Shown: positions 1-62,915, numbered from the whole stretch's first letter. The stretch is DNA of 62,915 bases, filler included, from 6 parts of 6 records of this genome joined end to end with filler, not necessarily neighbours in it, one strand, 5' to 3'. Notes: generated by a model from the sequence alone, not told the origin. Made by a program: numbers and translations.

Positions 1-30
1 ACTCTCACTCTCACTCTCACTCTCACTCTC
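1..30. repeat. (ACTCTC)n hexamer microsatellite encoding (Glu-Ser)n on the minus strand
   Basis: Five tandem ACTCTC units, in frame with the RING-PHD gene. Confidence 0.85.
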
Positions 31-578
31 GATAAAACTGTCACTCGGACATGTCGGGAGTGTATGAGATCCAGTCCGTCTCGGGGGAGGAGGGAGACTC
101 ACTCTTGCTGCCACACAGGACTCACAGAACCAGTCTTCGTATGGCACATGGGGCAATGCCGGTGTTAGACAGTCAATGTGATACCCGTCGTCACACCCAT
201 CGCACAACAGCAGAACATCCTCCCTTTCCCCTGAGCCGCATATCACACAGTTCGACTCAAGGATAAACCCGTATTCGGCATCATCTTTCTGAACTCTTGC
301 TTCTACGTAGAGTGGTATTGGCCTGCCGCGCTGACTTTCGCGATATATGCACCCAAAGTCTACCTTACACAAGGGGCATGAAGTGCAACGGCGTGACCAC
401 AACTAGTTAGGTGTATGGGTTAGAGAAGATAATATAGATTGAGCCACGTGCCTACCAATATGCAATCATAGCAGAACCGGTGCATACAAGATATCTTGGC
501 CACGCTTCGTGCCGGAGTTGGACTCAAGCAGATTGCACACTCCACAGGCTCATTCAACGTGGGTGCAGTGCTGCTCAT
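1..578 (-). CDS. RING + PHD finger protein (PHRF1-like), 3' end truncated by window edge
   Basis: Not in the ORF track. Manual translation from ATG at 578: MSSTAPTLNEPVECAICL...CMHRFCYDCIL [GT-AG intron 403-455] LWSRRCTSCPLCK (C3HC4 RING), then CVICGSGEREDVLLLCDGCDDGYHIDCL...WFCESC (PHD); runs off the window in an (ES)n tract. Confidence 0.9.
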
Positions 579-699
579 TTAGGCGTATCGGAGCGATAGT
601 TTGGGGTGGGTGGCTATTACTATCGCGCTCTGTCCATATGTCGATGTAATAGCAGGGTGGGTCTGACTACTAAATACTCGCTCTGAGTCGCGATCAGAC

Positions 700-1580
700 A
701 ACCGGACGGCACTTGGAGCGGCTACTCGTATTCCACTGTCGCTCCTGCGCGTGGGTCTTGCTACACCGCCATCCGGCGCCAGCCCACATGTGGGCCGCTG
801 CGGCAGGCGCCGCGACCATTGAGTTGCTGAAGACGGGGATCCCCGGCCACCGAGGTCCGCGCTGGGGCCGCTCAATCGGACCAGCGGCGCCGGGCTGTTC
901 GCCGCCTCCCCGGGGCACTGATGAGGACACTGCGGCGCCACTGGCACCTGTGCCGGAAGCCTTGTGCCGGAGCGTAGTCAGCCGGGCGGGACAGTCTCTC
1001 GGGGCGGGGCGCCTTGGCGGCTTGCGGGGGCGGCCATAACGGCCGAGTCAGCGAAGGCTAGCCGGATGGGCGGGGCCGGCCGGCAGGCCCCGCGCGGCAC
1101 CGCCCCTCGGCTGGGTGCCGGCCTTTGCCCGCCTGGTTTCCTCAGTCATCTCCCGACAGCGGCGGCCGTCGTCCCGGCGCGCGCTGCCAGTCACCGGGCC
1201 GACGCTGAGGCAGCGCAACTTCCCGGGTCGCGCCACCCGGCCGGAGCCCCGGACGCATGGAGTTCCGTTTTGGCGGGAAGCCGATGTGACCATCGCCCTG
1301 GCACTGTCCCCACAATGGGGGATTGATTGATTGTTTCGAAGTCGATTCCACGGCGGTGAGGCTCCAGTTCTTGCCGCCAATGCCGCGAACCGGCGCGAAC
1401 CGGCGGCGACCGCAGCGCCACTCCCATCCCCATGATGGACCCGGCGCGGCCCCAGCCTCGTTCAACAGTACCAGGCCAGGTCAGACGCAGCCGCCGATAG
1501 AAGAGTCATCAGCACGTGCCGTGCTCTGCCAGTAGCCCCCCGAAAGAGCCCGCCGTCGCACGTGACCGACACCAGCCGCC
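700..1580. promoter_or_regulatory. GC-rich island between divergent genes (putative bidirectional promoter)
   Basis: CCGG/GGCC/CGCG-dense stretch between RING-PHD (-) and ERG2-like (+); only G/P/A/R-rich spurious ORFs. Boundaries approximate. Confidence 0.55.
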
Positions 1581-1658
1581 TTCTCATCTAAGCGATAGAC
1601 AGTTTTTGTGGTATAAGAAAGTGACTTCGGCAACTGTTTTAGTTTTGTACACACTACA

Positions 1659-2550
1659 ATGGAGCAACTTTCCTCCTATTGGGCGCAGGCCCTGGCCGCT
1701 TATGCCGAGTCACCGCAGAACTTTCATATTGCCGGAGCGTGTCTTGCAGTTACCATGGTAGGCCTTCTTTTCAAGAAGGCCATGTATGGGTACGTGGAAA
1801 ACTATTTGGGGGGGAGTGCAACACTGAAACCATGAGATAGCCCTTGGGTGTTTGATCCGAAAGTGATCGACAAAGTAGGGAAAAAAGCAGTTAAACAGAA
1901 GAAAACGTTAGAGGAGCGCCTTGACTTCATTCGTGATGAACTGAGCAAGGAGTACCCTGGTAACAATATATGATACCTTAGTGTATAATGCGCTAATTCA
2001 TTTGCAGGTAAGATACTGCAGAGCCGCGAGTGGGCCATGTACAACTCGGGGGGCGCTAAGGGAGCAATGTTTCTTTTGTACTGCTCCACGTGGGAATACG
2101 TAATGGTGAATGGCTCTGCAATTGGATTTACTGCATTGACTGGACGTCACTTGGTTGAGTTTCATGATGTTGTGATCGATGGGGAGGTACAGGAGATCGA
2201 CTATTGTTTCTAGAATGGAACTGAATTGCTTTGGTAGGTGTGGTATTTCCACGAGAACACTCCCCACGTGAAGGAAACCTATAAAGAGGGCGACTTCGTG
2301 TTCATGGGGGCTGGTACTGCAATGGGCACTGCAGCGCCCGACAATTTTTGGTTGCTGGAGTACGCCCGGGGACCCATCCCAAGTTTGATGGTAAGGAATC
2401 ATTTATTTGCGAGGCACAAACCGATTCCTAAAAGAGGAAACGCAGATGTTTGGATTTTGGGACATTTTCTTCTCCACATTGGATTTCTACACGCTTTTCC
2501 GCACTATGTACGTATATGGTAAGGCACAAATCCACGCCATGTTCCATTAA
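1659..2550 (+). CDS. ERG2/sigma-1 receptor family protein (C-8 sterol isomerase-like), multi-exon
   Basis: Spliced: N-terminal TM, WVFDP, EWAMYNSGGAKGAMFLLYCSTWEY, TGRH, WLLEYARGPIPSLM, FSTLDFYTL; ends YGKAQIHAMFH*. Confidence 0.85.
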
Positions 2551-2580
2551 AGCAATACTCCCGTCCACAAGATGCGATAC

Positions 2581-3996
2581 TTAGACCGGTGGACTTGGAC
2601 CATGGATTCTCCTCAAGAACCCAGCAATATTCAGGACCTCTTCCCAGGATTCATGCAGCATTCCAGACATGATTGGATAGACGTGGAACAACCCTAGCTT
2701 CTTGTGTTAGTCTGAATCGGTGAATCACGACATGGCCACACCTTCTCCCTCAACATATTCGACGTCGACGCCATCCTCCTTTGCCCGACTAGCCAAAACC
2801 TGCGATTCACTGAATAGAATCTCATCCGTCCCCACCTGTATAATATTGTAAGCGCTTTCTGCGCCAAAATCCAACGAGCACATACATTAATATACATGGG
2901 AGGGAGCCCTGCATATGTCTTGGCGTAAGAGGGAGATAGTCTTGGATCAGCGGCCGATGTGTCCCCCCGGACAATGTCAGCGACCTGAAATTGAAAAAAT
3001 TCAGAAACAACGCTGCCGAGGACTGGCGACCACCCATTGTACCACTGTGACAGCTTTCTGGGGTAGCATGGCGTCAATTTCTGCTTTTGTCGTGTGAGAG
3101 TGCATCTGGGCTGTTAAATCCATCCATGGCGACAACACAACCATTGACGCAGGCAGTGGGGCGCCAGAATCACGTAAGGCCAGACCAGTGGACACTGTCA
3201 ATCCACCACCGGCAGAATCCCCTTATTGTAGGTCTATCAATGTCCTGAAGTGCATTCATAACATCGACACACGCACCTCCAATGCTGACTCTCTTTGAGT
3301 TCACTAAACTATCCACACCGCCATCCATGATAGGGCACTTGCCACCCACAACCCAGTCGTAGGATTCTAAGGCATCTTCCTGACAGGAAGGAAATGGATG
3401 ATCTGCAGAGAGCCCACCGTAAGAGAATGAATTGCCAGCTACTTCTACACTGCGAGTACCGGGAGCAAGACGATAGTTGACCATAATTCCGGCTCCTCCA
3501 GTCAAGTTGCAAACGTCTGCTAAGTAGTCTAACGCATTCATAAGTTTCGCATCGCCAACAAAAATGCAACTCGTACTCATATGTTGACCCATTTTAGGGA
3601 AAATATAGCCGCCGCCGGGGTACCATACCAAAACAGGCTTGGTATTGTCAAAGTCTAAACTGCACGTTCAGTCGGGCAGGTAAGGGCCTCCCCTACACAT
3701 ACCCTGAGGAACAACCATATTTGCCACCACGTTACTAGAAATGCGCTCCTCATATACAGTCATCTGCTTCAGGCTCTTCGACCTTGGTGACATAGAATCC
3801 ACCAATGGCATCAGCGACCTGACAGCCCGAATCCTCGACACTGTCTGAGCAGGTGTTGTACGTTGTGTAACAACTAGACCTATCAGAGGCTTCAGCTGCA
3901 GCCCATGTAAGCATGGAGCCAAATTGTATCCATCGTCACACTTACTGATGTCCTACTAAAGTGAGAAAGTACCTTCGCGGCTGCTGAAGGTGCCAT
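2581..3996 (-). CDS. alpha/beta hydrolase, HSL/GDXG lipase-esterase family, multi-exon
   Basis: YPGGGY (HGGG-like), YRLAP..PFP, GDSAGGGL nucleophile, LSPWMDL, LPPMYI..GGDEIL, GLFHVYP; stop TAA at 2581-2583. Confidence 0.85.
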
Positions 3997-4089
3997 GACG
4001 TTCTAAACTAAATATAGTTATTGCTTATTCTTGTTTATAATTTGTGTCACGCCGTATTAAAGTACTAGGCGGCCAGTCGCTCACGTGGC

Positions 4090-4900
4090 TTCTGTTCCGG
4101 TCATCCTGCGGCTCCGCAGCGACGAGCCCTAGCTCCGGACGGTCCCGCTGGTCGGCTCAGTCCGGAACCGGGCGCGCGCCGGTGCCCGGGCGGGCGGCGC
4201 CGGACGGCCGGCCGTGGCATCTCAGTCCCGCCGCCCGGCCACTCATGAGTGGGGGCCTCAGCCGCCGGGGGCCTGCGACGGGCGCCGGTCGCGCGAACGC
4301 GGCCGGCCCCCCGCGGGCCCGGAGGCCGGGCCCGGGCCGCCGGCGGGACCGCACCGGGCGGCCGGGCAGCCGGGGGGGGGAGGCCCGAACTGCGAGCCGC
4401 GGGCGCCGGGCCGCGCGCGGGACGACTGGGCTCCCGCGCCCCAAGCAAATCTCAAACCCCAAGATTGCATCGAGATCACAATCACGCTAGGGCCCCCGGG
4501 CCCCTCCCTCCGAGTCGCCGCCGGCGCGGGATGCCCTCGTCACGGCCCTGTGACTCATCAGACAAACACCCTGTTGTGCTAGTGAGTGTTCACTGGTGCT
4601 CACCGGCCGGGCCGCGCCCCGGCCGCGCCCCGGCCCCGCCGGGCCGCATGGCGATGCGGGCGGGACCTCCTCCGGCTGGCGTGGCCCTGCCGATGCCCCA
4701 GTCCTCATCCCGGGCTGGGCTGGTCTTGGAGTGACAGCATCATCGCATCGCCGCCCGGCCGCACTGGCGGTGGTCTCTACCAACCAGGGTAGTGGAGTAT
4801 GGCATCGCGCCGACGCGAGGGTGCCGCACCGCCGGTTGGGTCACGACTGCGCACGGCCGGTATTCCGCGCCTCAGGCAGTCAGGGCGCGCACATGGTATG
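4090..4900. promoter_or_regulatory. GC-rich island between divergent genes
   Basis: Between hydrolase (-) and Sec8 (+); includes perfect palindrome CCACTCATGAGTGG (4239-4252) and TGACTCA near 4551. Confidence 0.55.
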
Positions 4901-5131
4901 AGCCAGACCACTGCCGAGAACCAAGTGCGCTGGCTCTCCCAGGTTGTGGCTTTGCCAGGCGTTGCTCATAGCCTGGCAAATTGGGACACCGCATCAGGTG
5001 GGGTGCCTGAGAGGAAGCCTCACGGATAGTCGAGCTTTTGTCGACGCAACAAGACCATCTAAGCAGAGTAGGTGCGTAAGTATTCCAAGTCACAAGGGTT
5101 GTAGAGAACAGTGGTGCGGCAGTGGTGCGGC

Positions 5132-8100
5132 ATGTCTGGCTATGGTGGCTATGGTGGCTATGGCGGTGGCGGCTACTATGGTGCCGGAGACTCCGAACGC
5201 AGAGACGCCCCAACCAGGTCTACCAGGCGTGAGAAGGAGAAAGCTAAAAACCTGGAAGCCACAGTGAACTGGGGAGCCCTCAAGGCTGCTCTCGAGAAGC
5301 TACCGTCGAAATATGGTGACCCAGCTTACGAGCATGCGTCACTATACCCCCATCTGGTCAATCATGGTATCCTTGACGTAAGTGTGCTACAGCATCAACG
5401 TACGTCATTCGATTGCTTATATATGGGTGTAGTCTGCCGAGTCAGCACAAGATGAGGCCAAAGACTTGGCCAAAAGGAAAGAGAAACTGGAGTATTATGT
5501 CGGCGAGGTTGTTAACTGCCACCACCTTGCCTTCAACCACTCCATCTTGGTATGTGGCACAGCAACGTGTCAACTTGTGCAAATATAACTCGTGTCCTAC
5601 CAGAATTTCACCAAGATTCTTGAACAGTTTAACAAGGCTCGTGAGACCTTAGAAGTTCTGAAAAAGGATGCTGTTAAGTGTGAAGCTTACTTGAATGTTA
5701 GCACGGACAAGATTAGGCAGCAATGGCTCCAAGATATTCAGTACCAGGTCTGTTAGGTGACAAGGGTGACGACTTCATGGCTCACTTAGTGCATAGGAAA
5801 TGAACAAAATATTCACCAAGATTGACGAGCTGCGCCGAGTTCCTGCGCTCCTTAGTCAGTATGTGAGCGGAAATCACTTTGTTCATGCATCCACACTGCT
5901 AGTGGAGTCTCTTGATCTGGTTCTGCAGCCAGATATCAGTCAGGTATGGAAGCGGGTCTCCCTAAAAGTTCGTTCCAACACCTAATGGTACCTCTAGGTT
6001 GGGGCTATGGATGCCCTCCGTGAAGATCTCTTCCACGGAAAGGATGACATGTATAGTAAGATTCTAGAACAGATTCAAGGTGTTGTATACCTGCAAGCTC
6101 GTGTTGGTGACCAGTCAATGGGTGCAAATGACGAAGACGGAATGCTTGCCACTGTTGCACGTACTCGTTTGAGGAGGGATTCTATCATGGCGCCTATGGG
6201 TGCATCGGATCGCAAGATGCAGAAGGCTGAAATGGATGGAGCGGATCTGCTCTCAACGTCACGAACAGGCTGGGAATACCTTGGGGGGAGCTACAAGAAC
6301 ACGATAATGGTTGATTCGCTCGGATCCAAGGGAGCGGTCGGTGAAAGTGTTCACTCCAACCCTGCCTCTAACCCTGAGGCGTATCTCCGTCTCCTTGTTG
6401 AAGCACTGCACATACTCGATCGCGCAGGGCCTGCACATACCGCATTGAAAAGAGGTCTCAGCTCAAACTTCGCTGAACTCATTGAGGCCCACTTTGAATC
6501 GTTTCTGGAGACCGGTGGTGAACCTGTCTCATCGCATATTCAGCTCGGTGGTGTATCTGGCCCGAGCCTTACCGATAAGAGCAAGGTACGGGTGACTGGC
6601 AGTGAATGTTTGCATATATTTAGTTTCGCGCAGAGTGTATATGTGACACAGTACCTTGACGGGCTGTTCGATGCATTACTGGCAGTAATCCGTAACCACC
6701 TAATTCTGCTGAACATCTTTGAAAAGAAATCCAACTCATCCAGCATCCAAGAAGAGAGTGATGGACCGGTATGGTGTATACCCAAATAGATGGAATTTTA
6801 TCTTACCTATGCCTACAGATATTTTCTGGGAATACTCTGTACAATGGACAGAACATGTGGCAAGATTTGCAAATGGAGCTGCTCATCATGCTCCACGATC
6901 ACTTGGGAGCTCCCCGGCCTTCTCGTGAAGCTGGGAGTAATTTCATTACCTCAAGCGAGGTGAACGTGACGGCAACATCGGCCACAGTCAAGGCAAAGAC
7001 ATCGGTCAGTGGTGCGGGATGCTCGTTTGCGTTTGCGGATAGTGAGGCTGCAAGTGTTTCTCGCTTGAGTGTGCGCGAGCCCGGCACTGAAGGACAATGT
7101 GGGTTTTTATATCTATGGGGAAAGAGGGCGGAGATTCATCACTTGTTGCTGCAGTGAACTTTCGGAATATTGAGTCCAGTCTCTTTGAGAGTGGACCCTA
7201 CCACATTTTGGTCTGCTACAAGCCTACTGTAGAATTTGTGCACCAGGCGAATTCTCTGTTGCGCTCAAGTCGTGTTGCGGTGCAGGTGTGGGGTTGGTTC
7301 GATGGCCAAATCATTCCTATCTAACACACCTAATTTAGTCTCCTGGATTCCTAGAGCAAAAACTGGACGAGTACGTCGACAACTTTTTCCTTCCCAAGAT
7401 GACAACAGACTTCCGCATGAGGTATCTTTGAGGCTCTTAACCCAAACAGTGGTTTGACAATGTAGCAGGCTGGCAAAGGTATTGGATGATCGACACGCAT
7501 TCCTGCCAAAGGAAACGGGATGTGCAATGAGTGCCACCAGTATGTAACTGATGTGACTTTGTGGTGTTTTCTCTAATATTGGAACCGTTCAGCTGAGTAC
7601 CAGGCAGACGATGAGAACAGGCCATTGCTCCAAGGAGCCGTGGAGATAGCCAATCACATTCAAGAGTTGATGTCTATGGCTGTTGCAATGCCCAAGTACC
7701 TTCACGAAATGATGGCAATGGTTGAGAATACTCTGCTCCGGTTCCTTGATAAGTGTACGGGGCGATTTCGGGAGGCCTTTGAAGACGTAGCTGCGGGAGA
7801 AGTCTTGGGCGAACCTGGAGTCGATCAACTTTTGACAAGGGACCCTAGTTGGCTCGCTCTCCGCAAGTCTCATCGGACATCCGATGTATCGATGGATCCC
7901 AAGAAATTCACTGAGGAGGAGTTGAAGCTGGAGTTACCGCTCTTCCTGAAAATGGATCAATCGGTAGGAATAACTGACTGATTATGGGGGCTGCCTACCT
8001 GACGGCCTTTGGCATAGTGGAAGACCATTTCGCCTGGAGATTATACGTTGTTGGCTAACCTCAACGATTCTTTTGAGTGGCTTGGGGAACGCGTCCGCCA

Positions 8101-8946
8101 ATTGTGTCGCGATGGCTCACACAAGATTAAGGATGACTTGCTAAGGTCATTTGGTGATGTGGAGAACCTCGTGGAGAAATGCTCCGCGCTGTCAGAAAGG
8201 TGCAGTGGGTTTCATATGTGTTGGTGGAATGGCAACTAAATCACCTGAAACGAAGGTGTCTGCTGCTGCTCCGCATGGATATTCGGACCAGAGTGGCCGT
8301 GGGGCTGTCGAGTGTGCGCAAGAGTTCCTATGCCTTTGATGAGGTTCCAAACATGCCCGATACATTCATTCTAGATCTTAACGCCGATCTTATTAACGTA
8401 CATACTGTTCATGGGTACCCTTGCATTTCAATCTAACCACCCGCGCAGACACATACTGTTCTTTCGCAATATCTACCTGCACCCAAGCTTAAGTACTGCC
8501 TTGAAGGCATTGGAGATCTTGCGTCAGTCCTTCTTCGGAGATGCATTCGGCACATTCGGGTTGTTAATGATAACGGAGTGATTCGCATGTGTCGTAATAT
8601 TACGGCTATGCATCAAAATCTTATTCATATTCGGCCGGACATAGGATCTGGGGACTTCGATAAAACTCGAAGGTATTACGAACTGCTTAAGCTGGACGAT
8701 CAGGTATGAAAGAACAGTCGGGTTGACCGACGAGATAGCCTGACTGGCTTGCTGCAGGACCTTCTCTCCTTCACCTCTGAACATCAACGAGACTACACCA
8801 TGGATGAGTATGAGAAACTATTTGCGTATGTATTGTCAGCTGTGCTTTTTTTCGGTGTATACTGACATGAATGCAGGGTTGAGACTCCACGCAGACAAAA
8901 TACAGAGAAGACTCTGGCTGTTCTTAGCCATATTTTCAAGCATTAA
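5132..8946 (+). CDS. SEC8: Exocyst complex component Sec8/EXOC4, many short introns
   Basis: Spliced segments LEYYVGEVVNCHHLAFNHSI, KIDELRRVP, GPYHILVCYKP, LLLRMDIR, NDNGVIRMCRNI..MHQNL, DFDKTRRYYELL resemble Sec8 N- and C-terminal conserved blocks; Gly/Tyr-rich N-terminus. Confidence 0.8.
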
Positions 8947-8973
8947 ATGTACACATTCGTTTCTCTTTACTAT

Positions 8974-11902
8974 TTATGCCCTTGTTTGGTTTCCTGCACG
9001 GCGGCCTACTAGAGGTGCTCGAGGGATCGAAGAATGGATAACTGGGATTATCACGCGATTCACAGTAACATCAAGGAGACTCTGCACATCGTTGATATCT
9101 CGGTTGTAGAATCTCAGGGCTGTCTTTGCATGCGCCCTGAACCTTGACCAATGGGCTTCACCCATGTGCACAACATCTGAGTTTGCAAAAGCCAATGTTG
9201 CGACTGAGTCATTGTTGTTAGACAGGCTCCTCGCCAAGAAAGCATCAAAGAACTGATTGAATGGCATCGCTGCTCGTCCTCCACTGAAAATGTTCCAGTG
9301 GGACTGCAGTCCGACAATGAGCTTGTGGTAATCCATTTGCTTATCCATGTTCAGCTCTTCGTCCATCTTCACGGTACGCGTCCCGGTTGATCGCTCAAAC
9401 AGCGATGCCAGCCCAGTAATATCATTGTAAGAGTGTTTGCCCCCTTCATGCGCATCCATTTCCATCTGAAGACGCATTGCACGAAGAGTGGATTCGTCAT
9501 ATCCGTATGGTTCGTTGCGGCCAAAGAATTCTTCCAATTTGGACCGAATATCTTGATTGCTCGAATACCGATTGATCCTATTAGTGGCTCTTGCACCATT
9601 GTGCTGGTAAATGTCAAAGGACTCATTGCCTCTCAGTCCATCAAAGAAAGTGGGTCCTTGGGCCCGATTGCCGTACAGCTCGGTTGTGTTGGTGGCAGGG
9701 CGACCGGTGACCAAATTAGTAACCTGCCGCGCGGATTGGATGAACATATTGATGTCATATATTGCTCCGACCCGATTGTTTCCAGCCTTAACGAGATTGA
9801 AGAGTATGTTTGTGGAGCTAACCTGACCCGTTGATGCTCCCTCCTCGCATATTGCTGCCATGATTCCAGTTGCTCCACTGCCAAGGGCATCCATAACCAC
9901 TGCGCTGGACATTCCATATCCTTTGAACACGTGGAGAATTAGATGGGCGTTACTCCAAGCCATGTTTCGCATCTCTTCTTTGATCTGGTAAATCCATGAT
10001 GACACGATTGAAGGCATGACATCGCCGCTTCGATCCTGTAGTATAAAACCAGTAGGACGGCCAGCTCCAGCACCCAGCATGGCAATTGCTCTGATTGTCT
10101 TGAGCGTTTCTGTCATCTTATAGGCACATGCCGTGGTGAAATCACGAATGCAAATGTACACCTTCGCGGTCGGGGATATATTGTCCCGAATCCACTGAAG
10201 GCGAAGACGCCATTCTTCCAGCTCGCTCTCACGACTCCACCTAGTCCAGTCTGTATCTTTGTCCATGATACTACGCTCCAGGATAACATTGGTAATACCA
10301 TAGCCTTGTATCTTGCGAAGTGCCACCGGGATACTGTTGTCGGGAATACCGTTGTTGTATTTGTCAAACATGGGGCTGATAGCCACAAGATTGTCTGGCT
10401 CCTGGCCAGTGGCCTTCCAGTCGATGACAAATTGCTCAGCGGACGTGATGGCGCTACTGAAGTGGCCGACAACAAAGTGCGAGAGACCACACCGAAGTAC
10501 GTGCTTCATAATAGCCATTTTCTCAGATGGGGAATGCCCACGCACACTTCCAACCATTGGGTCGCAGAGGGACGTGTCAAGAATCAATGGCTGCGGGATA
10601 GTAAGTATGAAAGCAACACCCCACAGGCAGCCTTTCTTACGTCGATGGTACGAAGTCTGAAAACCTTCTTCTCATTGACCATACCAGCCATGTCAGATTC
10701 CTTATTGACGCGTTCCTGTACTGTTGCATACTTATCCCGGGCGTATTGTTGGCGATAGTGTGAACGATCACTCATCGCCCCACCGCTGCTCGAAAGGAGA
10801 GGTACAATGCCAACATCAGGGTACTGGCTCCTTGCCGAATTTTTCTGGTGATCAAGTGAGCAATCATAGGCATAACCTCAAAAATAACCTACCGCCATCA
10901 TTTCACGAAGTTTGTGTGCCTGCTCAAAATTTTGTGGCCGTACGCCAGGAATATCATCGATATAGTTGGTCGCCCTGCCCACGTCAAGCTGTGGCATCTT
11001 GTACTTAGACTTTGTCCCCGGGATATCATCGGTTTTGTTCACGGGGCGGGCCTCCATTACACGACGGGTATCAAAATCTGTAACCCGAACTGTGCCTGCT
11101 CCAGATCCTTCAATGTCCGCGTTGTACAATGACAGACTCTTGTCCTTGGCAAACTTTGGATTAATGTAGCTCTTGTTGGACCTGTCCCAGTAGTCAGTAC
11201 CCTTTGAAAAACAAACAACGATGTCTCACCTGAAATAGTTGTCTGGCTGGTCGACCGAACTCCCATACGTTGGGTTTAGTGGGTTCACTTTCCTCCTATA
11301 CTTAATAAGTTCATGGGGTACTTCTTCGGAATTCTCAGCGAGTTCCAATCTGCGTTTTTGTGTTATGCATCTAAACACCAACCCTTCCCGACAATGCCGC
11401 CTAACCTGCGAGTGGTCACCTGGGCACCATCAATGTCATCCGTGTTGAAGTGACTCGGCCTGTTGGTTCGTATGCGTTGGTGCTCTGGCTTTGGCTTAGC
11501 TGTGATATCAGACACATCGAGAATATCATGGCGCCAGTCATCTGATTCCCTGACGGTCCTTTTGCTAGCAAAAGGTTCGGCCTTGCCCGCGATAGACTCC
11601 TGCAAATGTTCAAACTCAGGGTACTGGGCCTCACTCTTCCGGGGAGGTGACACATGTGGATTCTGCAGAGACACCTTCTTGTAGTCAGACTGATACCCAA
11701 ACTGTTATGGCCGAGATAAGAAAGACGTCACAGCCGCAAGTACGATCTAGCCTACATTCAGAGCGTTCTTGGCTTGTGATCCCGGCAGCGGAGGCGCAAG
11801 AGATGTGCGCCGGTGATCCTTATATACGGCATCCTCGTAGGAAGCGCTGACGCTGGTACCGGTGGCCCCTATCTTCTGCCCAGACTGTCCTATGTCATAC
11901 AT
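8974..11902 (-). CDS. Fusion protein: N-terminal DIxG / NPLNPxY repeat region + degenerate DRE-TIM (HMGL-like) barrel
   Basis: ORF-track pieces join through GT-AG introns 10845-10892 (MMA|KNSARSQ...GGAMSDRSHY) and 10591-10640 (RTID|PLILDTS). C-terminal part has LDTSLCD, HVFKGYG, ALGSGATGI, EEGASTG. Confidence 0.65.
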
Positions 11903-12329
11903 CGTCGAGCCTTATTAGTAGGAACGCTCGCTGCATATATACATATATATGTGGCTATACCGGACACCCGGCCAGCCCAACCTTCACAGCGGTTGATGGG
12001 GCGGGACAGTGCAGGCATCTTGGCATGAAGCATCTCATTAAGGGTCCTAACGGGGGAACGGTTTGCGCATTCAGGCAAGGGGCAGCCAGCCACAGCATGG
12101 CTCAACGTCCCGGCTTGCCACGACCTTGACGTTCCTGGTTGGCCTGTGGGCGCGCCCTAATCATACGGACGATCGATCTCGAGCGGCCCGGCCCTCACCA
12201 AAGGAATTCCGCAGCCCCATCAACTTCAGGACCATTGATCCGACCAACGACGAAACGACCCAACCAATGGTGAACTTTCACACTCCATGTGAAAATAATA
12301 CATAAATATTGGGTAAAGTAGCGATTTGG

Positions 12330-12650
12330 CCTTGACCGCTTGCAGCGCCCCACGAGCCCGTGCGGCGCGGCTGCCGTTCCGGTCCGCATTTAGTCGTCGT
12401 TCCCGGATCATCCGGTTCCACCCAAGTCTTTCCGCGCGGCGGCGGTGTGGGCACACGCCGGTTGACCGCAGCCCCGCGGGCCGCGGGGCCCTAGCCGGCG
12501 ACGTGGCAGGCCGTGATCCGGGATGGAGGTCTCCCTCCGCGGCCGCCCGGCCTGGCAGGGGACGTGCTGGGGATGGCTCCTCGAGCCGACCGACCGTCCT
12601 CAGGCCCCCAGACTGCTGGCCGCCGCATTTGCAGCGACCGCGTGCGTTGG
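12330..12650. promoter_or_regulatory. GC-rich island between divergent genes
   Basis: GC-rich patch between the 11902 (-) and 12795 (+) starts. Confidence 0.5.
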
Positions 12651-12794
12651 TGAGTTCACTGATGTCGTGTGTCGTGACTGTTCGTGAACTCGCCGAAACA
12701 AAGGTGCACGTGGCACACGCGCAACATGCAAGATATGATCAAATATCTACACCCCTCCCCAAGAGAAAATTTTTCTGAGTAGGAAAGGCCAGCC

Positions 12795-14639
12795 ATGGGG
12801 GGAGTAGGTAGCACATTTCCTCGAGTTGGTTATCTGAACGCTAAGGTATCAATTGGCAAAGAAGGGGAGCCGATAGTGCAGGTTCAGAAAATTGACTATG
12901 ACGAGCATGGAAATGGTGATACTTGGGTGGTGGTTGATGTGGCGTCGAACCTGCAGATGGAGGTAGATACCAGTGATGGCGACTGGGTTAAGGTGGTTCT
13001 CCCGGTTCTGAAAAGTGTCAGCAACGAGCCTCCTTCGACCCTTCGGAACTCCTGCAACCTAGACGGATCACTAGCGTCGGGGACGTCTGCGTATGATACT
13101 GCGGGAGAGAATGACCCGCTTTCAAGCACTGTGGACAGTTCTGCCGACCCATTTTTCGCCAGTGCTCGGGATACTCTTGATGTGCCTTCCCAGCCTGCAG
13201 AAAACGAAGGGGTGCAACAGTCACCATCCAGGCAGTCTGCACGTGGGTCTGTATCCATAACTAGTGGGGTAATAGAAGAAGAGCCTCCCAACAGAGACGA
13301 AATATGGCAGCACGCCGAAAAGAATCGAAGCTTTAAGTTCTCGTGTCGGATCAAGGCTAGTGCCGATACTTATTGGGACACGGTAAGGCAACCTTGATAC
13401 AGCACAGGCCTTGCGAATCTCATTTTCCTACAGATATGCACGAAGGAGTATGAGAAGCACCAACAAGCCGAGTTGAAGATCATCGCCAATACAATTGCCA
13501 TTGTTCACAATCCAAAGCAGGGGATCGTATACCGACATGACCGAGTCTTCCCCTCAATCAATTTGCCGGGTCCACTGAAGAAGCTCACTGGTGGAGACAC
13601 GTCGTATTACGAGCACACTTGGATCGATTTGTTGAACAAAGAGATGATATTTACCACGCGTCCTGCACAGAAGGCTTTATCTAGTCGAGTTAGAGTTGAT
13701 GGACTTGTTACCGTTCAAACTGACCCCAACGACGATAGCTACGTTGTGCAGACAATGCGACTGAAGCCTGAAGCAAAGATTCCCTTCATAGGAAAGTTGG
13801 CGGAGAATGTTCTAAGCAATGAAATGAAAAACGGATACAAGATTATGCCTGATCTCTATTCAAGCTTTTTGAAAAAGATTAGCGAGGAGGAGAGTGCAGA
13901 GGAACAGCAGAAGCTTCGCCCGGAAAGTTCGGAGGAGCGACATATCAAAAGTAGGCTCAAGCAGCTAGAATCTATTGATGCAGGAGAGTCAGAAGTAGGT
14001 GCTGGTGCGAGTGCACCAACCGCTGTACCGACCCAAGAATCGACCCCTGTGCTATCTGCAAAGCCTGCGGATGAGAAAGGAAAGGGGAAGATCCCAGAGG
14101 TAGCGGTATCTTTCCCCATCGCTGATGATATTCACCGGAAGCATATGTCTTTGCCAGATGATATAGATCCAGCAGCACTTCCGTTTACAACTCCCAAAAA
14201 GAAGAAGAGCAAGTTCACACGCGCAAGAAGGTTTGTTTTTAAGAAGGCAAAGTCTGCTGCGAAGGCTCCATTGAAACCTTTGAAACCGTTGAAGCCTTCA
14301 CACCTTCGTCTTCCTTTTCACAAGAAAAATGCGAATAAGGGAAATCCGTCTGGGGCCGCGCTCTATGAAGCGCCCGCTGCCGCATCGAATATAATGGATA
14401 CCCTCAGGACTGCGGTAACTGTTGAGAATAACCGATCTCGTTACGATTCGCAGTCTTTATTGTCTACGGACCCTGGGCACTCGGTGTGTAATCCCACTTC
14501 GAGCAGGGATTCGGTAGGGTTAGGGTCTGGTGTGTACGATGACCCTTTTCCGCATACCTATCGCATGGGCCGAGCCATGCCTAGATTCCGCATTGTGACT
14601 GTTGAAGCTCTGCCTGCTCTTTCATCATCAGCTCCTTGA
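12795..14639 (+). CDS. Protein with central SRPBCC/START-like (DUF2505/PRELI-like) domain and disordered flanks
   Basis: Two ORFs joined by an intron near 13383-13433; LPGPLKKLTGGDTSYYEHTWID...AKIPFIGKLAENVL helix-grip pattern; MGGVGS N-terminus fits N-myristoylation. Confidence 0.55.
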
Positions 14640-14643
14640 CTCC

Positions 14644-16832
14644 TTAGCGGTATGCCTTTGCTTTGCTCCATTTGAAGGTGTGTCCGCACTTGCCACATTC
14701 CATGTTGTCGCAGCCACCATTTTTCTCAATGGGTTCTTTGCATTGGGGACATCTCTTGGTATTACCGCGAGCCCAGGAGTCTGTCTTGGTATCTGCAAGC
14801 CCGTTGGTTTCCTTCCATGCACGGAACTCTTCGCATGTTCCAAAGTGCTCATCATCATGGCATATCGTGCACCACTTAGTCTCGCAGTACGGACACTCGG
14901 CGATAGACACTCCTTCGGGCATGACCACACCCCCTAATAAAAAATGTCAGAATATGGCGGCGTATTTGCATTGGCACCTCACCGTTGCAGCCCTGACGCG
15001 GGCACCACGTCCAGTCCTGCATGCTGCTCAGCCCCGCATGCACGAGTAACCGCTCAATCTTGCGGTAATTTTCTTGAGTAACACATCGACGGATCTCGTG
15101 TTCAGATATGGGAGCACCGCACCCAAAAGGACAACTGATCTTGACTAGTTCCTTCACATTTCCCATCTTTGCCTCGACCATACGCGTCATACATGTCAGG
15201 CAACACTTGTGGGTACAATTATAGAAGTTGAGGAACTGCGCCATTGGGTATTGTTCGAAGCAAAGCTCGCATTCGAAGAGTTTAGATTCAAGCTCACGCA
15301 GCATTCGCTGACTTTCTTCATTATATTTCAGTTGTTCATATGCCGAAAAGCTGGTGTGATAATCGGACGGTCCCAGCAAAGCGATGATGTCATCCTGCGT
15401 TACAATTTGAGAGCATACAGAATTTGAGGGGCAAGGCAAGCTATGCAACTTGGCAGGATCGTTCCGAAGCACTGATTTCATGTGATTCCTTATGCAACCT
15501 GAGCAGAACTTGTGCCTACAACTCATATCCACAACATACAAGTCCTTCTCAAGAATAATTCTAGAACAAATTCCACATTCATATGGCGAAAGGACTTCAG
15601 TATTTCCTGTCACATGATCCTTACTCCTAGCATTGTTGTTGGCAAGCAACTCACGAACAATCTCCTCGTCGGCACCTTGAAGGATAAGGTCTTTGTGAAC
15701 GTTCTCAACCTTCCGACACCCTGACCTAACGAACACACGCATGGTGCGACGAACACGATCAACGGGAATACCTAGAATCCCTGCACCCACTAGAAACACT
15801 GCCTCTCGCAAATTCGCAAGGTCATCCGCACTCTCCCACATCTGATCCAGTTCAGCAGCGGTATCCGGATCTTCCATGGGAACATACTCTCTAGCAGTCT
15901 CTACAACCCGACAGGTTGACTCTTGGTCACAGTTACGCGGCTGTCGCGCAGCCATGGATCCCATATGTGCTGAGGGCCCCAATTTTCCAGGAGGAGGGAT
16001 GGCACTTGGGCTGCCACCAGCTGTCATTCCCGAGCAGCTGGCCCACCCAATCTTTTCTTCGCCGGGAGTCGCAGGAGTCGACGCCCCACTTGTGTCACCG
16101 ACCACTCGACAACGAGAGGCTATGATGTTGTTGCTGGCACAGCTCTCTTCCCACTCCTTCTTCGCAATCGACACTATATTTGTAAAGAAACCTTCAACTG
16201 CCCGTGCGAACCCATGAATAGGGCGCTTTTCCATCCTCTTTGTGGAGCACCCGACCCTCTGTTTCGGCTCTTGCGGTGAGACCATGCACGCAGAAGGCCA
16301 AGGAGCGCTCGGGCCCTCCATCCGCCGTGCAGAATGCCCACTCTGGGTCTGCCTACGTAAGCCGCCTACATCCGCCCCATGATGGTGGTCTTGCTGAGGA
16401 TGTACAATGCAATCTGTCCCTACGGGAACGTTGTTGACAAATACATAGCCTTCACTTGAAGAAGTCTCCGATTCCTCGTCTTCGCTGTCATCGTCATCTT
16501 CCTCATCATCTTCTGAGGAGCTACCGTCATCAACCTCTGAGTCGGACTCCGCTGTTTGATATTCTAGCTCCTTGACTCCTCCACTGTACAGTCTCTGCAA
16601 CAACTTCCAAAAGGATCAGCAAGACTTGCATCACCGAGTGCTTTCAAGCAAATACCGTTGGGCTTACTCCCATTGAGACAAGGGCGTCATATTCTTTCGT
16701 AGACTGGTGGGGCACAAGCTCCGGAGACTGGATTCCATGCGTAAGAAGTACTCCTGTACTGTATTCAGCAGCCACCCTCGAAACTCCAATATCACCAGCA
16801 ACTTCAAAGATGTGTTGATCAAACCCCGGCAT
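14644..16832 (-). CDS. RBR-family E3 ubiquitin ligase (extra RING, RING1-IBR-Rcat)
   Basis: CGIC...CRHKFCSGC...CP; CELC...CTHKCCLTC...CPFGC; IBR WCPRQGC...CPYC..WC..C..H...C; Rcat TKRCPQCKEPIEKNGGCDNMEC; two short introns. Confidence 0.88.
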
Positions 16833-16959
16833 GTTTTAGCCAGAAGGTCTTGCTTCTGAAATCAAACAGCAACACTAATAAATATCACTGGCAGGCCCAT
16901 ATATGTACAGTGGTCTTCGCCATAGAATAATCCGCATACCGTAGTGCCGCACAAAGCCC

Positions 16960-17480
16960 TCACGTGGCGCAGGATGCTTTCAGTACTGATACGTACAGTG
17001 GCGTGGCTTCAGCCCGCGGCGCCGCCCGGCAGCCATGTCCGGTCCCCGCACTGACATTGACTCCACAAGGATTACCGAGTGCACCGTCATCTACCGACCT
17101 GTGCACACCAGGCCAAATCAACCTGGACAGCCTCATGTTGAGTTGTCCATCAGTCCATCCCACGCGGCTGGCACGGAGCATTCGCGGAATGCGAAAGTTC
17201 CCCATCAATTGAAAAAAAAAGGGGAGACACGACACCACTGATTTACCGTAAATTTCTAAAATAACGAATTGCGAAATCACCGAATATCTCAATTTACCAG
17301 AACCTACGCCGCAACCACCTTCTCTTCACTGAACATGGCCTCCTGCTGATGAGGAGCGCCCGTCCCTCGGCGTCCTCGTTCCTGCCCGTGTGCCGAGGCA
17401 GCCGAGTGGTCGTAGCCGGGCCCGCAGAGCGGGTCCGGGAGAGCGACTGATGGGTGCGTAGTAGCCAGCGCCACGCCACA
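16960..17480. promoter_or_regulatory. Patchy GC-rich island between divergent genes
   Basis: Two GC-rich patches between RBR (-) and the EGF-like gene (+); weaker than the other islands. Confidence 0.4.
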
Positions 17481-17776
17481 AAGCCCCCAAACCGTAGTAG
17501 GTGACCAGTGACAGTGACCCCCTGGAAGGCTTGGCTTGGCCGTCCGGTCATGCGATGATTGTCGTGATCATCTGCATGTTGCAAAAAAATTGGCCAGTGT
17601 TGTTGGTGGAACCACACACGGCTCCCACACATGGCTCACTTGCAAGAGCCGTAGGACGCACGGGTTGTTTAGCCGCGCCAAGTTTTCGACAGCACGGCAA
17701 GGCTCCCACGAGCGCTCGCATTCTGTACTTAAAGTATGGGTGCACAGCTCATCAGAGTTTTGTGTGACGAGCAGAA

Positions 17777-18819
17777 TGATGAAGCGGTGGCACGCCGTTT
17801 GTGGTGTTGCTTTAGTGGCTGTGTTTGTGGCTGCATACGCCGAGTGCAACAACAAGTATGAATGTGTGAATGGAGGATTTTTTGATCTTGAGAGCTGCGG
17901 TTGCAAGTGTCAAGCTCCTTGGGCGGGAAAATCGTGCAGGAGTATGTGTCTACACGAGTGCGTGATATTGATGCAAGCTAACTCTCTTTCGCAGCTTGTC
18001 AGAGGTCTTGCCAGAATGGCGGAGAGCTGGAGAGTGCTTCTTGCACTTGCGTTTGTTACGGTGATTATGCCGGTGACTACTGTGAGAAGTCCACGAATGG
18101 TCAGCTTGAGGCTACTCCTGCTGCTGGTTCCGGCTCAGCAAAGTCTAAGCCTAAGGCTGCGGTTACTGAATTGAACGAGGATCAGGTACAGGTTGCAATG
18201 CAGAACGCGCTCACTTCGCCTCATTGTAACGGAAACGTACGTTTTTGTCATGGGTTTTAAAAGGGAGGCACTTGTACTAACTGTAGGGTTAGATGTACCT
18301 GACTTGTAAGGGTGAGACTGCCAAAGACGCCAAGGGTATTTTCCTTGTTGAGGAGAAGATGAAGTGCACCCGCTGGAGTACTGCCTACCGTACCGTAGAG
18401 TTGCTTGCCATTAAGGGTGCCCAGCACGGGTTCCACAGGACCAGGGATATTTTCGATGTTGCTCAATTGAACAACCTTCGCAACGAGGCGAATGCCGATG
18501 ATACCATTCAGGATACGGTAAGCGCTGTGACTGACCTACCCTTTCCTTCTTGATGATGTTATCTTCTCACACCTTCGTGTAGCTTGTGACTGAGGATGGA
18601 GAGCTTGGTTTCATGGTTTGCCATGCTCCTGAGTCTGAGCTGCTCGCTGAGCCCGATGACAATGGCCAGACTAGCAGGGTAATGGCAAACAGTCACTGCA
18701 CCAATATCATGCACAAGGGTGATCTAGCCCGCAAGTTTACCGACTATGTGATGCCCCATGGTGATAATGAGGCTGCCGAGAATGCTCTCTTCGCCCATGA
18801 TATGGCCATCAGCTCATAG
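17777..18819 (+). CDS. Secreted protein with EGF-like Cys repeats and unknown C-terminal domain
   Basis: Signal peptide MMKRWHAVCGVALVAVFVAAYA; CVNGGFFDLESCGCKCQAPWAGKSC and CQNGGELESASCTCVCYGDYAGDYC; three short introns. Confidence 0.7.
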
Positions 18820-19272
18820 GTGCTTCAAGGATGAAGATAAAGTGGTGTCGATGTGGGAAATATGTGGGGATAGTTTTTCTATCTTTTGTCAAGAGGGTGT
18901 AGGAATGCGTTTTCAACCTCAGAAGAGCTCCACTCCTTGGCGTGAAAACTGTGCATTGCAATTTTCTGTTGTGGTTATATCTTACGTGCGCCATACAGTG
19001 GCCGGATACCTTGGCTCACTTCTATAATTAGGTAGAAACCAATCACAACACTCAGTAGTGGGAGGGTCAGGATATATTCGTACACTTGACTTATTGTCTT
19101 CAGTGCCACCATGCACATGCCACCCGCCATATTGCACTCTTCATTCCCAAAGCGAATCGTCAAATATGAGCAGTATTGGTGGTTAACCTTTGTTGGGAAT
19201 CAACATACTCATCAACATACACCGACAAGAACAGGCGGGCCTGTTGATTCGGCAGTACAATAGAACACACTA

Positions 19273-21420
19273 TCAATATCGGATCATCGCATTGGGCTTG
19301 CGGCCGGGCTTGTCCATACGTGGATCAGAAAGCGTTCGCCTTCTCCGTTCATTCATCTTCCTTTCAGACATCCCCGAATCAAGGGAACTGTCATCCTTGG
19401 ACTCGTTATCCTCGGCCTCTTCAAGGAAGAATTTCCCCGCAGCGATGCATCTCTCCTATGAACCAACGTTAGACACTTTACTAGCATGGCAACTACTCAC
19501 TCACATGCAATAAGTCAGCAGCTTCCTGGTCCATTTTCTTTAACGGAAACTCCTTATTGTCCGATAGACTCACAGCTCGGAGCTCAAAGTAGTACTTGGC
19601 ATATAAACTGCTTGACACGTTCACATCATATTTCAAATATTGCAGAAAAGCCTTCTCCCATCTGTTCATAGTTTCTAAACTATAGCCCCATCGGTTGCAC
19701 AAAAAGGAAAAGTCTTGATTGGTCACAGAAAGATCGTCCCAGATCTTGGATGCCATCACGAGACAGGTAACCAAGACCGGGCGCCAGTTGGAGGGGTGCA
19801 GGGCAACACAGGTCTTTTCTATCAGGCGATCCTGGCAATATTGTCAGAATCGACGAGAAAAAAAAAAGGCCCAAGTAAACCTCACCAGATAAGCGAGAGA
19901 GATTATCGTGCAATCTTCACTCAGTTGTGCCCTTTTGAATATCATCTGAATAAAATTTTGGATTACGAGCTGATTGGGAACGGGGAAGCTACTCTCCGGT
20001 GTTTCTAAACTCAAAGATGGATCCTTGAATACCTTCAGCAACCGAACACGCGGGGGGTTACGATCCACGGACGATGATTCGGAACCCTCAAAGGGAATTG
20101 GTGTCCTGTACTCAGAACTCCAGTAAGGAGAGTTCACAAAATAGACTACCTACTCACCCTTCACGCGATATGTTCATGCGCTTCAAGTCCACGCCATCAA
20201 GTGTTTCCAAAGTGCGTTCTACCATGTGCTGAATAACAACACTCATGCTGCAATATTGAATATCTAAGTTCAAAGAAGAGGAGCGCAGCGACGTTCAAGC
20301 AATGAGACTTACCATCGGATGGTTTCCTGTAGATCTGGGTGAGAAAGCGTATTTCTCAAATAAAAGGAACTTGTCGAGTTGGATCGTACCCTACGGTCCG
20401 ACGGACCAACCTCTGAGGATAGAACTCTGTCAACGGCTGCATGCCGTGGCTTCATATCTGATGTGTCCACCATATTGTGGTTCTCGGAATCAGAACAATC
20501 CGCTGCTCCCCTGGGAATGGGCTGCGGAGATCCAAATGGAGAGGGCGACTGGGTCCGCCCTTCGAGACAAGAGGAAGGAGCAGAGGAGGTCGGCGTAGGT
20601 GCCGCACTAGAAGGAAAGGACTTTCGACGAGAACTATCCAGCCGCTCTGATTCAAGATCGATGCAAGTTTGCAGTGTGGTATTAGTGGGACCAGGCATGT
20701 CGTTTTCTTCGTACGATGAAGCAAGGACATCAGGTTGCTCTTCGTCAGAGTCACTCCATGCCAGGTTGAAATTGGGTACGCCAGGGGCTCTTTTTAGAGG
20801 AGAGTCAACAGCCATCCCATTATTAAGTCGATGGCGTTTTGCACTACATTGGAATCTCTCAGCATGATAGAGCCCCAAACTCAAAAAAAAAACAAAAACA
20901 AACCTCAGAGGTGTCACAGGGCTCCTAAACTTGACGCTTCCATCGGCACTACTATTGGAAGCCCGGCTCTGCGGGGAAAGGAACTCTCCATGCGCTTTCC
21001 CAGCATCGCTATCTGAGTCGTCATCATACCTCCGCTTCGTTCCCCCAGAAAACGAACGTGTCATGTTGAGATTTGGCATGGATGGAAACTTAGGCATGGT
21101 AGGAATAGATGGTGCTGTTACTCCAATCTTGGCCAAAAGACCCCCCAAAAACGACGCAGCCCTGATTGTCCCGCAAAAATTAGGTTCAAAGTATTTCTTG
21201 GTCATCACTCTGAATACCTGGGTTGGTTACGAATCGGGGGCCCATCAATATGATCATTCTCTAACTCCATATCCGACTGAACAGAAGCTTTGGGAGTTGC
21301 TGGCGAGGACATCGGCGTTGCTTGACTTTGCACTGCAGTTGTGGGCACTGTGACAGACAAGGCTTCAAGTACCTGACAACGCCTGCTGGTAGTGTAGTTC
21401 GTAACGCCAATAGTGACCAT
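19273..21420 (-). CDS. Cyclin Y-like protein, multi-exon (5' end uncertain)
   Basis: RSNSTSSFY, FIQMIFKRAQLSEDCTIISLAYL, HPSNWRPVL..CLVMASKIWDDLSVTNQDF, NRWEKAFLQYLKYDVNVSSSLYAKYYFELR; stop TGA at 19273-19275. Confidence 0.85.
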
Positions 21421-21499
21421 ATATAGAAATAGCCCATATATAGTGATGTAGTGTTGGCTTGCTGAGTAGTCCGAAAACAGTGGGTCCCGAGCCTGATGA

Positions 21500-22480
21500 G
21501 TCTGCCAACCAGAGCTGAGGCCGGCTTCTGCGCCGGCGGCAGCGCGCATGGCTGACCCCCCGCCCGCGGCCCCGCGCCAAGTTGGACCAGAGCCACGCGG
21601 CCGGGCGCCAGGGGCCGGCCGGGCTGAGCCAGGCCGGCGGCTGCGGCGACCCATGACTCCGAGAGGCTCACCTGGCCGGCCGGGCCGGGCTGGGCCGTCC
21701 CGGAGCGGCGGCTGATTGAGTCAGAACCGGGGGCGCGCCCACCCGGCCGGTCCGGCTGCCGGCGCACGCCCCCGGTGCCGCCGCAAGCCCGGCTGCCAGT
21801 GCCGGCCAAGATGGACTCGGCGCCGGCACCGGGCCGCACTGATGTTCCAAGCCCGTCATTCAAGTGACCTAAACAGGCAACCGTGGCCAATGAATGACCC
21901 AACCCGACAGGGAACGTGCTCAAAAAAGGCGTCATCGGCATGGGGCCCGGCACGTCGGGGACCGGGCCGCCGGCGCAACACCTCCATGGAGGCGCCTCCG
22001 CCTGCGGGCCTGGGCGAACTGGGGTCGGGCCGGGCACGACCCTGGCACAACCGGGTTGTGGCAGCGAGGGCGACAATAATAATATATCATTAACGGTATT
22101 CCATGATTCCGATATCATATCTGATTAGTGGAGTTAGAGAATTCCCCGGTGACGCTTCAGACGGCCGTCCCGACGGCCCAATCGCAGATCCGGCTGCGCC
22201 GGCGACCGGGCGTGCCCATAGCGCACGGCGCAACCACGCCATGCACCGAGTCGTCTCGGGATGGCCCGATGGCGGGGTTACGGTTCAGTGGCAGTGCCGT
22301 CCACTGGCGAGGCCGAGTGAGGCGTCCGGGTGGCGGCGCGACCTCAGCCCCAGCGCCCGGCACCGCAGCCGCGCAGCGCCGGCCGGCAACCCCGGCCCCC
22401 CGAAGCGTCCCCCGCAGCGGCCGGTAAGGATGGGCCGCCGGCGAGCTCTCCAAGGCAGTGCGCTGAAGACCGGAGGGACC
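21500..22480. promoter_or_regulatory. GC-rich island between divergent genes
   Basis: Between cyclin Y (-) and HisD-like (+); TGAGTCA near 21717. Confidence 0.55.
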
Positions 22481-22756
22481 TCCCAGAGGGGGGAAGGAAT
22501 AGTCTCGACGACTAGGCCGTTACTGCGTCACGGCTCATCAACTAGTAGCCCCAAAATCTTTTCAGCCTCTGACATTCGCATTACGTGATTCACCGGACCT
22601 TTGGCACCACTATGGCAGCCTTTTCTTTTTTTTTTTTTTTTGTCAATGCCCACACTGCAGCCATCCCCAAGCTTCGTCTGAAGCCCCCGTTTTGCATAGA
22701 ATAGAATTTATTTAATTTCATGCGGCACGGTGCTTTAGCCTTTAACTAGGAAGAAT

Positions 22757-24351
22757 ATGGAGTTCATAAATATTCGGGGAACATCTTTAAAGCCAGAGTG
22801 GGTAAAGAAGCCTAAGAAGGCAACCTCTACTGACCGCCGTGATGACGACGTAGAAGAAGAAGCGAAGGTGAATATGACTTATCGTTTGACTGAACTATTC
22901 CAGTAACTGGGTGATCCTCTCAGGTGCGAGGAGTCGTTGCGGGAATTATTGATAGCGTCGCCAAGAATGGAGATGCTGCTATAGCGGAGCTTTCGTTGAA
23001 GTTTGATAAGTATCAGCCTTCTGAGTTCACCACGATTGGTGAAGGTGTCAGTGCTTTTCGCCTTTCGGAAGACGTGAGTTTGCGCTGGGGCATGTTCACT
23101 GTTTGGGATTTACAGAATTATTCGTCTACAGGCCATCGCAAAAGCCATCGCGTCTGTTCCTGCGGATATTATGGAGGTGTGTAGTAATTTCTCCTGTTTT
23201 TTTTACCCTTGATCGCTTATCTTGGACGGAAAGGCCATAAAATATGCTCAGCAAAACGTCTTGACTTTTGCCAAAGCCCAGAGGGAAACCATTAAGGATC
23301 TCGAAGTCGAGATGGATCATCCGAAAGGCGTAGTTCTTGGACACAAACATGTTCCAATGAGCCGGGTATGCTTTCTTTTTGTGGCCAGTTTGAAGGTGGA
23401 GACCAACCTTTGATGTAGATCGGAGCATATGTTCCAGGCGGTCGCTATCCAATCATTGCCAGTGCTCAAATGTCTATTATTCCCGCCAAAGTTGCCGGCG
23501 TTAAGACTGTTGTTGCATGCACCCCACCTAAGGATGGGGGGATTCCTGAAACTACTGTCGCAGCCATGTCACTTGCAGGCGCTGATGAGATCTATATTGT
23601 TGGTGGCGTGCAAGCAATTGCCATGATGGCACTGGGAACAGAAACTGTGGAACCAGTGGACTTCCTAGTTGGGCCGGGAAATCCGTTTGTGGCCGAGGCA
23701 AAGCGGCAGCTTTTCGGCCGCGTGGGAATTGACCTCATCGCAGGACCCACAGAAACACTTGTCGTGGCCGATGAGCATGGAGCGGACGCGGAAATTTGTG
23801 CAGCAGATCTCATCGGTCAGGCCGAGCATGGTCCGACAAGCGCTTGTGTGATGATAACTTCATCGCGCAAGTTGGCAGAGGATACGCTTGTAGAGATTGA
23901 GAAGCTGCTGAAGTGGCTTCCAACCGCTCCTGTGGCAGAAATTTCATGGAGGGATTATGGAGAGATTCTCTTGGTGGAAAACATTGCTGAAATGAGTGAG
24001 CTAGCTGATATAGTAGCATCTGAGCACGTCCAAATTATGACCAAAGATGACGAATATTTCCTCAAGAATATGAAACATTATGGTGCCTTATTCTTGGGAA
24101 AGGAGACCAATGTATCTTATGGAGATAAGTGTATAGGAACAAATCATATTCTTCCAACAAAGTGGGCCGCCCGCTATACTGGAGGGGTTTGGTGCGGCAA
24201 ATTCTTGAAGACTTTGACGTATCAGAGAGTAACCACCACTGAAGGCAGCGTGGAACTTGGACGAGTTTGTAGCAAGATGTGTGAAGCAGAAGGTATGATG
24301 GGACACAAAGAACAGGCAGATCTCCGAGTCAGGAGGTGGGGAAACCTTTGA
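22757..24351 (+). CDS. Histidinol dehydrogenase-family paralogue (HpsN-like), 4 spliceosomal introns
   Basis: Introns 22868-22923, 23074-23131, 23177-23233, 23366-23418; [59 protein letters not shown]. Confidence 0.9.
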
Positions 24352-24554
24352 GGCGAACCGGAATAAATCATCTTTCGTATCATTTACGTATTATTGGAAA
24401 GGCCGAACAAAGACTGGCGGCAGGCCTCAATTAATAACCACACGACCGAACCTGAACCCCAACGCAAGCAAAGCTCGGCGAAATTTTCATCTTCAAGCAG
24501 TACTAGTCGAAATGCAGCCATCTCGGGGGGGCCGGGGGGCGGGGGGGGGGGGGG

Positions 24555-24654
24555 NNNNNNNNNNNNNNNNNNNNNNNNNNNNNNNNNNNNNNNNNNNNTT
24601 AATTAATTAANNNNNNNNNNNNNNNNNNNNNNNNNNNNNNNNNNNNNNNNNNNN
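24555..24654. other. Artificial contig spacer
   Basis: N44-TTAATTAATTAA-N44 (stops in all six frames). Confidence 0.98.
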
Positions 24655-24848
24655 AGTTCAGCAAAAGTTTAGATCGTAATTCGCACTGTTTTCAGTATTC
24701 CTTGAATCTTAATTCGCTTGAAGTTCAGTAAAAACTATATCACAATGCGCCTAGCTTTTAATCAAACACTATCTATTTCAGGGGTTTTCACTCTTGTTGA
24801 CGAAGCTCTACTTTGATAGCTTTGGTTTTAATCTATAATTCTACAAAA

Positions 24849-25544
24849 ATGCTAGAAAACGAAAACCTATCTGACGCTGATTCCAACGATATTGAAGTCG
24901 GAGCGGAGGAAACAAACACTCAAGACCCTATGAACATCGAACTTACATTTATCAACCAAAGCAATGATATGAACAACTCTGACATTGTCATATTTCAAAA
25001 AAACGTGGCAACAGATTTTGACGAAATTGCTGTGGCATGGAGAGTCATTCAAAATTGTGGAAGAAATTGGTCACATAAATTCACGTACCCTATGAGTTTT
25101 TCTGTTGGCGCTCAGGATTCGTATGGAAACGTATCCAATCTTCAAACAGGTGAATTTGGTCAACGATGGGACGTAGTTACAACTTCCTCTGGTGACGAAA
25201 TTCAACTATCTCAAAATCCCGCGTTAAGCATCTCTCAAGTAGAAATATCAAATAATCTTAAGATGGGAGCAATTGATGCGCAAATCTATAAGGATGGAAA
25301 ATTGCTCGCAACGAAAACAGGAGTCGCTCCAGGGCAAAAAGCAGTCTTTTCGTTTGAGCCTACTATCTGGATGGGAGTCGTTTCCCAAGTAACTGAAGGT
25401 CAGATAATGAATTCAGCCATTCTTAGCGACATTAATACCGAAATTTCTCTACTTGGAATTCAAAAAGCAAATATAATTATGACGGGGGGTGGTGTTGGCC
25501 CGCGTGCAACTCCTTTCGAATTTCATTTAGAACCAACTGCATAG
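24849..25544 (+). CDS. Conserved hypothetical beta-rich bacterial protein
   Basis: Clean ORF with FINQSND, IVIFQKN, VAWRVI, PTIWMGV blocks; followed by a terminator. Conserved part probably starts at MNIELTF. Confidence 0.75.
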   Translation: MLENENLSDADSNDIEVGAEETNTQDPMNIELTFINQSNDMNNSDIVIFQKNVATDFDEIAVAWRVIQNCGRNWSHKFTYPMSFSVGAQDSYGNVSNLQTGEFGQRWDVVTTSSGDEIQLSQNPALSISQVEISNNLKMGAIDAQIYKDGKLLATKTGVAPGQKAVFSFEPTIWMGVVSQVTEGQIMNSAILSDINTEISLLGIQKANIIMTGGGVGPRATPFEFHLEPTA

Positions 25545-25574
25545 ATTTATTTAATTCAAAAAATAGTTATCGCG

Positions 25575-25619
25575 CACCTTGTTTGACCGAATTTCTTAAG
25601 GTTGAGCAAGGTGTTTTTT
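25575..25619 (+). terminator. Rho-independent terminator
   Basis: CACCTTGTTTGACC...GGTTGAGCAAGGTG stem followed by a T-run. Confidence 0.65.
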
Positions 25620-25675
25620 AATTATAATTATTCCACCGATTCACTTCATGTAAAAAAACATTCTTACTTTCAACT

Positions 25676-27226
25676 TTGACCAAAGACACACCTATTTTGA
25701 AAAAGTATTCCAATCCAAAAATTAAACTCTTTGCTACAGCGTTCCTCTTAATATGCTTATCAATTGGACATGCTTCGGGACAGACCGAAACGGTTTATAA
25801 AAATCTAAAGACGGAAAAAGTCTATTCCGTGAGTGCATTTTACCAAAGTGGATCTAATGGAACGACCTATGAAATCAATGGAAAAGAAGTCGACGAAAAA
25901 ACATATAATAAATACGCTTCAGCCTACGATAACATAGCAAATTGTTGTCCTTGCATCCTTCAATCGTATGACATCGACGATGTTCTACTTAAAGAAACTG
26001 TATCATGCACTGATTGTGGAGTTGGTTGGTTCAAAGAATACTACTCGAACGGCAATCTTAAATCGCAAGGAGCATACAGAGAAAACCCAACAGGAAACTG
26101 GGAAGACATTTGGGAGGATGGATATTGTAATGTTCCCAACGGAGAATGGATTTTCTTCGATGAGGAAGGTGTAAAACGGTACTCTGATTTTTGGGACAAC
26201 GGTACATTTATCACACAAGATCCTGAGCAAGACACTGTAGAAATCTGGAAAATTGGACTCACTCTGAACGGCATAAATGCAACCGCTTTATTACTTCAAT
26301 CCGATCAACTTAAAGAGTTAGAAATTACTCCGTATTTTAAAAACTCAAGAACTGACAGTACATTTAAGATAAACCTAACGGCTAGTTCCAAAAACAGCAA
26401 GCGTAAAGAATGGATGTTCACATCAGAATCTTTCAAAAAAATTGATCTAGATAGCTTGTTAATTGAGCATGGATTTAAGGATCAAGATGAAATCTCCTAT
26501 GGTCTAGTTATTTCCGATAATTATAGAAGCTATGGTTACTTTTCTCTGGAAATTGAATCGAACCTTCCTACTTCTTCGAACGAAGGCAAAGTAGATTCTA
26601 AAGGAGAAAAAATAGCAGATCTTGACGATTTCACGGAACTTTATGATGAAGACGCTGAAATCTACTTGGTTAATTCTATTGATCCTTCCAAAAAAATTAA
26701 TCTCAAAAAAGGATTCCAAAGTGAGCTCTATTATGAATTGGACTTTCTTGACTCATTGATTGAATCCAAATCAACTTACCTTCTGGGCACAATAGAACGT
26801 GTTTCTGATACTTCACTTACCTTCCAAGCCTGGTCCGAAACTTCTTACATAAGTTATCTGAACGGCTACGAATCAGATATCAACACCACATATACCTCTG
26901 AATACAGTGTTCAAATTCCCATAAACCAGATTGAATATCTCCAATACAGCAGTCCCACAAGAGACTTTTTTCATTCCTTCGGAGGAACAATTGCTGGACT
27001 TTCTGCGTTGACTGCGTTGATTGTTGCTCCATTAGTTAGTGTGAACTTTAAGAACGGAGATTTTAATAAGAATCGTTACTATACAGTTGCTGGAAGTGGA
27101 CTAATTGGATTGGCGGTGAGTATTCCTATTGTTTCACTGAGTAAGCCAAAAGAATATCGTCTTTTAGACAAAAATTTTGACCCAGAAAGGGGTTATTGGT
27201 ATGTGGAATCGAATGTTTTAGATTAG
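25676..27226 (+). CDS. Exported/membrane protein with MORN-variant (YwqK-like) repeats and two C-terminal TM helices
   Basis: Signal peptide; GWFKEYYSNGNLKSQGAY and NGEWIFFDEEG repeats; CCPC/CTDC cysteines; two hydrophobic C-terminal segments. Confidence 0.7.
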   Translation: MTKDTPILKKYSNPKIKLFATAFLLICLSIGHASGQTETVYKNLKTEKVYSVSAFYQSGSNGTTYEINGKEVDEKTYNKYASAYDNIANCCPCILQSYDIDDVLLKETVSCTDCGVGWFKEYYSNGNLKSQGAYRENPTGNWEDIWEDGYCNVPNGEWIFFDEEGVKRYSDFWDNGTFITQDPEQDTVEIWKIGLTLNGINATALLLQSDQLKELEITPYFKNSRTDSTFKINLTASSKNSKRKEWMFTSESFKKIDLDSLLIEHGFKDQDEISYGLVISDNYRSYGYFSLEIESNLPTSSNEGKVDSKGEKIADLDDFTELYDEDAEIYLVNSIDPSKKINLKKGFQSELYYELDFLDSLIESKSTYLLGTIERVSDTSLTFQAWSETSYISYLNGYESDINTTYTSEYSVQIPINQIEYLQYSSPTRDFFHSFGGTIAGLSALTALIVAPLVSVNFKNGDFNKNRYYTVAGSGLIGLAVSIPIVSLSKPKEYRLLDKNFDPERGYWYVESNVLD

Positions 27227-27269
27227 ATTTCCACCCTTCTCGCATGCCAAGTATATTTATCAAAACAAC

Positions 27270-27941
27270 ATGAAAAACGTTCCTCTCTTATTTCTTCTAT
27301 TCCTTCCCTTTCTTGGGAATTCCCAGTTAAACTATAACTCGGACAGTCTAGCGGACGTTATTTGCGAGTGCATCAACGTCTATTTTTCGAGTATTGAGAA
27401 TAAAGAAGATCTATTAAAGAAATGCATCGAACAGAATCCCTTTCAGTTTACCGAAGAGCAATTTTTAGCCATCGAAGATACTAGCATGACTCCCAGAGAG
27501 CAGGGTCTCATTATTGGCGACAGCATGGGGAAAAACTTACGTAGATTGATTCTGACAGATTGTGAAACATGGGCTCAGTCTGTCTACGAAATTCGGGAGA
27601 AAAGTCTAAAAGACATGACTTTGCAATCCTATGATGAAAAGATCAAATTCTATAAAAATCAACTCAAGAAAAACGATTTTCAAGAATATCATGCAGCACT
27701 CGGTATGGCTTATCTAGGTAACAAAAAGATGTGGAAGGCAAAAAAGCAATTGAAGATTTGCTTAGGTTACCCCGAAACCAGCGACATTTCCTACTATTTT
27801 GGCGGGTTATATTATGAGCTTAACGATGAATTGAAAGAGTCGTTAGCAATGTTTGAAAAAGCCTATAAAATCAACTACAATCAAGAGTATTTCGTTATCA
27901 AAACAATGATTGAGCGAAAGATCAAGCTCACCGAAAAATGA
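27270..27941 (+). CDS. TPR-like exported protein
   Basis: Signal peptide; ALGMAYL, YYFGGLYYEL...AMFEKAYKIN TPR-like helices. Confidence 0.65.
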   Translation: MKNVPLLFLLFLPFLGNSQLNYNSDSLADVICECINVYFSSIENKEDLLKKCIEQNPFQFTEEQFLAIEDTSMTPREQGLIIGDSMGKNLRRLILTDCETWAQSVYEIREKSLKDMTLQSYDEKIKFYKNQLKKNDFQEYHAALGMAYLGNKKMWKAKKQLKICLGYPETSDISYYFGGLYYELNDELKESLAMFEKAYKINYNQEYFVIKTMIERKIKLTEK

Positions 27942-28157
27942 TTGCTTCCATTGGAAAGCGCTTTTAAAATGCTCTTTTGTTGGATTTATTTCAGGCGTAA
28001 ATTCGCTGAAAAGAAAGTAATCTTTTGATGAGAAAATGTGTGGTCAAGTTGGATAATCATTCTCCATCATCGTTTCCCGCTATTTTTCAGGATATTCTCA
28101 GGATTTTGACGTAATTTTGCATCCGCCTATTTAAGTTGGCTGTAGTTAATTAGAAGT

Positions 28158-29954
28158 ATGAAGAACATTCGAAATTTTTGCATCATTGCGCATATTGATC
28201 ACGGGAAAAGTACACTGGCTGATCGATTATTGCAAATCACAGGAACAATCTCAGATCGCGACATGCAAAACCAAGCATTGGACAATATGGATTTGGAGCG
28301 TGAGCGTGGAATTACGATCAAGAGTCATGCTATTCAAATGAACTACAAGCACGAAGGTGTGGATTACATCCTGAACCTTATTGACACTCCTGGTCACGTA
28401 GATTTCTCTTATGAAGTTTCGCGATCTATTGCGGCGTGTGAGGGTGCCTTACTGATTGTTGATGCTTCTCAAGGTATTGAAGCTCAAACAATTTCAAACT
28501 TATATTTGGCGCTAGAGCACGATTTAGAGATTATTCCTATTCTTAATAAAATGGACCTTCCTGGGGCAATGCCAGAGGAAGTTACAGATCAAATTGTTGA
28601 GTTAATTGGCTGTGATCCTTCTGATGTTATCGCAGCTTCAGGTAAAACGGGTATGGGAGTTAACGAAATTCTTGATGCCGTTATTAACCGAATTCCTTCA
28701 CCGAAAGGAGATGAAAATGCGCCGCTTCAAGCGATGATTTTTGATTCTGTTTTCAATCCATTTAGAGGAATTATCGCTTATTATCGTGTGAGAAATGGCG
28801 TAGTTAAAAAAGGACAAAAAATTAAATTCTTCAATACCGGTAAAGATTATCACGCAGATGAAGTTGGGATTCTGAAAATGGATCTTTCTCCTAGAACGGA
28901 AGTAAGAGCTGGTGATGTTGGATATATTATTTCAGGAATCAAGCGCGCTGCCGAAGTTAAGGTAGGTGATACATTGACTTCATTCGATAATCCATGTTTA
29001 GAAGCAATTAAAGGATTTGAGGACGTAAAACCGATGGTCTTCGCAGGAATTTATCCTGTAGATACAGACGAATATGAGGAATTGCGTTACTCAATGGAGA
29101 AATTACAGTTGAACGATTCATCGTTGGTTTTTGAACCAGAATCTTCTGCTGCACTTGGATTCGGATTCCGCTGTGGATTCTTGGGAATGTTGCACATGGA
29201 AATCATCCAAGAGCGATTGGAAAGAGAATTCAACATGACAGTGATCACTACGGTACCAAACGTATCGTACAGAGCTTTCATGAAGAAAAACCCAGAGGTT
29301 CCGTTTATCGTTAACAACCCATCTGAGTTGCCAGATCCATCAGGACTTGATTCGATTGAAGAACCATATATTAAGGCACAAGTAATTACGAAGTCAGAAT
29401 ACGTTGGTCAAATTATGACGCTTTGTATTGAGAAACGTGGTGAGTTAAAAAATCAAGTTTATTTGACACAAGATCGTGTGGAAATTAGCTTTGAAATGCC
29501 TTTGGGAGAAATTGTATTTGATTTTTATGACCGATTGAAATCTGTTTCTCGCGGATATGCTTCGTTCGATTATCATCCAATTGACTACAAGAAATCAGAT
29601 TTGATCAAGCTTGATTTGTTACTTAATGGCGAACAAGTAGATGCACTTTCTGCACTAGTTCATAGAAGTAATGCTTTTGATCTTGGAAAAAGAATCTGCG
29701 TGAAATTGAAAGAATTGATCCCACGTCAGCAATTTGAGATTCCAATACAAGCCGCTATCGGAGCGAAAGTAGTTGCCCGTGAAACGATCAAAGCGTTGAG
29801 AAAAGACGTTACCGCAAAATGTTATGGTGGTGATATCAGTCGTAAACGAAAACTGTTGGAAAAACAAAAAGAAGGAAAGAAACGTATGCGCCAAATTGGT
29901 CGCGTAGAGATTCCTCAAGAGGCGTTTTTAGCGGTGTTGAAGTTGAACGATTAA
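28158..29954 (+). CDS. lepA: Translation elongation factor 4 (LepA)
   Basis: [71 protein letters not shown]; Bacteroidota-like variant. Confidence 0.98.
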
Positions 29955-29961
29955 GTTAGTT

Positions 29962-29990
29962 GTTAGCACGGATAAAATATCCGCGCTAAC
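29962..29990. repeat. Imperfect palindrome (REP-like element/terminator) after lepA
   Basis: GTTAGCACGGATA-AAA-TATCCGCGCTAAC hairpin. Confidence 0.6.
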
Positions 29991-30024
29991 TGGTTCACCC
30001 ACCTAACCTCCCTCAAGGGAGGAA

Positions 30025-30124
30025 NNNNNNNNNNNNNNNNNNNNNNNNNNNNNNNNNNNNNNNNNNNNTTAATTAATTAANNNNNNNNNNNNNNNNNNNN
30101 NNNNNNNNNNNNNNNNNNNNNNNN
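30025..30124. other. Artificial contig spacer
   Basis: N44-TTAATTAATTAA-N44. Confidence 0.98.
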
Positions 30125-31883
30125 AACCAAGCGAACAACCAAGCGAACAACCAAACCAGGAACCTGCTGCTCCAAAGGAAAATGATAATTCTCCTCAGTT
30201 AGCCCCTGTCAACGCTCCACAGGTACCCGAGGCCAACGATCAAACAGATTCTATAGAGATACCTGCTGCGAAGACTATTTCCCATGTGAGCGATGGCAGT
30301 TCTCTTGAAGATGAGAGCCATCAAATGGACACAGAGACTTCGCAGTCCGATTTCCCATCACCTCTTCCCGTGGTTAGTGGAATGAATCGATCTTCCCACA
30401 TGTCATCATTTGGGTTGGGCAGTGATGTAATGAATAACTCGTCTCGTATGATTAGTGATGTAGCAGTGGACATGGAGGACAGTGAGGACTACTCCAAGGA
30501 TTTAGACTTAAAAGAAGGAAGCAGTTCAATGGCCAATATGGATTCGAACATTGAGCAGACAGAGAATCCCATGGCCAGCATCATTAGACGTGTGGAGGAG
30601 AGGGTGGATTCGAACGGCGTTGAGATTCTGCCTAGCAAAACACCTGAGGGTGGCTCTCTATTTTTGAATATCCCCGGATGGGACGAAAACGTACTATTTA
30701 TGCAATCTTTGCAAACAGAAAGATCTAAGCGAACATCGGGGCTTGTTCCTAGAAGACACGAGAGGCCCTTGACGATGTCATTCCGCCGAAAAGGGCTAGC
30801 ACGAACAGAGCGGGGCCGGTTGCGTCCCGTCACCACCGGGAATGAATCGTGTGGCAGGACGGCAGCATCCGGATTATCATCCACAGAGGTAGCGCGTGGT
30901 CGTTTATATACTCCCAGGATAGGTCAGTTCAAACCAACAGCCGCTGTGAAAGGTGAGATTTGTATTCACAGCTTGATATGATCGTGTTTTGCTAATCCCG
31001 AGTAGTTGCACCGCCGACATCTCCGGAAATGAGCGCACACAGACGTGGAAATTCGCGTGGATTCAAGCCAATCCGGCAATGTGGCGTAACAGAAGGCCCT
31101 GTTGTCATCACTGATTCTAGGTCCAGTTTGCTGGTATGTTCGGAGCAGTCCACGGCAATGGGTTGGCAATTAATCTAGTTTGTACATTCACAGCCCAGAA
31201 CCAATCAAAACACCAGGATGGGGTCAACTAAGATTCGTGTCATTGAGAGGGAGATCAATGGGCTCATTCATGATCGAGAGATGACCATGAAAATGCTAGA
31301 GATGTTTGTGCAAAACTTGGACAGTCTAGACCTCATCAAGCCAGGACAGCCGCCGTCCGTGCATGTGATCCGTCTGCTTTCCACGTATGCGAAAAGGTTA
31401 GGAGACATACTAGCTGATCTCAGGGAGTCGGCACTGGCCATTGCCGAGAGTGTCGGCGTATGGAAGAAAATGAAAGGCGGAATGCCATCTGCTCACGCAT
31501 TCCACTATCAAGGGAACAACTACTTCAACAAAATGCGTACCGACCTTGCGTTTCTCAACCAATCGACTGCTAGCGTGTATATCATGGGAGAAGAGACTGT
31601 CATCGGAGATCCCTTCATACTGAGGACCCCAAGGAATTTGACGGACGTGAACTCCTTGAAGATTGGGCCCTCTGACCTTATGCGGATACAGGTTGCCTTC
31701 GAAACCTTCACTAGCGACGACAATTCACGTAGAATAGGAAGGGGGATGACGGCTATTGCCAACTCATATTCTCCTTTCTGCCCCAACGGTGTGAACCGCG
31801 ACAACCCCAATCAATGCCCTCCAAGAGTGAAGCCATTGGACCTTAAGCCCACCTACCGACTAGATGAACCCATCCCATTGTAA
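30125..31883 (+). CDS. Uncharacterised eukaryotic protein, 5' truncated, multi-exon
   Basis: Starts in a 12-bp tandem repeat (AACCAAGCGAAC); long disordered region, then a helical domain LADLRESALAIAESVGVWKK...FHYQGNNYFNKMRTDLAFL; introns near 30953 and 31134. Confidence 0.6.
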
Positions 31884-32218
31884 CTTATTGAAACCTGTAC
31901 CATTAACAATAACTGAACACTAAAATGATCTTTGCATCAAACATAAATGTTTTAATATGCTTTAGGTACTGGGGCTTACAGAACCAACCTGCCCAGTTAT
32001 TTCTCGGGGGTGCTTCTTCTTCGAAAGAATTAAAAAAAAGGGAAGAAGATAAATAGAAGAATCAAAGGCAGCTTGCCTTGGGCAAAGCAAAGCAAAGCAA
32101 AGAAAAAAGAAAAGCGCCTACTTGGTTCCACACTCAAGAGGGGCATATTTCTATGCTTGAAACGAATATTCCGAACCATTTCGGATTTCTTCTAGCAGTC
32201 TTGAAGTTCTCTTGACGA

Positions 32219-32947
32219 CTACGCACAGTTGACGACCCTTGAGGGAACCTGATCACCTTGGCCATTGCAGAAGAAGCTCAACATAGCGGGGTTGTTCGAG
32301 TCCCGCTGCTTCATTGACTGCTGGTGACCGAATGAACCCTTGGACCTCGGGAAGAGAGTGAACTTATCTTGCTTGAAGTTGGCGGACTCTTCGACTTGGC
32401 AGCTGAGGCAGCTGCGAGCGTTCAGGTGAACAGTCAACTCGTTCCTGTAACGCTCAAAAACGTCACGAGACACGTTCAAGTTGAAGTCAACAAAGAAAAG
32501 GAACTCAATCTCCAAGTTGTTGAGCTCGGCAACCGGAACACCACCAACCTTGGCGTAGTAGGCATTGTTGTAGTAGGTATCGTCATAGAACTTGGCAGCG
32601 ATCATAACACTGGTAATGAGAAGACGATGGATATTCAGGGAAGTCACCTCAAAAGTGCGGTTCAACTGAATAATCCTGTCAATGTAAATAAGGGCCAGAA
32701 TGTAGGCCTCAGGGGAGCAAGGGGCAAAGCGAACAATGCGCTCCAAGTACTTAACGACAGAAATAGAAGGGGGCTTAAGGGCATCAAAGATAGTCGCCTG
32801 CTGTGGTGTGAAGGGAACCTTCTTGTTCTTCTCAACAAGCTTGTTGAGAACACAAGACAACACAGCCACGAGCTTACGGCCAGTCTCGTGATCACCACCG
32901 TTGATGCTGGACTCCAAATGTCCTTCCTCAAGCAAAGAGCCACCCAT
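32219..32947 (-). CDS. Cyclin U/P-type (PHO80-like)
   Basis: PPSISVVKYLERI, ALIYIDR, NIHRLLITSVMIAAKFYDDTYYNNAYYAKVGG, ELNNLEIEFL. Confidence 0.93.
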   Translation of the reverse strand: MGGSLLEEGHLESSINGGDHETGRKLVAVLSCVLNKLVEKNKKVPFTPQQATIFDALKPPSISVVKYLERIVRFAPCSPEAYILALIYIDRIIQLNRTFEVTSLNIHRLLITSVMIAAKFYDDTYYNNAYYAKVGGVPVAELNNLEIEFLFFVDFNLNVSRDVFERYRNELTVHLNARSCLSCQVEESANFKQDKFTLFPRSKGSFGHQQSMKQRDSNNPAMLSFFCNGQGDQVPSRVVNCA

Positions 32948-33059
32948 ATCTATTCTTCACGATAGTAATAAATAAAAGAAAAAGGCTAAAGCCAGTTAGT
33001 TGTCAAACACCCCGAGTGTTCTGAATTATTTGTGTTGCTTTCGAGCCGCATATTTGACA

Positions 33060-34190
33060 CTGGAGCGCAGCGGGGTGGGGCGGCCGAGTCGGGGCCGAAG
33101 TGGGGGTGGGGGGTGTAGGTGGAGGCGATGGCACGCTGCGACGCTGCGATGAGTGTGTACTAGAGTGGAAGGAGCGCGGACCTCCGCTATGAGAGCACGA
33201 GTTTCGCGCCCTAAGTGCGCGGATGGGTTCGCCGACCGACCCCGCCCACGACCAACGGGGTGGTTTGTTGACCAAATCCACTGACGCCAGAGCCGCGGAC
33301 CGAAAGGCGTGATCGGCCGACGGTGGGTGGCGAGACATCTTTAGACGTCGCCTGGAGCGCGCTAAAATCTATTCCTGGTTCGTCGAGGGCGCCAACCATG
33401 ATTACAACACCAAGCATGGTCACAATGCCCACTAACGGATTACCGGGTTTCAAGCGGGGCCACGGTGTGGCTCTCGACCCGGAGCCTGATGGGGTTAGGG
33501 GGCTCCCAGATGAGAGGTGGATCGAGGCCATAAATGTCCGGTTGGGAACACAAATTTAATATTCGGGTTGTCGATTGGTCCGGCCATCTGTGTAGGCATT
33601 GGTTTCCAAAATAGGAAATTTGTGCCGTCGGTTCACTGGTTCTTCCACCAGGATTCCTCTTGTATTCCAGTGAAGTTTTAGACGGTTGTTTCCAATTTGA
33701 CATGTGTAGCATCAATCACAACTCTCCGCACACGGGGCATCGACGGCCGCCGGCCCGGCTGCCGGGCCAGCCGGGGCGCCGCCCCCGCGCATTACAGTAA
33801 TGCGGTCGGCTCAGCCGGGCCCGCCGCGCGTCACTACTGCCTCCAGTCGGGTCCGCTGTTGCCTGGCTGGGGGCCGGCCGGGCGCCGGCCGGGCTGCCAG
33901 CCGGACGCGGGGCCGGCGCGCCGGGCCCAGAGGGCCGACATCTGAGGCGCCGCGCTCACACGAGTCCGGCTCGCGACCTCAACCGCGGCCGGCAACGGCA
34001 ATCTGGGCCGAACCGACCGCGCCGGCTTCGCGGCGCGCCCGAGCCGGCGGCGCCGCAGGGTTGCGGGCCTGAGGTCGGCTGGGCTGACGCGACTCATCGA
34101 CCGCGTCTGGCGCCAACCGGGCGTGTTGCTGCGGCGAACACGAGGCGCGGCCGCCCTCTCAGTCCGGGAATCCGGCGTTAAGCGACACCC
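33060..34190. promoter_or_regulatory. GC-rich island(s) between divergent genes
   Basis: Two GC-rich patches (about 33060-33330 and 33740-34190) between cyclin U (-) and bL36 (+). Confidence 0.55.
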
Positions 34191-34309
34191 ACTGTCGAGA
34201 GAGGTCCGATACAACCCACGGAAAGAGGATGGTTCTATCCGAATAGCCATGGTTTAACTACAAAATATTGGACACTTCAGGTACTACGTTCTATGCTTTA
34301 GACTCTAAT

Positions 34310-34680
34310 ATGAAGGTGGATAACCGGGTTGGTCTTATATTTTCGGGTAACTGATGAGTCTTGCGTAGGTGAGGTCTAGCATTAAGAAGATTTGCGACTT
34401 CTGTCGTATTGTGCGGCGCAAGGGAAAGGTCTATGTGATATGCAGCCGTGATCCTAAGCACAAACAGAGACAGGGGTTCCATACTCTTGCTTCATCTTCT
34501 GTGGACTTTCCTCAATCATCGCAACCTCATGTTTCCATGGATCCCGCGTTGCATAGCTCTGGCTGCTCATGCTGTGGTGGTAGCGTGCAATCGTCAGTTC
34601 CTGCACAGAATAGTGTCTTGAATCATCTCCCAATGAACTCTGTTTTGTGGTTGATGACCCCGAAGTGGAAACAACAATAG
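34310..34680 (+). CDS. Nucleus-encoded organellar (probably mitochondrial) ribosomal protein bL36 with C-terminal extension
   Basis: ATG AAG [intron 34316-34368] [40 protein letters not shown] zinc ribbon intact. Confidence 0.92.
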
Positions 34681-34879
34681 GTGGATAAGGTTGGAGCTCC
34701 ATGACTGGCTTTCTATAGTGCCTGTGCTACCGTCGCCGCTTGAGACAGCGCAGTAATCTTACTTGTACCTAGCTAGTGTGCTATGATGTTTGGAAGTATC
34801 GTCAAGTGTGCGGCACTGGCAGGTATTCATAGATGGAAGCTACTAAATGCTTCGGTTGGTATCAAGAGTTTACTGCGGT

Positions 34880-35611
34880 CTAAATAGTGTTTGATTCGGC
34901 GTTCCCATCTGGACTCGCCTCTACAGGGGCCAGGTCAGTGGGGCTTGCCTGTGCTTCCTCGTCTATTGCAGCGTTTTTCTCTTCCGGATCGGTATCCTTC
35001 GCGACCGGTAGGCATGCTGTCATCGTCTCCTCCTTTGTCAGGCCATTGCCAGATTGGGCAGCGCTGGAAGCCTTGAAAAAATCAATCCCAGCTGCAAGGG
35101 ATACAGCCAAGTGGAGTGTAGCGGCTCCAATTATGAACAAGTATCCACCCCCAACAGCAATGACCCACCACAAAGCAAACAAAAGACCCCCGCCAAGAAG
35201 GGGAACGCACCAGCAAAGTGCTACTGACAGAACGAATATAGCTGCAGTAATCACGCCGCCAACATAGAAGTAGATGAGCCACGGGGACGAGAAGAAAAGT
35301 AACAGAGCCACGCTCACTGCCAGCTCATACAGGAAAGACCTCTTTAGCGCTGCCGCAGCTGGTATCCACCCATGCTTCTTGTGATACACCTCTGCAGCCG
35401 GATCCAAGTTTCCAGCCATATACGCCTTCCCAACACCAAATCCTGCAAATAGAACCTGAAGAACAAGCCCCATCTTCCCAGCGGAACACGTTGGCATCGC
35501 GTGGAAACCGCAGGTCAGGGCTGTCACTGGGTTGACCTTCACGTACTTTCCATCCCACTCAACTGGAGCGCCATCGTGTGAAGCCTTTGTGTCTGCCTCC
35601 AACTCCATCAT
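34880..35611 (-). CDS. Multi-pass membrane protein of unknown function
   Basis: 243-aa ORF with about 4-5 hydrophobic segments and an acidic C-tail. Confidence 0.65.
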   Translation of the reverse strand: MMELEADTKASHDGAPVEWDGKYVKVNPVTALTCGFHAMPTCSAGKMGLVLQVLFAGFGVGKAYMAGNLDPAAEVYHKKHGWIPAAAALKRSFLYELAVSVALLLFFSSPWLIYFYVGGVITAAIFVLSVALCWCVPLLGGGLLFALWWVIAVGGGYLFIIGAATLHLAVSLAAGIDFFKASSAAQSGNGLTKEETMTACLPVAKDTDPEEKNAAIDEEAQASPTDLAPVEASPDGNAESNTI

Positions 35612-35769
35612 CTCATCTACTCCATTTCGAAACCAAAAGCTTGCATATTCGTACTAGACGGAAAAGGTGATGCCGAGAGTATCTTCTCTCTCCACAGTGC
35701 CTTTAGTGAGTGGCCATGGCCCCCTCGTGACAAGCAGTGACCTCACCACTCATCCTCTGCGGATCCATC

Positions 35770-36420
35770 AGTACTGAGAAGCCGGCCAGCCGGGCAAGTC
35801 ACGCCCCCGGGCGCGGCGAGGCGTTGTGACCACGACTGCCAGTCGCGGTGCTCGACTGTGTCGAGGACGCATTGCTGAACCATCAATTCAACTTGCCAAA
35901 TTGGAAAATTTGACAGGGTTTACCGCCAAATTTAGGAGTCAATGACCCCAAATCCTGACCCGTTCAACGTCACCAACAGATAGAGGCAAGATCTCCTGGG
36001 CACGAGATTAGATCTGGAGGCGACCAGGTGACCTGCCAGGTGTGGCTAATAATGGTCGACATAACGAAAGTCTTCCTATAACAGTCCCGTGGCATCCCTC
36101 AACTTCTTCGGGCACTCTCCTCAGGAACACATCGACGACTCGCCGGCGGGACCGCCACGCCAGTGGGCGGCGCCGCCCGGGCCCACGCCCGGCCGGGTGC
36201 CGGGGCGTGCGCTGATGAGCCGCACCCCGGCCGTCGGGCGACGCAGGGCCGCCGAGCGCGCCCCGAATTCATCACTCTCAGGTCATCGCTGCGTGGCCGC
36301 AGAGCGAAGAGCCACTCAATGTGGCCACGTGACCGGCATCCGTCAGCGCAACAGGGACGATGGGATCCGGTCTCCAAGAAAAAAGCACACGAGGGTTGCG
36401 GGCTAGCAGGACGATTGGGC
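35770..36420. promoter_or_regulatory. GC-rich island between divergent genes
   Basis: GC-rich patches between the membrane gene (-) and the kinesin-like gene (+). Confidence 0.5.
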
Positions 36421-36563
36421 CCCTTCTTCACTGTGGAAGCCGTTGCACAGCGGCCAGCAAGTCTCCTGAAGCCAGAGAAACCGCGCCAGCCTCCTAAAAC
36501 TCGATTTTGTTCATTTATTCTTATTTGGGCCTCAGAGAAATCGTAGTGCCTAGCTCTTTAGCC

Positions 36564-39500
36564 ATGGGAAAGAAGAACAGAAAAGGGTCGGCCGACCGCA
36601 AGCTGCCTTCGAGCCCCTCTCAATCTCCCGCAGCCAACCATGCGAATGGCGCGGAGTCACAGTCGTCGACACCGACGAAAGTACCAGGGACAGGAGCTCC
36701 CAGCCTTGATCTCGCAATCACTGGCGATGGCGGCCGATCCAAGTGGGACATGCTGAGAACTTCTTTGGAAACTGCCAATAGGTTCAAGGTTGCTGCTAGT
36801 GAGCAAAAGCCAAACGCTGACCGTGTCAAGGTGTTTGTGCGAGTGCGACCACAAAACCCGGTCACCGAGGGAAACGATTTCACTGACCAGGGCGTCGAGT
36901 TTCCGGACTCCGGGACCACTGACAGCATGATTAAGGTGCGGCCTTATACCACTGCGGTGGACTATGTCGACGCTATGATGGCAGCGCGTAGCCCGAGGGA
37001 GGATAGGCTCTCGGGAGTATCGCCGATGCAGCGGGAACGGTTGCTTTCAACGGCTTCGACTGGAAGCAGGAGAGAGCGCAGGTCGTCAGTCGACTCAGTA
37101 AGTAGTGATGCTCCCCCGCAGAATAGAAACCGTAGCCCGACTGTTGAAATGATGCGACCCAAGACACCCACCGGACATGTGCCGTCAACTTATGTTCCTT
37201 CAAATCAAACAACAGAACAAACCTTTGTTTTCGACCAAGTTTTCCGCCCAACGGCGTCCCAGTCGGAGGTTTATGCAGATATTGCCTCGGGGGTTGTTGA
37301 GGGCGTGGTGTCTGGTGTAAATGGCTCGATCATATGCCACGGTGCGCGTAGGTCAGGCAAGACATACACGATGTGTGGCCCTCCTGGTGAAGACGAGGGC
37401 TCCCTGCGTGGCATGCTGCCCCGTGCTGTTGACCATCTGTTCTCACTATTAGAGGACGACCAAATGGATTTCAAAATCCTTGTGACTTATCTTCAAATTT
37501 ATAATGAGCGGTACATTGACTTGTTGGATCCTGTTTCTAACGAAACCATTGCTGTTCTGGAGGACAAAGAAAGCGGTGTCTCCGTGTTGTCCGGTGTTTG
37601 TGAGGAGTTTGCAGTGTCACGGTTGGAGGTGCTGGAGCTTCAGCGCCAAGGCTACCGTTTCGCAATTAAGGACGAGAAAGACTCTTCAAGTGCTGCTGGT
37701 CACATGATTATGAGGCTTTCTGTGATTCAGCAGAAGAAGGACGATTCGGCAGGGAAACTCTTTGCGTCATTATACCTTGTGGACCTTGGCGTTCCCCAGA
37801 AGAACATGGGAACAAAGGACTCTATTGTATGCCTTGGCAATGTTATCGAGGCATTGACATCCTCGGACCGCAAGCATGTTCCTTACCGTGACTCGAAGTT
37901 GACTCGGGTTCTACAGGCCCCTTTGAGCGGTCTCTTCAACACTGCGATGGTATGTTGTGTCTCGCCGGCGAAACAATGCACCGTAGAATCGCTGTTGAGT
38001 CTGCGCTTTGGTGCCCGGTGCAAGAAGGTTCGGTTGCAGCCGAAGGTGAATGTGACTTTCGGCGTGAAGGAGTATCAAATGAAAGTGCGGGATCTTGAAG
38101 CGCAGTTGGAAACTCTCCAAACTGTTGTCCAGGCGAAGGGTTGGGCTGACTGCCTTTCGAAAGACGTGATGGAGTTGACACATCGCCGTGACAAGGCGAA
38201 GGAGAGTTGCGAAAAACTGAATGCAGAATGCGTCGAATTGATGAAGCATAAGGATGACCTGTTAATAGAACTCCAAGGGACGGAGGCCACTAAGAACCAG
38301 GTTCTGCGCCAACTGGAATCGCTCCAAGCTGAGTCTGCGAGAAAGAAGGCCGAGGTGGCTGCTCGTGAGGAGGAGCTCGCCCGGATATCCAAGGAAATTA
38401 CAGATTCTGTCGAGGGTCGCCGGGCCGCAGAATCGCGAATGAAAACGCTACTGCTGGGGCGCTCCGAAACGCGAAAGGATCTCGACGAATACGAAGGCCT
38501 GCATGCATGGATTGTCGCGGTGCGGTCAGGCCGGGCACAGCCCGCCGGGGAGGACGATGGTGATCACCTCGCGGCGGTAGGAGACTTGGAGTCCATTTCC
38601 ACTGCGAATAAGCTACTGTGGTTCACCTCAGAGGCCGCGGACTCGGCCGCTTGCATGGGCCACCTGCCTGTCCTGAAGTGGCTTCATGAAAAGAAATACT
38701 CCTGCACGACTGCAGCCATGGACCGGGCAGCCGGAGCAGGTCGCTTGGACATTGTCAAATGGCTCCATGAAAACAGAGAGGAAGGTTGCACAACGAGGGC
38801 TATGGACTGGGCGGCACGTTCGGGCAGGCTTGATGTCGTGAAGTGGCTTCACAACAACCGGTCCGAAGGATGCACGATTGCGGCCATGGATGGGGCTGCC
38901 GCAAGTGGTCATGTCCAGATGCTGAATTGGTTATTGCAGAACCGCTCAGAAGGATGCAGCATCCATGCATTGGACGGAGCAGCCGCGTCTGGAAACGTCG
39001 CTGTGATGAAGTGGTTAAGCGAACATCACCTCATTCCTGGCGGCCCCTCTGCCTCAGCGGTAGCGGCTGCTGCCACCAATGGCCATATGAATGTGCTGGA
39101 ATGGATCAAGGGCACCAATGAAATCTTCCCGGTCTCCATCCGTGCAGTGGAGGGAGCTGCACAGCGTGGCCACCTGGCTATCCTTAAGTGGCTGGATGAA
39201 CAGTGTGTTCCCGACGGCGCAGGATGCTCCGAGTTGGCCGTCACAGAGGCAGCGGCCAGCGGACACATGGCGGTTTTGGAATATTTCAAAGAGAAGCATT
39301 TCGACTCGTGCTTCACCAGCCGGGCGGTGGACTGCGCCGCCGGCTCGGGCCACCTGCAAGTAGCGAAGTGGCTGGCATCTATAGGGCTCAAGTGCACTCC
39401 CGATGCCTATGACCTGTGCGCTGCCGGCGGTCATGCAGGAGGGCTGGAGTGGCTCTTCACCACGTATGGAGAGGAGGTCAGGCCGCGCCGTGCCCTCGAG

Positions 39501-39803
39501 CTTGCTGCAGGTCGAGGCCACGTACACATAGTGAAGCTTCTTCATAAGCATGCTCCTGCTGTTGAGGATACCGCCCCTATTGCTAGCGCAGCGTCCCACG
39601 GTCATCTTGAAGTGATCAAGTTTCTCCACTCAGCCGGCTATGCTGCAAGAGGCAACGCAATCGATAATGCAGCTCGTGGGAACCATCTTGAAACGGCCCG
39701 ATGGATTGACAAAACTATGGGCGTTACTGGATCCGAAGAGGCAATGGACTGGTTGGCTGCCGGGCCTGCGGCTCCAGCTAAAGGCAACTGTGCCGTTATG
39801 TAG
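36564..39803 (+). CDS. Kinesin-like protein with degenerate switch motifs, coiled coil, ankyrin repeats and C-terminal CaaX (CAVM)
   Basis: VKVFVRVRP, FVFDQVF, GARRSGKTYTM, YLQIYNE, HVPYRDSKLTRVLQ, SLRFGAR; a long array of AMDxAAxxGxLxVVKWLH-type repeats; ends KGNCAVM*; intronless. Confidence 0.9.
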   Translation: MGKKNRKGSADRKLPSSPSQSPAANHANGAESQSSTPTKVPGTGAPSLDLAITGDGGRSKWDMLRTSLETANRFKVAASEQKPNADRVKVFVRVRPQNPVTEGNDFTDQGVEFPDSGTTDSMIKVRPYTTAVDYVDAMMAARSPREDRLSGVSPMQRERLLSTASTGSRRERRSSVDSVSSDAPPQNRNRSPTVEMMRPKTPTGHVPSTYVPSNQTTEQTFVFDQVFRPTASQSEVYADIASGVVEGVVSGVNGSIICHGARRSGKTYTMCGPPGEDEGSLRGMLPRAVDHLFSLLEDDQMDFKILVTYLQIYNERYIDLLDPVSNETIAVLEDKESGVSVLSGVCEEFAVSRLEVLELQRQGYRFAIKDEKDSSSAAGHMIMRLSVIQQKKDDSAGKLFASLYLVDLGVPQKNMGTKDSIVCLGNVIEALTSSDRKHVPYRDSKLTRVLQAPLSGLFNTAMVCCVSPAKQCTVESLLSLRFGARCKKVRLQPKVNVTFGVKEYQMKVRDLEAQLETLQTVVQAKGWADCLSKDVMELTHRRDKAKESCEKLNAECVELMKHKDDLLIELQGTEATKNQVLRQLESLQAESARKKAEVAAREEELARISKEITDSVEGRRAAESRMKTLLLGRSETRKDLDEYEGLHAWIVAVRSGRAQPAGEDDGDHLAAVGDLESISTANKLLWFTSEAADSAACMGHLPVLKWLHEKKYSCTTAAMDRAAGAGRLDIVKWLHENREEGCTTRAMDWAARSGRLDVVKWLHNNRSEGCTIAAMDGAAASGHVQMLNWLLQNRSEGCSIHALDGAAASGNVAVMKWLSEHHLIPGGPSASAVAAAATNGHMNVLEWIKGTNEIFPVSIRAVEGAAQRGHLAILKWLDEQCVPDGAGCSELAVTEAAASGHMAVLEYFKEKHFDSCFTSRAVDCAAGSGHLQVAKWLASIGLKCTPDAYDLCAAGGHAGGLEWLFTTYGEEVRPRRALELAAGRGHVHIVKLLHKHAPAVEDTAPIASAASHGHLEVIKFLHSAGYAARGNAIDNAARGNHLETARWIDKTMGVTGSEEAMDWLAAGPAAPAKGNCAVM

Positions 39804-39932
39804 GCCGCACATCTGGCCATCCTGCACTTGTTGAACGAAATTGCCATCAATGCCGCGCGAGCGTGACTCCAGCGGAAGAATTATGCAGCGTATTAAATCC
39901 CCTATATTGGAATGAAGGTTGGTCAGCGTTTA

Positions 39933-42032
39933 TTACTGGAACTCATGCGCGATTCCGACAGAGTCACTGAGGTTAATGACCGAGTGAGACCATAGCTGAG
40001 GCACGTACATGATGTCGCCAGCTTGCTGAACACATTCAAACAATTTTCCTGGATGGGGCTTCTGGCGAGACAACCAAATGGAGGGGTGAACAGTGGAGTA
40101 ATGGCCGTATCCCGGAGGCAACATGAACCAGCGCTTGGTTCCATGCATCACAGCATTCCAAGCATCGTTGTGGTAGTGGAATGGCGCTCCTGAACCAGCA
40201 GGACCAAGAAACACTTCCACAGACGAAGAGATCATCCCCCTCACAGGTGGAGGAATGCTTACATCTTCCAGTAACTGTGGGCTTCTATGCGCTGCTTGGG
40301 AATCAAACCAATATGCAGGAGCAACTCTTTGGCTTTGACTTAAAGACGCTGTCTTGGCCACAGCCACAGCCAAATCAATATGCCCCATATTCTTCACAAA
40401 ATCTTCCATCAAGAGCGACTTACTCTCGAATCCCCAAGGTTCACCAAACGGAATGGCATACACCGTAATGTTATGCTGAGACACAGGTCCATGCTCAAAG
40501 AAACCACGCGTCCAAGTGCCGCTTGCTTTCCATTGCTTCGCCGCCCCACGAAGCAAAACAGGTCGTGAGGGAATAACATAATTCCGGAAAAAGTCGTCTT
40601 GAGAGATCCCCATCTTGACGTCAATGTTGCATTCGTACGGTTTCGGAGACTCGGGCACATCCCATCCCGCTTCTACTGACCCTGCAACACTGTCCGCTAG
40701 AATGACTCGCCGATTCGGTGTGGGTATTAGGTCATCAGCGGTCCTCCCCTTCATATCCTTGATGTGAATGTCTGCACCATGGGAAAGTAGTACAGAGTAC
40801 ACCGCTTCCCAGCCTAGTGCAGCAGCATAGTGAAGCGCTGTCATTCCATGAGCATTCTTATCATTCACATTCGCTCCCCACGACAGCAAGTCCTGGCAAA
40901 GCTGTGCCGATCCTAAGTACGCCGCATGCATCAGCGGCGTGCCAATGTAACTCTCAGTGGCCACACCCCTAGTTGGAATTCTCTCATTGATATGTTTTGC
41001 AATAACCCCGTGCCTTTGTAACACCAATGCCATCTTTGCGGCTATCTCATAAAGGATCATTTCGATCGACTGTCCATCGGTGCCTCCATGCTTTGAGTCC
41101 AAGATGGTAAAGAATCTCTTCGAAAATTTGAGGACTTTCAGAGGAGTTGTGATTTGAACATTCTCAAACACATGGGGCTCCTCGTAAGTGGACGATCGCA
41201 TAGAGAGCAAGTACTTGGACAGGTTCACCTTGAGTTCAAACCAGGAACGAAACATAGCGTGATACATCAGGTTCCTTCCTCCCCTCGTGACCGCATTGGC
41301 ATTCGCTCCATTCTTCAGAAGGAGGTCCACACCAACGTGGTTACCTGACCTGCCTGCAAACAGAACCGCGGCACTCCTGGAGCCATTGTCTTCGATATCG
41401 GCATTAGGCGATGCACCAAAACGCAAAATGTGGGCCAAGGCCGCGTTGTGATCCCGATGCAGAATCTGCCCTGGGACCACGACAGAGTTCTTCCAGCCCT
41501 TGAGCGCTGCGCTCAACGGTGTTTCGTCCAATAGAGAACTGCGCCCTTCTATCGCATCTGCAAATGGCCCGGGACTGGCGTCGGGTGGCATAAATAGTTT
41601 CAGGGTCGCAAGGTCACCAAGGTAGCTCGCGTGTACAACGGCATCAGTGGACCATGGTAAACTCTTTTCGCCTCTCATCTCTAGCAGCGCACTTAAGAGT
41701 AAATCAGTAGCGTACTCAACAATATCCCTTGAAATTGTCCACTGTAGAGTCTTTGACTCAACAACCGACCCCTGATTCCTTTTTAGCAAAGTCATAGTTT
41801 GGGGCGTCGTGACCGCACCACTCGTGTCAATGTCGAAGAGAACTTCGGGGAAATGCTTGAAGCGCATCTGTACCTCTTCGATTGCAACGGCAAGTAGTTC
41901 AGACTGCCTCTGGAAACGGACTTCCAGCACGATCGAGTCGGGACCCTCGGCCCCACTAGTCATGCCAATAAACATCAGCAAACCAAAGAATGCGGACAAG
42001 CCAACACTCTCCCACCGAACCCTCATTTTCAT
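39933..42032 (-). CDS. Signal peptide + ankyrin repeats + JmjC (JMJD8/cupin_8-like) protein
   Basis: MKMRVRWESVGLSAFFGLLMFIG leader (alternative ATG at 42068); GTPLMHAA, GMTALHYAA ankyrins; RPVLLRG, GSGAPFHYH, KRW, QQAGDIMYVP..WSHSVINL. Confidence 0.88.
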   Translation of the reverse strand: MKMRVRWESVGLSAFFGLLMFIGMTSGAEGPDSIVLEVRFQRQSELLAVAIEEVQMRFKHFPEVLFDIDTSGAVTTPQTMTLLKRNQGSVVESKTLQWTISRDIVEYATDLLLSALLEMRGEKSLPWSTDAVVHASYLGDLATLKLFMPPDASPGPFADAIEGRSSLLDETPLSAALKGWKNSVVVPGQILHRDHNAALAHILRFGASPNADIEDNGSRSAAVLFAGRSGNHVGVDLLLKNGANANAVTRGGRNLMYHAMFRSWFELKVNLSKYLLSMRSSTYEEPHVFENVQITTPLKVLKFSKRFFTILDSKHGGTDGQSIEMILYEIAAKMALVLQRHGVIAKHINERIPTRGVATESYIGTPLMHAAYLGSAQLCQDLLSWGANVNDKNAHGMTALHYAAALGWEAVYSVLLSHGADIHIKDMKGRTADDLIPTPNRRVILADSVAGSVEAGWDVPESPKPYECNIDVKMGISQDDFFRNYVIPSRPVLLRGAAKQWKASGTWTRGFFEHGPVSQHNITVYAIPFGEPWGFESKSLLMEDFVKNMGHIDLAVAVAKTASLSQSQRVAPAYWFDSQAAHRSPQLLEDVSIPPPVRGMISSSVEVFLGPAGSGAPFHYHNDAWNAVMHGTKRWFMLPPGYGHYSTVHPSIWLSRQKPHPGKLFECVQQAGDIMYVPQLWSHSVINLSDSVGIAHEFQ

Positions 42033-42129
42033 TGCCTCATGCCCCCTTCTACGTGGAGTCATACACATGCTCTATAAATACAGCTAGCTGTCGCGACATC
42101 ACTGTGGAACAGCCCTTCCGGTTTCACCG

Positions 42130-42325
42130 GTCAGCTTGCCCCCGACCGGGCCCTTGGGAAGGCCGGGGGCCCCGGGGGCCCCGGGCGACCGCGATGGCCG
42201 GGCGGGGCCGCCGACCGCCGGCGGGCCGGGCGGCGGCGGCATGGCGGCGGCGCCTCCGGCGTCCGCGGGCGGCCCCGGCCGCCCGGGGGGGTCCGGCCGG
42301 CTGGCGGCCCGGCCGGGGCCTGACT
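42130..42325. promoter_or_regulatory. GC-rich island between divergent genes
   Basis: Nearly pure G/C tract between JmjC (-) and CCT3 (+); TGACTCA near 42355. Confidence 0.55.
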
Positions 42326-42817
42326 GTTATGCGCAGTTTTCCATTTTAGGCCAATGACTCAGATATAATGTATACGATGGATCGAGCATTCCACCAATCC
42401 ACAAATAACGAATAGTCTCAATAAAACAAATGTCGACCCTCAAAGAAAAATTATATTTCAAAAATTTGCGCGAAATTCGGCGCCGAGTCAGCAAGGTTCC
42501 GAGGTGACAGGTCGACGACCGATGTTCGCTTCGGTTCTCAAGGCTTTAGTGGTTGTTGACCCGAGCCTAGGGCTCATGATGATTCTTTGCAAAGACGGTC
42601 AGGGTCCTTCATTCGGGTCGGCTGCTTCGCTAATGATGACTCTGGGCGGGTCGGTTCGTTTCCCGGTGGGTGGACTGTGGACTAGGTTTGAAACGGCCTT
42701 GGCCGCCTTAACGCCCAATACGTTTCTGCGTTCTCTCACGGGCTGCACGCCCACATATTTATGCCCCACCGCCTCCTTTTGGAAAGCAAGGAGGGCTTTT
42801 TCTCAGAACTATACAAG

Positions 42818-44531
42818 ATGTCTGGGCAGCTTCCCGTCATGGTTATGAGTAAGTTGTTGGCGGTGTTTGCGGGTTTAAGCAGGCAGAGAGACTAACGTGG
42901 GGTTTCCACGAACAGACCAAAACACAAAGCGCGAGCAGGGCCGTAAGGCTCAGCTCCAGAACATTCAGTCCGCCAAGGCTGTGTCTGAGATTATTCGTAC
43001 CACTCTCGGCCCCAAGTCTATGCTTAAGATGATTCTGGATCCTATGGGCGGTATTGTCATGACCAACGATGGAAATTCCATCCTGCGTGAGATTGATGTG
43101 TCACACCCGGCTGCTAAGAGCATGATTGAGCTCAGCCGCACTCAGGAGGAAGAGGTTGGGGATGGTACCTCCGCTGTCATCATTATTGCTGGTGAGGTTA
43201 TGCACGTGTCTCAGACATTTATTGAGAGGCAAATGCACCCCACCGTGATCAATGCCGCATACAGGGATGCGCTCAACGACGCGCTTAAGGTTGTGAAGGA
43301 ATGCTCTTTCCCTGTGGACTTGAATAATGACGAGGAGCTTATCAACATTGCTTCCACATGCATTGGGACCAAGTTTATGTCTCGTTGGTGGGAACAGTTG
43401 GTGAAGATGGGCCTTAAGGCTGTCCGTACTGTTTACATAGAGGAGGAGGGCCGCAAGATTATTGACACCAAGCGTTTCGCCAAGGTTGAGAAGATTCCGG
43501 GCGGTGAGCTCGAGGATTGCGAGGTGTTGGACGGTGTTATGCTCAACAAGGATGTGACTCATCCCGGTATGAAGAGGTCCATCAAGAACCCGCGTGTCGT
43601 GCTTCTTGACTGCCCCATGGAGTACAAGAAGGGTGAGAGCCAGACAAACGTCGAGGCCATGAACGAGAGTGACTTCGAGACGCTCCTCCGTATGGAGGAA
43701 GAGTACGTCGAGAATATGTGCAAGCACATTCTGAGGGTGAAGCCTGATGTTGTGGTCACTGAGAAGGGTATCTCGGATCACGCTCAGCACTGGCTCAAGA
43801 AGGCCGGTGTCTCTTGCCTTCGCCGTGCTCGTAAGACCGATAACCTTCGTATTGCACGTGCCTCCGGTGCCACTATTGTGCACCGTCCTGAAGAGATCAA
43901 GGAGTCTGATGTCGGTACTAAGTGCGGTTTGTTCGAGGTTCGTAAGATTGGTGACGAATACTTCTCCTACTTCGTAGAGTGCAAGGACCATAAGGCTTGC
44001 ACTATCCTGCTCCGTGGTGCATCTAAGGATTTCCTTAACGAGGTAGAGCGCAACCTTGGGGATGTGATCCAGGTCCTCCGCAGTGTGTTCCAAGAGCCCC
44101 TGCTTGTCCCCGGCGGTGGTGCCGTCGAGATGTCCATCTCCACCGCTCTTAATGCCAAGTCCAAGCTTGTGGAGGGTGTGAAGCAGCTTCCCTACCGCAC
44201 CCTCGGTTCCGCCATGGAGATTATTCCCCGTACCCTCTGTGAGAACTGCGGTGCCAATACCATCCGTGTTATCACCGCCTTGCGTGCCAAGCACGCCGAT
44301 GGCAAGAACACCACCTTCGGTGTTGATGGAGAGAAGGGTGTAGTAGCTGACATGAAGACCCTCGGCGTTTGGGAGCCGTTTGTCGTAAAGGAGCAGACGA
44401 TTAAGTCCGCCGTCGAGTCCGCCATGATGCTTCTCCGCATCGACGATATCGTCTCCGGTATCACCAAGAAGGCCCCCCAGGGCCAGCAGCAGCAGCAGCC
44501 TACCCCCGAGGAGATGGAGGAGGCTATGTAA
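42818..44531 (+). CDS. CCT3: T-complex protein 1 subunit gamma (CCT3)
   Basis: MSGQLPVMVM [intron 42849-42915, branch site GACTAAC] NQNTKREQGRKAQ; TNDGNSILREI, GDGT, KVEKIPGG, EYKKGESQT, LLRIDDIVSG. Confidence 0.97.
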
Positions 44532-44702
44532 GCAAATCTTCCTCTTCCCTCTGTTTTCCGTTCCCAAAGGCGTCTTTTGGACGGAGTCTTACCGGCCACG
44601 TCGCATTGCGCGATGCGTATTTTTCAGTAAATTTTTGCATCGTGGTTTCTTCAAGGTTGTGATAATACTTCCCGGCCTGACTAAAATTGGCGGGAATGTG
44701 GT

Positions 44703-44802
44703 NNNNNNNNNNNNNNNNNNNNNNNNNNNNNNNNNNNNNNNNNNNNTTAATTAATTAANNNNNNNNNNNNNNNNNNNNNNNNNNNNNNNNNNNNNNNNNN
44801 NN
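44703..44802. other. Artificial contig spacer
   Basis: N44-TTAATTAATTAA-N44. Confidence 0.98.
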
Positions 44803-45860
44803 GGGGGGGGGGGGGGGGGGGGGGGGGCGACCAACTAGCCGGACGGGCCGCGGGCGGCCGGACCGGCGGGACATCGAGTCTGGCGCCGCCGCGCTGGCCG
44901 GGCCACTGACTGCAGCGGGGTCGGGTCTTTCGTGAGTCCGAGTCCGCCTTGTCCGATCCCCGATCGCCCGGGCCGCCATAGTGTGACCGTCGGCCGGCCG
45001 CGTGGCAGGCCCGACGAAGGACGTCCGGCCGGGCGGCCCGCCCGCTCGAGCCGAGCCCCGTGTGCAGTGCGGGGTGCCGGCCCGGCGGACGGAGTGCGGT
45101 CGCGGCAGTAGCGGGCCGCCCGAGCTCGAGTCGCATTTGCGGCAGGCCAGTCACTTCACCGGAGCCGGCCCTCAGAGCTCGCACGCCGCCGGCGGCCGCC
45201 GGCGGCCGCCGGCATCATGTCACAGTAACAGTACGGACGTACGACTGATGAATCATCAGACCTAGCCTGATGAGACGGTACTCCCGCAGCACCCAGCCGG
45301 CAGGGCCGGGTGGCGCCTCAGGCGCGTGGCTAATTTTAGATCAACTATGCCCATCCGTGAACGAGGATCATCCACGGGTCCCATGCGGCACGGCATGCCA
45401 GCGCGGCGGCCGGTCCGGGGATGACGGACCGGCCGTCCCCCGGTCGCCATCGCCCGAACGCATCCGGCGGCTCGGATGGTGCGACCGGGCAGCACGGGTT
45501 TTTGGCGCCCGGCCGCCGGCCCCGGCCCATCCGGCACCCGGCAGTGACGGCCGGGCGGCCCGGGCTCCGGCCCTGGGCCGCGGTGACGGCCGCACGCGGC
45601 CAGTGTGAGTGTTTCCAGTCCGGACGGAGAGGAGCGGGTGACCAGGCCCACACCCCAACTCACAACCGCATCCTCCGCCGCCCCGGCCCCTTCCCCCTGG
45701 GTCACGTTCTCACTGTGGTGCCATGGACCCCTTACGTCACTACCGCCCCCCGCTCCCCCCCCCTGCCAGTGGCGCCAGGCCGGGCGCTTGTCACTCTGCC
45801 CGGACGGTCCAGGCATCCGAGGAGAGAATGGCACGCTAAATCTGGCCAGGGCCATAGCCA
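44803..45860. promoter_or_regulatory. GC-rich island upstream of the METTL6-like gene
   Basis: Same composition as the other islands; tandem palindromic GGCGGCCGCC units near 45185-45213. Confidence 0.5.
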
Positions 45861-46015
45861 GGCTCTAGTCGTGAGTAGCCTAACCGCGAGAATTTCCGGT
45901 TGCGGGGAGAGGACTATGGGCCAGCCGGTAAGCATGCGTTAGTCCCAAACGGTGGATCGCCTTCCAACTACCTATATAGGGCATGCAAAGCAGCACATCA
46001 CAACATATATAAACC

Positions 46016-47360
46016 ATGTCGTTTCAGAACCACAAGCGTCGCGAGAAGAATCACCTGGGGTATTGGCTTGGTGGCGGTATACCCAACTCTGTGAAGAGTC
46101 TGGCGGAACAACAGGCTTCCGCCGGCTCAGCAGACGGTAGAAAGGCTCGGTGTTTGGGCGCCGCGAAGCTACTCATAGAGAACCCCGACAAAGTATGTCT
46201 TGTCTTGTGTATGTATGTTCACTTGACTTATGTGCTTCTTAGGTTGAGGAGTATTTGGCAGAGACTGACGGAGATCCGGTACCAGAGGAGTGGCGTACGT
46301 GACTATCTAGTGTCAGTGTGCTGTACTAATGTGCACTGTAGAGGAAAAGTATGAGAATGAAGCCAGCAGGTATTGGGATTTGTTCTACCTCCAAAAAGGA
46401 AAGGAGTTCTTCAAGATGAGGCACTACCTCAAACGGGTACTTGAACAGTCTTGGCATCAGATGTGCGTGCTAACAAGACATAGGAACTCCCTGAAATCGC
46501 GGAGGTTACGGAGAAGGCATCTGTCGTTGAAATAGGATGTGGTCATGGCAGCAACTTGTTTCCCATGCTGGAGCTCAACTCGAATCTTTATGCATATGCT
46601 TATGATTTTAGCGCGCAAGCTGTAGAGCAAGTTAAGGTTTGCAGGGCAGGACTCAGAGTGTCGAAGATGCAAGGCATTGACAGTTGCGTAGGCAAATGAG
46701 AATTTCGACCCAACAAGATGCCAGGCTCATGTTCGTGATATCACATCGCAGCCATTGACCGAGGTCATCGAGGTAGAGTATCCACTAGCGGGGACAGTTT
46801 GCGCCTCACTAACTGTCATATGAAGGGCGGGCTTGCAGACTTTGTCATGGTGTTCTTTGTCTTGTCTGCGATTCATCCCACAAAGTATGTGGAAGCGCTC
46901 AGAAACCTCAAGCAGTGCTTGAAGCCAGGGGGCATCCTGTTGTTTCGTGACTATGGACTTCATGACTTGGCGCAGCTAAGGTTTGCACCTGGTCATAAGC
47001 TCGAGGAGAACTTTTATGTTCGCGGAGATGGGACGCGGTCGTACTTTTTTCGCGAAGGTATGGTGATAAGTCATGATTGGGTGGTGAGCAGCATGCATTT
47101 ACACATGAAATATAGATAAAGTTCGCGAGATATTTTCTGAGGCCGGCTTCGATGTTTTGGAGGTCGAGAATGTTAAAAAGGAGGTCACAAATCGGAAGCG
47201 AGAGGTCACAATGGCCAGAGTGTGGATCCAGGGCAAGTTCTGCATTGCTGGCACTGGTGGCAAGATTACGAAGAAGATTGATGCGCCTGTTCCCTCCCAA
47301 GAAGACGAAGGAGAAGCCTGCCATGAGGATAAGAAGAGGAAGGTGTCTTCAGAACATTAA
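46016..47360 (+). CDS. tRNA N3-methylcytidine methyltransferase (METTL6/METTL2/Trm140 family), multi-exon
   Basis: YWDLFY...FFKMRHYL, EIGCGHGS, AYDFS, FVLSAIHP, LKPGGILLFRDYGLHDLAQLRF, FYVRGDGTRSYFF, RVWIQGKF. Confidence 0.93.
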
Positions 47361-47391
47361 CTGTCCCGGGGAAGGTAGAATCTTTGAAGCT

Positions 47392-49911
47392 TTACTTTCG
47401 CGCCTTGAGTCTTTTCAAGTATCTCTCTCGGGCTGCTGCAACATCAGCTTCCTTATTTGTTCGTGATGTCTTCGCTGCATCCTTTTTTTCTGCTTTCTGC
47501 GCGCCATCATCAACCTAATGGAAATCCGTGAGAACTGGGGTTGTAGATCGAATCTCTAATCATACCTGTTCACGATCGCGTTTTCCGGAACTTGTTTCTC
47601 GCCGGCCAACCAGGCGGCGGACGTCAACATTGTTCAACCTGGGGATAAGTCGGCTTACCCAATCGATATTTATCTTGGACAGGGTCCGCATGAATCCCTT
47701 CGAGGTCCATACTATTTCGTGATAAACTACCACATCCACATCATCCTCGTGGGCCAGGATGGAAGTGGGGTGCGGAGCCACTAGCCTGCCATCCTCACAG
47801 AGCATTCTAAATCCTGTGTCATAAAGGCTCAGACCATAAAATCCACGGCATATTTAAGGGACGTCATACCTCCCGCCCGCCCTTTCCTCGCCGCATTCAT
47901 AAAGAAACCAGCGCATATTGCCTTCAGAATAGCTCTTGGATCCCGAGATCGCCCGATGGATAGCTTTTCTTTCCTAACTATATCAACTATTTGTTCGCGG
48001 ATATCCGACGCTTGCCTCAGAGCCTTATATTGGAAATAATTCTCTTCACACCATGACTTTGACTTCCGCTTATCCAAAAACTTCTCAAAAATGTTCATCA
48101 AGGTTATGTGGTCGCCTGACTCATCCGATAGACGGGCTGTCTTTAGGTCTGCTTCCTTCATCCTCTCGATATTGGTTGGTCTATAGAATACATTTTCTGA
48201 TGACAACATGGCAACAATGCTGATCACGGCATCGGAGCAACCAAGTTGGGCTGATTCAATCACCTGGGGCAGCTGTGAGCATAGAATCCTTATCCGCACA
48301 ACCTCGTTTGGGTGATACTTACGGTACGGGAAAGACTAGGCTCCAAGGGAAAGCTCGCCATTGATCTACCAAGGGTAGTTATGTTTCCGTCAGCATCCAG
48401 CGCTCCGAGGCAGTGCAACTTCACAAAATGTTGCAAGTCAGCACCAACAGAAACAAATGGCGAGCGGATGCGAACCTGCTTCAGAGCTTCAATCATCATA
48501 TCTTCGCTAGGCTTGTCCAGGAAATCAAATCCAATTGTATCGTTGATTCCAAGCATTTTCAAGTACAGCAGCACGTTGCTGAGATTGACTCTCTGAATCT
48601 CCGGAGTAGTGTTTTCAGACATATCCTCCTCGAACTCCGCGCGAGAGTATAACCTGTAGCACTGACCCGGGGCAGTACGACCAGCACGGCTGCACCAGCA
48701 TTAGACATCACGTTACGAGGCTGCGTATGTTCACGTACCCTTCACGCTGCTTTGCAGCGGTTCGAGAAATACGAACCACAGATAGGGCCTCAATCCCTCG
48801 CCGTTGGTCGAAGCTTTTCTCCTTAACCCTACCCGTGTCAACCACATAGAGAACCCCAGGGATCGTAATGGATGTCTCGGCAATATTCGTGGCAACCACG
48901 ACCTTTCTTGTCCTTTGCGGCGCGCTGGCAAACACTTTGGTCTGCACCTGTAAAACAGAATATTAGCGACCAAGTGCAGTATCTACAAATGCGACCGCTG
49001 ACCTCAGGCGGAAGGCTTCCGTAGAGAGGTAGTACTAGCATATCCGGTAGATCTGGGATTTGTTCTTTCATAATTTCCTGTTCCTTACGCAGAGCCGTGC
49101 ACGCCTTTTCGATTTCATCTTGCCCGGTCAGAAACACAAGGATATGCCCCCGTCCTTGATCCCGATGAATCGTCATAACTGTCTCACAAGCCCCTTTCAC
49201 ATAGTCCCTATCGCTCTGTACAGAATGGAAGGTGTGAACGGGGAAGGTTCTGCCCGAAACGTGCATGACAGGGCAGTTGTTCATGTACTTTGAGAATTTT
49301 TCATGGTCGAGGGTGGCGCTTGTCACCAGGACCTTCATATCGCGCCGCTCGTCAAGGGTCTTTTTCATCATTCCCATCAGAATGTCCGTGTGTACGCTGC
49401 GCTCATGCGCCTCGTCCAAAATGACAACATCATATTTAGTGAGCATGGGATCTGCCAGGCACTCTCTCATCAAGCAGCCATCAGTGATATACTAAGATTT
49501 TGAGAATAAGTCTATAGCCATTAGCACTCCGACTTGCAACATACCGTGACTTTCGTTTTCGAACAAGTATTGTCGTCAAAGCGGACAGTATATCCAACCT
49601 CGTCGCCACAAGGAACTCCCATTTCTTGGGACACCCGCCTAGCAGCACTAATGGCCGCCACCCGCCGGGGTTGCGTGACAGCAATGGTTTTTGCCATCCC
49701 TTCCTCAAGTAGATACTGGCAAAGCTGAGTTGTTTTTCTAAAGAAGTTGTGAGTGCGAATATCCTGCCATGAAAACACTCACTTACCCAGATCCTGTTTC
49801 TCCAATCAGAACTAAAACATTGTTAGTCTTAAGAGTCTCTATGATTTTCCCCTTAAACTCTGCAATAGGCAGTTTCTTTCTGTCCTCCTGAAGTTCCTGG
49901 AAAGTGGACAT
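47392..49911 (-). CDS. DEAH-box RNA helicase (DHX40-like), multi-exon
   Basis: LPI..., [40 protein letters not shown]2 and OB-fold segments; short N-terminus and C-terminal AARERYLKR tail suggest DHX40. Confidence 0.9.
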
Positions 49912-50044
49912 GGAAATAAAGATTTCTAAACTTCGATAATTTTTTCTATTGCTGCTCAGGCTATATGTATGTCATTTGAGCCAGCAGGGCTAGAACAGTG
50001 CCAACCAGCTTTGTGATCTAGGTGTGTTCATAGTTCCTTAGGAT

Positions 50045-50560
50045 GTTGCCCGAGCCGCGCTGCCGACCGGGCTCGGGCCGGCCGGCGCGTCCCGCCCCGG
50101 GGGGGGGGGGCAGGGCCGACGCGGCGCCACTCACCGTTCGGGCACGTGGCGTCGCCCGCCCAGCTCGACGGCCGGCCGCGCCGCCGGGGGTAGGCGGGGC
50201 GGCCGGCCGGGCCCCGCCCGCGTCAGGCACGGCGGCGGGGGCGGATGGCGGGCCCGGGCGCCGACGCGCGGCACTGGCACCGCCCGGCGCGAGGCCCGCG
50301 TCCGGCCGCCTGACTTGACCCGGTGCGGCCCCGCCCGGCCGGCCGGACCGGAGCTGCGGGCCGCCCGTCAGTCGGGAGGCCGACGGCGGCCCGCCGGCCC
50401 CGTGGGCCGCGCGGGGCGCGCCTGAGTGCGGCCTCCGCCCGAGCGGCGGGCAGGGGCCGCCCGCCGCCGGCACGCTCGCCAGCCCCGGTCGGCGTGCCGT
50501 GCGCCCGGCCGGGCCCCTACTACTACTTGTCGCGCCTGCGGTGGGCAACGGCCCCACCTG
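50045..50560. promoter_or_regulatory. GC-rich island between divergent genes
   Basis: Between the DEAH helicase (-) and the small membrane gene (+). Confidence 0.55.
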
Positions 50561-50670
50561 GCTTTTGCTCCGGCCTCCAAAAAGTGCTCAGTGCCCCGTG
50601 CCCAGCTCCTTGGAAGTATTTATTTTAGAATCGCCACTTCTATCATCAAAACGTGTTTCTGCCACCAATC

Positions 50671-51135
50671 ATGGCCTTCACAATTTTGCGTTTGGTTGGA
50701 CTTATTGCTGTATTGTCGGGGATGGGACTTTTCTTCACTCCAAAGCTTGCAGTTCAGAGCATAAAACCTCTTAGTAGCGACGGTGAACTGTTTATGAAGG
50801 AGTTCGGTAGTGCGATGACAGGTGGGTGTCCAAGTCACAGATAACAAGTATATTCATGACTCGGCTGACGAGCCTGTTTGGTAGCATTGGGAGTCATCAC
50901 GTTCCTGACTGCATCTGCGCCGATATACGTGCAGTCAAGGGTCAGCGCAGCTTTGACGCTGTTCTTAGCTATGATGACTTCCCTGCGATATGAGGAGGAA
51001 AATGGATTCATCGACCCGGTTTTGGACCCCTCCGTGCTAACGGGGGAGTTCTATGGTCTCGGTGGTGCTACCATATTCTTCGCTTTATATACATTGTGGT
51101 TGTTGCAAAGTGGATCTAAGGCGAAGGTGGACTAA
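50671..51135 (+). CDS. Small 4-TM membrane protein, one intron
   Basis: MAFTILRLVGLIAVLSGMGLFF...AMT [intron about 50822-50884] ALGVITFL...SGSKAKVD*; Lys-rich tail resembles an ER-retrieval signal. Confidence 0.6.
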
Positions 51136-51436
51136 TCAAGCCGATGGGAACTGGATGTTCGTGATCCATTAGTCTGTGAAGTGGCGGCCAAGATCAGGCC
51201 ATCTTTGAGTGCCGCACTGAGGGTACTTATTGGTCACCCGTCTAAGATCATGGCATTCAGTTACGTCGTCCACGGCGGTCGGAGACAAGTGCCTCATAAA
51301 GGAAGCGAGACCATACATAGGGTTCTGGTTAGTCTAACAGCGGAACAGCAGTGCCGTTGCATAATTGAGATATCTATTCAGTATTCTGAAACAAAACGAT
51401 AGAATTTGAAGGTCGATCGTCTGACCCCCAACTCCA

Positions 51437-51536
51437 NNNNNNNNNNNNNNNNNNNNNNNNNNNNNNNNNNNNNNNNNNNNTTAATTAATTAANNNNNNNN
51501 NNNNNNNNNNNNNNNNNNNNNNNNNNNNNNNNNNNN
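51437..51536. other. Artificial contig spacer
   Basis: N44-TTAATTAATTAA-N44. Confidence 0.98.
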
Positions 51537-51911
51537 TGTAGGTAGTTCACCGTTGTCAGTAGTGCCGCCCTCCCGGGTGTTTTTTCTACACTTCATTAGA
51601 TTTTTGCCCAGTTTCTAAGTTTTTAACCCCACTTTTCTAATGCCGATTTTCTTATAGTGCCGTTTGACCGATTTTTGAAATTGAGGGTTGTTTTAGAATG
51701 GTTGTTGTTTACCACACGGTCCAAATGTCACCCAATTCATCGCTCAGAACTTATTTTAATTAAGTAACCTTGCTTGAATGATGTTATTGTTTTTAATAAC
51801 TTGAAGTGTCGTCCCTATTATTCATACATTTTCCCCCTCCTTTGTTCTCGTCCAAAAAAAAACACCAAGTTTAAATTTGTTATTTAGCTCAAACGTAATT
51901 ACCACAACACA

Positions 51912-53435
51912 ATGAACAGTGCTATTGCAATCGAAGCAGCACAATCGAAAGGTGGCGGAGGTGTCATACATCAAGATGTTTCCAACCCCAAGATTCATCA
52001 TCAAGATGTGGGTGGTTCTGAGGATAGTAATGCTGCCCTAGGTGGTCTATTATTCTTCTCCCAGCGAATGCGTCTCAAGCCCATTGTCACAATGACAGCA
52101 GGCCAACGCAATAGTCGCGATGGTGGGAGTAGTAGTCGCTTCCGAAACAGTGGGAGTGGTCAAAGCGATGAAGATGCTAAGACTGGAAGGGTTGGCCTTC
52201 ACAATAACCACCTGCACCCAATCAGCCGCCCCCACCATCACCACGTTGATGTCACAACCACAGTAGTAGGTAATGCTGCTGGTCCTAGCCCCACCTCTAC
52301 TTCTCACCAACGGACAATGTACCCCCGTTCTCACTACACAGAGGAAGATAACTCCACCTACACAAATTCAACCCAGATAGCAAATCCCTCCTCCACCAGC
52401 GAAAGTCCTCTACGCAGCTCCACAAACGCAATGATTGTAAAGAATGGTCGTGGTGGCGGTGATGTAGGGAATTATGATGTATCATCCACCACCACAACAG
52501 CGGCGTCTGGAAATATGGTAGCTGGACTAGCATCCACTGCATCGTGGCCCTCAGTACAAATGCAGAGGGCGCCTATGCAGGATACTAATGTTGTCACCAC
52601 GTTGGCCACAGAGGGTGGGTGTATCTTGTATTCGAGGGGTATCGCCGCCACCACCACTGGAACCCGCCACCACTTCTCACCCCCAGCAGCAGCCGTGTCA
52701 CGAAAAACCATCTCCACCACATTGCCCCATCACCACAACAACCAACAACACCAACACCAACATCGTGGCCATCATCAACAACAGTCAAGTGGCGACACTG
52801 CTAGCAGTACTAGCTACAAGCCTATCCCCACTTTTGAAAGTGTGGATACGGCCTTTGCGTCATCCTCGACTACAAATTCGAAGAGCACCAACAGCGCGAA
52901 TAGTAAGCAGCGCAGAACACCAGATGCGCTGTCGCCTGGGTCTGGCTTTAGTATGTGCTCTCAAACGCCCTACATGGAACACCGCACCTCCGAGACTTCA
53001 TCCGTTGCGAACAGTAACCCTCGAACCTTCGAATTCTCATCATCAAAACTGATCAGTGGAAGCGAAAAAAAATTCGTTGGCTCACGTTTCAGTGGTAGTA
53101 GTGGCAGTGGAAAAAAGAGTAGTGGCACGAACAACAATACCCCAAATAAAAAAAGTAGGATCGGAGGTGTTGCTATTGCTGGGATGATGAAAGTGGCGTG
53201 TGACACATCCACCCCACTATCATCTTCTGTGTACCGTGGTGCAGAATCAGCAACACCGTCCTCCTTTAAGTATGGCAGGCAGCAACATCAACAACATCAG
53301 CAACAGGGAAGCTTCTCTCAAGATAGTTGTGGTTGGGAACGTAGGAAAAGCGCAGACCATGAGGACTTACCGCAACATCAAAACCTGTTGCCACCAACAC
53401 ACAAATCAGCCGCCTCAACCACACCGCCCATATGA
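51912..53435 (+). CDS. Low-complexity S/T/H/Q-rich hypothetical protein
   Basis: 507-aa ORF flanked by AT-rich DNA; no recognisable domain. Confidence 0.55.
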   Translation: MNSAIAIEAAQSKGGGGVIHQDVSNPKIHHQDVGGSEDSNAALGGLLFFSQRMRLKPIVTMTAGQRNSRDGGSSSRFRNSGSGQSDEDAKTGRVGLHNNHLHPISRPHHHHVDVTTTVVGNAAGPSPTSTSHQRTMYPRSHYTEEDNSTYTNSTQIANPSSTSESPLRSSTNAMIVKNGRGGGDVGNYDVSSTTTTAASGNMVAGLASTASWPSVQMQRAPMQDTNVVTTLATEGGCILYSRGIAATTTGTRHHFSPPAAAVSRKTISTTLPHHHNNQQHQHQHRGHHQQQSSGDTASSTSYKPIPTFESVDTAFASSSTTNSKSTNSANSKQRRTPDALSPGSGFSMCSQTPYMEHRTSETSSVANSNPRTFEFSSSKLISGSEKKFVGSRFSGSSGSGKKSSGTNNNTPNKKSRIGGVAIAGMMKVACDTSTPLSSSVYRGAESATPSSFKYGRQQHQQHQQQGSFSQDSCGWERRKSADHEDLPQHQNLLPPTHKSAASTTPPI

Positions 53436-54305
53436 TAGCATGATTGCACAGCGCAGTCATTTATTTCTCCTTTCACTCTCTCCCTTCATTTTTTGGCGAA
53501 CTACTTGGAGAAATAATCGTCGTCCTGACTACAACTAAAAACAGAGCAAAGATAGGTGATGTGGAAACAATTTATGCAAATTATCGCTCGTGGTACATCC
53601 TTCATTTTACTTCACTTTACCACTACACACTTTGCCCTCATATTCTTTATCATTTATATTTTATTACATTTAAATATGATGGCTCATTTCAGTTTTATCG
53701 ACTCACTCCGAGAGTGTTTTATCGCTAGAAGTGTGCTATTCTGGAAATGTACCACATCCCCTCTCTTTCTATAAATCCCTTCACCCCACGGAAAGAGGTT
53801 AGTGGGATGATGGTTTTTGTGTTTTATATTATTTATTTTTACCTTCGTTCATCGTTGTATATTATCATTTTTATGTGTCTGCTACGCCAACTTCTCTGAC
53901 AATGCACTGCAATCGCATTTCGGATAGTGTTTTAGATCTAACATGATAAATAATAATGATGACGGGGATTGTGACCTCCATAACTCGATTTACAACACCA
54001 AGCAAAGAACCTAAAGCAAAAGTCTGTGGGGCCACTTCCTTCAAACTGCGGGCGAGAATAATATATTCTCACATGTGTTGATTGATTGGTTGGTTATGGA
54101 GACCGTTTTTCGAGGATAAACGGTTTCCGGTCATAAAAAAACGTACGCGTTTGGTTTTATCTTTTCGTGTTTTATTTTAAATTTTTTATTTAAAATTCTA
54201 AAAAGAATAATGAACTCTATGTATCTTTGATGCTTAAACATGACTTTTATTATTTTACTTCAACCTTCCTATCCTTATTTTCTGCAACCTTTGAGAACAA
54301 AACAA

Positions 54306-55997
54306 ATGCAACCATCTACAACTGCGAAGAAGGAAGAAACGTCGATGCGACACCGCATCCTAAAGGAGTATCTGACCGCTGTAAGAAATCCAACTACAAC
54401 ACATTTACAACACCAACGACAACCCACTACTAGCTTTACACCAACCACACATAATACAACAGAAACCAAGAAGTTGGATGACAGAGGGGAGAAGGGTGGG
54501 GGAGATGATGCAAGTGCGGTGGTGGTGTCACCGCTTGACGACCTATGTCGCTTTTCACTAAACATGAGAAATAAGCCAATTGTCAACATCAATAGGGACG
54601 ATGACGACGATGAGCACTTGAGAGGAAATTTTAATGGTCATTTTGAATCTGGTGGAAATCGTGTTGCGGCGATGGTTGATGATGCCACACCCAAATCTAC
54701 ACCCAAAGATAATGGTCAGATCTTGCATCATAGCCAACAACCACCACGTAGAGGTCCCCAAGCAGTAGCTGATAGCAATATTAACGCTGCCCAACCACCA
54801 TCATCAGTATATAGGGGCGGGGGCAATAGAAGTCCGCAAGCAGCAGCAGGAGTCCTTGGCAGTGCAGCCTCCTCTGGTGGGGGTAGTAAAGCATGGGTTC
54901 AAGGCAACTCTTGGAGCTTGGCCTCATCATTTACGCCTGTCTCTACGTTGTTATCGCGAGTAGCTCCTGGTGGTCATAACATACTATATTCAAGGGAGAC
55001 TGCAGCCGTCCAGCCAGCATCAATCCCTCCTCCTCCCCATCATCACCACCACCACGATGAGGCTAGTTGTAGTGGCATCACCAACAACAGGGACCGGGCT
55101 CGGGAGCAGGACCAGCCAATCCCTGTACTTTACCAATACGTTCCGGGTGGTACTGATGCATTCGTTTCCATGTCTACAAACTACACAGCAACAACCATGT
55201 CAACGACGATAATAGATGTGGTGGAGACCCCGACTGATGGTGGGGGGCTGGTGGCGGGAGAATCGGTCCATGTAGGCGGTGGTAGCTATCAGCAGCAATC
55301 TCATGAGCGGCAATCCGTCGAGGGACGACACTATGACCCTCATAATAGGATGTTAGATAATCGTCGACACCAGCAGCCACCAAGGTCAAATCAACCTACT
55401 TGTAGTGATGGCGGCGACACCACCAAGTCGTGTTTAACAGGCCATCATCCCCACAATAGCAATGGTCAACAACACCAATCATCGGTGGATGGTAGTGGTG
55501 TTACACTCTCCCCCGGATCTGGCTTCAGCATGTTCTCATATCCCCCCTCTACGATGACAACAACCTTAACCAAGCCAAATAACATGGCGCCATCGACTTT
55601 ATCGGAAATGAAAATAGAGGATAGTGGCGAGGGTGTTTCATCTCTATCGTTGCCGCAGGTCGGGCTATCCCTAACCTCCAAAACATCAGGCAATCGCTAT
55701 ACACTCCAAGCAGAAAAAACCAGCTTGGCAATGCCAGTATGCCACCGACCCACCACAACAACAACTACATCAATAACTTCGCCATCCAAACCCAATCTTA
55801 CAACAACTTCTGTGACAGCCCCGACGCCTGAGTCTAATATACTTCCCCAAAAACAACCACGACATTCACAGGAGTATACGTGTGAGTATGACGACGACCG
55901 TACGCCAAGTGGCGACAGCGGTGGATGGGTGTTGGGAGGTGGGGATGATGACCCTTTGCATTTGGGACATGGGGGGGTATGTAAGTTAGACGTTTGA
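54306..55997 (+). CDS. Low-complexity hypothetical protein, paralogous to 51912-53435
   Basis: Long ORF (start taken at MQPSTT; the track starts at 54240); shares ILYSR, LSPGSGFSM, SSVYRG and KPIV blocks with the upstream ORF. Confidence 0.55.
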   Translation: MQPSTTAKKEETSMRHRILKEYLTAVRNPTTTHLQHQRQPTTSFTPTTHNTTETKKLDDRGEKGGGDDASAVVVSPLDDLCRFSLNMRNKPIVNINRDDDDDEHLRGNFNGHFESGGNRVAAMVDDATPKSTPKDNGQILHHSQQPPRRGPQAVADSNINAAQPPSSVYRGGGNRSPQAAAGVLGSAASSGGGSKAWVQGNSWSLASSFTPVSTLLSRVAPGGHNILYSRETAAVQPASIPPPPHHHHHHDEASCSGITNNRDRAREQDQPIPVLYQYVPGGTDAFVSMSTNYTATTMSTTIIDVVETPTDGGGLVAGESVHVGGGSYQQQSHERQSVEGRHYDPHNRMLDNRRHQQPPRSNQPTCSDGGDTTKSCLTGHHPHNSNGQQHQSSVDGSGVTLSPGSGFSMFSYPPSTMTTTLTKPNNMAPSTLSEMKIEDSGEGVSSLSLPQVGLSLTSKTSGNRYTLQAEKTSLAMPVCHRPTTTTTTSITSPSKPNLTTTSVTAPTPESNILPQKQPRHSQEYTCEYDDDRTPSGDSGGWVLGGGDDDPLHLGHGGVCKLDV

Positions 55998-56129
55998 TCA
56001 TCACAGCCACATCAGATAGTACTAGTAACACTACTCCATTAGCAGACACTGCCAGCCTCCTCCAACCCCAAATCAACTAGTCATGACCAAAACTAGCACG
56101 CGGCCACCACCAACTTTCCACCTGACCTT

Positions 56130-56530
56130 GAACCTCCACGCCCGTTGCTTGTGTTCGACCTTGACGGTCTCTTTTGTATGCGCCCGCTCGCCATAACCAC
56201 CACAACAACAGCGACCACAATACTCACAGTGACAACTCTAGCAACACCGAATCGTAGCAACAATAAAAAACAACACCACCGTCATCACTAGCACCAACTT
56301 CTACCTTTTTAATCAAGCCAATCTACAGGCACTTGCGAGGAGACCTTCTATAAGAACAATAGTATATACGAACTGCATGACACTATGCGAAGGTTGTTAG
56401 ACCTCAAAAGGAGATGGAAGTACACCCCTGACCAACGACCTGCAAATTCTTGGCCAGCACAACGAAGTGGTACTTGTCGACTACACTGCCTAGTAGTTGC
56501 ATCCTCCAACCCAACAACCTACTCTCCGAC
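56130..56530 (+). pseudogene. Possible fragmented NIF/FCP1-like HAD phosphatase relic
   Basis: PRPLLVFDLDGLF (motif I-like), then in shifted frames LDLKRRW, NEVVLVDY and CILQPNNL, separated by stops/frameshifts. Confidence 0.3.
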
Positions 56531-57008
56531 ACCCGCACTCCTACATCTAGCAGACGATATCTCAGATTGCATATAAATGAGATGAAGGCTAATATCACCA
56601 CCACTGCTGACAGTACGTATTTAAGTAGCCTCTACTATTATACGTTACTACCATCTCCCACTCACATTTTATACAACCTCAGGAAGTAGTGCTCGCTCGT
56701 AACACAACAAACACTTCATGGCAGTGTTTAGACTTCCCTAATGTTGATGAAGGTGTGAAGATGAGAATGTGGTTGTCAGTCAATGATGCAACACCAACCC
56801 CTGGCGAGGACCTCAAATGTACGACTGTTTCTTTTGTAAATCTGAATATCTACTACAATTCGAATTCAGTTTCACAATTTTTTTTAAAAAGTTGTGGGCT
56901 GTTTTCCATTTTTGGGGATCCCTTTTCGTGAGAGCCTTTAAAATAATAATTATTACCTTATTATTATCATCACATTTTATTTTGAGAGCCTGCGTAGTGG
57001 ATTGGAGG

Positions 57009-57108
57009 NNNNNNNNNNNNNNNNNNNNNNNNNNNNNNNNNNNNNNNNNNNNTTAATTAATTAANNNNNNNNNNNNNNNNNNNNNNNNNNNNNNNNNNNN
57101 NNNNNNNN
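57009..57108. other. Artificial contig spacer
   Basis: N44-TTAATTAATTAA-N44. Confidence 0.98.
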
Positions 57109-57168
57109 AGCGTTAACAAACCACGTCTTTGCCACAAAATATGGGCTCTGACTATGGCAAGCACACAC

Positions 57169-57200
57169 AAAAAACCACCCGGCCTGACAAGACCGGATGG
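57169..57200 (-). terminator. Rho-independent terminator of the dehydrogenase gene
   Basis: On the minus strand: CCATCCGG-loop-CCGGGTGG followed by TTTTTT. Confidence 0.65.
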
Positions 57201-57245
57201 CAAAGTTTGTCATCATGCCAAAAAGCATGATGCGGGGGTTATTCA

Positions 57246-58328
57246 TCAGTCCTCGAGGCTGAAGTAGCGACCGAAACGGTTGGCAAGGAAATCATCAAGC
57301 GAAACCTGCTCCTGCCGGATATATCCCTTGCCCGCCAGTTTGCCGGTCAGGACCATATCCATCACCGCACAAAGCCCGGCCGACGTCGTGATCTGGATCG
57401 CCGACCAGTTCCTGCCACCGATTGCCGTGCCATGAACCTTGCGGATAAAGTTTTCCTCGCAAAGCTCGCCATCGCGGGTACCAATTGCATCGGCAAAAAT
57501 CACGATCACGTCCTGACTTGTGATCGGCAGCGACTTTTCAAAGATCTCCTTCATCAGATCGGGGCGCTTGCCAAGCCCAAGGTCTTCGATCAGGATTTTC
57601 AGGATTTCCTGATGCCCGGGGTAACGCACGGTCTTGTAGTCAAGGTTTTCGACCTTGCCTTCCAGCATGTCACAAAGCGCACCGACCCCGCCCGATGTAT
57701 TGAATGCCTCGTATTCGGTGCCATCGATGGTGAAACGCTCATATCCTTCAAGCGGCAGAACCTCGATCCGCTTGCCCTTGTGGATGGCTTCGCACGGGTT
57801 CAGATATTCGTTGATCAGACCATCCGTCGACCATGTCAGGTTGTATTTCAACCGGTTGGTCGGGTTTTGCGGCAGGGCACCGACGCGCAGGCGCAGGTTC
57901 TGAACGCTATCAAACCGCTTGAACAGATCATGTGCCGCAATCGAAATAAAGCCCGGTGCCAAACCACATTGCGGCACAAACGCCCCATCGGCATCCTTGG
58001 CAATATTACGAATGGCACGGGTGGTTTCAACATCTTCGGTGACATCAAAATAAGATGCCCCAACACTGCGCGCCACACGCGCAATCGCGACATTAAGGTA
58101 AAACGGACAGGTTGACAGGATTGCATCATGGCCTTTGGCCACTTCCGTCAATGCCGCCTCGTCGGTGACATCAACCTTGACCAGCGTTGCCGCATCATCC
58201 TTGGCACAAATTTCAAGCATATGCCCGTTGGAATCCGCCAGCGTCACCGCATATTCGCCACTTTCACGCAGCATGACAGCAGCAATACGACCGATTTTAC
58301 CTGCCCCAAGGATCAGAACTTTTTTCAT
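57246..58328 (-). CDS. Saccharopine dehydrogenase family protein (L-lysine 6-dehydrogenase-like)
   Basis: GAGKIG Rossmann motif, YFDVTED, PQCGLAPG, LRVGALP, YNLTWSTDGLINEY, EAFNTSGG, YKTVRYPGH; GGGAG RBS before MKKVLIL. Confidence 0.9.
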   Translation of the reverse strand: MKKVLILGAGKIGRIAAVMLRESGEYAVTLADSNGHMLEICAKDDAATLVKVDVTDEAALTEVAKGHDAILSTCPFYLNVAIARVARSVGASYFDVTEDVETTRAIRNIAKDADGAFVPQCGLAPGFISIAAHDLFKRFDSVQNLRLRVGALPQNPTNRLKYNLTWSTDGLINEYLNPCEAIHKGKRIEVLPLEGYERFTIDGTEYEAFNTSGGVGALCDMLEGKVENLDYKTVRYPGHQEILKILIEDLGLGKRPDLMKEIFEKSLPITSQDVIVIFADAIGTRDGELCEENFIRKVHGTAIGGRNWSAIQITTSAGLCAVMDMVLTGKLAGKGYIRQEQVSLDDFLANRFGRYFSLED

Positions 58329-58505
58329 TTCAGCAAACTCCCATTTTGACGCCTTTGACCGCATATGATGCGTGGCCCCGCCTGATTACGGCCCTGATAA
58401 CGTTATTGTTATGCTGTCTTGATGGTCTTCCGCTGGACTGCCGGTTACAACCCGGCGATACTGTCATTTCTCATGATTTAACCGTTAAAATCACGGGCTA
58501 CACCG

Positions 58506-58943
58506 ATGAAACGCAACATTGACGACATTGATCGCCGCCTGATCGCCCGGCTGCAACAAAACGCCCGCACCCCGATTGCGGCCCTTGCGCGTGATGTCGA
58601 TCTGTCACGAAGTGCTGTTCAGGAACGCCTTGAACGCCTTGAAAAGGCAAAGGTCATAACCGGATACACAATACAGCTTGGCGAACAAGCACGTGCGCTT
58701 TTGCTTGCCGAAGTCATGATACAGGTCGAACAGAAACAGTCTGCCGGGGTGGTCGGCGCGCTTCAGAAAATAACCCACTGCATTCGGTGCCTTGCGATTT
58801 CCGGTGAATATGACCTGATCGCCGAAATTGCCGCCGACACATCCGAAGAACTTGATACCGTTCTTGACCAAATCGGGGCCTTGCCCGGAATTAAACGCAC
58901 GGCAAGCTCAATCATCCTTTCCACGAAATTTGATAGACGATAA
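58506..58943 (+). CDS. Lrp/AsnC family transcriptional regulator
   Basis: IDDIDRRLIARLQQNAR...LSRSAVQERLERLE HTH; ISGEYDL RAM domain; divergent from the dehydrogenase. Confidence 0.95.
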   Translation: MKRNIDDIDRRLIARLQQNARTPIAALARDVDLSRSAVQERLERLEKAKVITGYTIQLGEQARALLLAEVMIQVEQKQSAGVVGALQKITHCIRCLAISGEYDLIAEIAADTSEELDTVLDQIGALPGIKRTASSIILSTKFDRR

Positions 58944-58955
58944 ACTGCCCCCGGG

Positions 58956-60833
58956 TTGGGGAGCCTCTGTTCGGGAATTTTCAAAAAATTGGCTGAAAAA
59001 CGCAGATATTCCGTCCTGACTGTTCTGCTTGCCGGGTTTTCTGTCACCAGCATTCTTGGTGTCGGTATTGCCCTTTATGTCGGACTTGGGGCCGCCTATC
59101 AAAACACCCGCAACCTTTGGGTCATGCTTAGCGATCTGGACCTGACATCGGTCCAGCGAACCATGCATGAACGGATGGACAATGTGGGTAAACGTGCGGT
59201 CTGGGTCGCCGATCAGGTGGCAAGTGGCGCTCTGGATCCAAGCTTTCAGTATGGCTGGAACAATGCGATGCGCGCGCTTTCGGCGTCGCAAATCGATGTG
59301 ATGGCCTATGGTCTGATTACCGGCGACCGCCAGTTTATCGGCTATAATCCCGAAAATATGAGCGAAATCCGCCGTACATTGCCCAGCGATGATGTTATTT
59401 TTTCAGAACTGGCGCATTTGCGCGGACCAACGGTTAATCACACCGGTTTTCCACGATGGGACCCCTATTTCAAGCAGACAGTGATTGCTGATTGGATTCC
59501 ATTGTTTGCGGACGGCCGCTACGTCGGAACATTCATCCAGTATCTGTCACTGTCAAACCTGTCCAACAGCCTTATCCGTGGGCGCGAGGACTTGCCTGGT
59601 GTTCCGTTTATCCTGATCGCCGGAAACCGTGTCATGGCCCATCCACGTCTTCGTGAATGGGGCGATAGTGCTGCATCGGCACTGGTAAATGGCGCGGATA
59701 TAGCACGCAGCCCTATTCCCCTTCCGACGATCAATGATATCGGCGATCCGGTTCTGGCCAATATCGGCAAGTCCGAGTCCATTGATATTGGCGATGAAAG
59801 CAAAAAACGCCCCGAAGCCAAAAACCTTCGCCTGTCCGGCCTTGATCTTGATGGCCGCTATTCGATGATCGTCACCAAACAGATGATGAATACCCCCTTC
59901 TCGCCGATCATCATCGGGATCCATTTCGAAGAAGAACTGTTTGATGACGAATGGAACAGACTGGTTCTGGCATCGGTGATGGGGGGGACTGTTTTGCTGC
60001 TATCGATCATCGTTGCCGTGATCATTGCCCGTCACTTTACCAAACCGATCCGCCGTTTTGCCGCCGCCGCCCGGGCATTTGAGGAAGATGGCATCGAAAA
60101 CCACGATTTCCCCGACCTTAAAGGCAGCCGTATTCGCGAATATGATGATGCCGCACGATCATTCAATCACATGATCAAGGCCGTCCATGACCGCGAACGG
60201 ATCAGCAGCCTGTTTGGCAAATTCCTGCCGGCCTCCATTGCCCGCAAACTTCTGGCATCGGGAACCGATTCCGGGGTTCTTCCGCCGCAGCAGTGCGAGG
60301 CAACTGTCCTGTTTGTCGATATCGAAGGCTTCACGACATTATGTGAAGAACTTGAACCGCAACAGATCATCTCGATGCTCAATGCCTATTTTGATTGCGC
60401 GACCGGCATTATCGAAGAACATGGTGGCATCATTACCCAGTTCCAGGGTGACGCAATTCTTGCGGTATTTAACGCCTTTGATGAATTGCATGACCATGCC
60501 GATGCGGCCCTTGATTCGGCCATCGCCATTCAGCATGCCGTCAAAACCCGCCAGTTTGACGGACTTTCCATTCATTGCCGCTGCGGGGTGAATACCGGGC
60601 GCATGATCGCCGGGAATGTCGGTGCAAGTGCCCGCCTGTCCTTTACCGTGCACGGCGATGCCGTCAATACAGCATCGCGGCTTGAACGGGAAAACAAGGA
60701 ACTGGGAACCCGCATCCTTCTATCAGACAGCACCCGCGATCTCCTTTCCGATCCCGAGCGGGTGGTAAAAGCCGGACAAATCCAGTTGCGTGGCCGTCAT
60801 ACCGAAACTCTAATCTATACCTGCCGGAATTGA
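58956..60833 (+). CDS. Membrane class III adenylate/guanylate cyclase (2 TM, periplasmic sensor, HAMP)
   Basis: ATVLFVDIEGFT, TQFQGDAILAVF, GVNTG, FTVHGDAVNTASRLE; exact start uncertain. Confidence 0.92.
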   Translation: MGSLCSGIFKKLAEKRRYSVLTVLLAGFSVTSILGVGIALYVGLGAAYQNTRNLWVMLSDLDLTSVQRTMHERMDNVGKRAVWVADQVASGALDPSFQYGWNNAMRALSASQIDVMAYGLITGDRQFIGYNPENMSEIRRTLPSDDVIFSELAHLRGPTVNHTGFPRWDPYFKQTVIADWIPLFADGRYVGTFIQYLSLSNLSNSLIRGREDLPGVPFILIAGNRVMAHPRLREWGDSAASALVNGADIARSPIPLPTINDIGDPVLANIGKSESIDIGDESKKRPEAKNLRLSGLDLDGRYSMIVTKQMMNTPFSPIIIGIHFEEELFDDEWNRLVLASVMGGTVLLLSIIVAVIIARHFTKPIRRFAAAARAFEEDGIENHDFPDLKGSRIREYDDAARSFNHMIKAVHDRERISSLFGKFLPASIARKLLASGTDSGVLPPQQCEATVLFVDIEGFTTLCEELEPQQIISMLNAYFDCATGIIEEHGGIITQFQGDAILAVFNAFDELHDHADAALDSAIAIQHAVKTRQFDGLSIHCRCGVNTGRMIAGNVGASARLSFTVHGDAVNTASRLERENKELGTRILLSDSTRDLLSDPERVVKAGQIQLRGRHTETLIYTCRN

Positions 60834-60927
60834 CCCGCGCGATATGCTTTTCATTGCGTTCAATCATCAGTAAGCTTTGCCGATAACCCGGAAAAACAAA
60901 CCGGGCCATTGGGGGCATACGGGGAAT

Positions 60928-62769
60928 ATGATGACCAAACGCAGGGGGCGTTTTTCGATACTTGGCGTATTGCTGGGCGCGTTTTTTATGACCAGCGTAC
61001 TCGGTGTGGGGCTTGCACTTCGCCTTGGCCTTGATACGGCTTATGACAACACCCGCAATCTATGGATTGCGATGACCCATGCCGACCTGAAAGACGCGCA
61101 AAATGCCATGCGCAACCGGATCGAACGGATGCAACGCCGCAATATCTGGGTCGCCCGCGAAGTGGCAAATGGCGATCTTTCACCCGATGACACTGCCATC
61201 TGGGACAATACCCTGGCGGCCCTTGTGACCAATGAACTCGATGTGACCGCCATCGGGCTTCTGATGCCCGATGGTCGTTTCCGGTGGTACGATCCAAAGA
61301 CGGACAGGACTGTCTCGCGCCAGGCCGATCCCCAGGAAGACATCATCGCCCGATCCCTGATCGCCTTTGGCCCGGGCCAAAGCATCACGCAGTTTCCACG
61401 CTGGAACAGCCTGGTCAATCAGGTCGTGATCACCGAAATGATCCCGCTGTTTCAAAGGGGGGAATATATCGGATCGCTTGTGCAGCTTGTATCACTTGGC
61501 GATTTTTCACGCGATCTGAAAACGGACCCGACAGAGGCCGGACGCACGCCATTTGTCATCGTCAATGATCATGTCATTGCCCATCCCGCCTTGCCCGACT
61601 GGCACCAGTTGCACCCGCCCGCAAATCTTGGAACCGATGATGTTCTTGGCGTCCTGCCCCGTATCGACGACCTTGCCGATCCGGTTCTTGCACAGATGGA
61701 CCAGTGGCAGACATTTGATTTCAACGACGGCCGAACACCTGATGGAACCAATGGTTCGACGGCCTCGGCACTCGAAACCGCGGGCGGATACCACGTTATC
61801 ATCACCCGGAAATTTGAAGAATCGGCGGGTCTTCCAATTGTAATGGGCATGCATTTTGATCCGACCGTTTTTACCCGCGAATGGGAACGCCTGAAGCTCG
61901 CGACACTGATCGGAACGGCAATCATGGTTCTTGCGATCATACTGGCCGTCATGATCGCGCATTATTTCACGCGCCCGCTGAAACGGTTTTCCGCCGCAAC
62001 AAGGCAACTTGAAACCGGCATGCTTGACGATCTGCCGATCCTACCCGGCAGCCATATCATCGAATTTAACGATGCATCACGATCATTCAACAATATGGCC
62101 ATCACCCTGCGTGACCGCGAACGCATCGGACGGCTGTTTGGCAAATTCCTGCCAACGGCCATCGCCCAGCAATTGCTGGCCTCTGACGATGACACCGGCA
62201 ACATCCAATCCCGCCAGTGCGAGGCATCCATCCTGTTTGTCGATCTGGTCGGCTTTACGACCCTAAGCGAAAAGATCGCCCCGCAACGGATCGTCACCAT
62301 CCTGAATGCCTATTTTGCCAAGGCAACGGCAATCATCGAACAAAATGGCGGCATCATTACCCAGTTCCAGGGCGATGCCATCCTTGCCGTGTTCAATGCC
62401 TTTGACGAAGTGCCCGATCACGCCGATGCGGCGGTCCGCACGGCTGTGGCCCTGCAAAAACTGGTTCACAATGATCTTTTTGACGGCGAAGAACTGCGCT
62501 GTCGTTGCGGGATCAATACCGGCCTGTTGGTGGCGGGCAATGTCGGCGCACCGGATCGGCTGACATTTACCGTGCATGGCGATGCGGTCAACAGTGCCGC
62601 CCGACTGGAAGCCAAAAACAAGGAACTGGGCACACGCATCCTGATCGCAAGCACCACATTCGATCAGCTTTCAGACCCGGCCCAGGCCCGCCTTGCCGAT
62701 GAAATTCTGCTGCGCGGACGCAGCGAAACAACTGCTGTCTATACCATTCCGATAGATGGCATTGATTAA
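60928..62769 (+). CDS. Second tandem membrane class III cyclase (paralogue)
   Basis: ASILFVDLVGFT, TQFQGDAILAVF, FTVHGDAVNSAARLE; same architecture as the upstream gene. Confidence 0.92.
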   Translation: MMTKRRGRFSILGVLLGAFFMTSVLGVGLALRLGLDTAYDNTRNLWIAMTHADLKDAQNAMRNRIERMQRRNIWVAREVANGDLSPDDTAIWDNTLAALVTNELDVTAIGLLMPDGRFRWYDPKTDRTVSRQADPQEDIIARSLIAFGPGQSITQFPRWNSLVNQVVITEMIPLFQRGEYIGSLVQLVSLGDFSRDLKTDPTEAGRTPFVIVNDHVIAHPALPDWHQLHPPANLGTDDVLGVLPRIDDLADPVLAQMDQWQTFDFNDGRTPDGTNGSTASALETAGGYHVIITRKFEESAGLPIVMGMHFDPTVFTREWERLKLATLIGTAIMVLAIILAVMIAHYFTRPLKRFSAATRQLETGMLDDLPILPGSHIIEFNDASRSFNNMAITLRDRERIGRLFGKFLPTAIAQQLLASDDDTGNIQSRQCEASILFVDLVGFTTLSEKIAPQRIVTILNAYFAKATAIIEQNGGIITQFQGDAILAVFNAFDEVPDHADAAVRTAVALQKLVHNDLFDGEELRCRCGINTGLLVAGNVGAPDRLTFTVHGDAVNSAARLEAKNKELGTRILIASTTFDQLSDPAQARLADEILLRGRSETTAVYTIPIDGID

Positions 62770-62794
62770 GAAAAGGGTTGGCAAGCCGCAAAAC

Positions 62795-62833
62795 ACAAAA
62801 CGCCGCATTGGATAAACCGATGCGGCGTTTTGT
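62795..62833. terminator. Bidirectional Rho-independent terminator
   Basis: ACAAAACGCCGCAT...ATGCGGCGTTTTGT perfect inverted repeat between convergent genes. Confidence 0.85.
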
Positions 62834-62861
62834 AAAACCTGAGAGAACAAGGTACCGGGAA

Positions 62862-62915
62862 TTAACCCTGGCGCGCCTTGAAACGCGGGTTCTTTTTATT
62901 GATCACGTATACGCG
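62862..62915 (-). CDS. ykgO: 3' end of type-B (Zn-free) ribosomal protein bL36
   Basis: Minus strand reads RVYVINKKNPRFKARQG*. Confidence 0.88.
   Translation of the reverse strand, partial: RVYVINKKNPRFKARQG

Follow-up and report, generated by a model that had tools for sequence, protein, structure and literature searches.

Does every gene in this piece of compact eukaryotic DNA lie on the strand opposite to that of its neighbours, and if it does, what is the unit that is being repeated? The question is raised by a window of 62,915 nt, the whole stretch analysed, which consists of six contigs joined by runs of N with the spacer TTAATTAATTAA (Table 1). Contigs 2 and 6 are bacterial. Contigs 1, 3 and 4, which the original prediction had grouped together, have in common their codon usage, GT-AG introns of 40-70 nt and GC-rich islands. 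The grouping holds: synonymous codon usage correlates with an r of 0.60-0.68 among the three, compared to -0.12 to 0.07 with contig 5, whose codon usage is unrelated. The best explanation is that they come from one compact intron-bearing eukaryote, an unplaced protist. No relative above 65% CCT3 identity was found by database search, where the best matches reached 64-65%, or by a metagenome scan (80 of 229 loci kept), and in a FastTree phylogeny of 121 rows CCT3 formed an end branch of 0.44, in no supported small clade. For one gene, a thraustochytrid homologue is found among the homologues of other protists. GC-rich stretches in metagenome loci L001 and L002 were high-GC3 coding sequence of another organism rather than islands.

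Gene models and strand alternation

Gene models were rebuilt independently of the earlier gene list, from stop-to-stop ORFs, Pfam searches on exons and reading of the sequence, as well as from a splice-aware dynamic programme applied to both strands of each interval. Run without interval limits, the gene finder went through whole contigs, and per-interval runs were used instead; introns matched with a loose regular expression gave too much noise to mark strand. Contigs from two public runs of one sample, neither of them listed as RNA, were placed on 1-20000 only (none for contigs 3 and 4). Their removed introns and adaptor-like loose ends suggest that they are cDNA-like.

The examined DNA of contigs 1, 3 and 4 amounts to 45.8 kb and 20 genes. 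The rebuilt models read - + - + - + - + - + in contig 1 (10 genes), + - + - + - + in contig 3 (7 genes) and + - + in contig 4 (3 genes). The strand therefore switches at 17 of 17 neighbour pairs, i.e. every same-strand array is one gene long, and the strict alternation first proposed is recovered with independent models. A coin flip would give this result with a probability of 2^-17 = 7.6e-6, and the switch probability has a one-sided 95% lower bound of 0.84. For 16 of the 20 genes, the strand call is supported by homology in Pfam or PDB, by spliced cDNA-like contigs, or by both. In twelve, the called strand gives a Pfam match that exceeds the curated cut-off, and two others (c1G3 and c4G1) match at E<1e-3, under the cut-off. 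Introns were removed in the cDNA-like contigs for 6 of the 9 genes of 1-20000, with a splice polarity that agrees with the strand call (15 splice joints are listed, and a further 22 exist). For the remaining 4 of the 20 (c1G8, c3G1, c3G4 and c4G3), the strand was called from gene-model scores only.

Table 1. Contigs, genes and GC islands of the window (positions counted from its first nucleotide; E, E-value; model, gene-model score of the called v the opposite strand)
Feature	Position	Strand	Evidence and remarks
Contig 1	1..24554		
Contig 2	24655..30024		
Contig 3	30125..44702		
Contig 4	44803..51436		
Contig 5	51537..57008		
Contig 6	57109..62915		
c1G1, RING + PHD finger protein	1..578	-	PHD E 1.5e-11; open at contig's left end; ATG 578, intron 403-455 (by sequence reading)
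c1G2, ERG2/sigma-1-receptor-like	1659..2550	+	ERG2_Sigma1R E 3.6e-6; model 41.1 v 2.8
c1G3, possible alpha/beta hydrolase	2581..3996	-	three CT..AC introns removed in contigs; start 3996 or 3811, stop 2581 given its removed introns; Abhydrolase_3 E 9e-4, below cut-off
c1G4, putatively Sec8-like (weakly supported), about 1010 aa	5132..8865	+	GT..AG introns removed; model 175 v 15; tagged 5' end 5110; Sec8_C only E 0.048; largest exon, no PDB match
c1G5, 891 aa	8974..11902	-	five CT..AC introns removed in contigs
c1G6, DUF2505-containing, 598 aa	12795..14639	+	Pfam E 4e-6; GT..AG intron removed; tagged 5' end 12777
c1G7, RING finger protein	14644..16832	-	zf-C3HC4 E 3.6e-6; two CT..AC introns removed; tagged 5' end 16873
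c1G8, secreted cysteine-rich protein, possibly EGF-like (by eye)	17776..18819	+	model 86.5 v 8.5; no Pfam match
c1G9, cyclin-domain protein	19273..21312	-	Cyclin_N E 1.6e-9; two CT..AC introns removed
c1G10, histidinol dehydrogenase	22757..24351	+	Pfam E 2e-110
c3G1, unknown protein, open 5' end	30127..31883	+	model 58.1 v 5.1
c3G2, PHO80-type cyclin	32219..32947	-	Pfam Cyclin E 1.4e-42
c3G3, mitochondrial-type ribosomal protein L36	34310..34680	+	Ribosomal_L36 E 3.4e-18; first exon two codons, intron 34316-34368, C-terminal tail 67 aa
c3G4, multi-pass membrane protein (by eye), single exon	34880..35611	-	model 51.4 v 4.6; no Pfam match
c3G5, kinesin with ankyrin repeats	36564..39803	+	Kinesin E 8e-63
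c3G6, ankyrin + JmjC/cupin protein	39933..42068	-	Ank_2 E 2e-14, Cupin_8 E 2e-13
c3G7, CCT3 (T-complex protein 1 gamma)	42818..44531	+	Cpn60_TCP1 E 6e-155; named matches; intron 42849-42915; start assigned by sequence reading
c4G1, methyltransferase-like	46016..47360	+	Methyltransf_23 E 4.6e-6, 26.9 bits vs cut-off 27; model 46.3 v 2.6
c4G2, DEAH-box RNA helicase	47392..49911	-	HA2_C E 8e-11; PDB DHX8 E 6.5e-51
c4G3, 134-aa membrane protein (by eye)	50671..51135	+	model 16.2 v 4.1; weakest gene call; intron 50822-50884, score at 96.7th percentile; no Pfam match
GC island 1	681..1590		70% GC; between c1G1 and c1G2
GC island 2	4051..4950		74% GC
GC island 3	12051..12680		flanked by tagged 5' ends 11913 (-) and 12777 (+)
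GC island 4	16931..17530		weakest; 62-66% GC, peak 69%
GC island 5	21451..22530		
GC island 6	33031..34230		
GC island 7	35711..36350		
GC island 8	42081..42370		76% GC
GC island 9	44803..45870		truncated by contig 4's left end
GC island 10	50001..50610		80% GC

A pattern of this kind could be produced by the annotation itself, if tandem genes had been merged through invented introns, or if small genes were hidden in the spacers. Two models are exposed to the first objection. c1G5 consists of an orphan N-terminal part of 284 aa and a conserved protist domain of unknown function, and in many homologues this domain starts 13-100 residues from the N terminus. However, the 48-nt intron 10845-10892, across which the original prediction had joined 10878-11902 to 8974-10775 in frame, is removed in contigs from both runs, together with four other introns. 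A single 2713-nt contig covers 8951-11896, i.e. the whole gene, and the gene's only tagged 5' end in an outermost position lies at 11913. Moreover, N-terminal extensions of up to 848 aa exist in the family (the C-terminal part has 269 homologues). As to its identity, c1G5 had no PDB match, a word-index search was empty for both halves, and its 5 exons had no Pfam match at E<=10 except one chance-level row; Atlas leads to CFAP77 and CFAP96, at 0.78-0.81 only, were not adopted. In the other model, c3G1, two ORFs separated by 200 nt and lacking homology support (no Pfam match, no usable Atlas match) are connected through introns 30953-31005 and 31134-31193, placed by reading of the sequence. With matrices trained on RNA-verified introns only, the scores of these introns fall at the 98.5th and 99.7th percentiles among 9652 background GT..AG pairs, and it is on these two good-scoring in-frame introns only that c3G1 is taken as probably one gene.

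Missed genes inside the gaps, named from the outset as what could break the pattern, were not found by Pfam, tRNA, Rfam or codon score. The islands do contain ORFs of up to 287 aa, a length that we estimate is to be expected, given the scarcity of stop codons at 65-80% GC, and 0 of 10 long island ORFs match Pfam at E<=0.1. The gaps between genes gave no tRNA and no Rfam family. The ORF 42522-42845, upstream of CCT3, scored 0.0 per codon (the 5th percentile of 151 real 108-codon windows is 0.079) and had no Pfam match. Conversely, the minus-strand gene that the alternation had predicted at 1-578 is real. Even one hidden tandem pair would still leave 17 of 18 adjacencies alternating, and we consider an annotation artefact very improbable.

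GC islands at gene starts and facing stops at gene ends

Ten islands were found, of 290-1200 bp and 62-80% GC, with a pooled CpG o/e of 1.01, compared to 50.6% GC and a mildly depleted CpG o/e of 0.80 in CDS, and 44.8% GC in introns. Each of the 9 internal divergent spacers, which measure 749-1444 bp from start codon to start codon, holds an island with a peak of 69-89% GC per 200-bp window, and in 9 of 9 the minus-strand gene is on the left and the plus-strand gene on the right. No island is a copy of another (best cross-match 43 nt), and neither a skew nor a shared motif was found within them. Upstream of 19 start codons, GC falls from about 0.70 (-450 to -250) to 0.42 (-50 to 0), so that an AT-rich dip, in which TATA-like words are frequent, precedes each gene at the island edge.

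Adaptor-tagged loose ends at 5110, 11913, 12777 and 16873 precede the ATGs of genes 4 to 7 of contig 1 by 22, 11, 18 and 41 nt, respectively, and point outward from islands 2, 3 and 4. They are the upstream-most cDNA ends, and putative transcription starts. Tagged ends are also present within genes (3222, 13929 and 15607), and the loose ends at 1085 and 18009 had no match in the window at <=3 mismatches. No RNA contig crosses an island; bins 1-667, 4003-4669, 12007-12673 and 17343-18009 are uncovered, which we do not count as evidence. The sole source for assembly continuity across the islands is the contigs themselves.

Convergent spacers are of another kind. In 8 of 8 junctions a stop codon faces a reverse-complement stop codon, at 4-453 bp from stop to stop, and the spacers have 38-52% GC, with the exception of the 4-bp one, between c1G6 and c1G7. 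Convergent transcripts overlap in at least 2 of the four junctions resolvable by RNA contigs. One contig (record 3 of X1) carries the GT..AG intron of c1G6 together with the CT..AC intron of c1G7; having introns of both polarities, it must merge two overlapping opposite-strand transcripts. Another contig extends from 2390 across the 3' exons of c1G3, which are spliced in it, and overlaps the last exon of c1G2.

The two-gene unit of the original prediction is thus upheld locally as to its layout, since pairs diverge (9 of 9 spacers) and then end head-on (8 of 8 junctions). Its single shared bidirectional promoter is not: in front of every gene there is a separate AT-rich dip, with a mean of 42% GC over the 50 nt that precede the ATG, and in the sole pair with both ends tagged, c1G5 and c1G6, the 5' ends are 863 nt apart. 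The dips at each edge and this separation argue for two core promoters around a shared island, rather than one core promoter.

Comparison with known systems

No report of near-absolute strand alternation was found in the literature searched, which left out most subscription journals and supplements, and over the 45.8 kb examined the alternation is stricter than any printed precedent that we found. Among the closest is the alternating gene orientation of Nannochloropsis gaditana and other photosynthetic stramenopiles. In the whole genome of N. gaditana, the longest alternating run has 15 genes and same-direction runs reach 9; bidirectional promoter regions are under 1 kb, and the arrangement is read as genome compaction or shared control (PMC3566019). 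The alternation there is a bias, compared to 17 of 17 here in 45.8 kb, and GC-rich islands are unmentioned in the accessible part of that text. In brown algae neighbours also tend to lie on opposite strands: in Ectocarpales the proportion is just over 60% ("can be greater than 60%"), and in Ectocarpus 61.7% of the genes flanking TSS-adjacent spacers are in divergent pairs, which share nucleosome-depleted regions and start-site histone marks (10.1101/2024.02.19.579948, 10.1101/2020.03.09.980763). Divergent spacers there, however, are short, with a median of 409 bp, and tandem ones are longer, whereas here the divergent spacers are long (ATG to ATG) and the convergent ones short. The long same-strand arrays of kinetoplastid directional gene clusters are absent here, and genes have introns and 5' ends of their own.

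CpG islands are usually delimited by a GC content of more than about 55%, a CpG o/e of more than about 0.6 and a length over 200 bp, and the ten islands, with their pooled CpG o/e, fall within these values. They resemble the bidirectional CpG-island promoters of vertebrates in that a GC-rich, CpG-undepleted island separates head-to-head genes about 1 kb apart, and differ from them by the TATA-like elements at their edges. The contrast with a CpG-depleted methylated bulk genome is not seen either: since gene bodies are hardly depleted (0.80 v 1.01), the islands are compositional rather than the result of an escape from methylation. About 10% of human genes are head-to-head (PMC5572396). Bidirectional promoters have been defined by transcription start sites that are separated by less than 1000 bp (PMC2670823). 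Here the putative starts of the one pair tagged on both sides are 863 nt apart, and the other 8 pairs measure 749-1444 nt from ATG to ATG. Adjacent genes with facing 5' ends on opposite strands, i.e. divergent pairs, are found here in 9 of 9 internal cases. Yeast divergent intergenic regions, described as GC-rich, nucleosome-free and recombination-prone, suggest a plausible origin for the islands (10.1101/119768). In the portion of that source available, yeast neighbours are not reported to alternate, and by our reading the GC contrast is far stronger in the present contigs (70-80% against 50%).

Interpretation and significance

We give a probability of about 0.7 to an explanation in which divergent gene pairs flank GC islands, with two outward core promoters per island and head-on 3' ends. 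The two edges of each island would act as core promoters in their own right, firing outward, with 5' leaders that are very short (11-41 nt in the tagged cases), and each gene would end against the 3' end of its neighbour in the next pair. Regulatory DNA would be pooled in the islands; with no promoter ever downstream of a terminator, read-through could not invade a promoter. If the islands are moreover the only dispensable DNA, inversions and exchanges with both breakpoints in islands would keep the alternation, so that the pattern would be self-preserving once established. Their GC richness may come from GC-biased gene conversion at recombination hotspots located at promoters. In this scheme we infer promoter function, co-regulation, termination and nucleosome state. 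The wider statement, that of an obligate pairwise genome, is for us an even bet: more than 90% of adjacencies would alternate genome-wide, with divergent pairs around non-transcribed islands of 70-80% GC, overlapping 3' ends, and tandems all but absent. If true, it would be the mirror image of the one-direction arrays of kinetoplastids, and far beyond the 60-65% bias of stramenopile algae.

The same layout might also have arisen as a neutral by-product in which alternation has no regulatory role, the islands being break and recombination hotspots made GC-rich by biased gene conversion and gene parity being frozen because rearrangements are confined to them. We regard this as possible, if rather doubtful, and it is compatible with the preferred explanation, not exclusive of it. 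It draws on the logic that breakpoints in two divergent spacers preserve the alternation, on convergent spacers that are too short (4-453 nt, with overlapping transcripts) to tolerate breaks, on a CpG o/e of 1.01 in islands that share no sequence, which fits a compositional process, and on the GC-rich promoter hotspots known in yeasts (10.1101/119768). It leaves the origin of alternation unexplained, and gene duplication should erode the pattern. A plainer possibility is luck in sampling: the genome would have the known moderate bias (about 60-65%), and three perfect runs would have been noticed post hoc. Such biases are in print for Ectocarpales, Ectocarpus and N. gaditana, and the 20 genes in 45.8 kb come from a stretch that was singled out afterwards in a very large scan. 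However, were the switch probability 0.62, 17 of 17 would have a probability of 3.0e-4, and were it 0.7, of 2.3e-3. Luck in orientation alone would also not be expected to place islands in 9 of 9 divergent and 0 of 8 convergent spacers. Finally, the 15-gene run of N. gaditana is a whole-genome maximum, whereas the 10-gene run here fills the only long contig. We therefore hold sampling luck to be unlikely, and more so than the neutral by-product.

Non-random gene orientation in compact eukaryotes has so far been argued from weak biases, in terms of transcriptional interference, shared chromatin, supercoiling and compaction. Were the present run only local, it would add another example to the compact protists that have an opposite-strand bias. 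If near-absolute alternation is true, this genome would be the natural limiting case, in which all promoters lie at shared islands and all terminators are convergent. Direct tests would then become possible of what tandem arrangement costs, of how colliding polymerases and overlapping 3' ends are handled, and of the part played by GC-rich promoter islands. It would also supply an annotation prior for the lineage, each island standing for two gene starts, and compact two-gene expression cassettes.

Origin of the contigs and strand of their genes

The window of 62,915 bases consists of six contigs joined by N runs flanking a TTAATTAATTAA spacer (see the table). Contigs 2 and 6 look bacterial among protist ones: their ORFs are uninterrupted, and they carry LepA (contig 2, 38% GC) or an AsnC regulator, a saccharopine dehydrogenase and two tandem HAMP-adenylate/guanylate cyclase paralogues (contig 6). 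Genes of contigs 1, 3 and 4 have about 50% GC and are rich in short (40-70 nt) GT..AG introns, in which a CTRAY-like word frequently lies close to the 3′ end. Synonymous codon usage is correlated among these three contigs (r 0.60-0.68), which backs the original prediction that they belong to one organism. Correlations with contig 5 range from -0.12 to 0.07, so contig 5 is from a different organism. Because of this difference, its pair of tandem paralogues is no counterexample to alternation; the two are low-complexity proteins enriched in S, T, H and Q, with short motifs in common, and no Pfam family was found for them.

Coordinates of contigs and features in the window (genes numbered left to right in each contig)
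Feature	Position	Strand	Remark
Contig 1	1-24554		
Contig 2	24655-30024		
Contig 3	30125-44702		
Contig 4	44803-51436		
Contig 5	51537-57008		
Contig 6	57109-62915		
c1G5	8974-11902	-	
c3G1	30127-31883	+	
c3G3	34310-34680	+	mitochondrial-type L36
ORF antisense to CCT3	43104-44588	-	495 codons
Contig 5 ORF	51888-53432	+	515 aa
Contig 5 ORF	54231-55994	+	588 aa
(ACTCTC)n microsatellite	1-30		contig 1, left end
G run	24540-24554		contig 1, right end
Outermost tagged end, G4	5110	+	22 nt upstream of ATG
Outermost tagged end, G5	11913	-	11 nt upstream of ATG
Outermost tagged end, G6	12777	+	18 nt upstream of ATG
Outermost tagged end, G7	16873	-	41 nt upstream of ATG

The assembly breaks of contig 1 were probably caused by repeats; the microsatellite at its left end lies inside the PHD-finger gene, and is read as encoding a Glu-Ser repeat. 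For CCT3 (c3G7), no identity above 64-65% was found among the proteins scored or metagenome loci, and the sequence sits unplaced on a long branch of the CCT3 tree; the source organism is without a close sequenced relative in the collections searched. Among the metagenome loci, CCT3 identity peaked at 65% in L001 (830-3103) and L002 (3162-5438), where a 758-codon, very GC-rich ORF adjoins CCT3 on the opposite strand. Both were rejected as relatives: they come from a high-GC organism (GC3 0.92-0.94) unrelated to that of the window.

Genes were called from stop-to-stop ORFs, Pfam on exons, sequence reading and a splice-aware dynamic programme applied to both strands of 20 intervals. In these independently rebuilt models, the order is - + - + - + - + - + in contig 1, + - + - + - + in contig 3 and + - + in contig 4: neighbours switch strand at 17/17 adjacencies, as originally claimed. 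A Pfam match above the curated cut-off lies on the called strand in 12 of the 20 genes (PHD, ERG2, DUF2505, RING, cyclin (twice), histidinol dehydrogenase, L36, kinesin, ankyrin/JmjC, CCT and HA2), and 2 further genes have sub-threshold matches (E<1e-3). The helicase gene (HA2) also matches DHX8 in PDB, at 6.5e-51. With the dynamic programme, the called strand was far ahead in 18/20 intervals, the narrowest margin being that of CCT3 (250, vs 63.5 for its 479-codon antisense ORF); the programme missed c1G1 (PHD) and c3G3 (L36), both backed by Pfam. For c1G8, c3G1, c3G4 and c4G3, all four outside the training set, the strand comes from the gene-model score alone. The ORF antisense to CCT3 has no Pfam match, and a cyclin gene is likewise shadowed by long antisense ORFs, so that strand is not deducible from ORF length alone here. 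The L36 gene has a two-codon first exon, no visible presequence, and a 38-aa L36 domain followed by a 67-aa C-terminal tail.

Missed genes could break the pattern, and none emerged from any of the checks made: a tRNA search of the window found none, an Rfam search no family, Pfam matched 0/10 of the long ORFs within the GC-rich islands described below, and the 108-codon ORF upstream of CCT3 had a coding score like that of non-coding sequence. The probability of 17/17 switches is 7.6e-6 under a coin-flip model and 3.0e-4 at the strongest printed bias (0.62), with a one-sided 95% lower bound of 0.84 on the switch probability, all these values applying to a finding picked post hoc from a large scan.

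Transcript contigs, merged genes and gene ends

Contigs of cDNA-like appearance from two runs of one sample (X1 and X2, run kind unrecorded) were compared with window positions 1-20000. They lack introns at 15 listed joints of 48-58 nt, and at 22 more besides; the removed introns of contig 1 genes have GT..AG ends in G4 and G6, and CT..AC ends in G3, G5, G7 and G9. Single-position differences from the window occur at 16 sites at least, so the allele or strain behind the RNA differs slightly from that of the DNA.

The one apparent exception to alternation had been removed by joining two ORFs into c1G5 through a 48-bp intron. Homology left the question of one or two genes undecided: the C-terminal 523 aa (a domain of about 520 aa, function unassigned) have 269 homologues among protists (Hondaea, MMETSP transcripts and Gymnodinium are represented), whose N-terminal extensions vary from 13 to 848 aa, and the N-terminal 284 aa have no counterpart in 150 listed homologues, nor in other sequence searches. 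By eye, this orphan part contains repeated D-I-x-G words. RNA contigs decided the matter. The joint 10844>10893 (48 nt, CT..AC) is present in contigs of both runs, and one 2713-nt contig spans 8951-11896 with all five introns gone, its length agreeing within a few bases with the 891-codon model; c1G5 is therefore one transcript. An analogous merge is predicted to make c3G1 one gene: its two predicted introns keep the frame through the open 128-nt exon between them. Ranked against 9652 background GT..AG pairs by matrices whose training set was solely the 15 RNA-verified introns, they reach the 98.5th and 99.7th percentiles.

Several contigs of the runs terminate in one common adaptor-like string, which we take to be the end of a template-switching oligo, and which would mark cDNA 5′ ends. 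Tagged ends were found within genes too, so the outermost ones (table) are hints, not mapped start sites. Where such ends exist, leaders are short. Two X1 contigs match the window only as far as 18009 and 1085; beyond these points they carry another 102 and 113 letters, absent from the whole window at up to 3 mismatches. At 18009, the extension would take the place of the 5′ part of c1G8. Either it is an alternative or diverged 5′ exon, or the contig may be a chimera; both readings are possible.

The 3′ ends meet head-on and, at two junctions or more, overlap. At three convergent junctions the stop codons are 4-31 nt apart, so that 3′ UTRs of any ordinary length necessarily extend into the neighbouring gene. 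In X1 record 3, a GT..AG intron of G6 and a CT..AC intron of G7 are both removed, meaning that this contig merges overlapping opposite-strand transcripts. An X2 contig runs from 2390 across the last exon of G2 and through the spliced 3′ exons of G3. At the G4/G5 junction, contigs end about 70 nt apart, with 3′ UTRs of roughly 20 nt.

GC islands between divergent genes

A newly found regularity is the confinement of GC islands to divergent spacers. Ten islands of 290-1200 bp, 62-80% GC, are located only between back-to-back gene starts. Each internal divergent spacer (9/9; 749-1444 nt, ATG to ATG) contains a 200-bp window at 69-89% GC, the c3G6/c3G7 spacer being measured for GC up to an earlier provisional start. 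The eight convergent spacers are 4, 30, 31, 108, 129, 199, 335 and 453 nt long, with 38-52% GC (the 4-nt one excluded). Averaged over 19 starts, GC is ~0.70 at -450 to -250 and 0.42 in the final 50 nt before the ATG, where TATA-like words are common. Paired divergent genes thus flank GC islands whose AT-rich edges adjoin the start codons. Comparing islands with one another revealed no common sequence except 43-nt GC-rich matches, and no consistent skew; CpG o/e is 1.01 in islands vs 0.80 in CDS.

The alternation is confirmed, and both the RNA contigs and the island rule strengthen it. The paired-gene layout of the original prediction holds locally, in contigs 1, 3 and 4, and may hold genome-wide; the "one bidirectional promoter" is better replaced by two core promoters sharing an island. 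The island would be a shared upstream or open-chromatin region with a core promoter on either side.

Comparison with known arrangements

Near-absolute alternation had no case in the full-text literature searched, which covered main texts and few subscription journals. Genes of Nannochloropsis gaditana mostly diverge and converge, with a longest alternating run of 15 in the whole genome, but same-direction runs reach 9 there (PMC3566019), compared with 17/17 switches here. For Ectocarpales, the share of alternating genes is given as one that "can be greater than 60%" (10.1101/2024.02.19.579948); in Ectocarpus, divergent pairs make up 61.7% of the genes flanking TSS-adjacent spacers, and the divergent spacer median is 409 bp (10.1101/2020.03.09.980763). 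Close head-to-head pairs are reported in excess in chromerids ("data not shown", PMC4501334), and 70% of Creolimax lincRNAs are head-to-head with an adjacent protein-coding gene (PMC4739763). GC richness through biased gene conversion at promoter hotspots has been described for yeasts (10.1101/119768), and might also account for that of the islands.

We rate the alternation observed here as an extreme, new form of an already known gene arrangement. Such a layout would shield every promoter from read-through transcription, and rearrangements breaking in islands at both ends would keep parity, so that the pattern may be stable.
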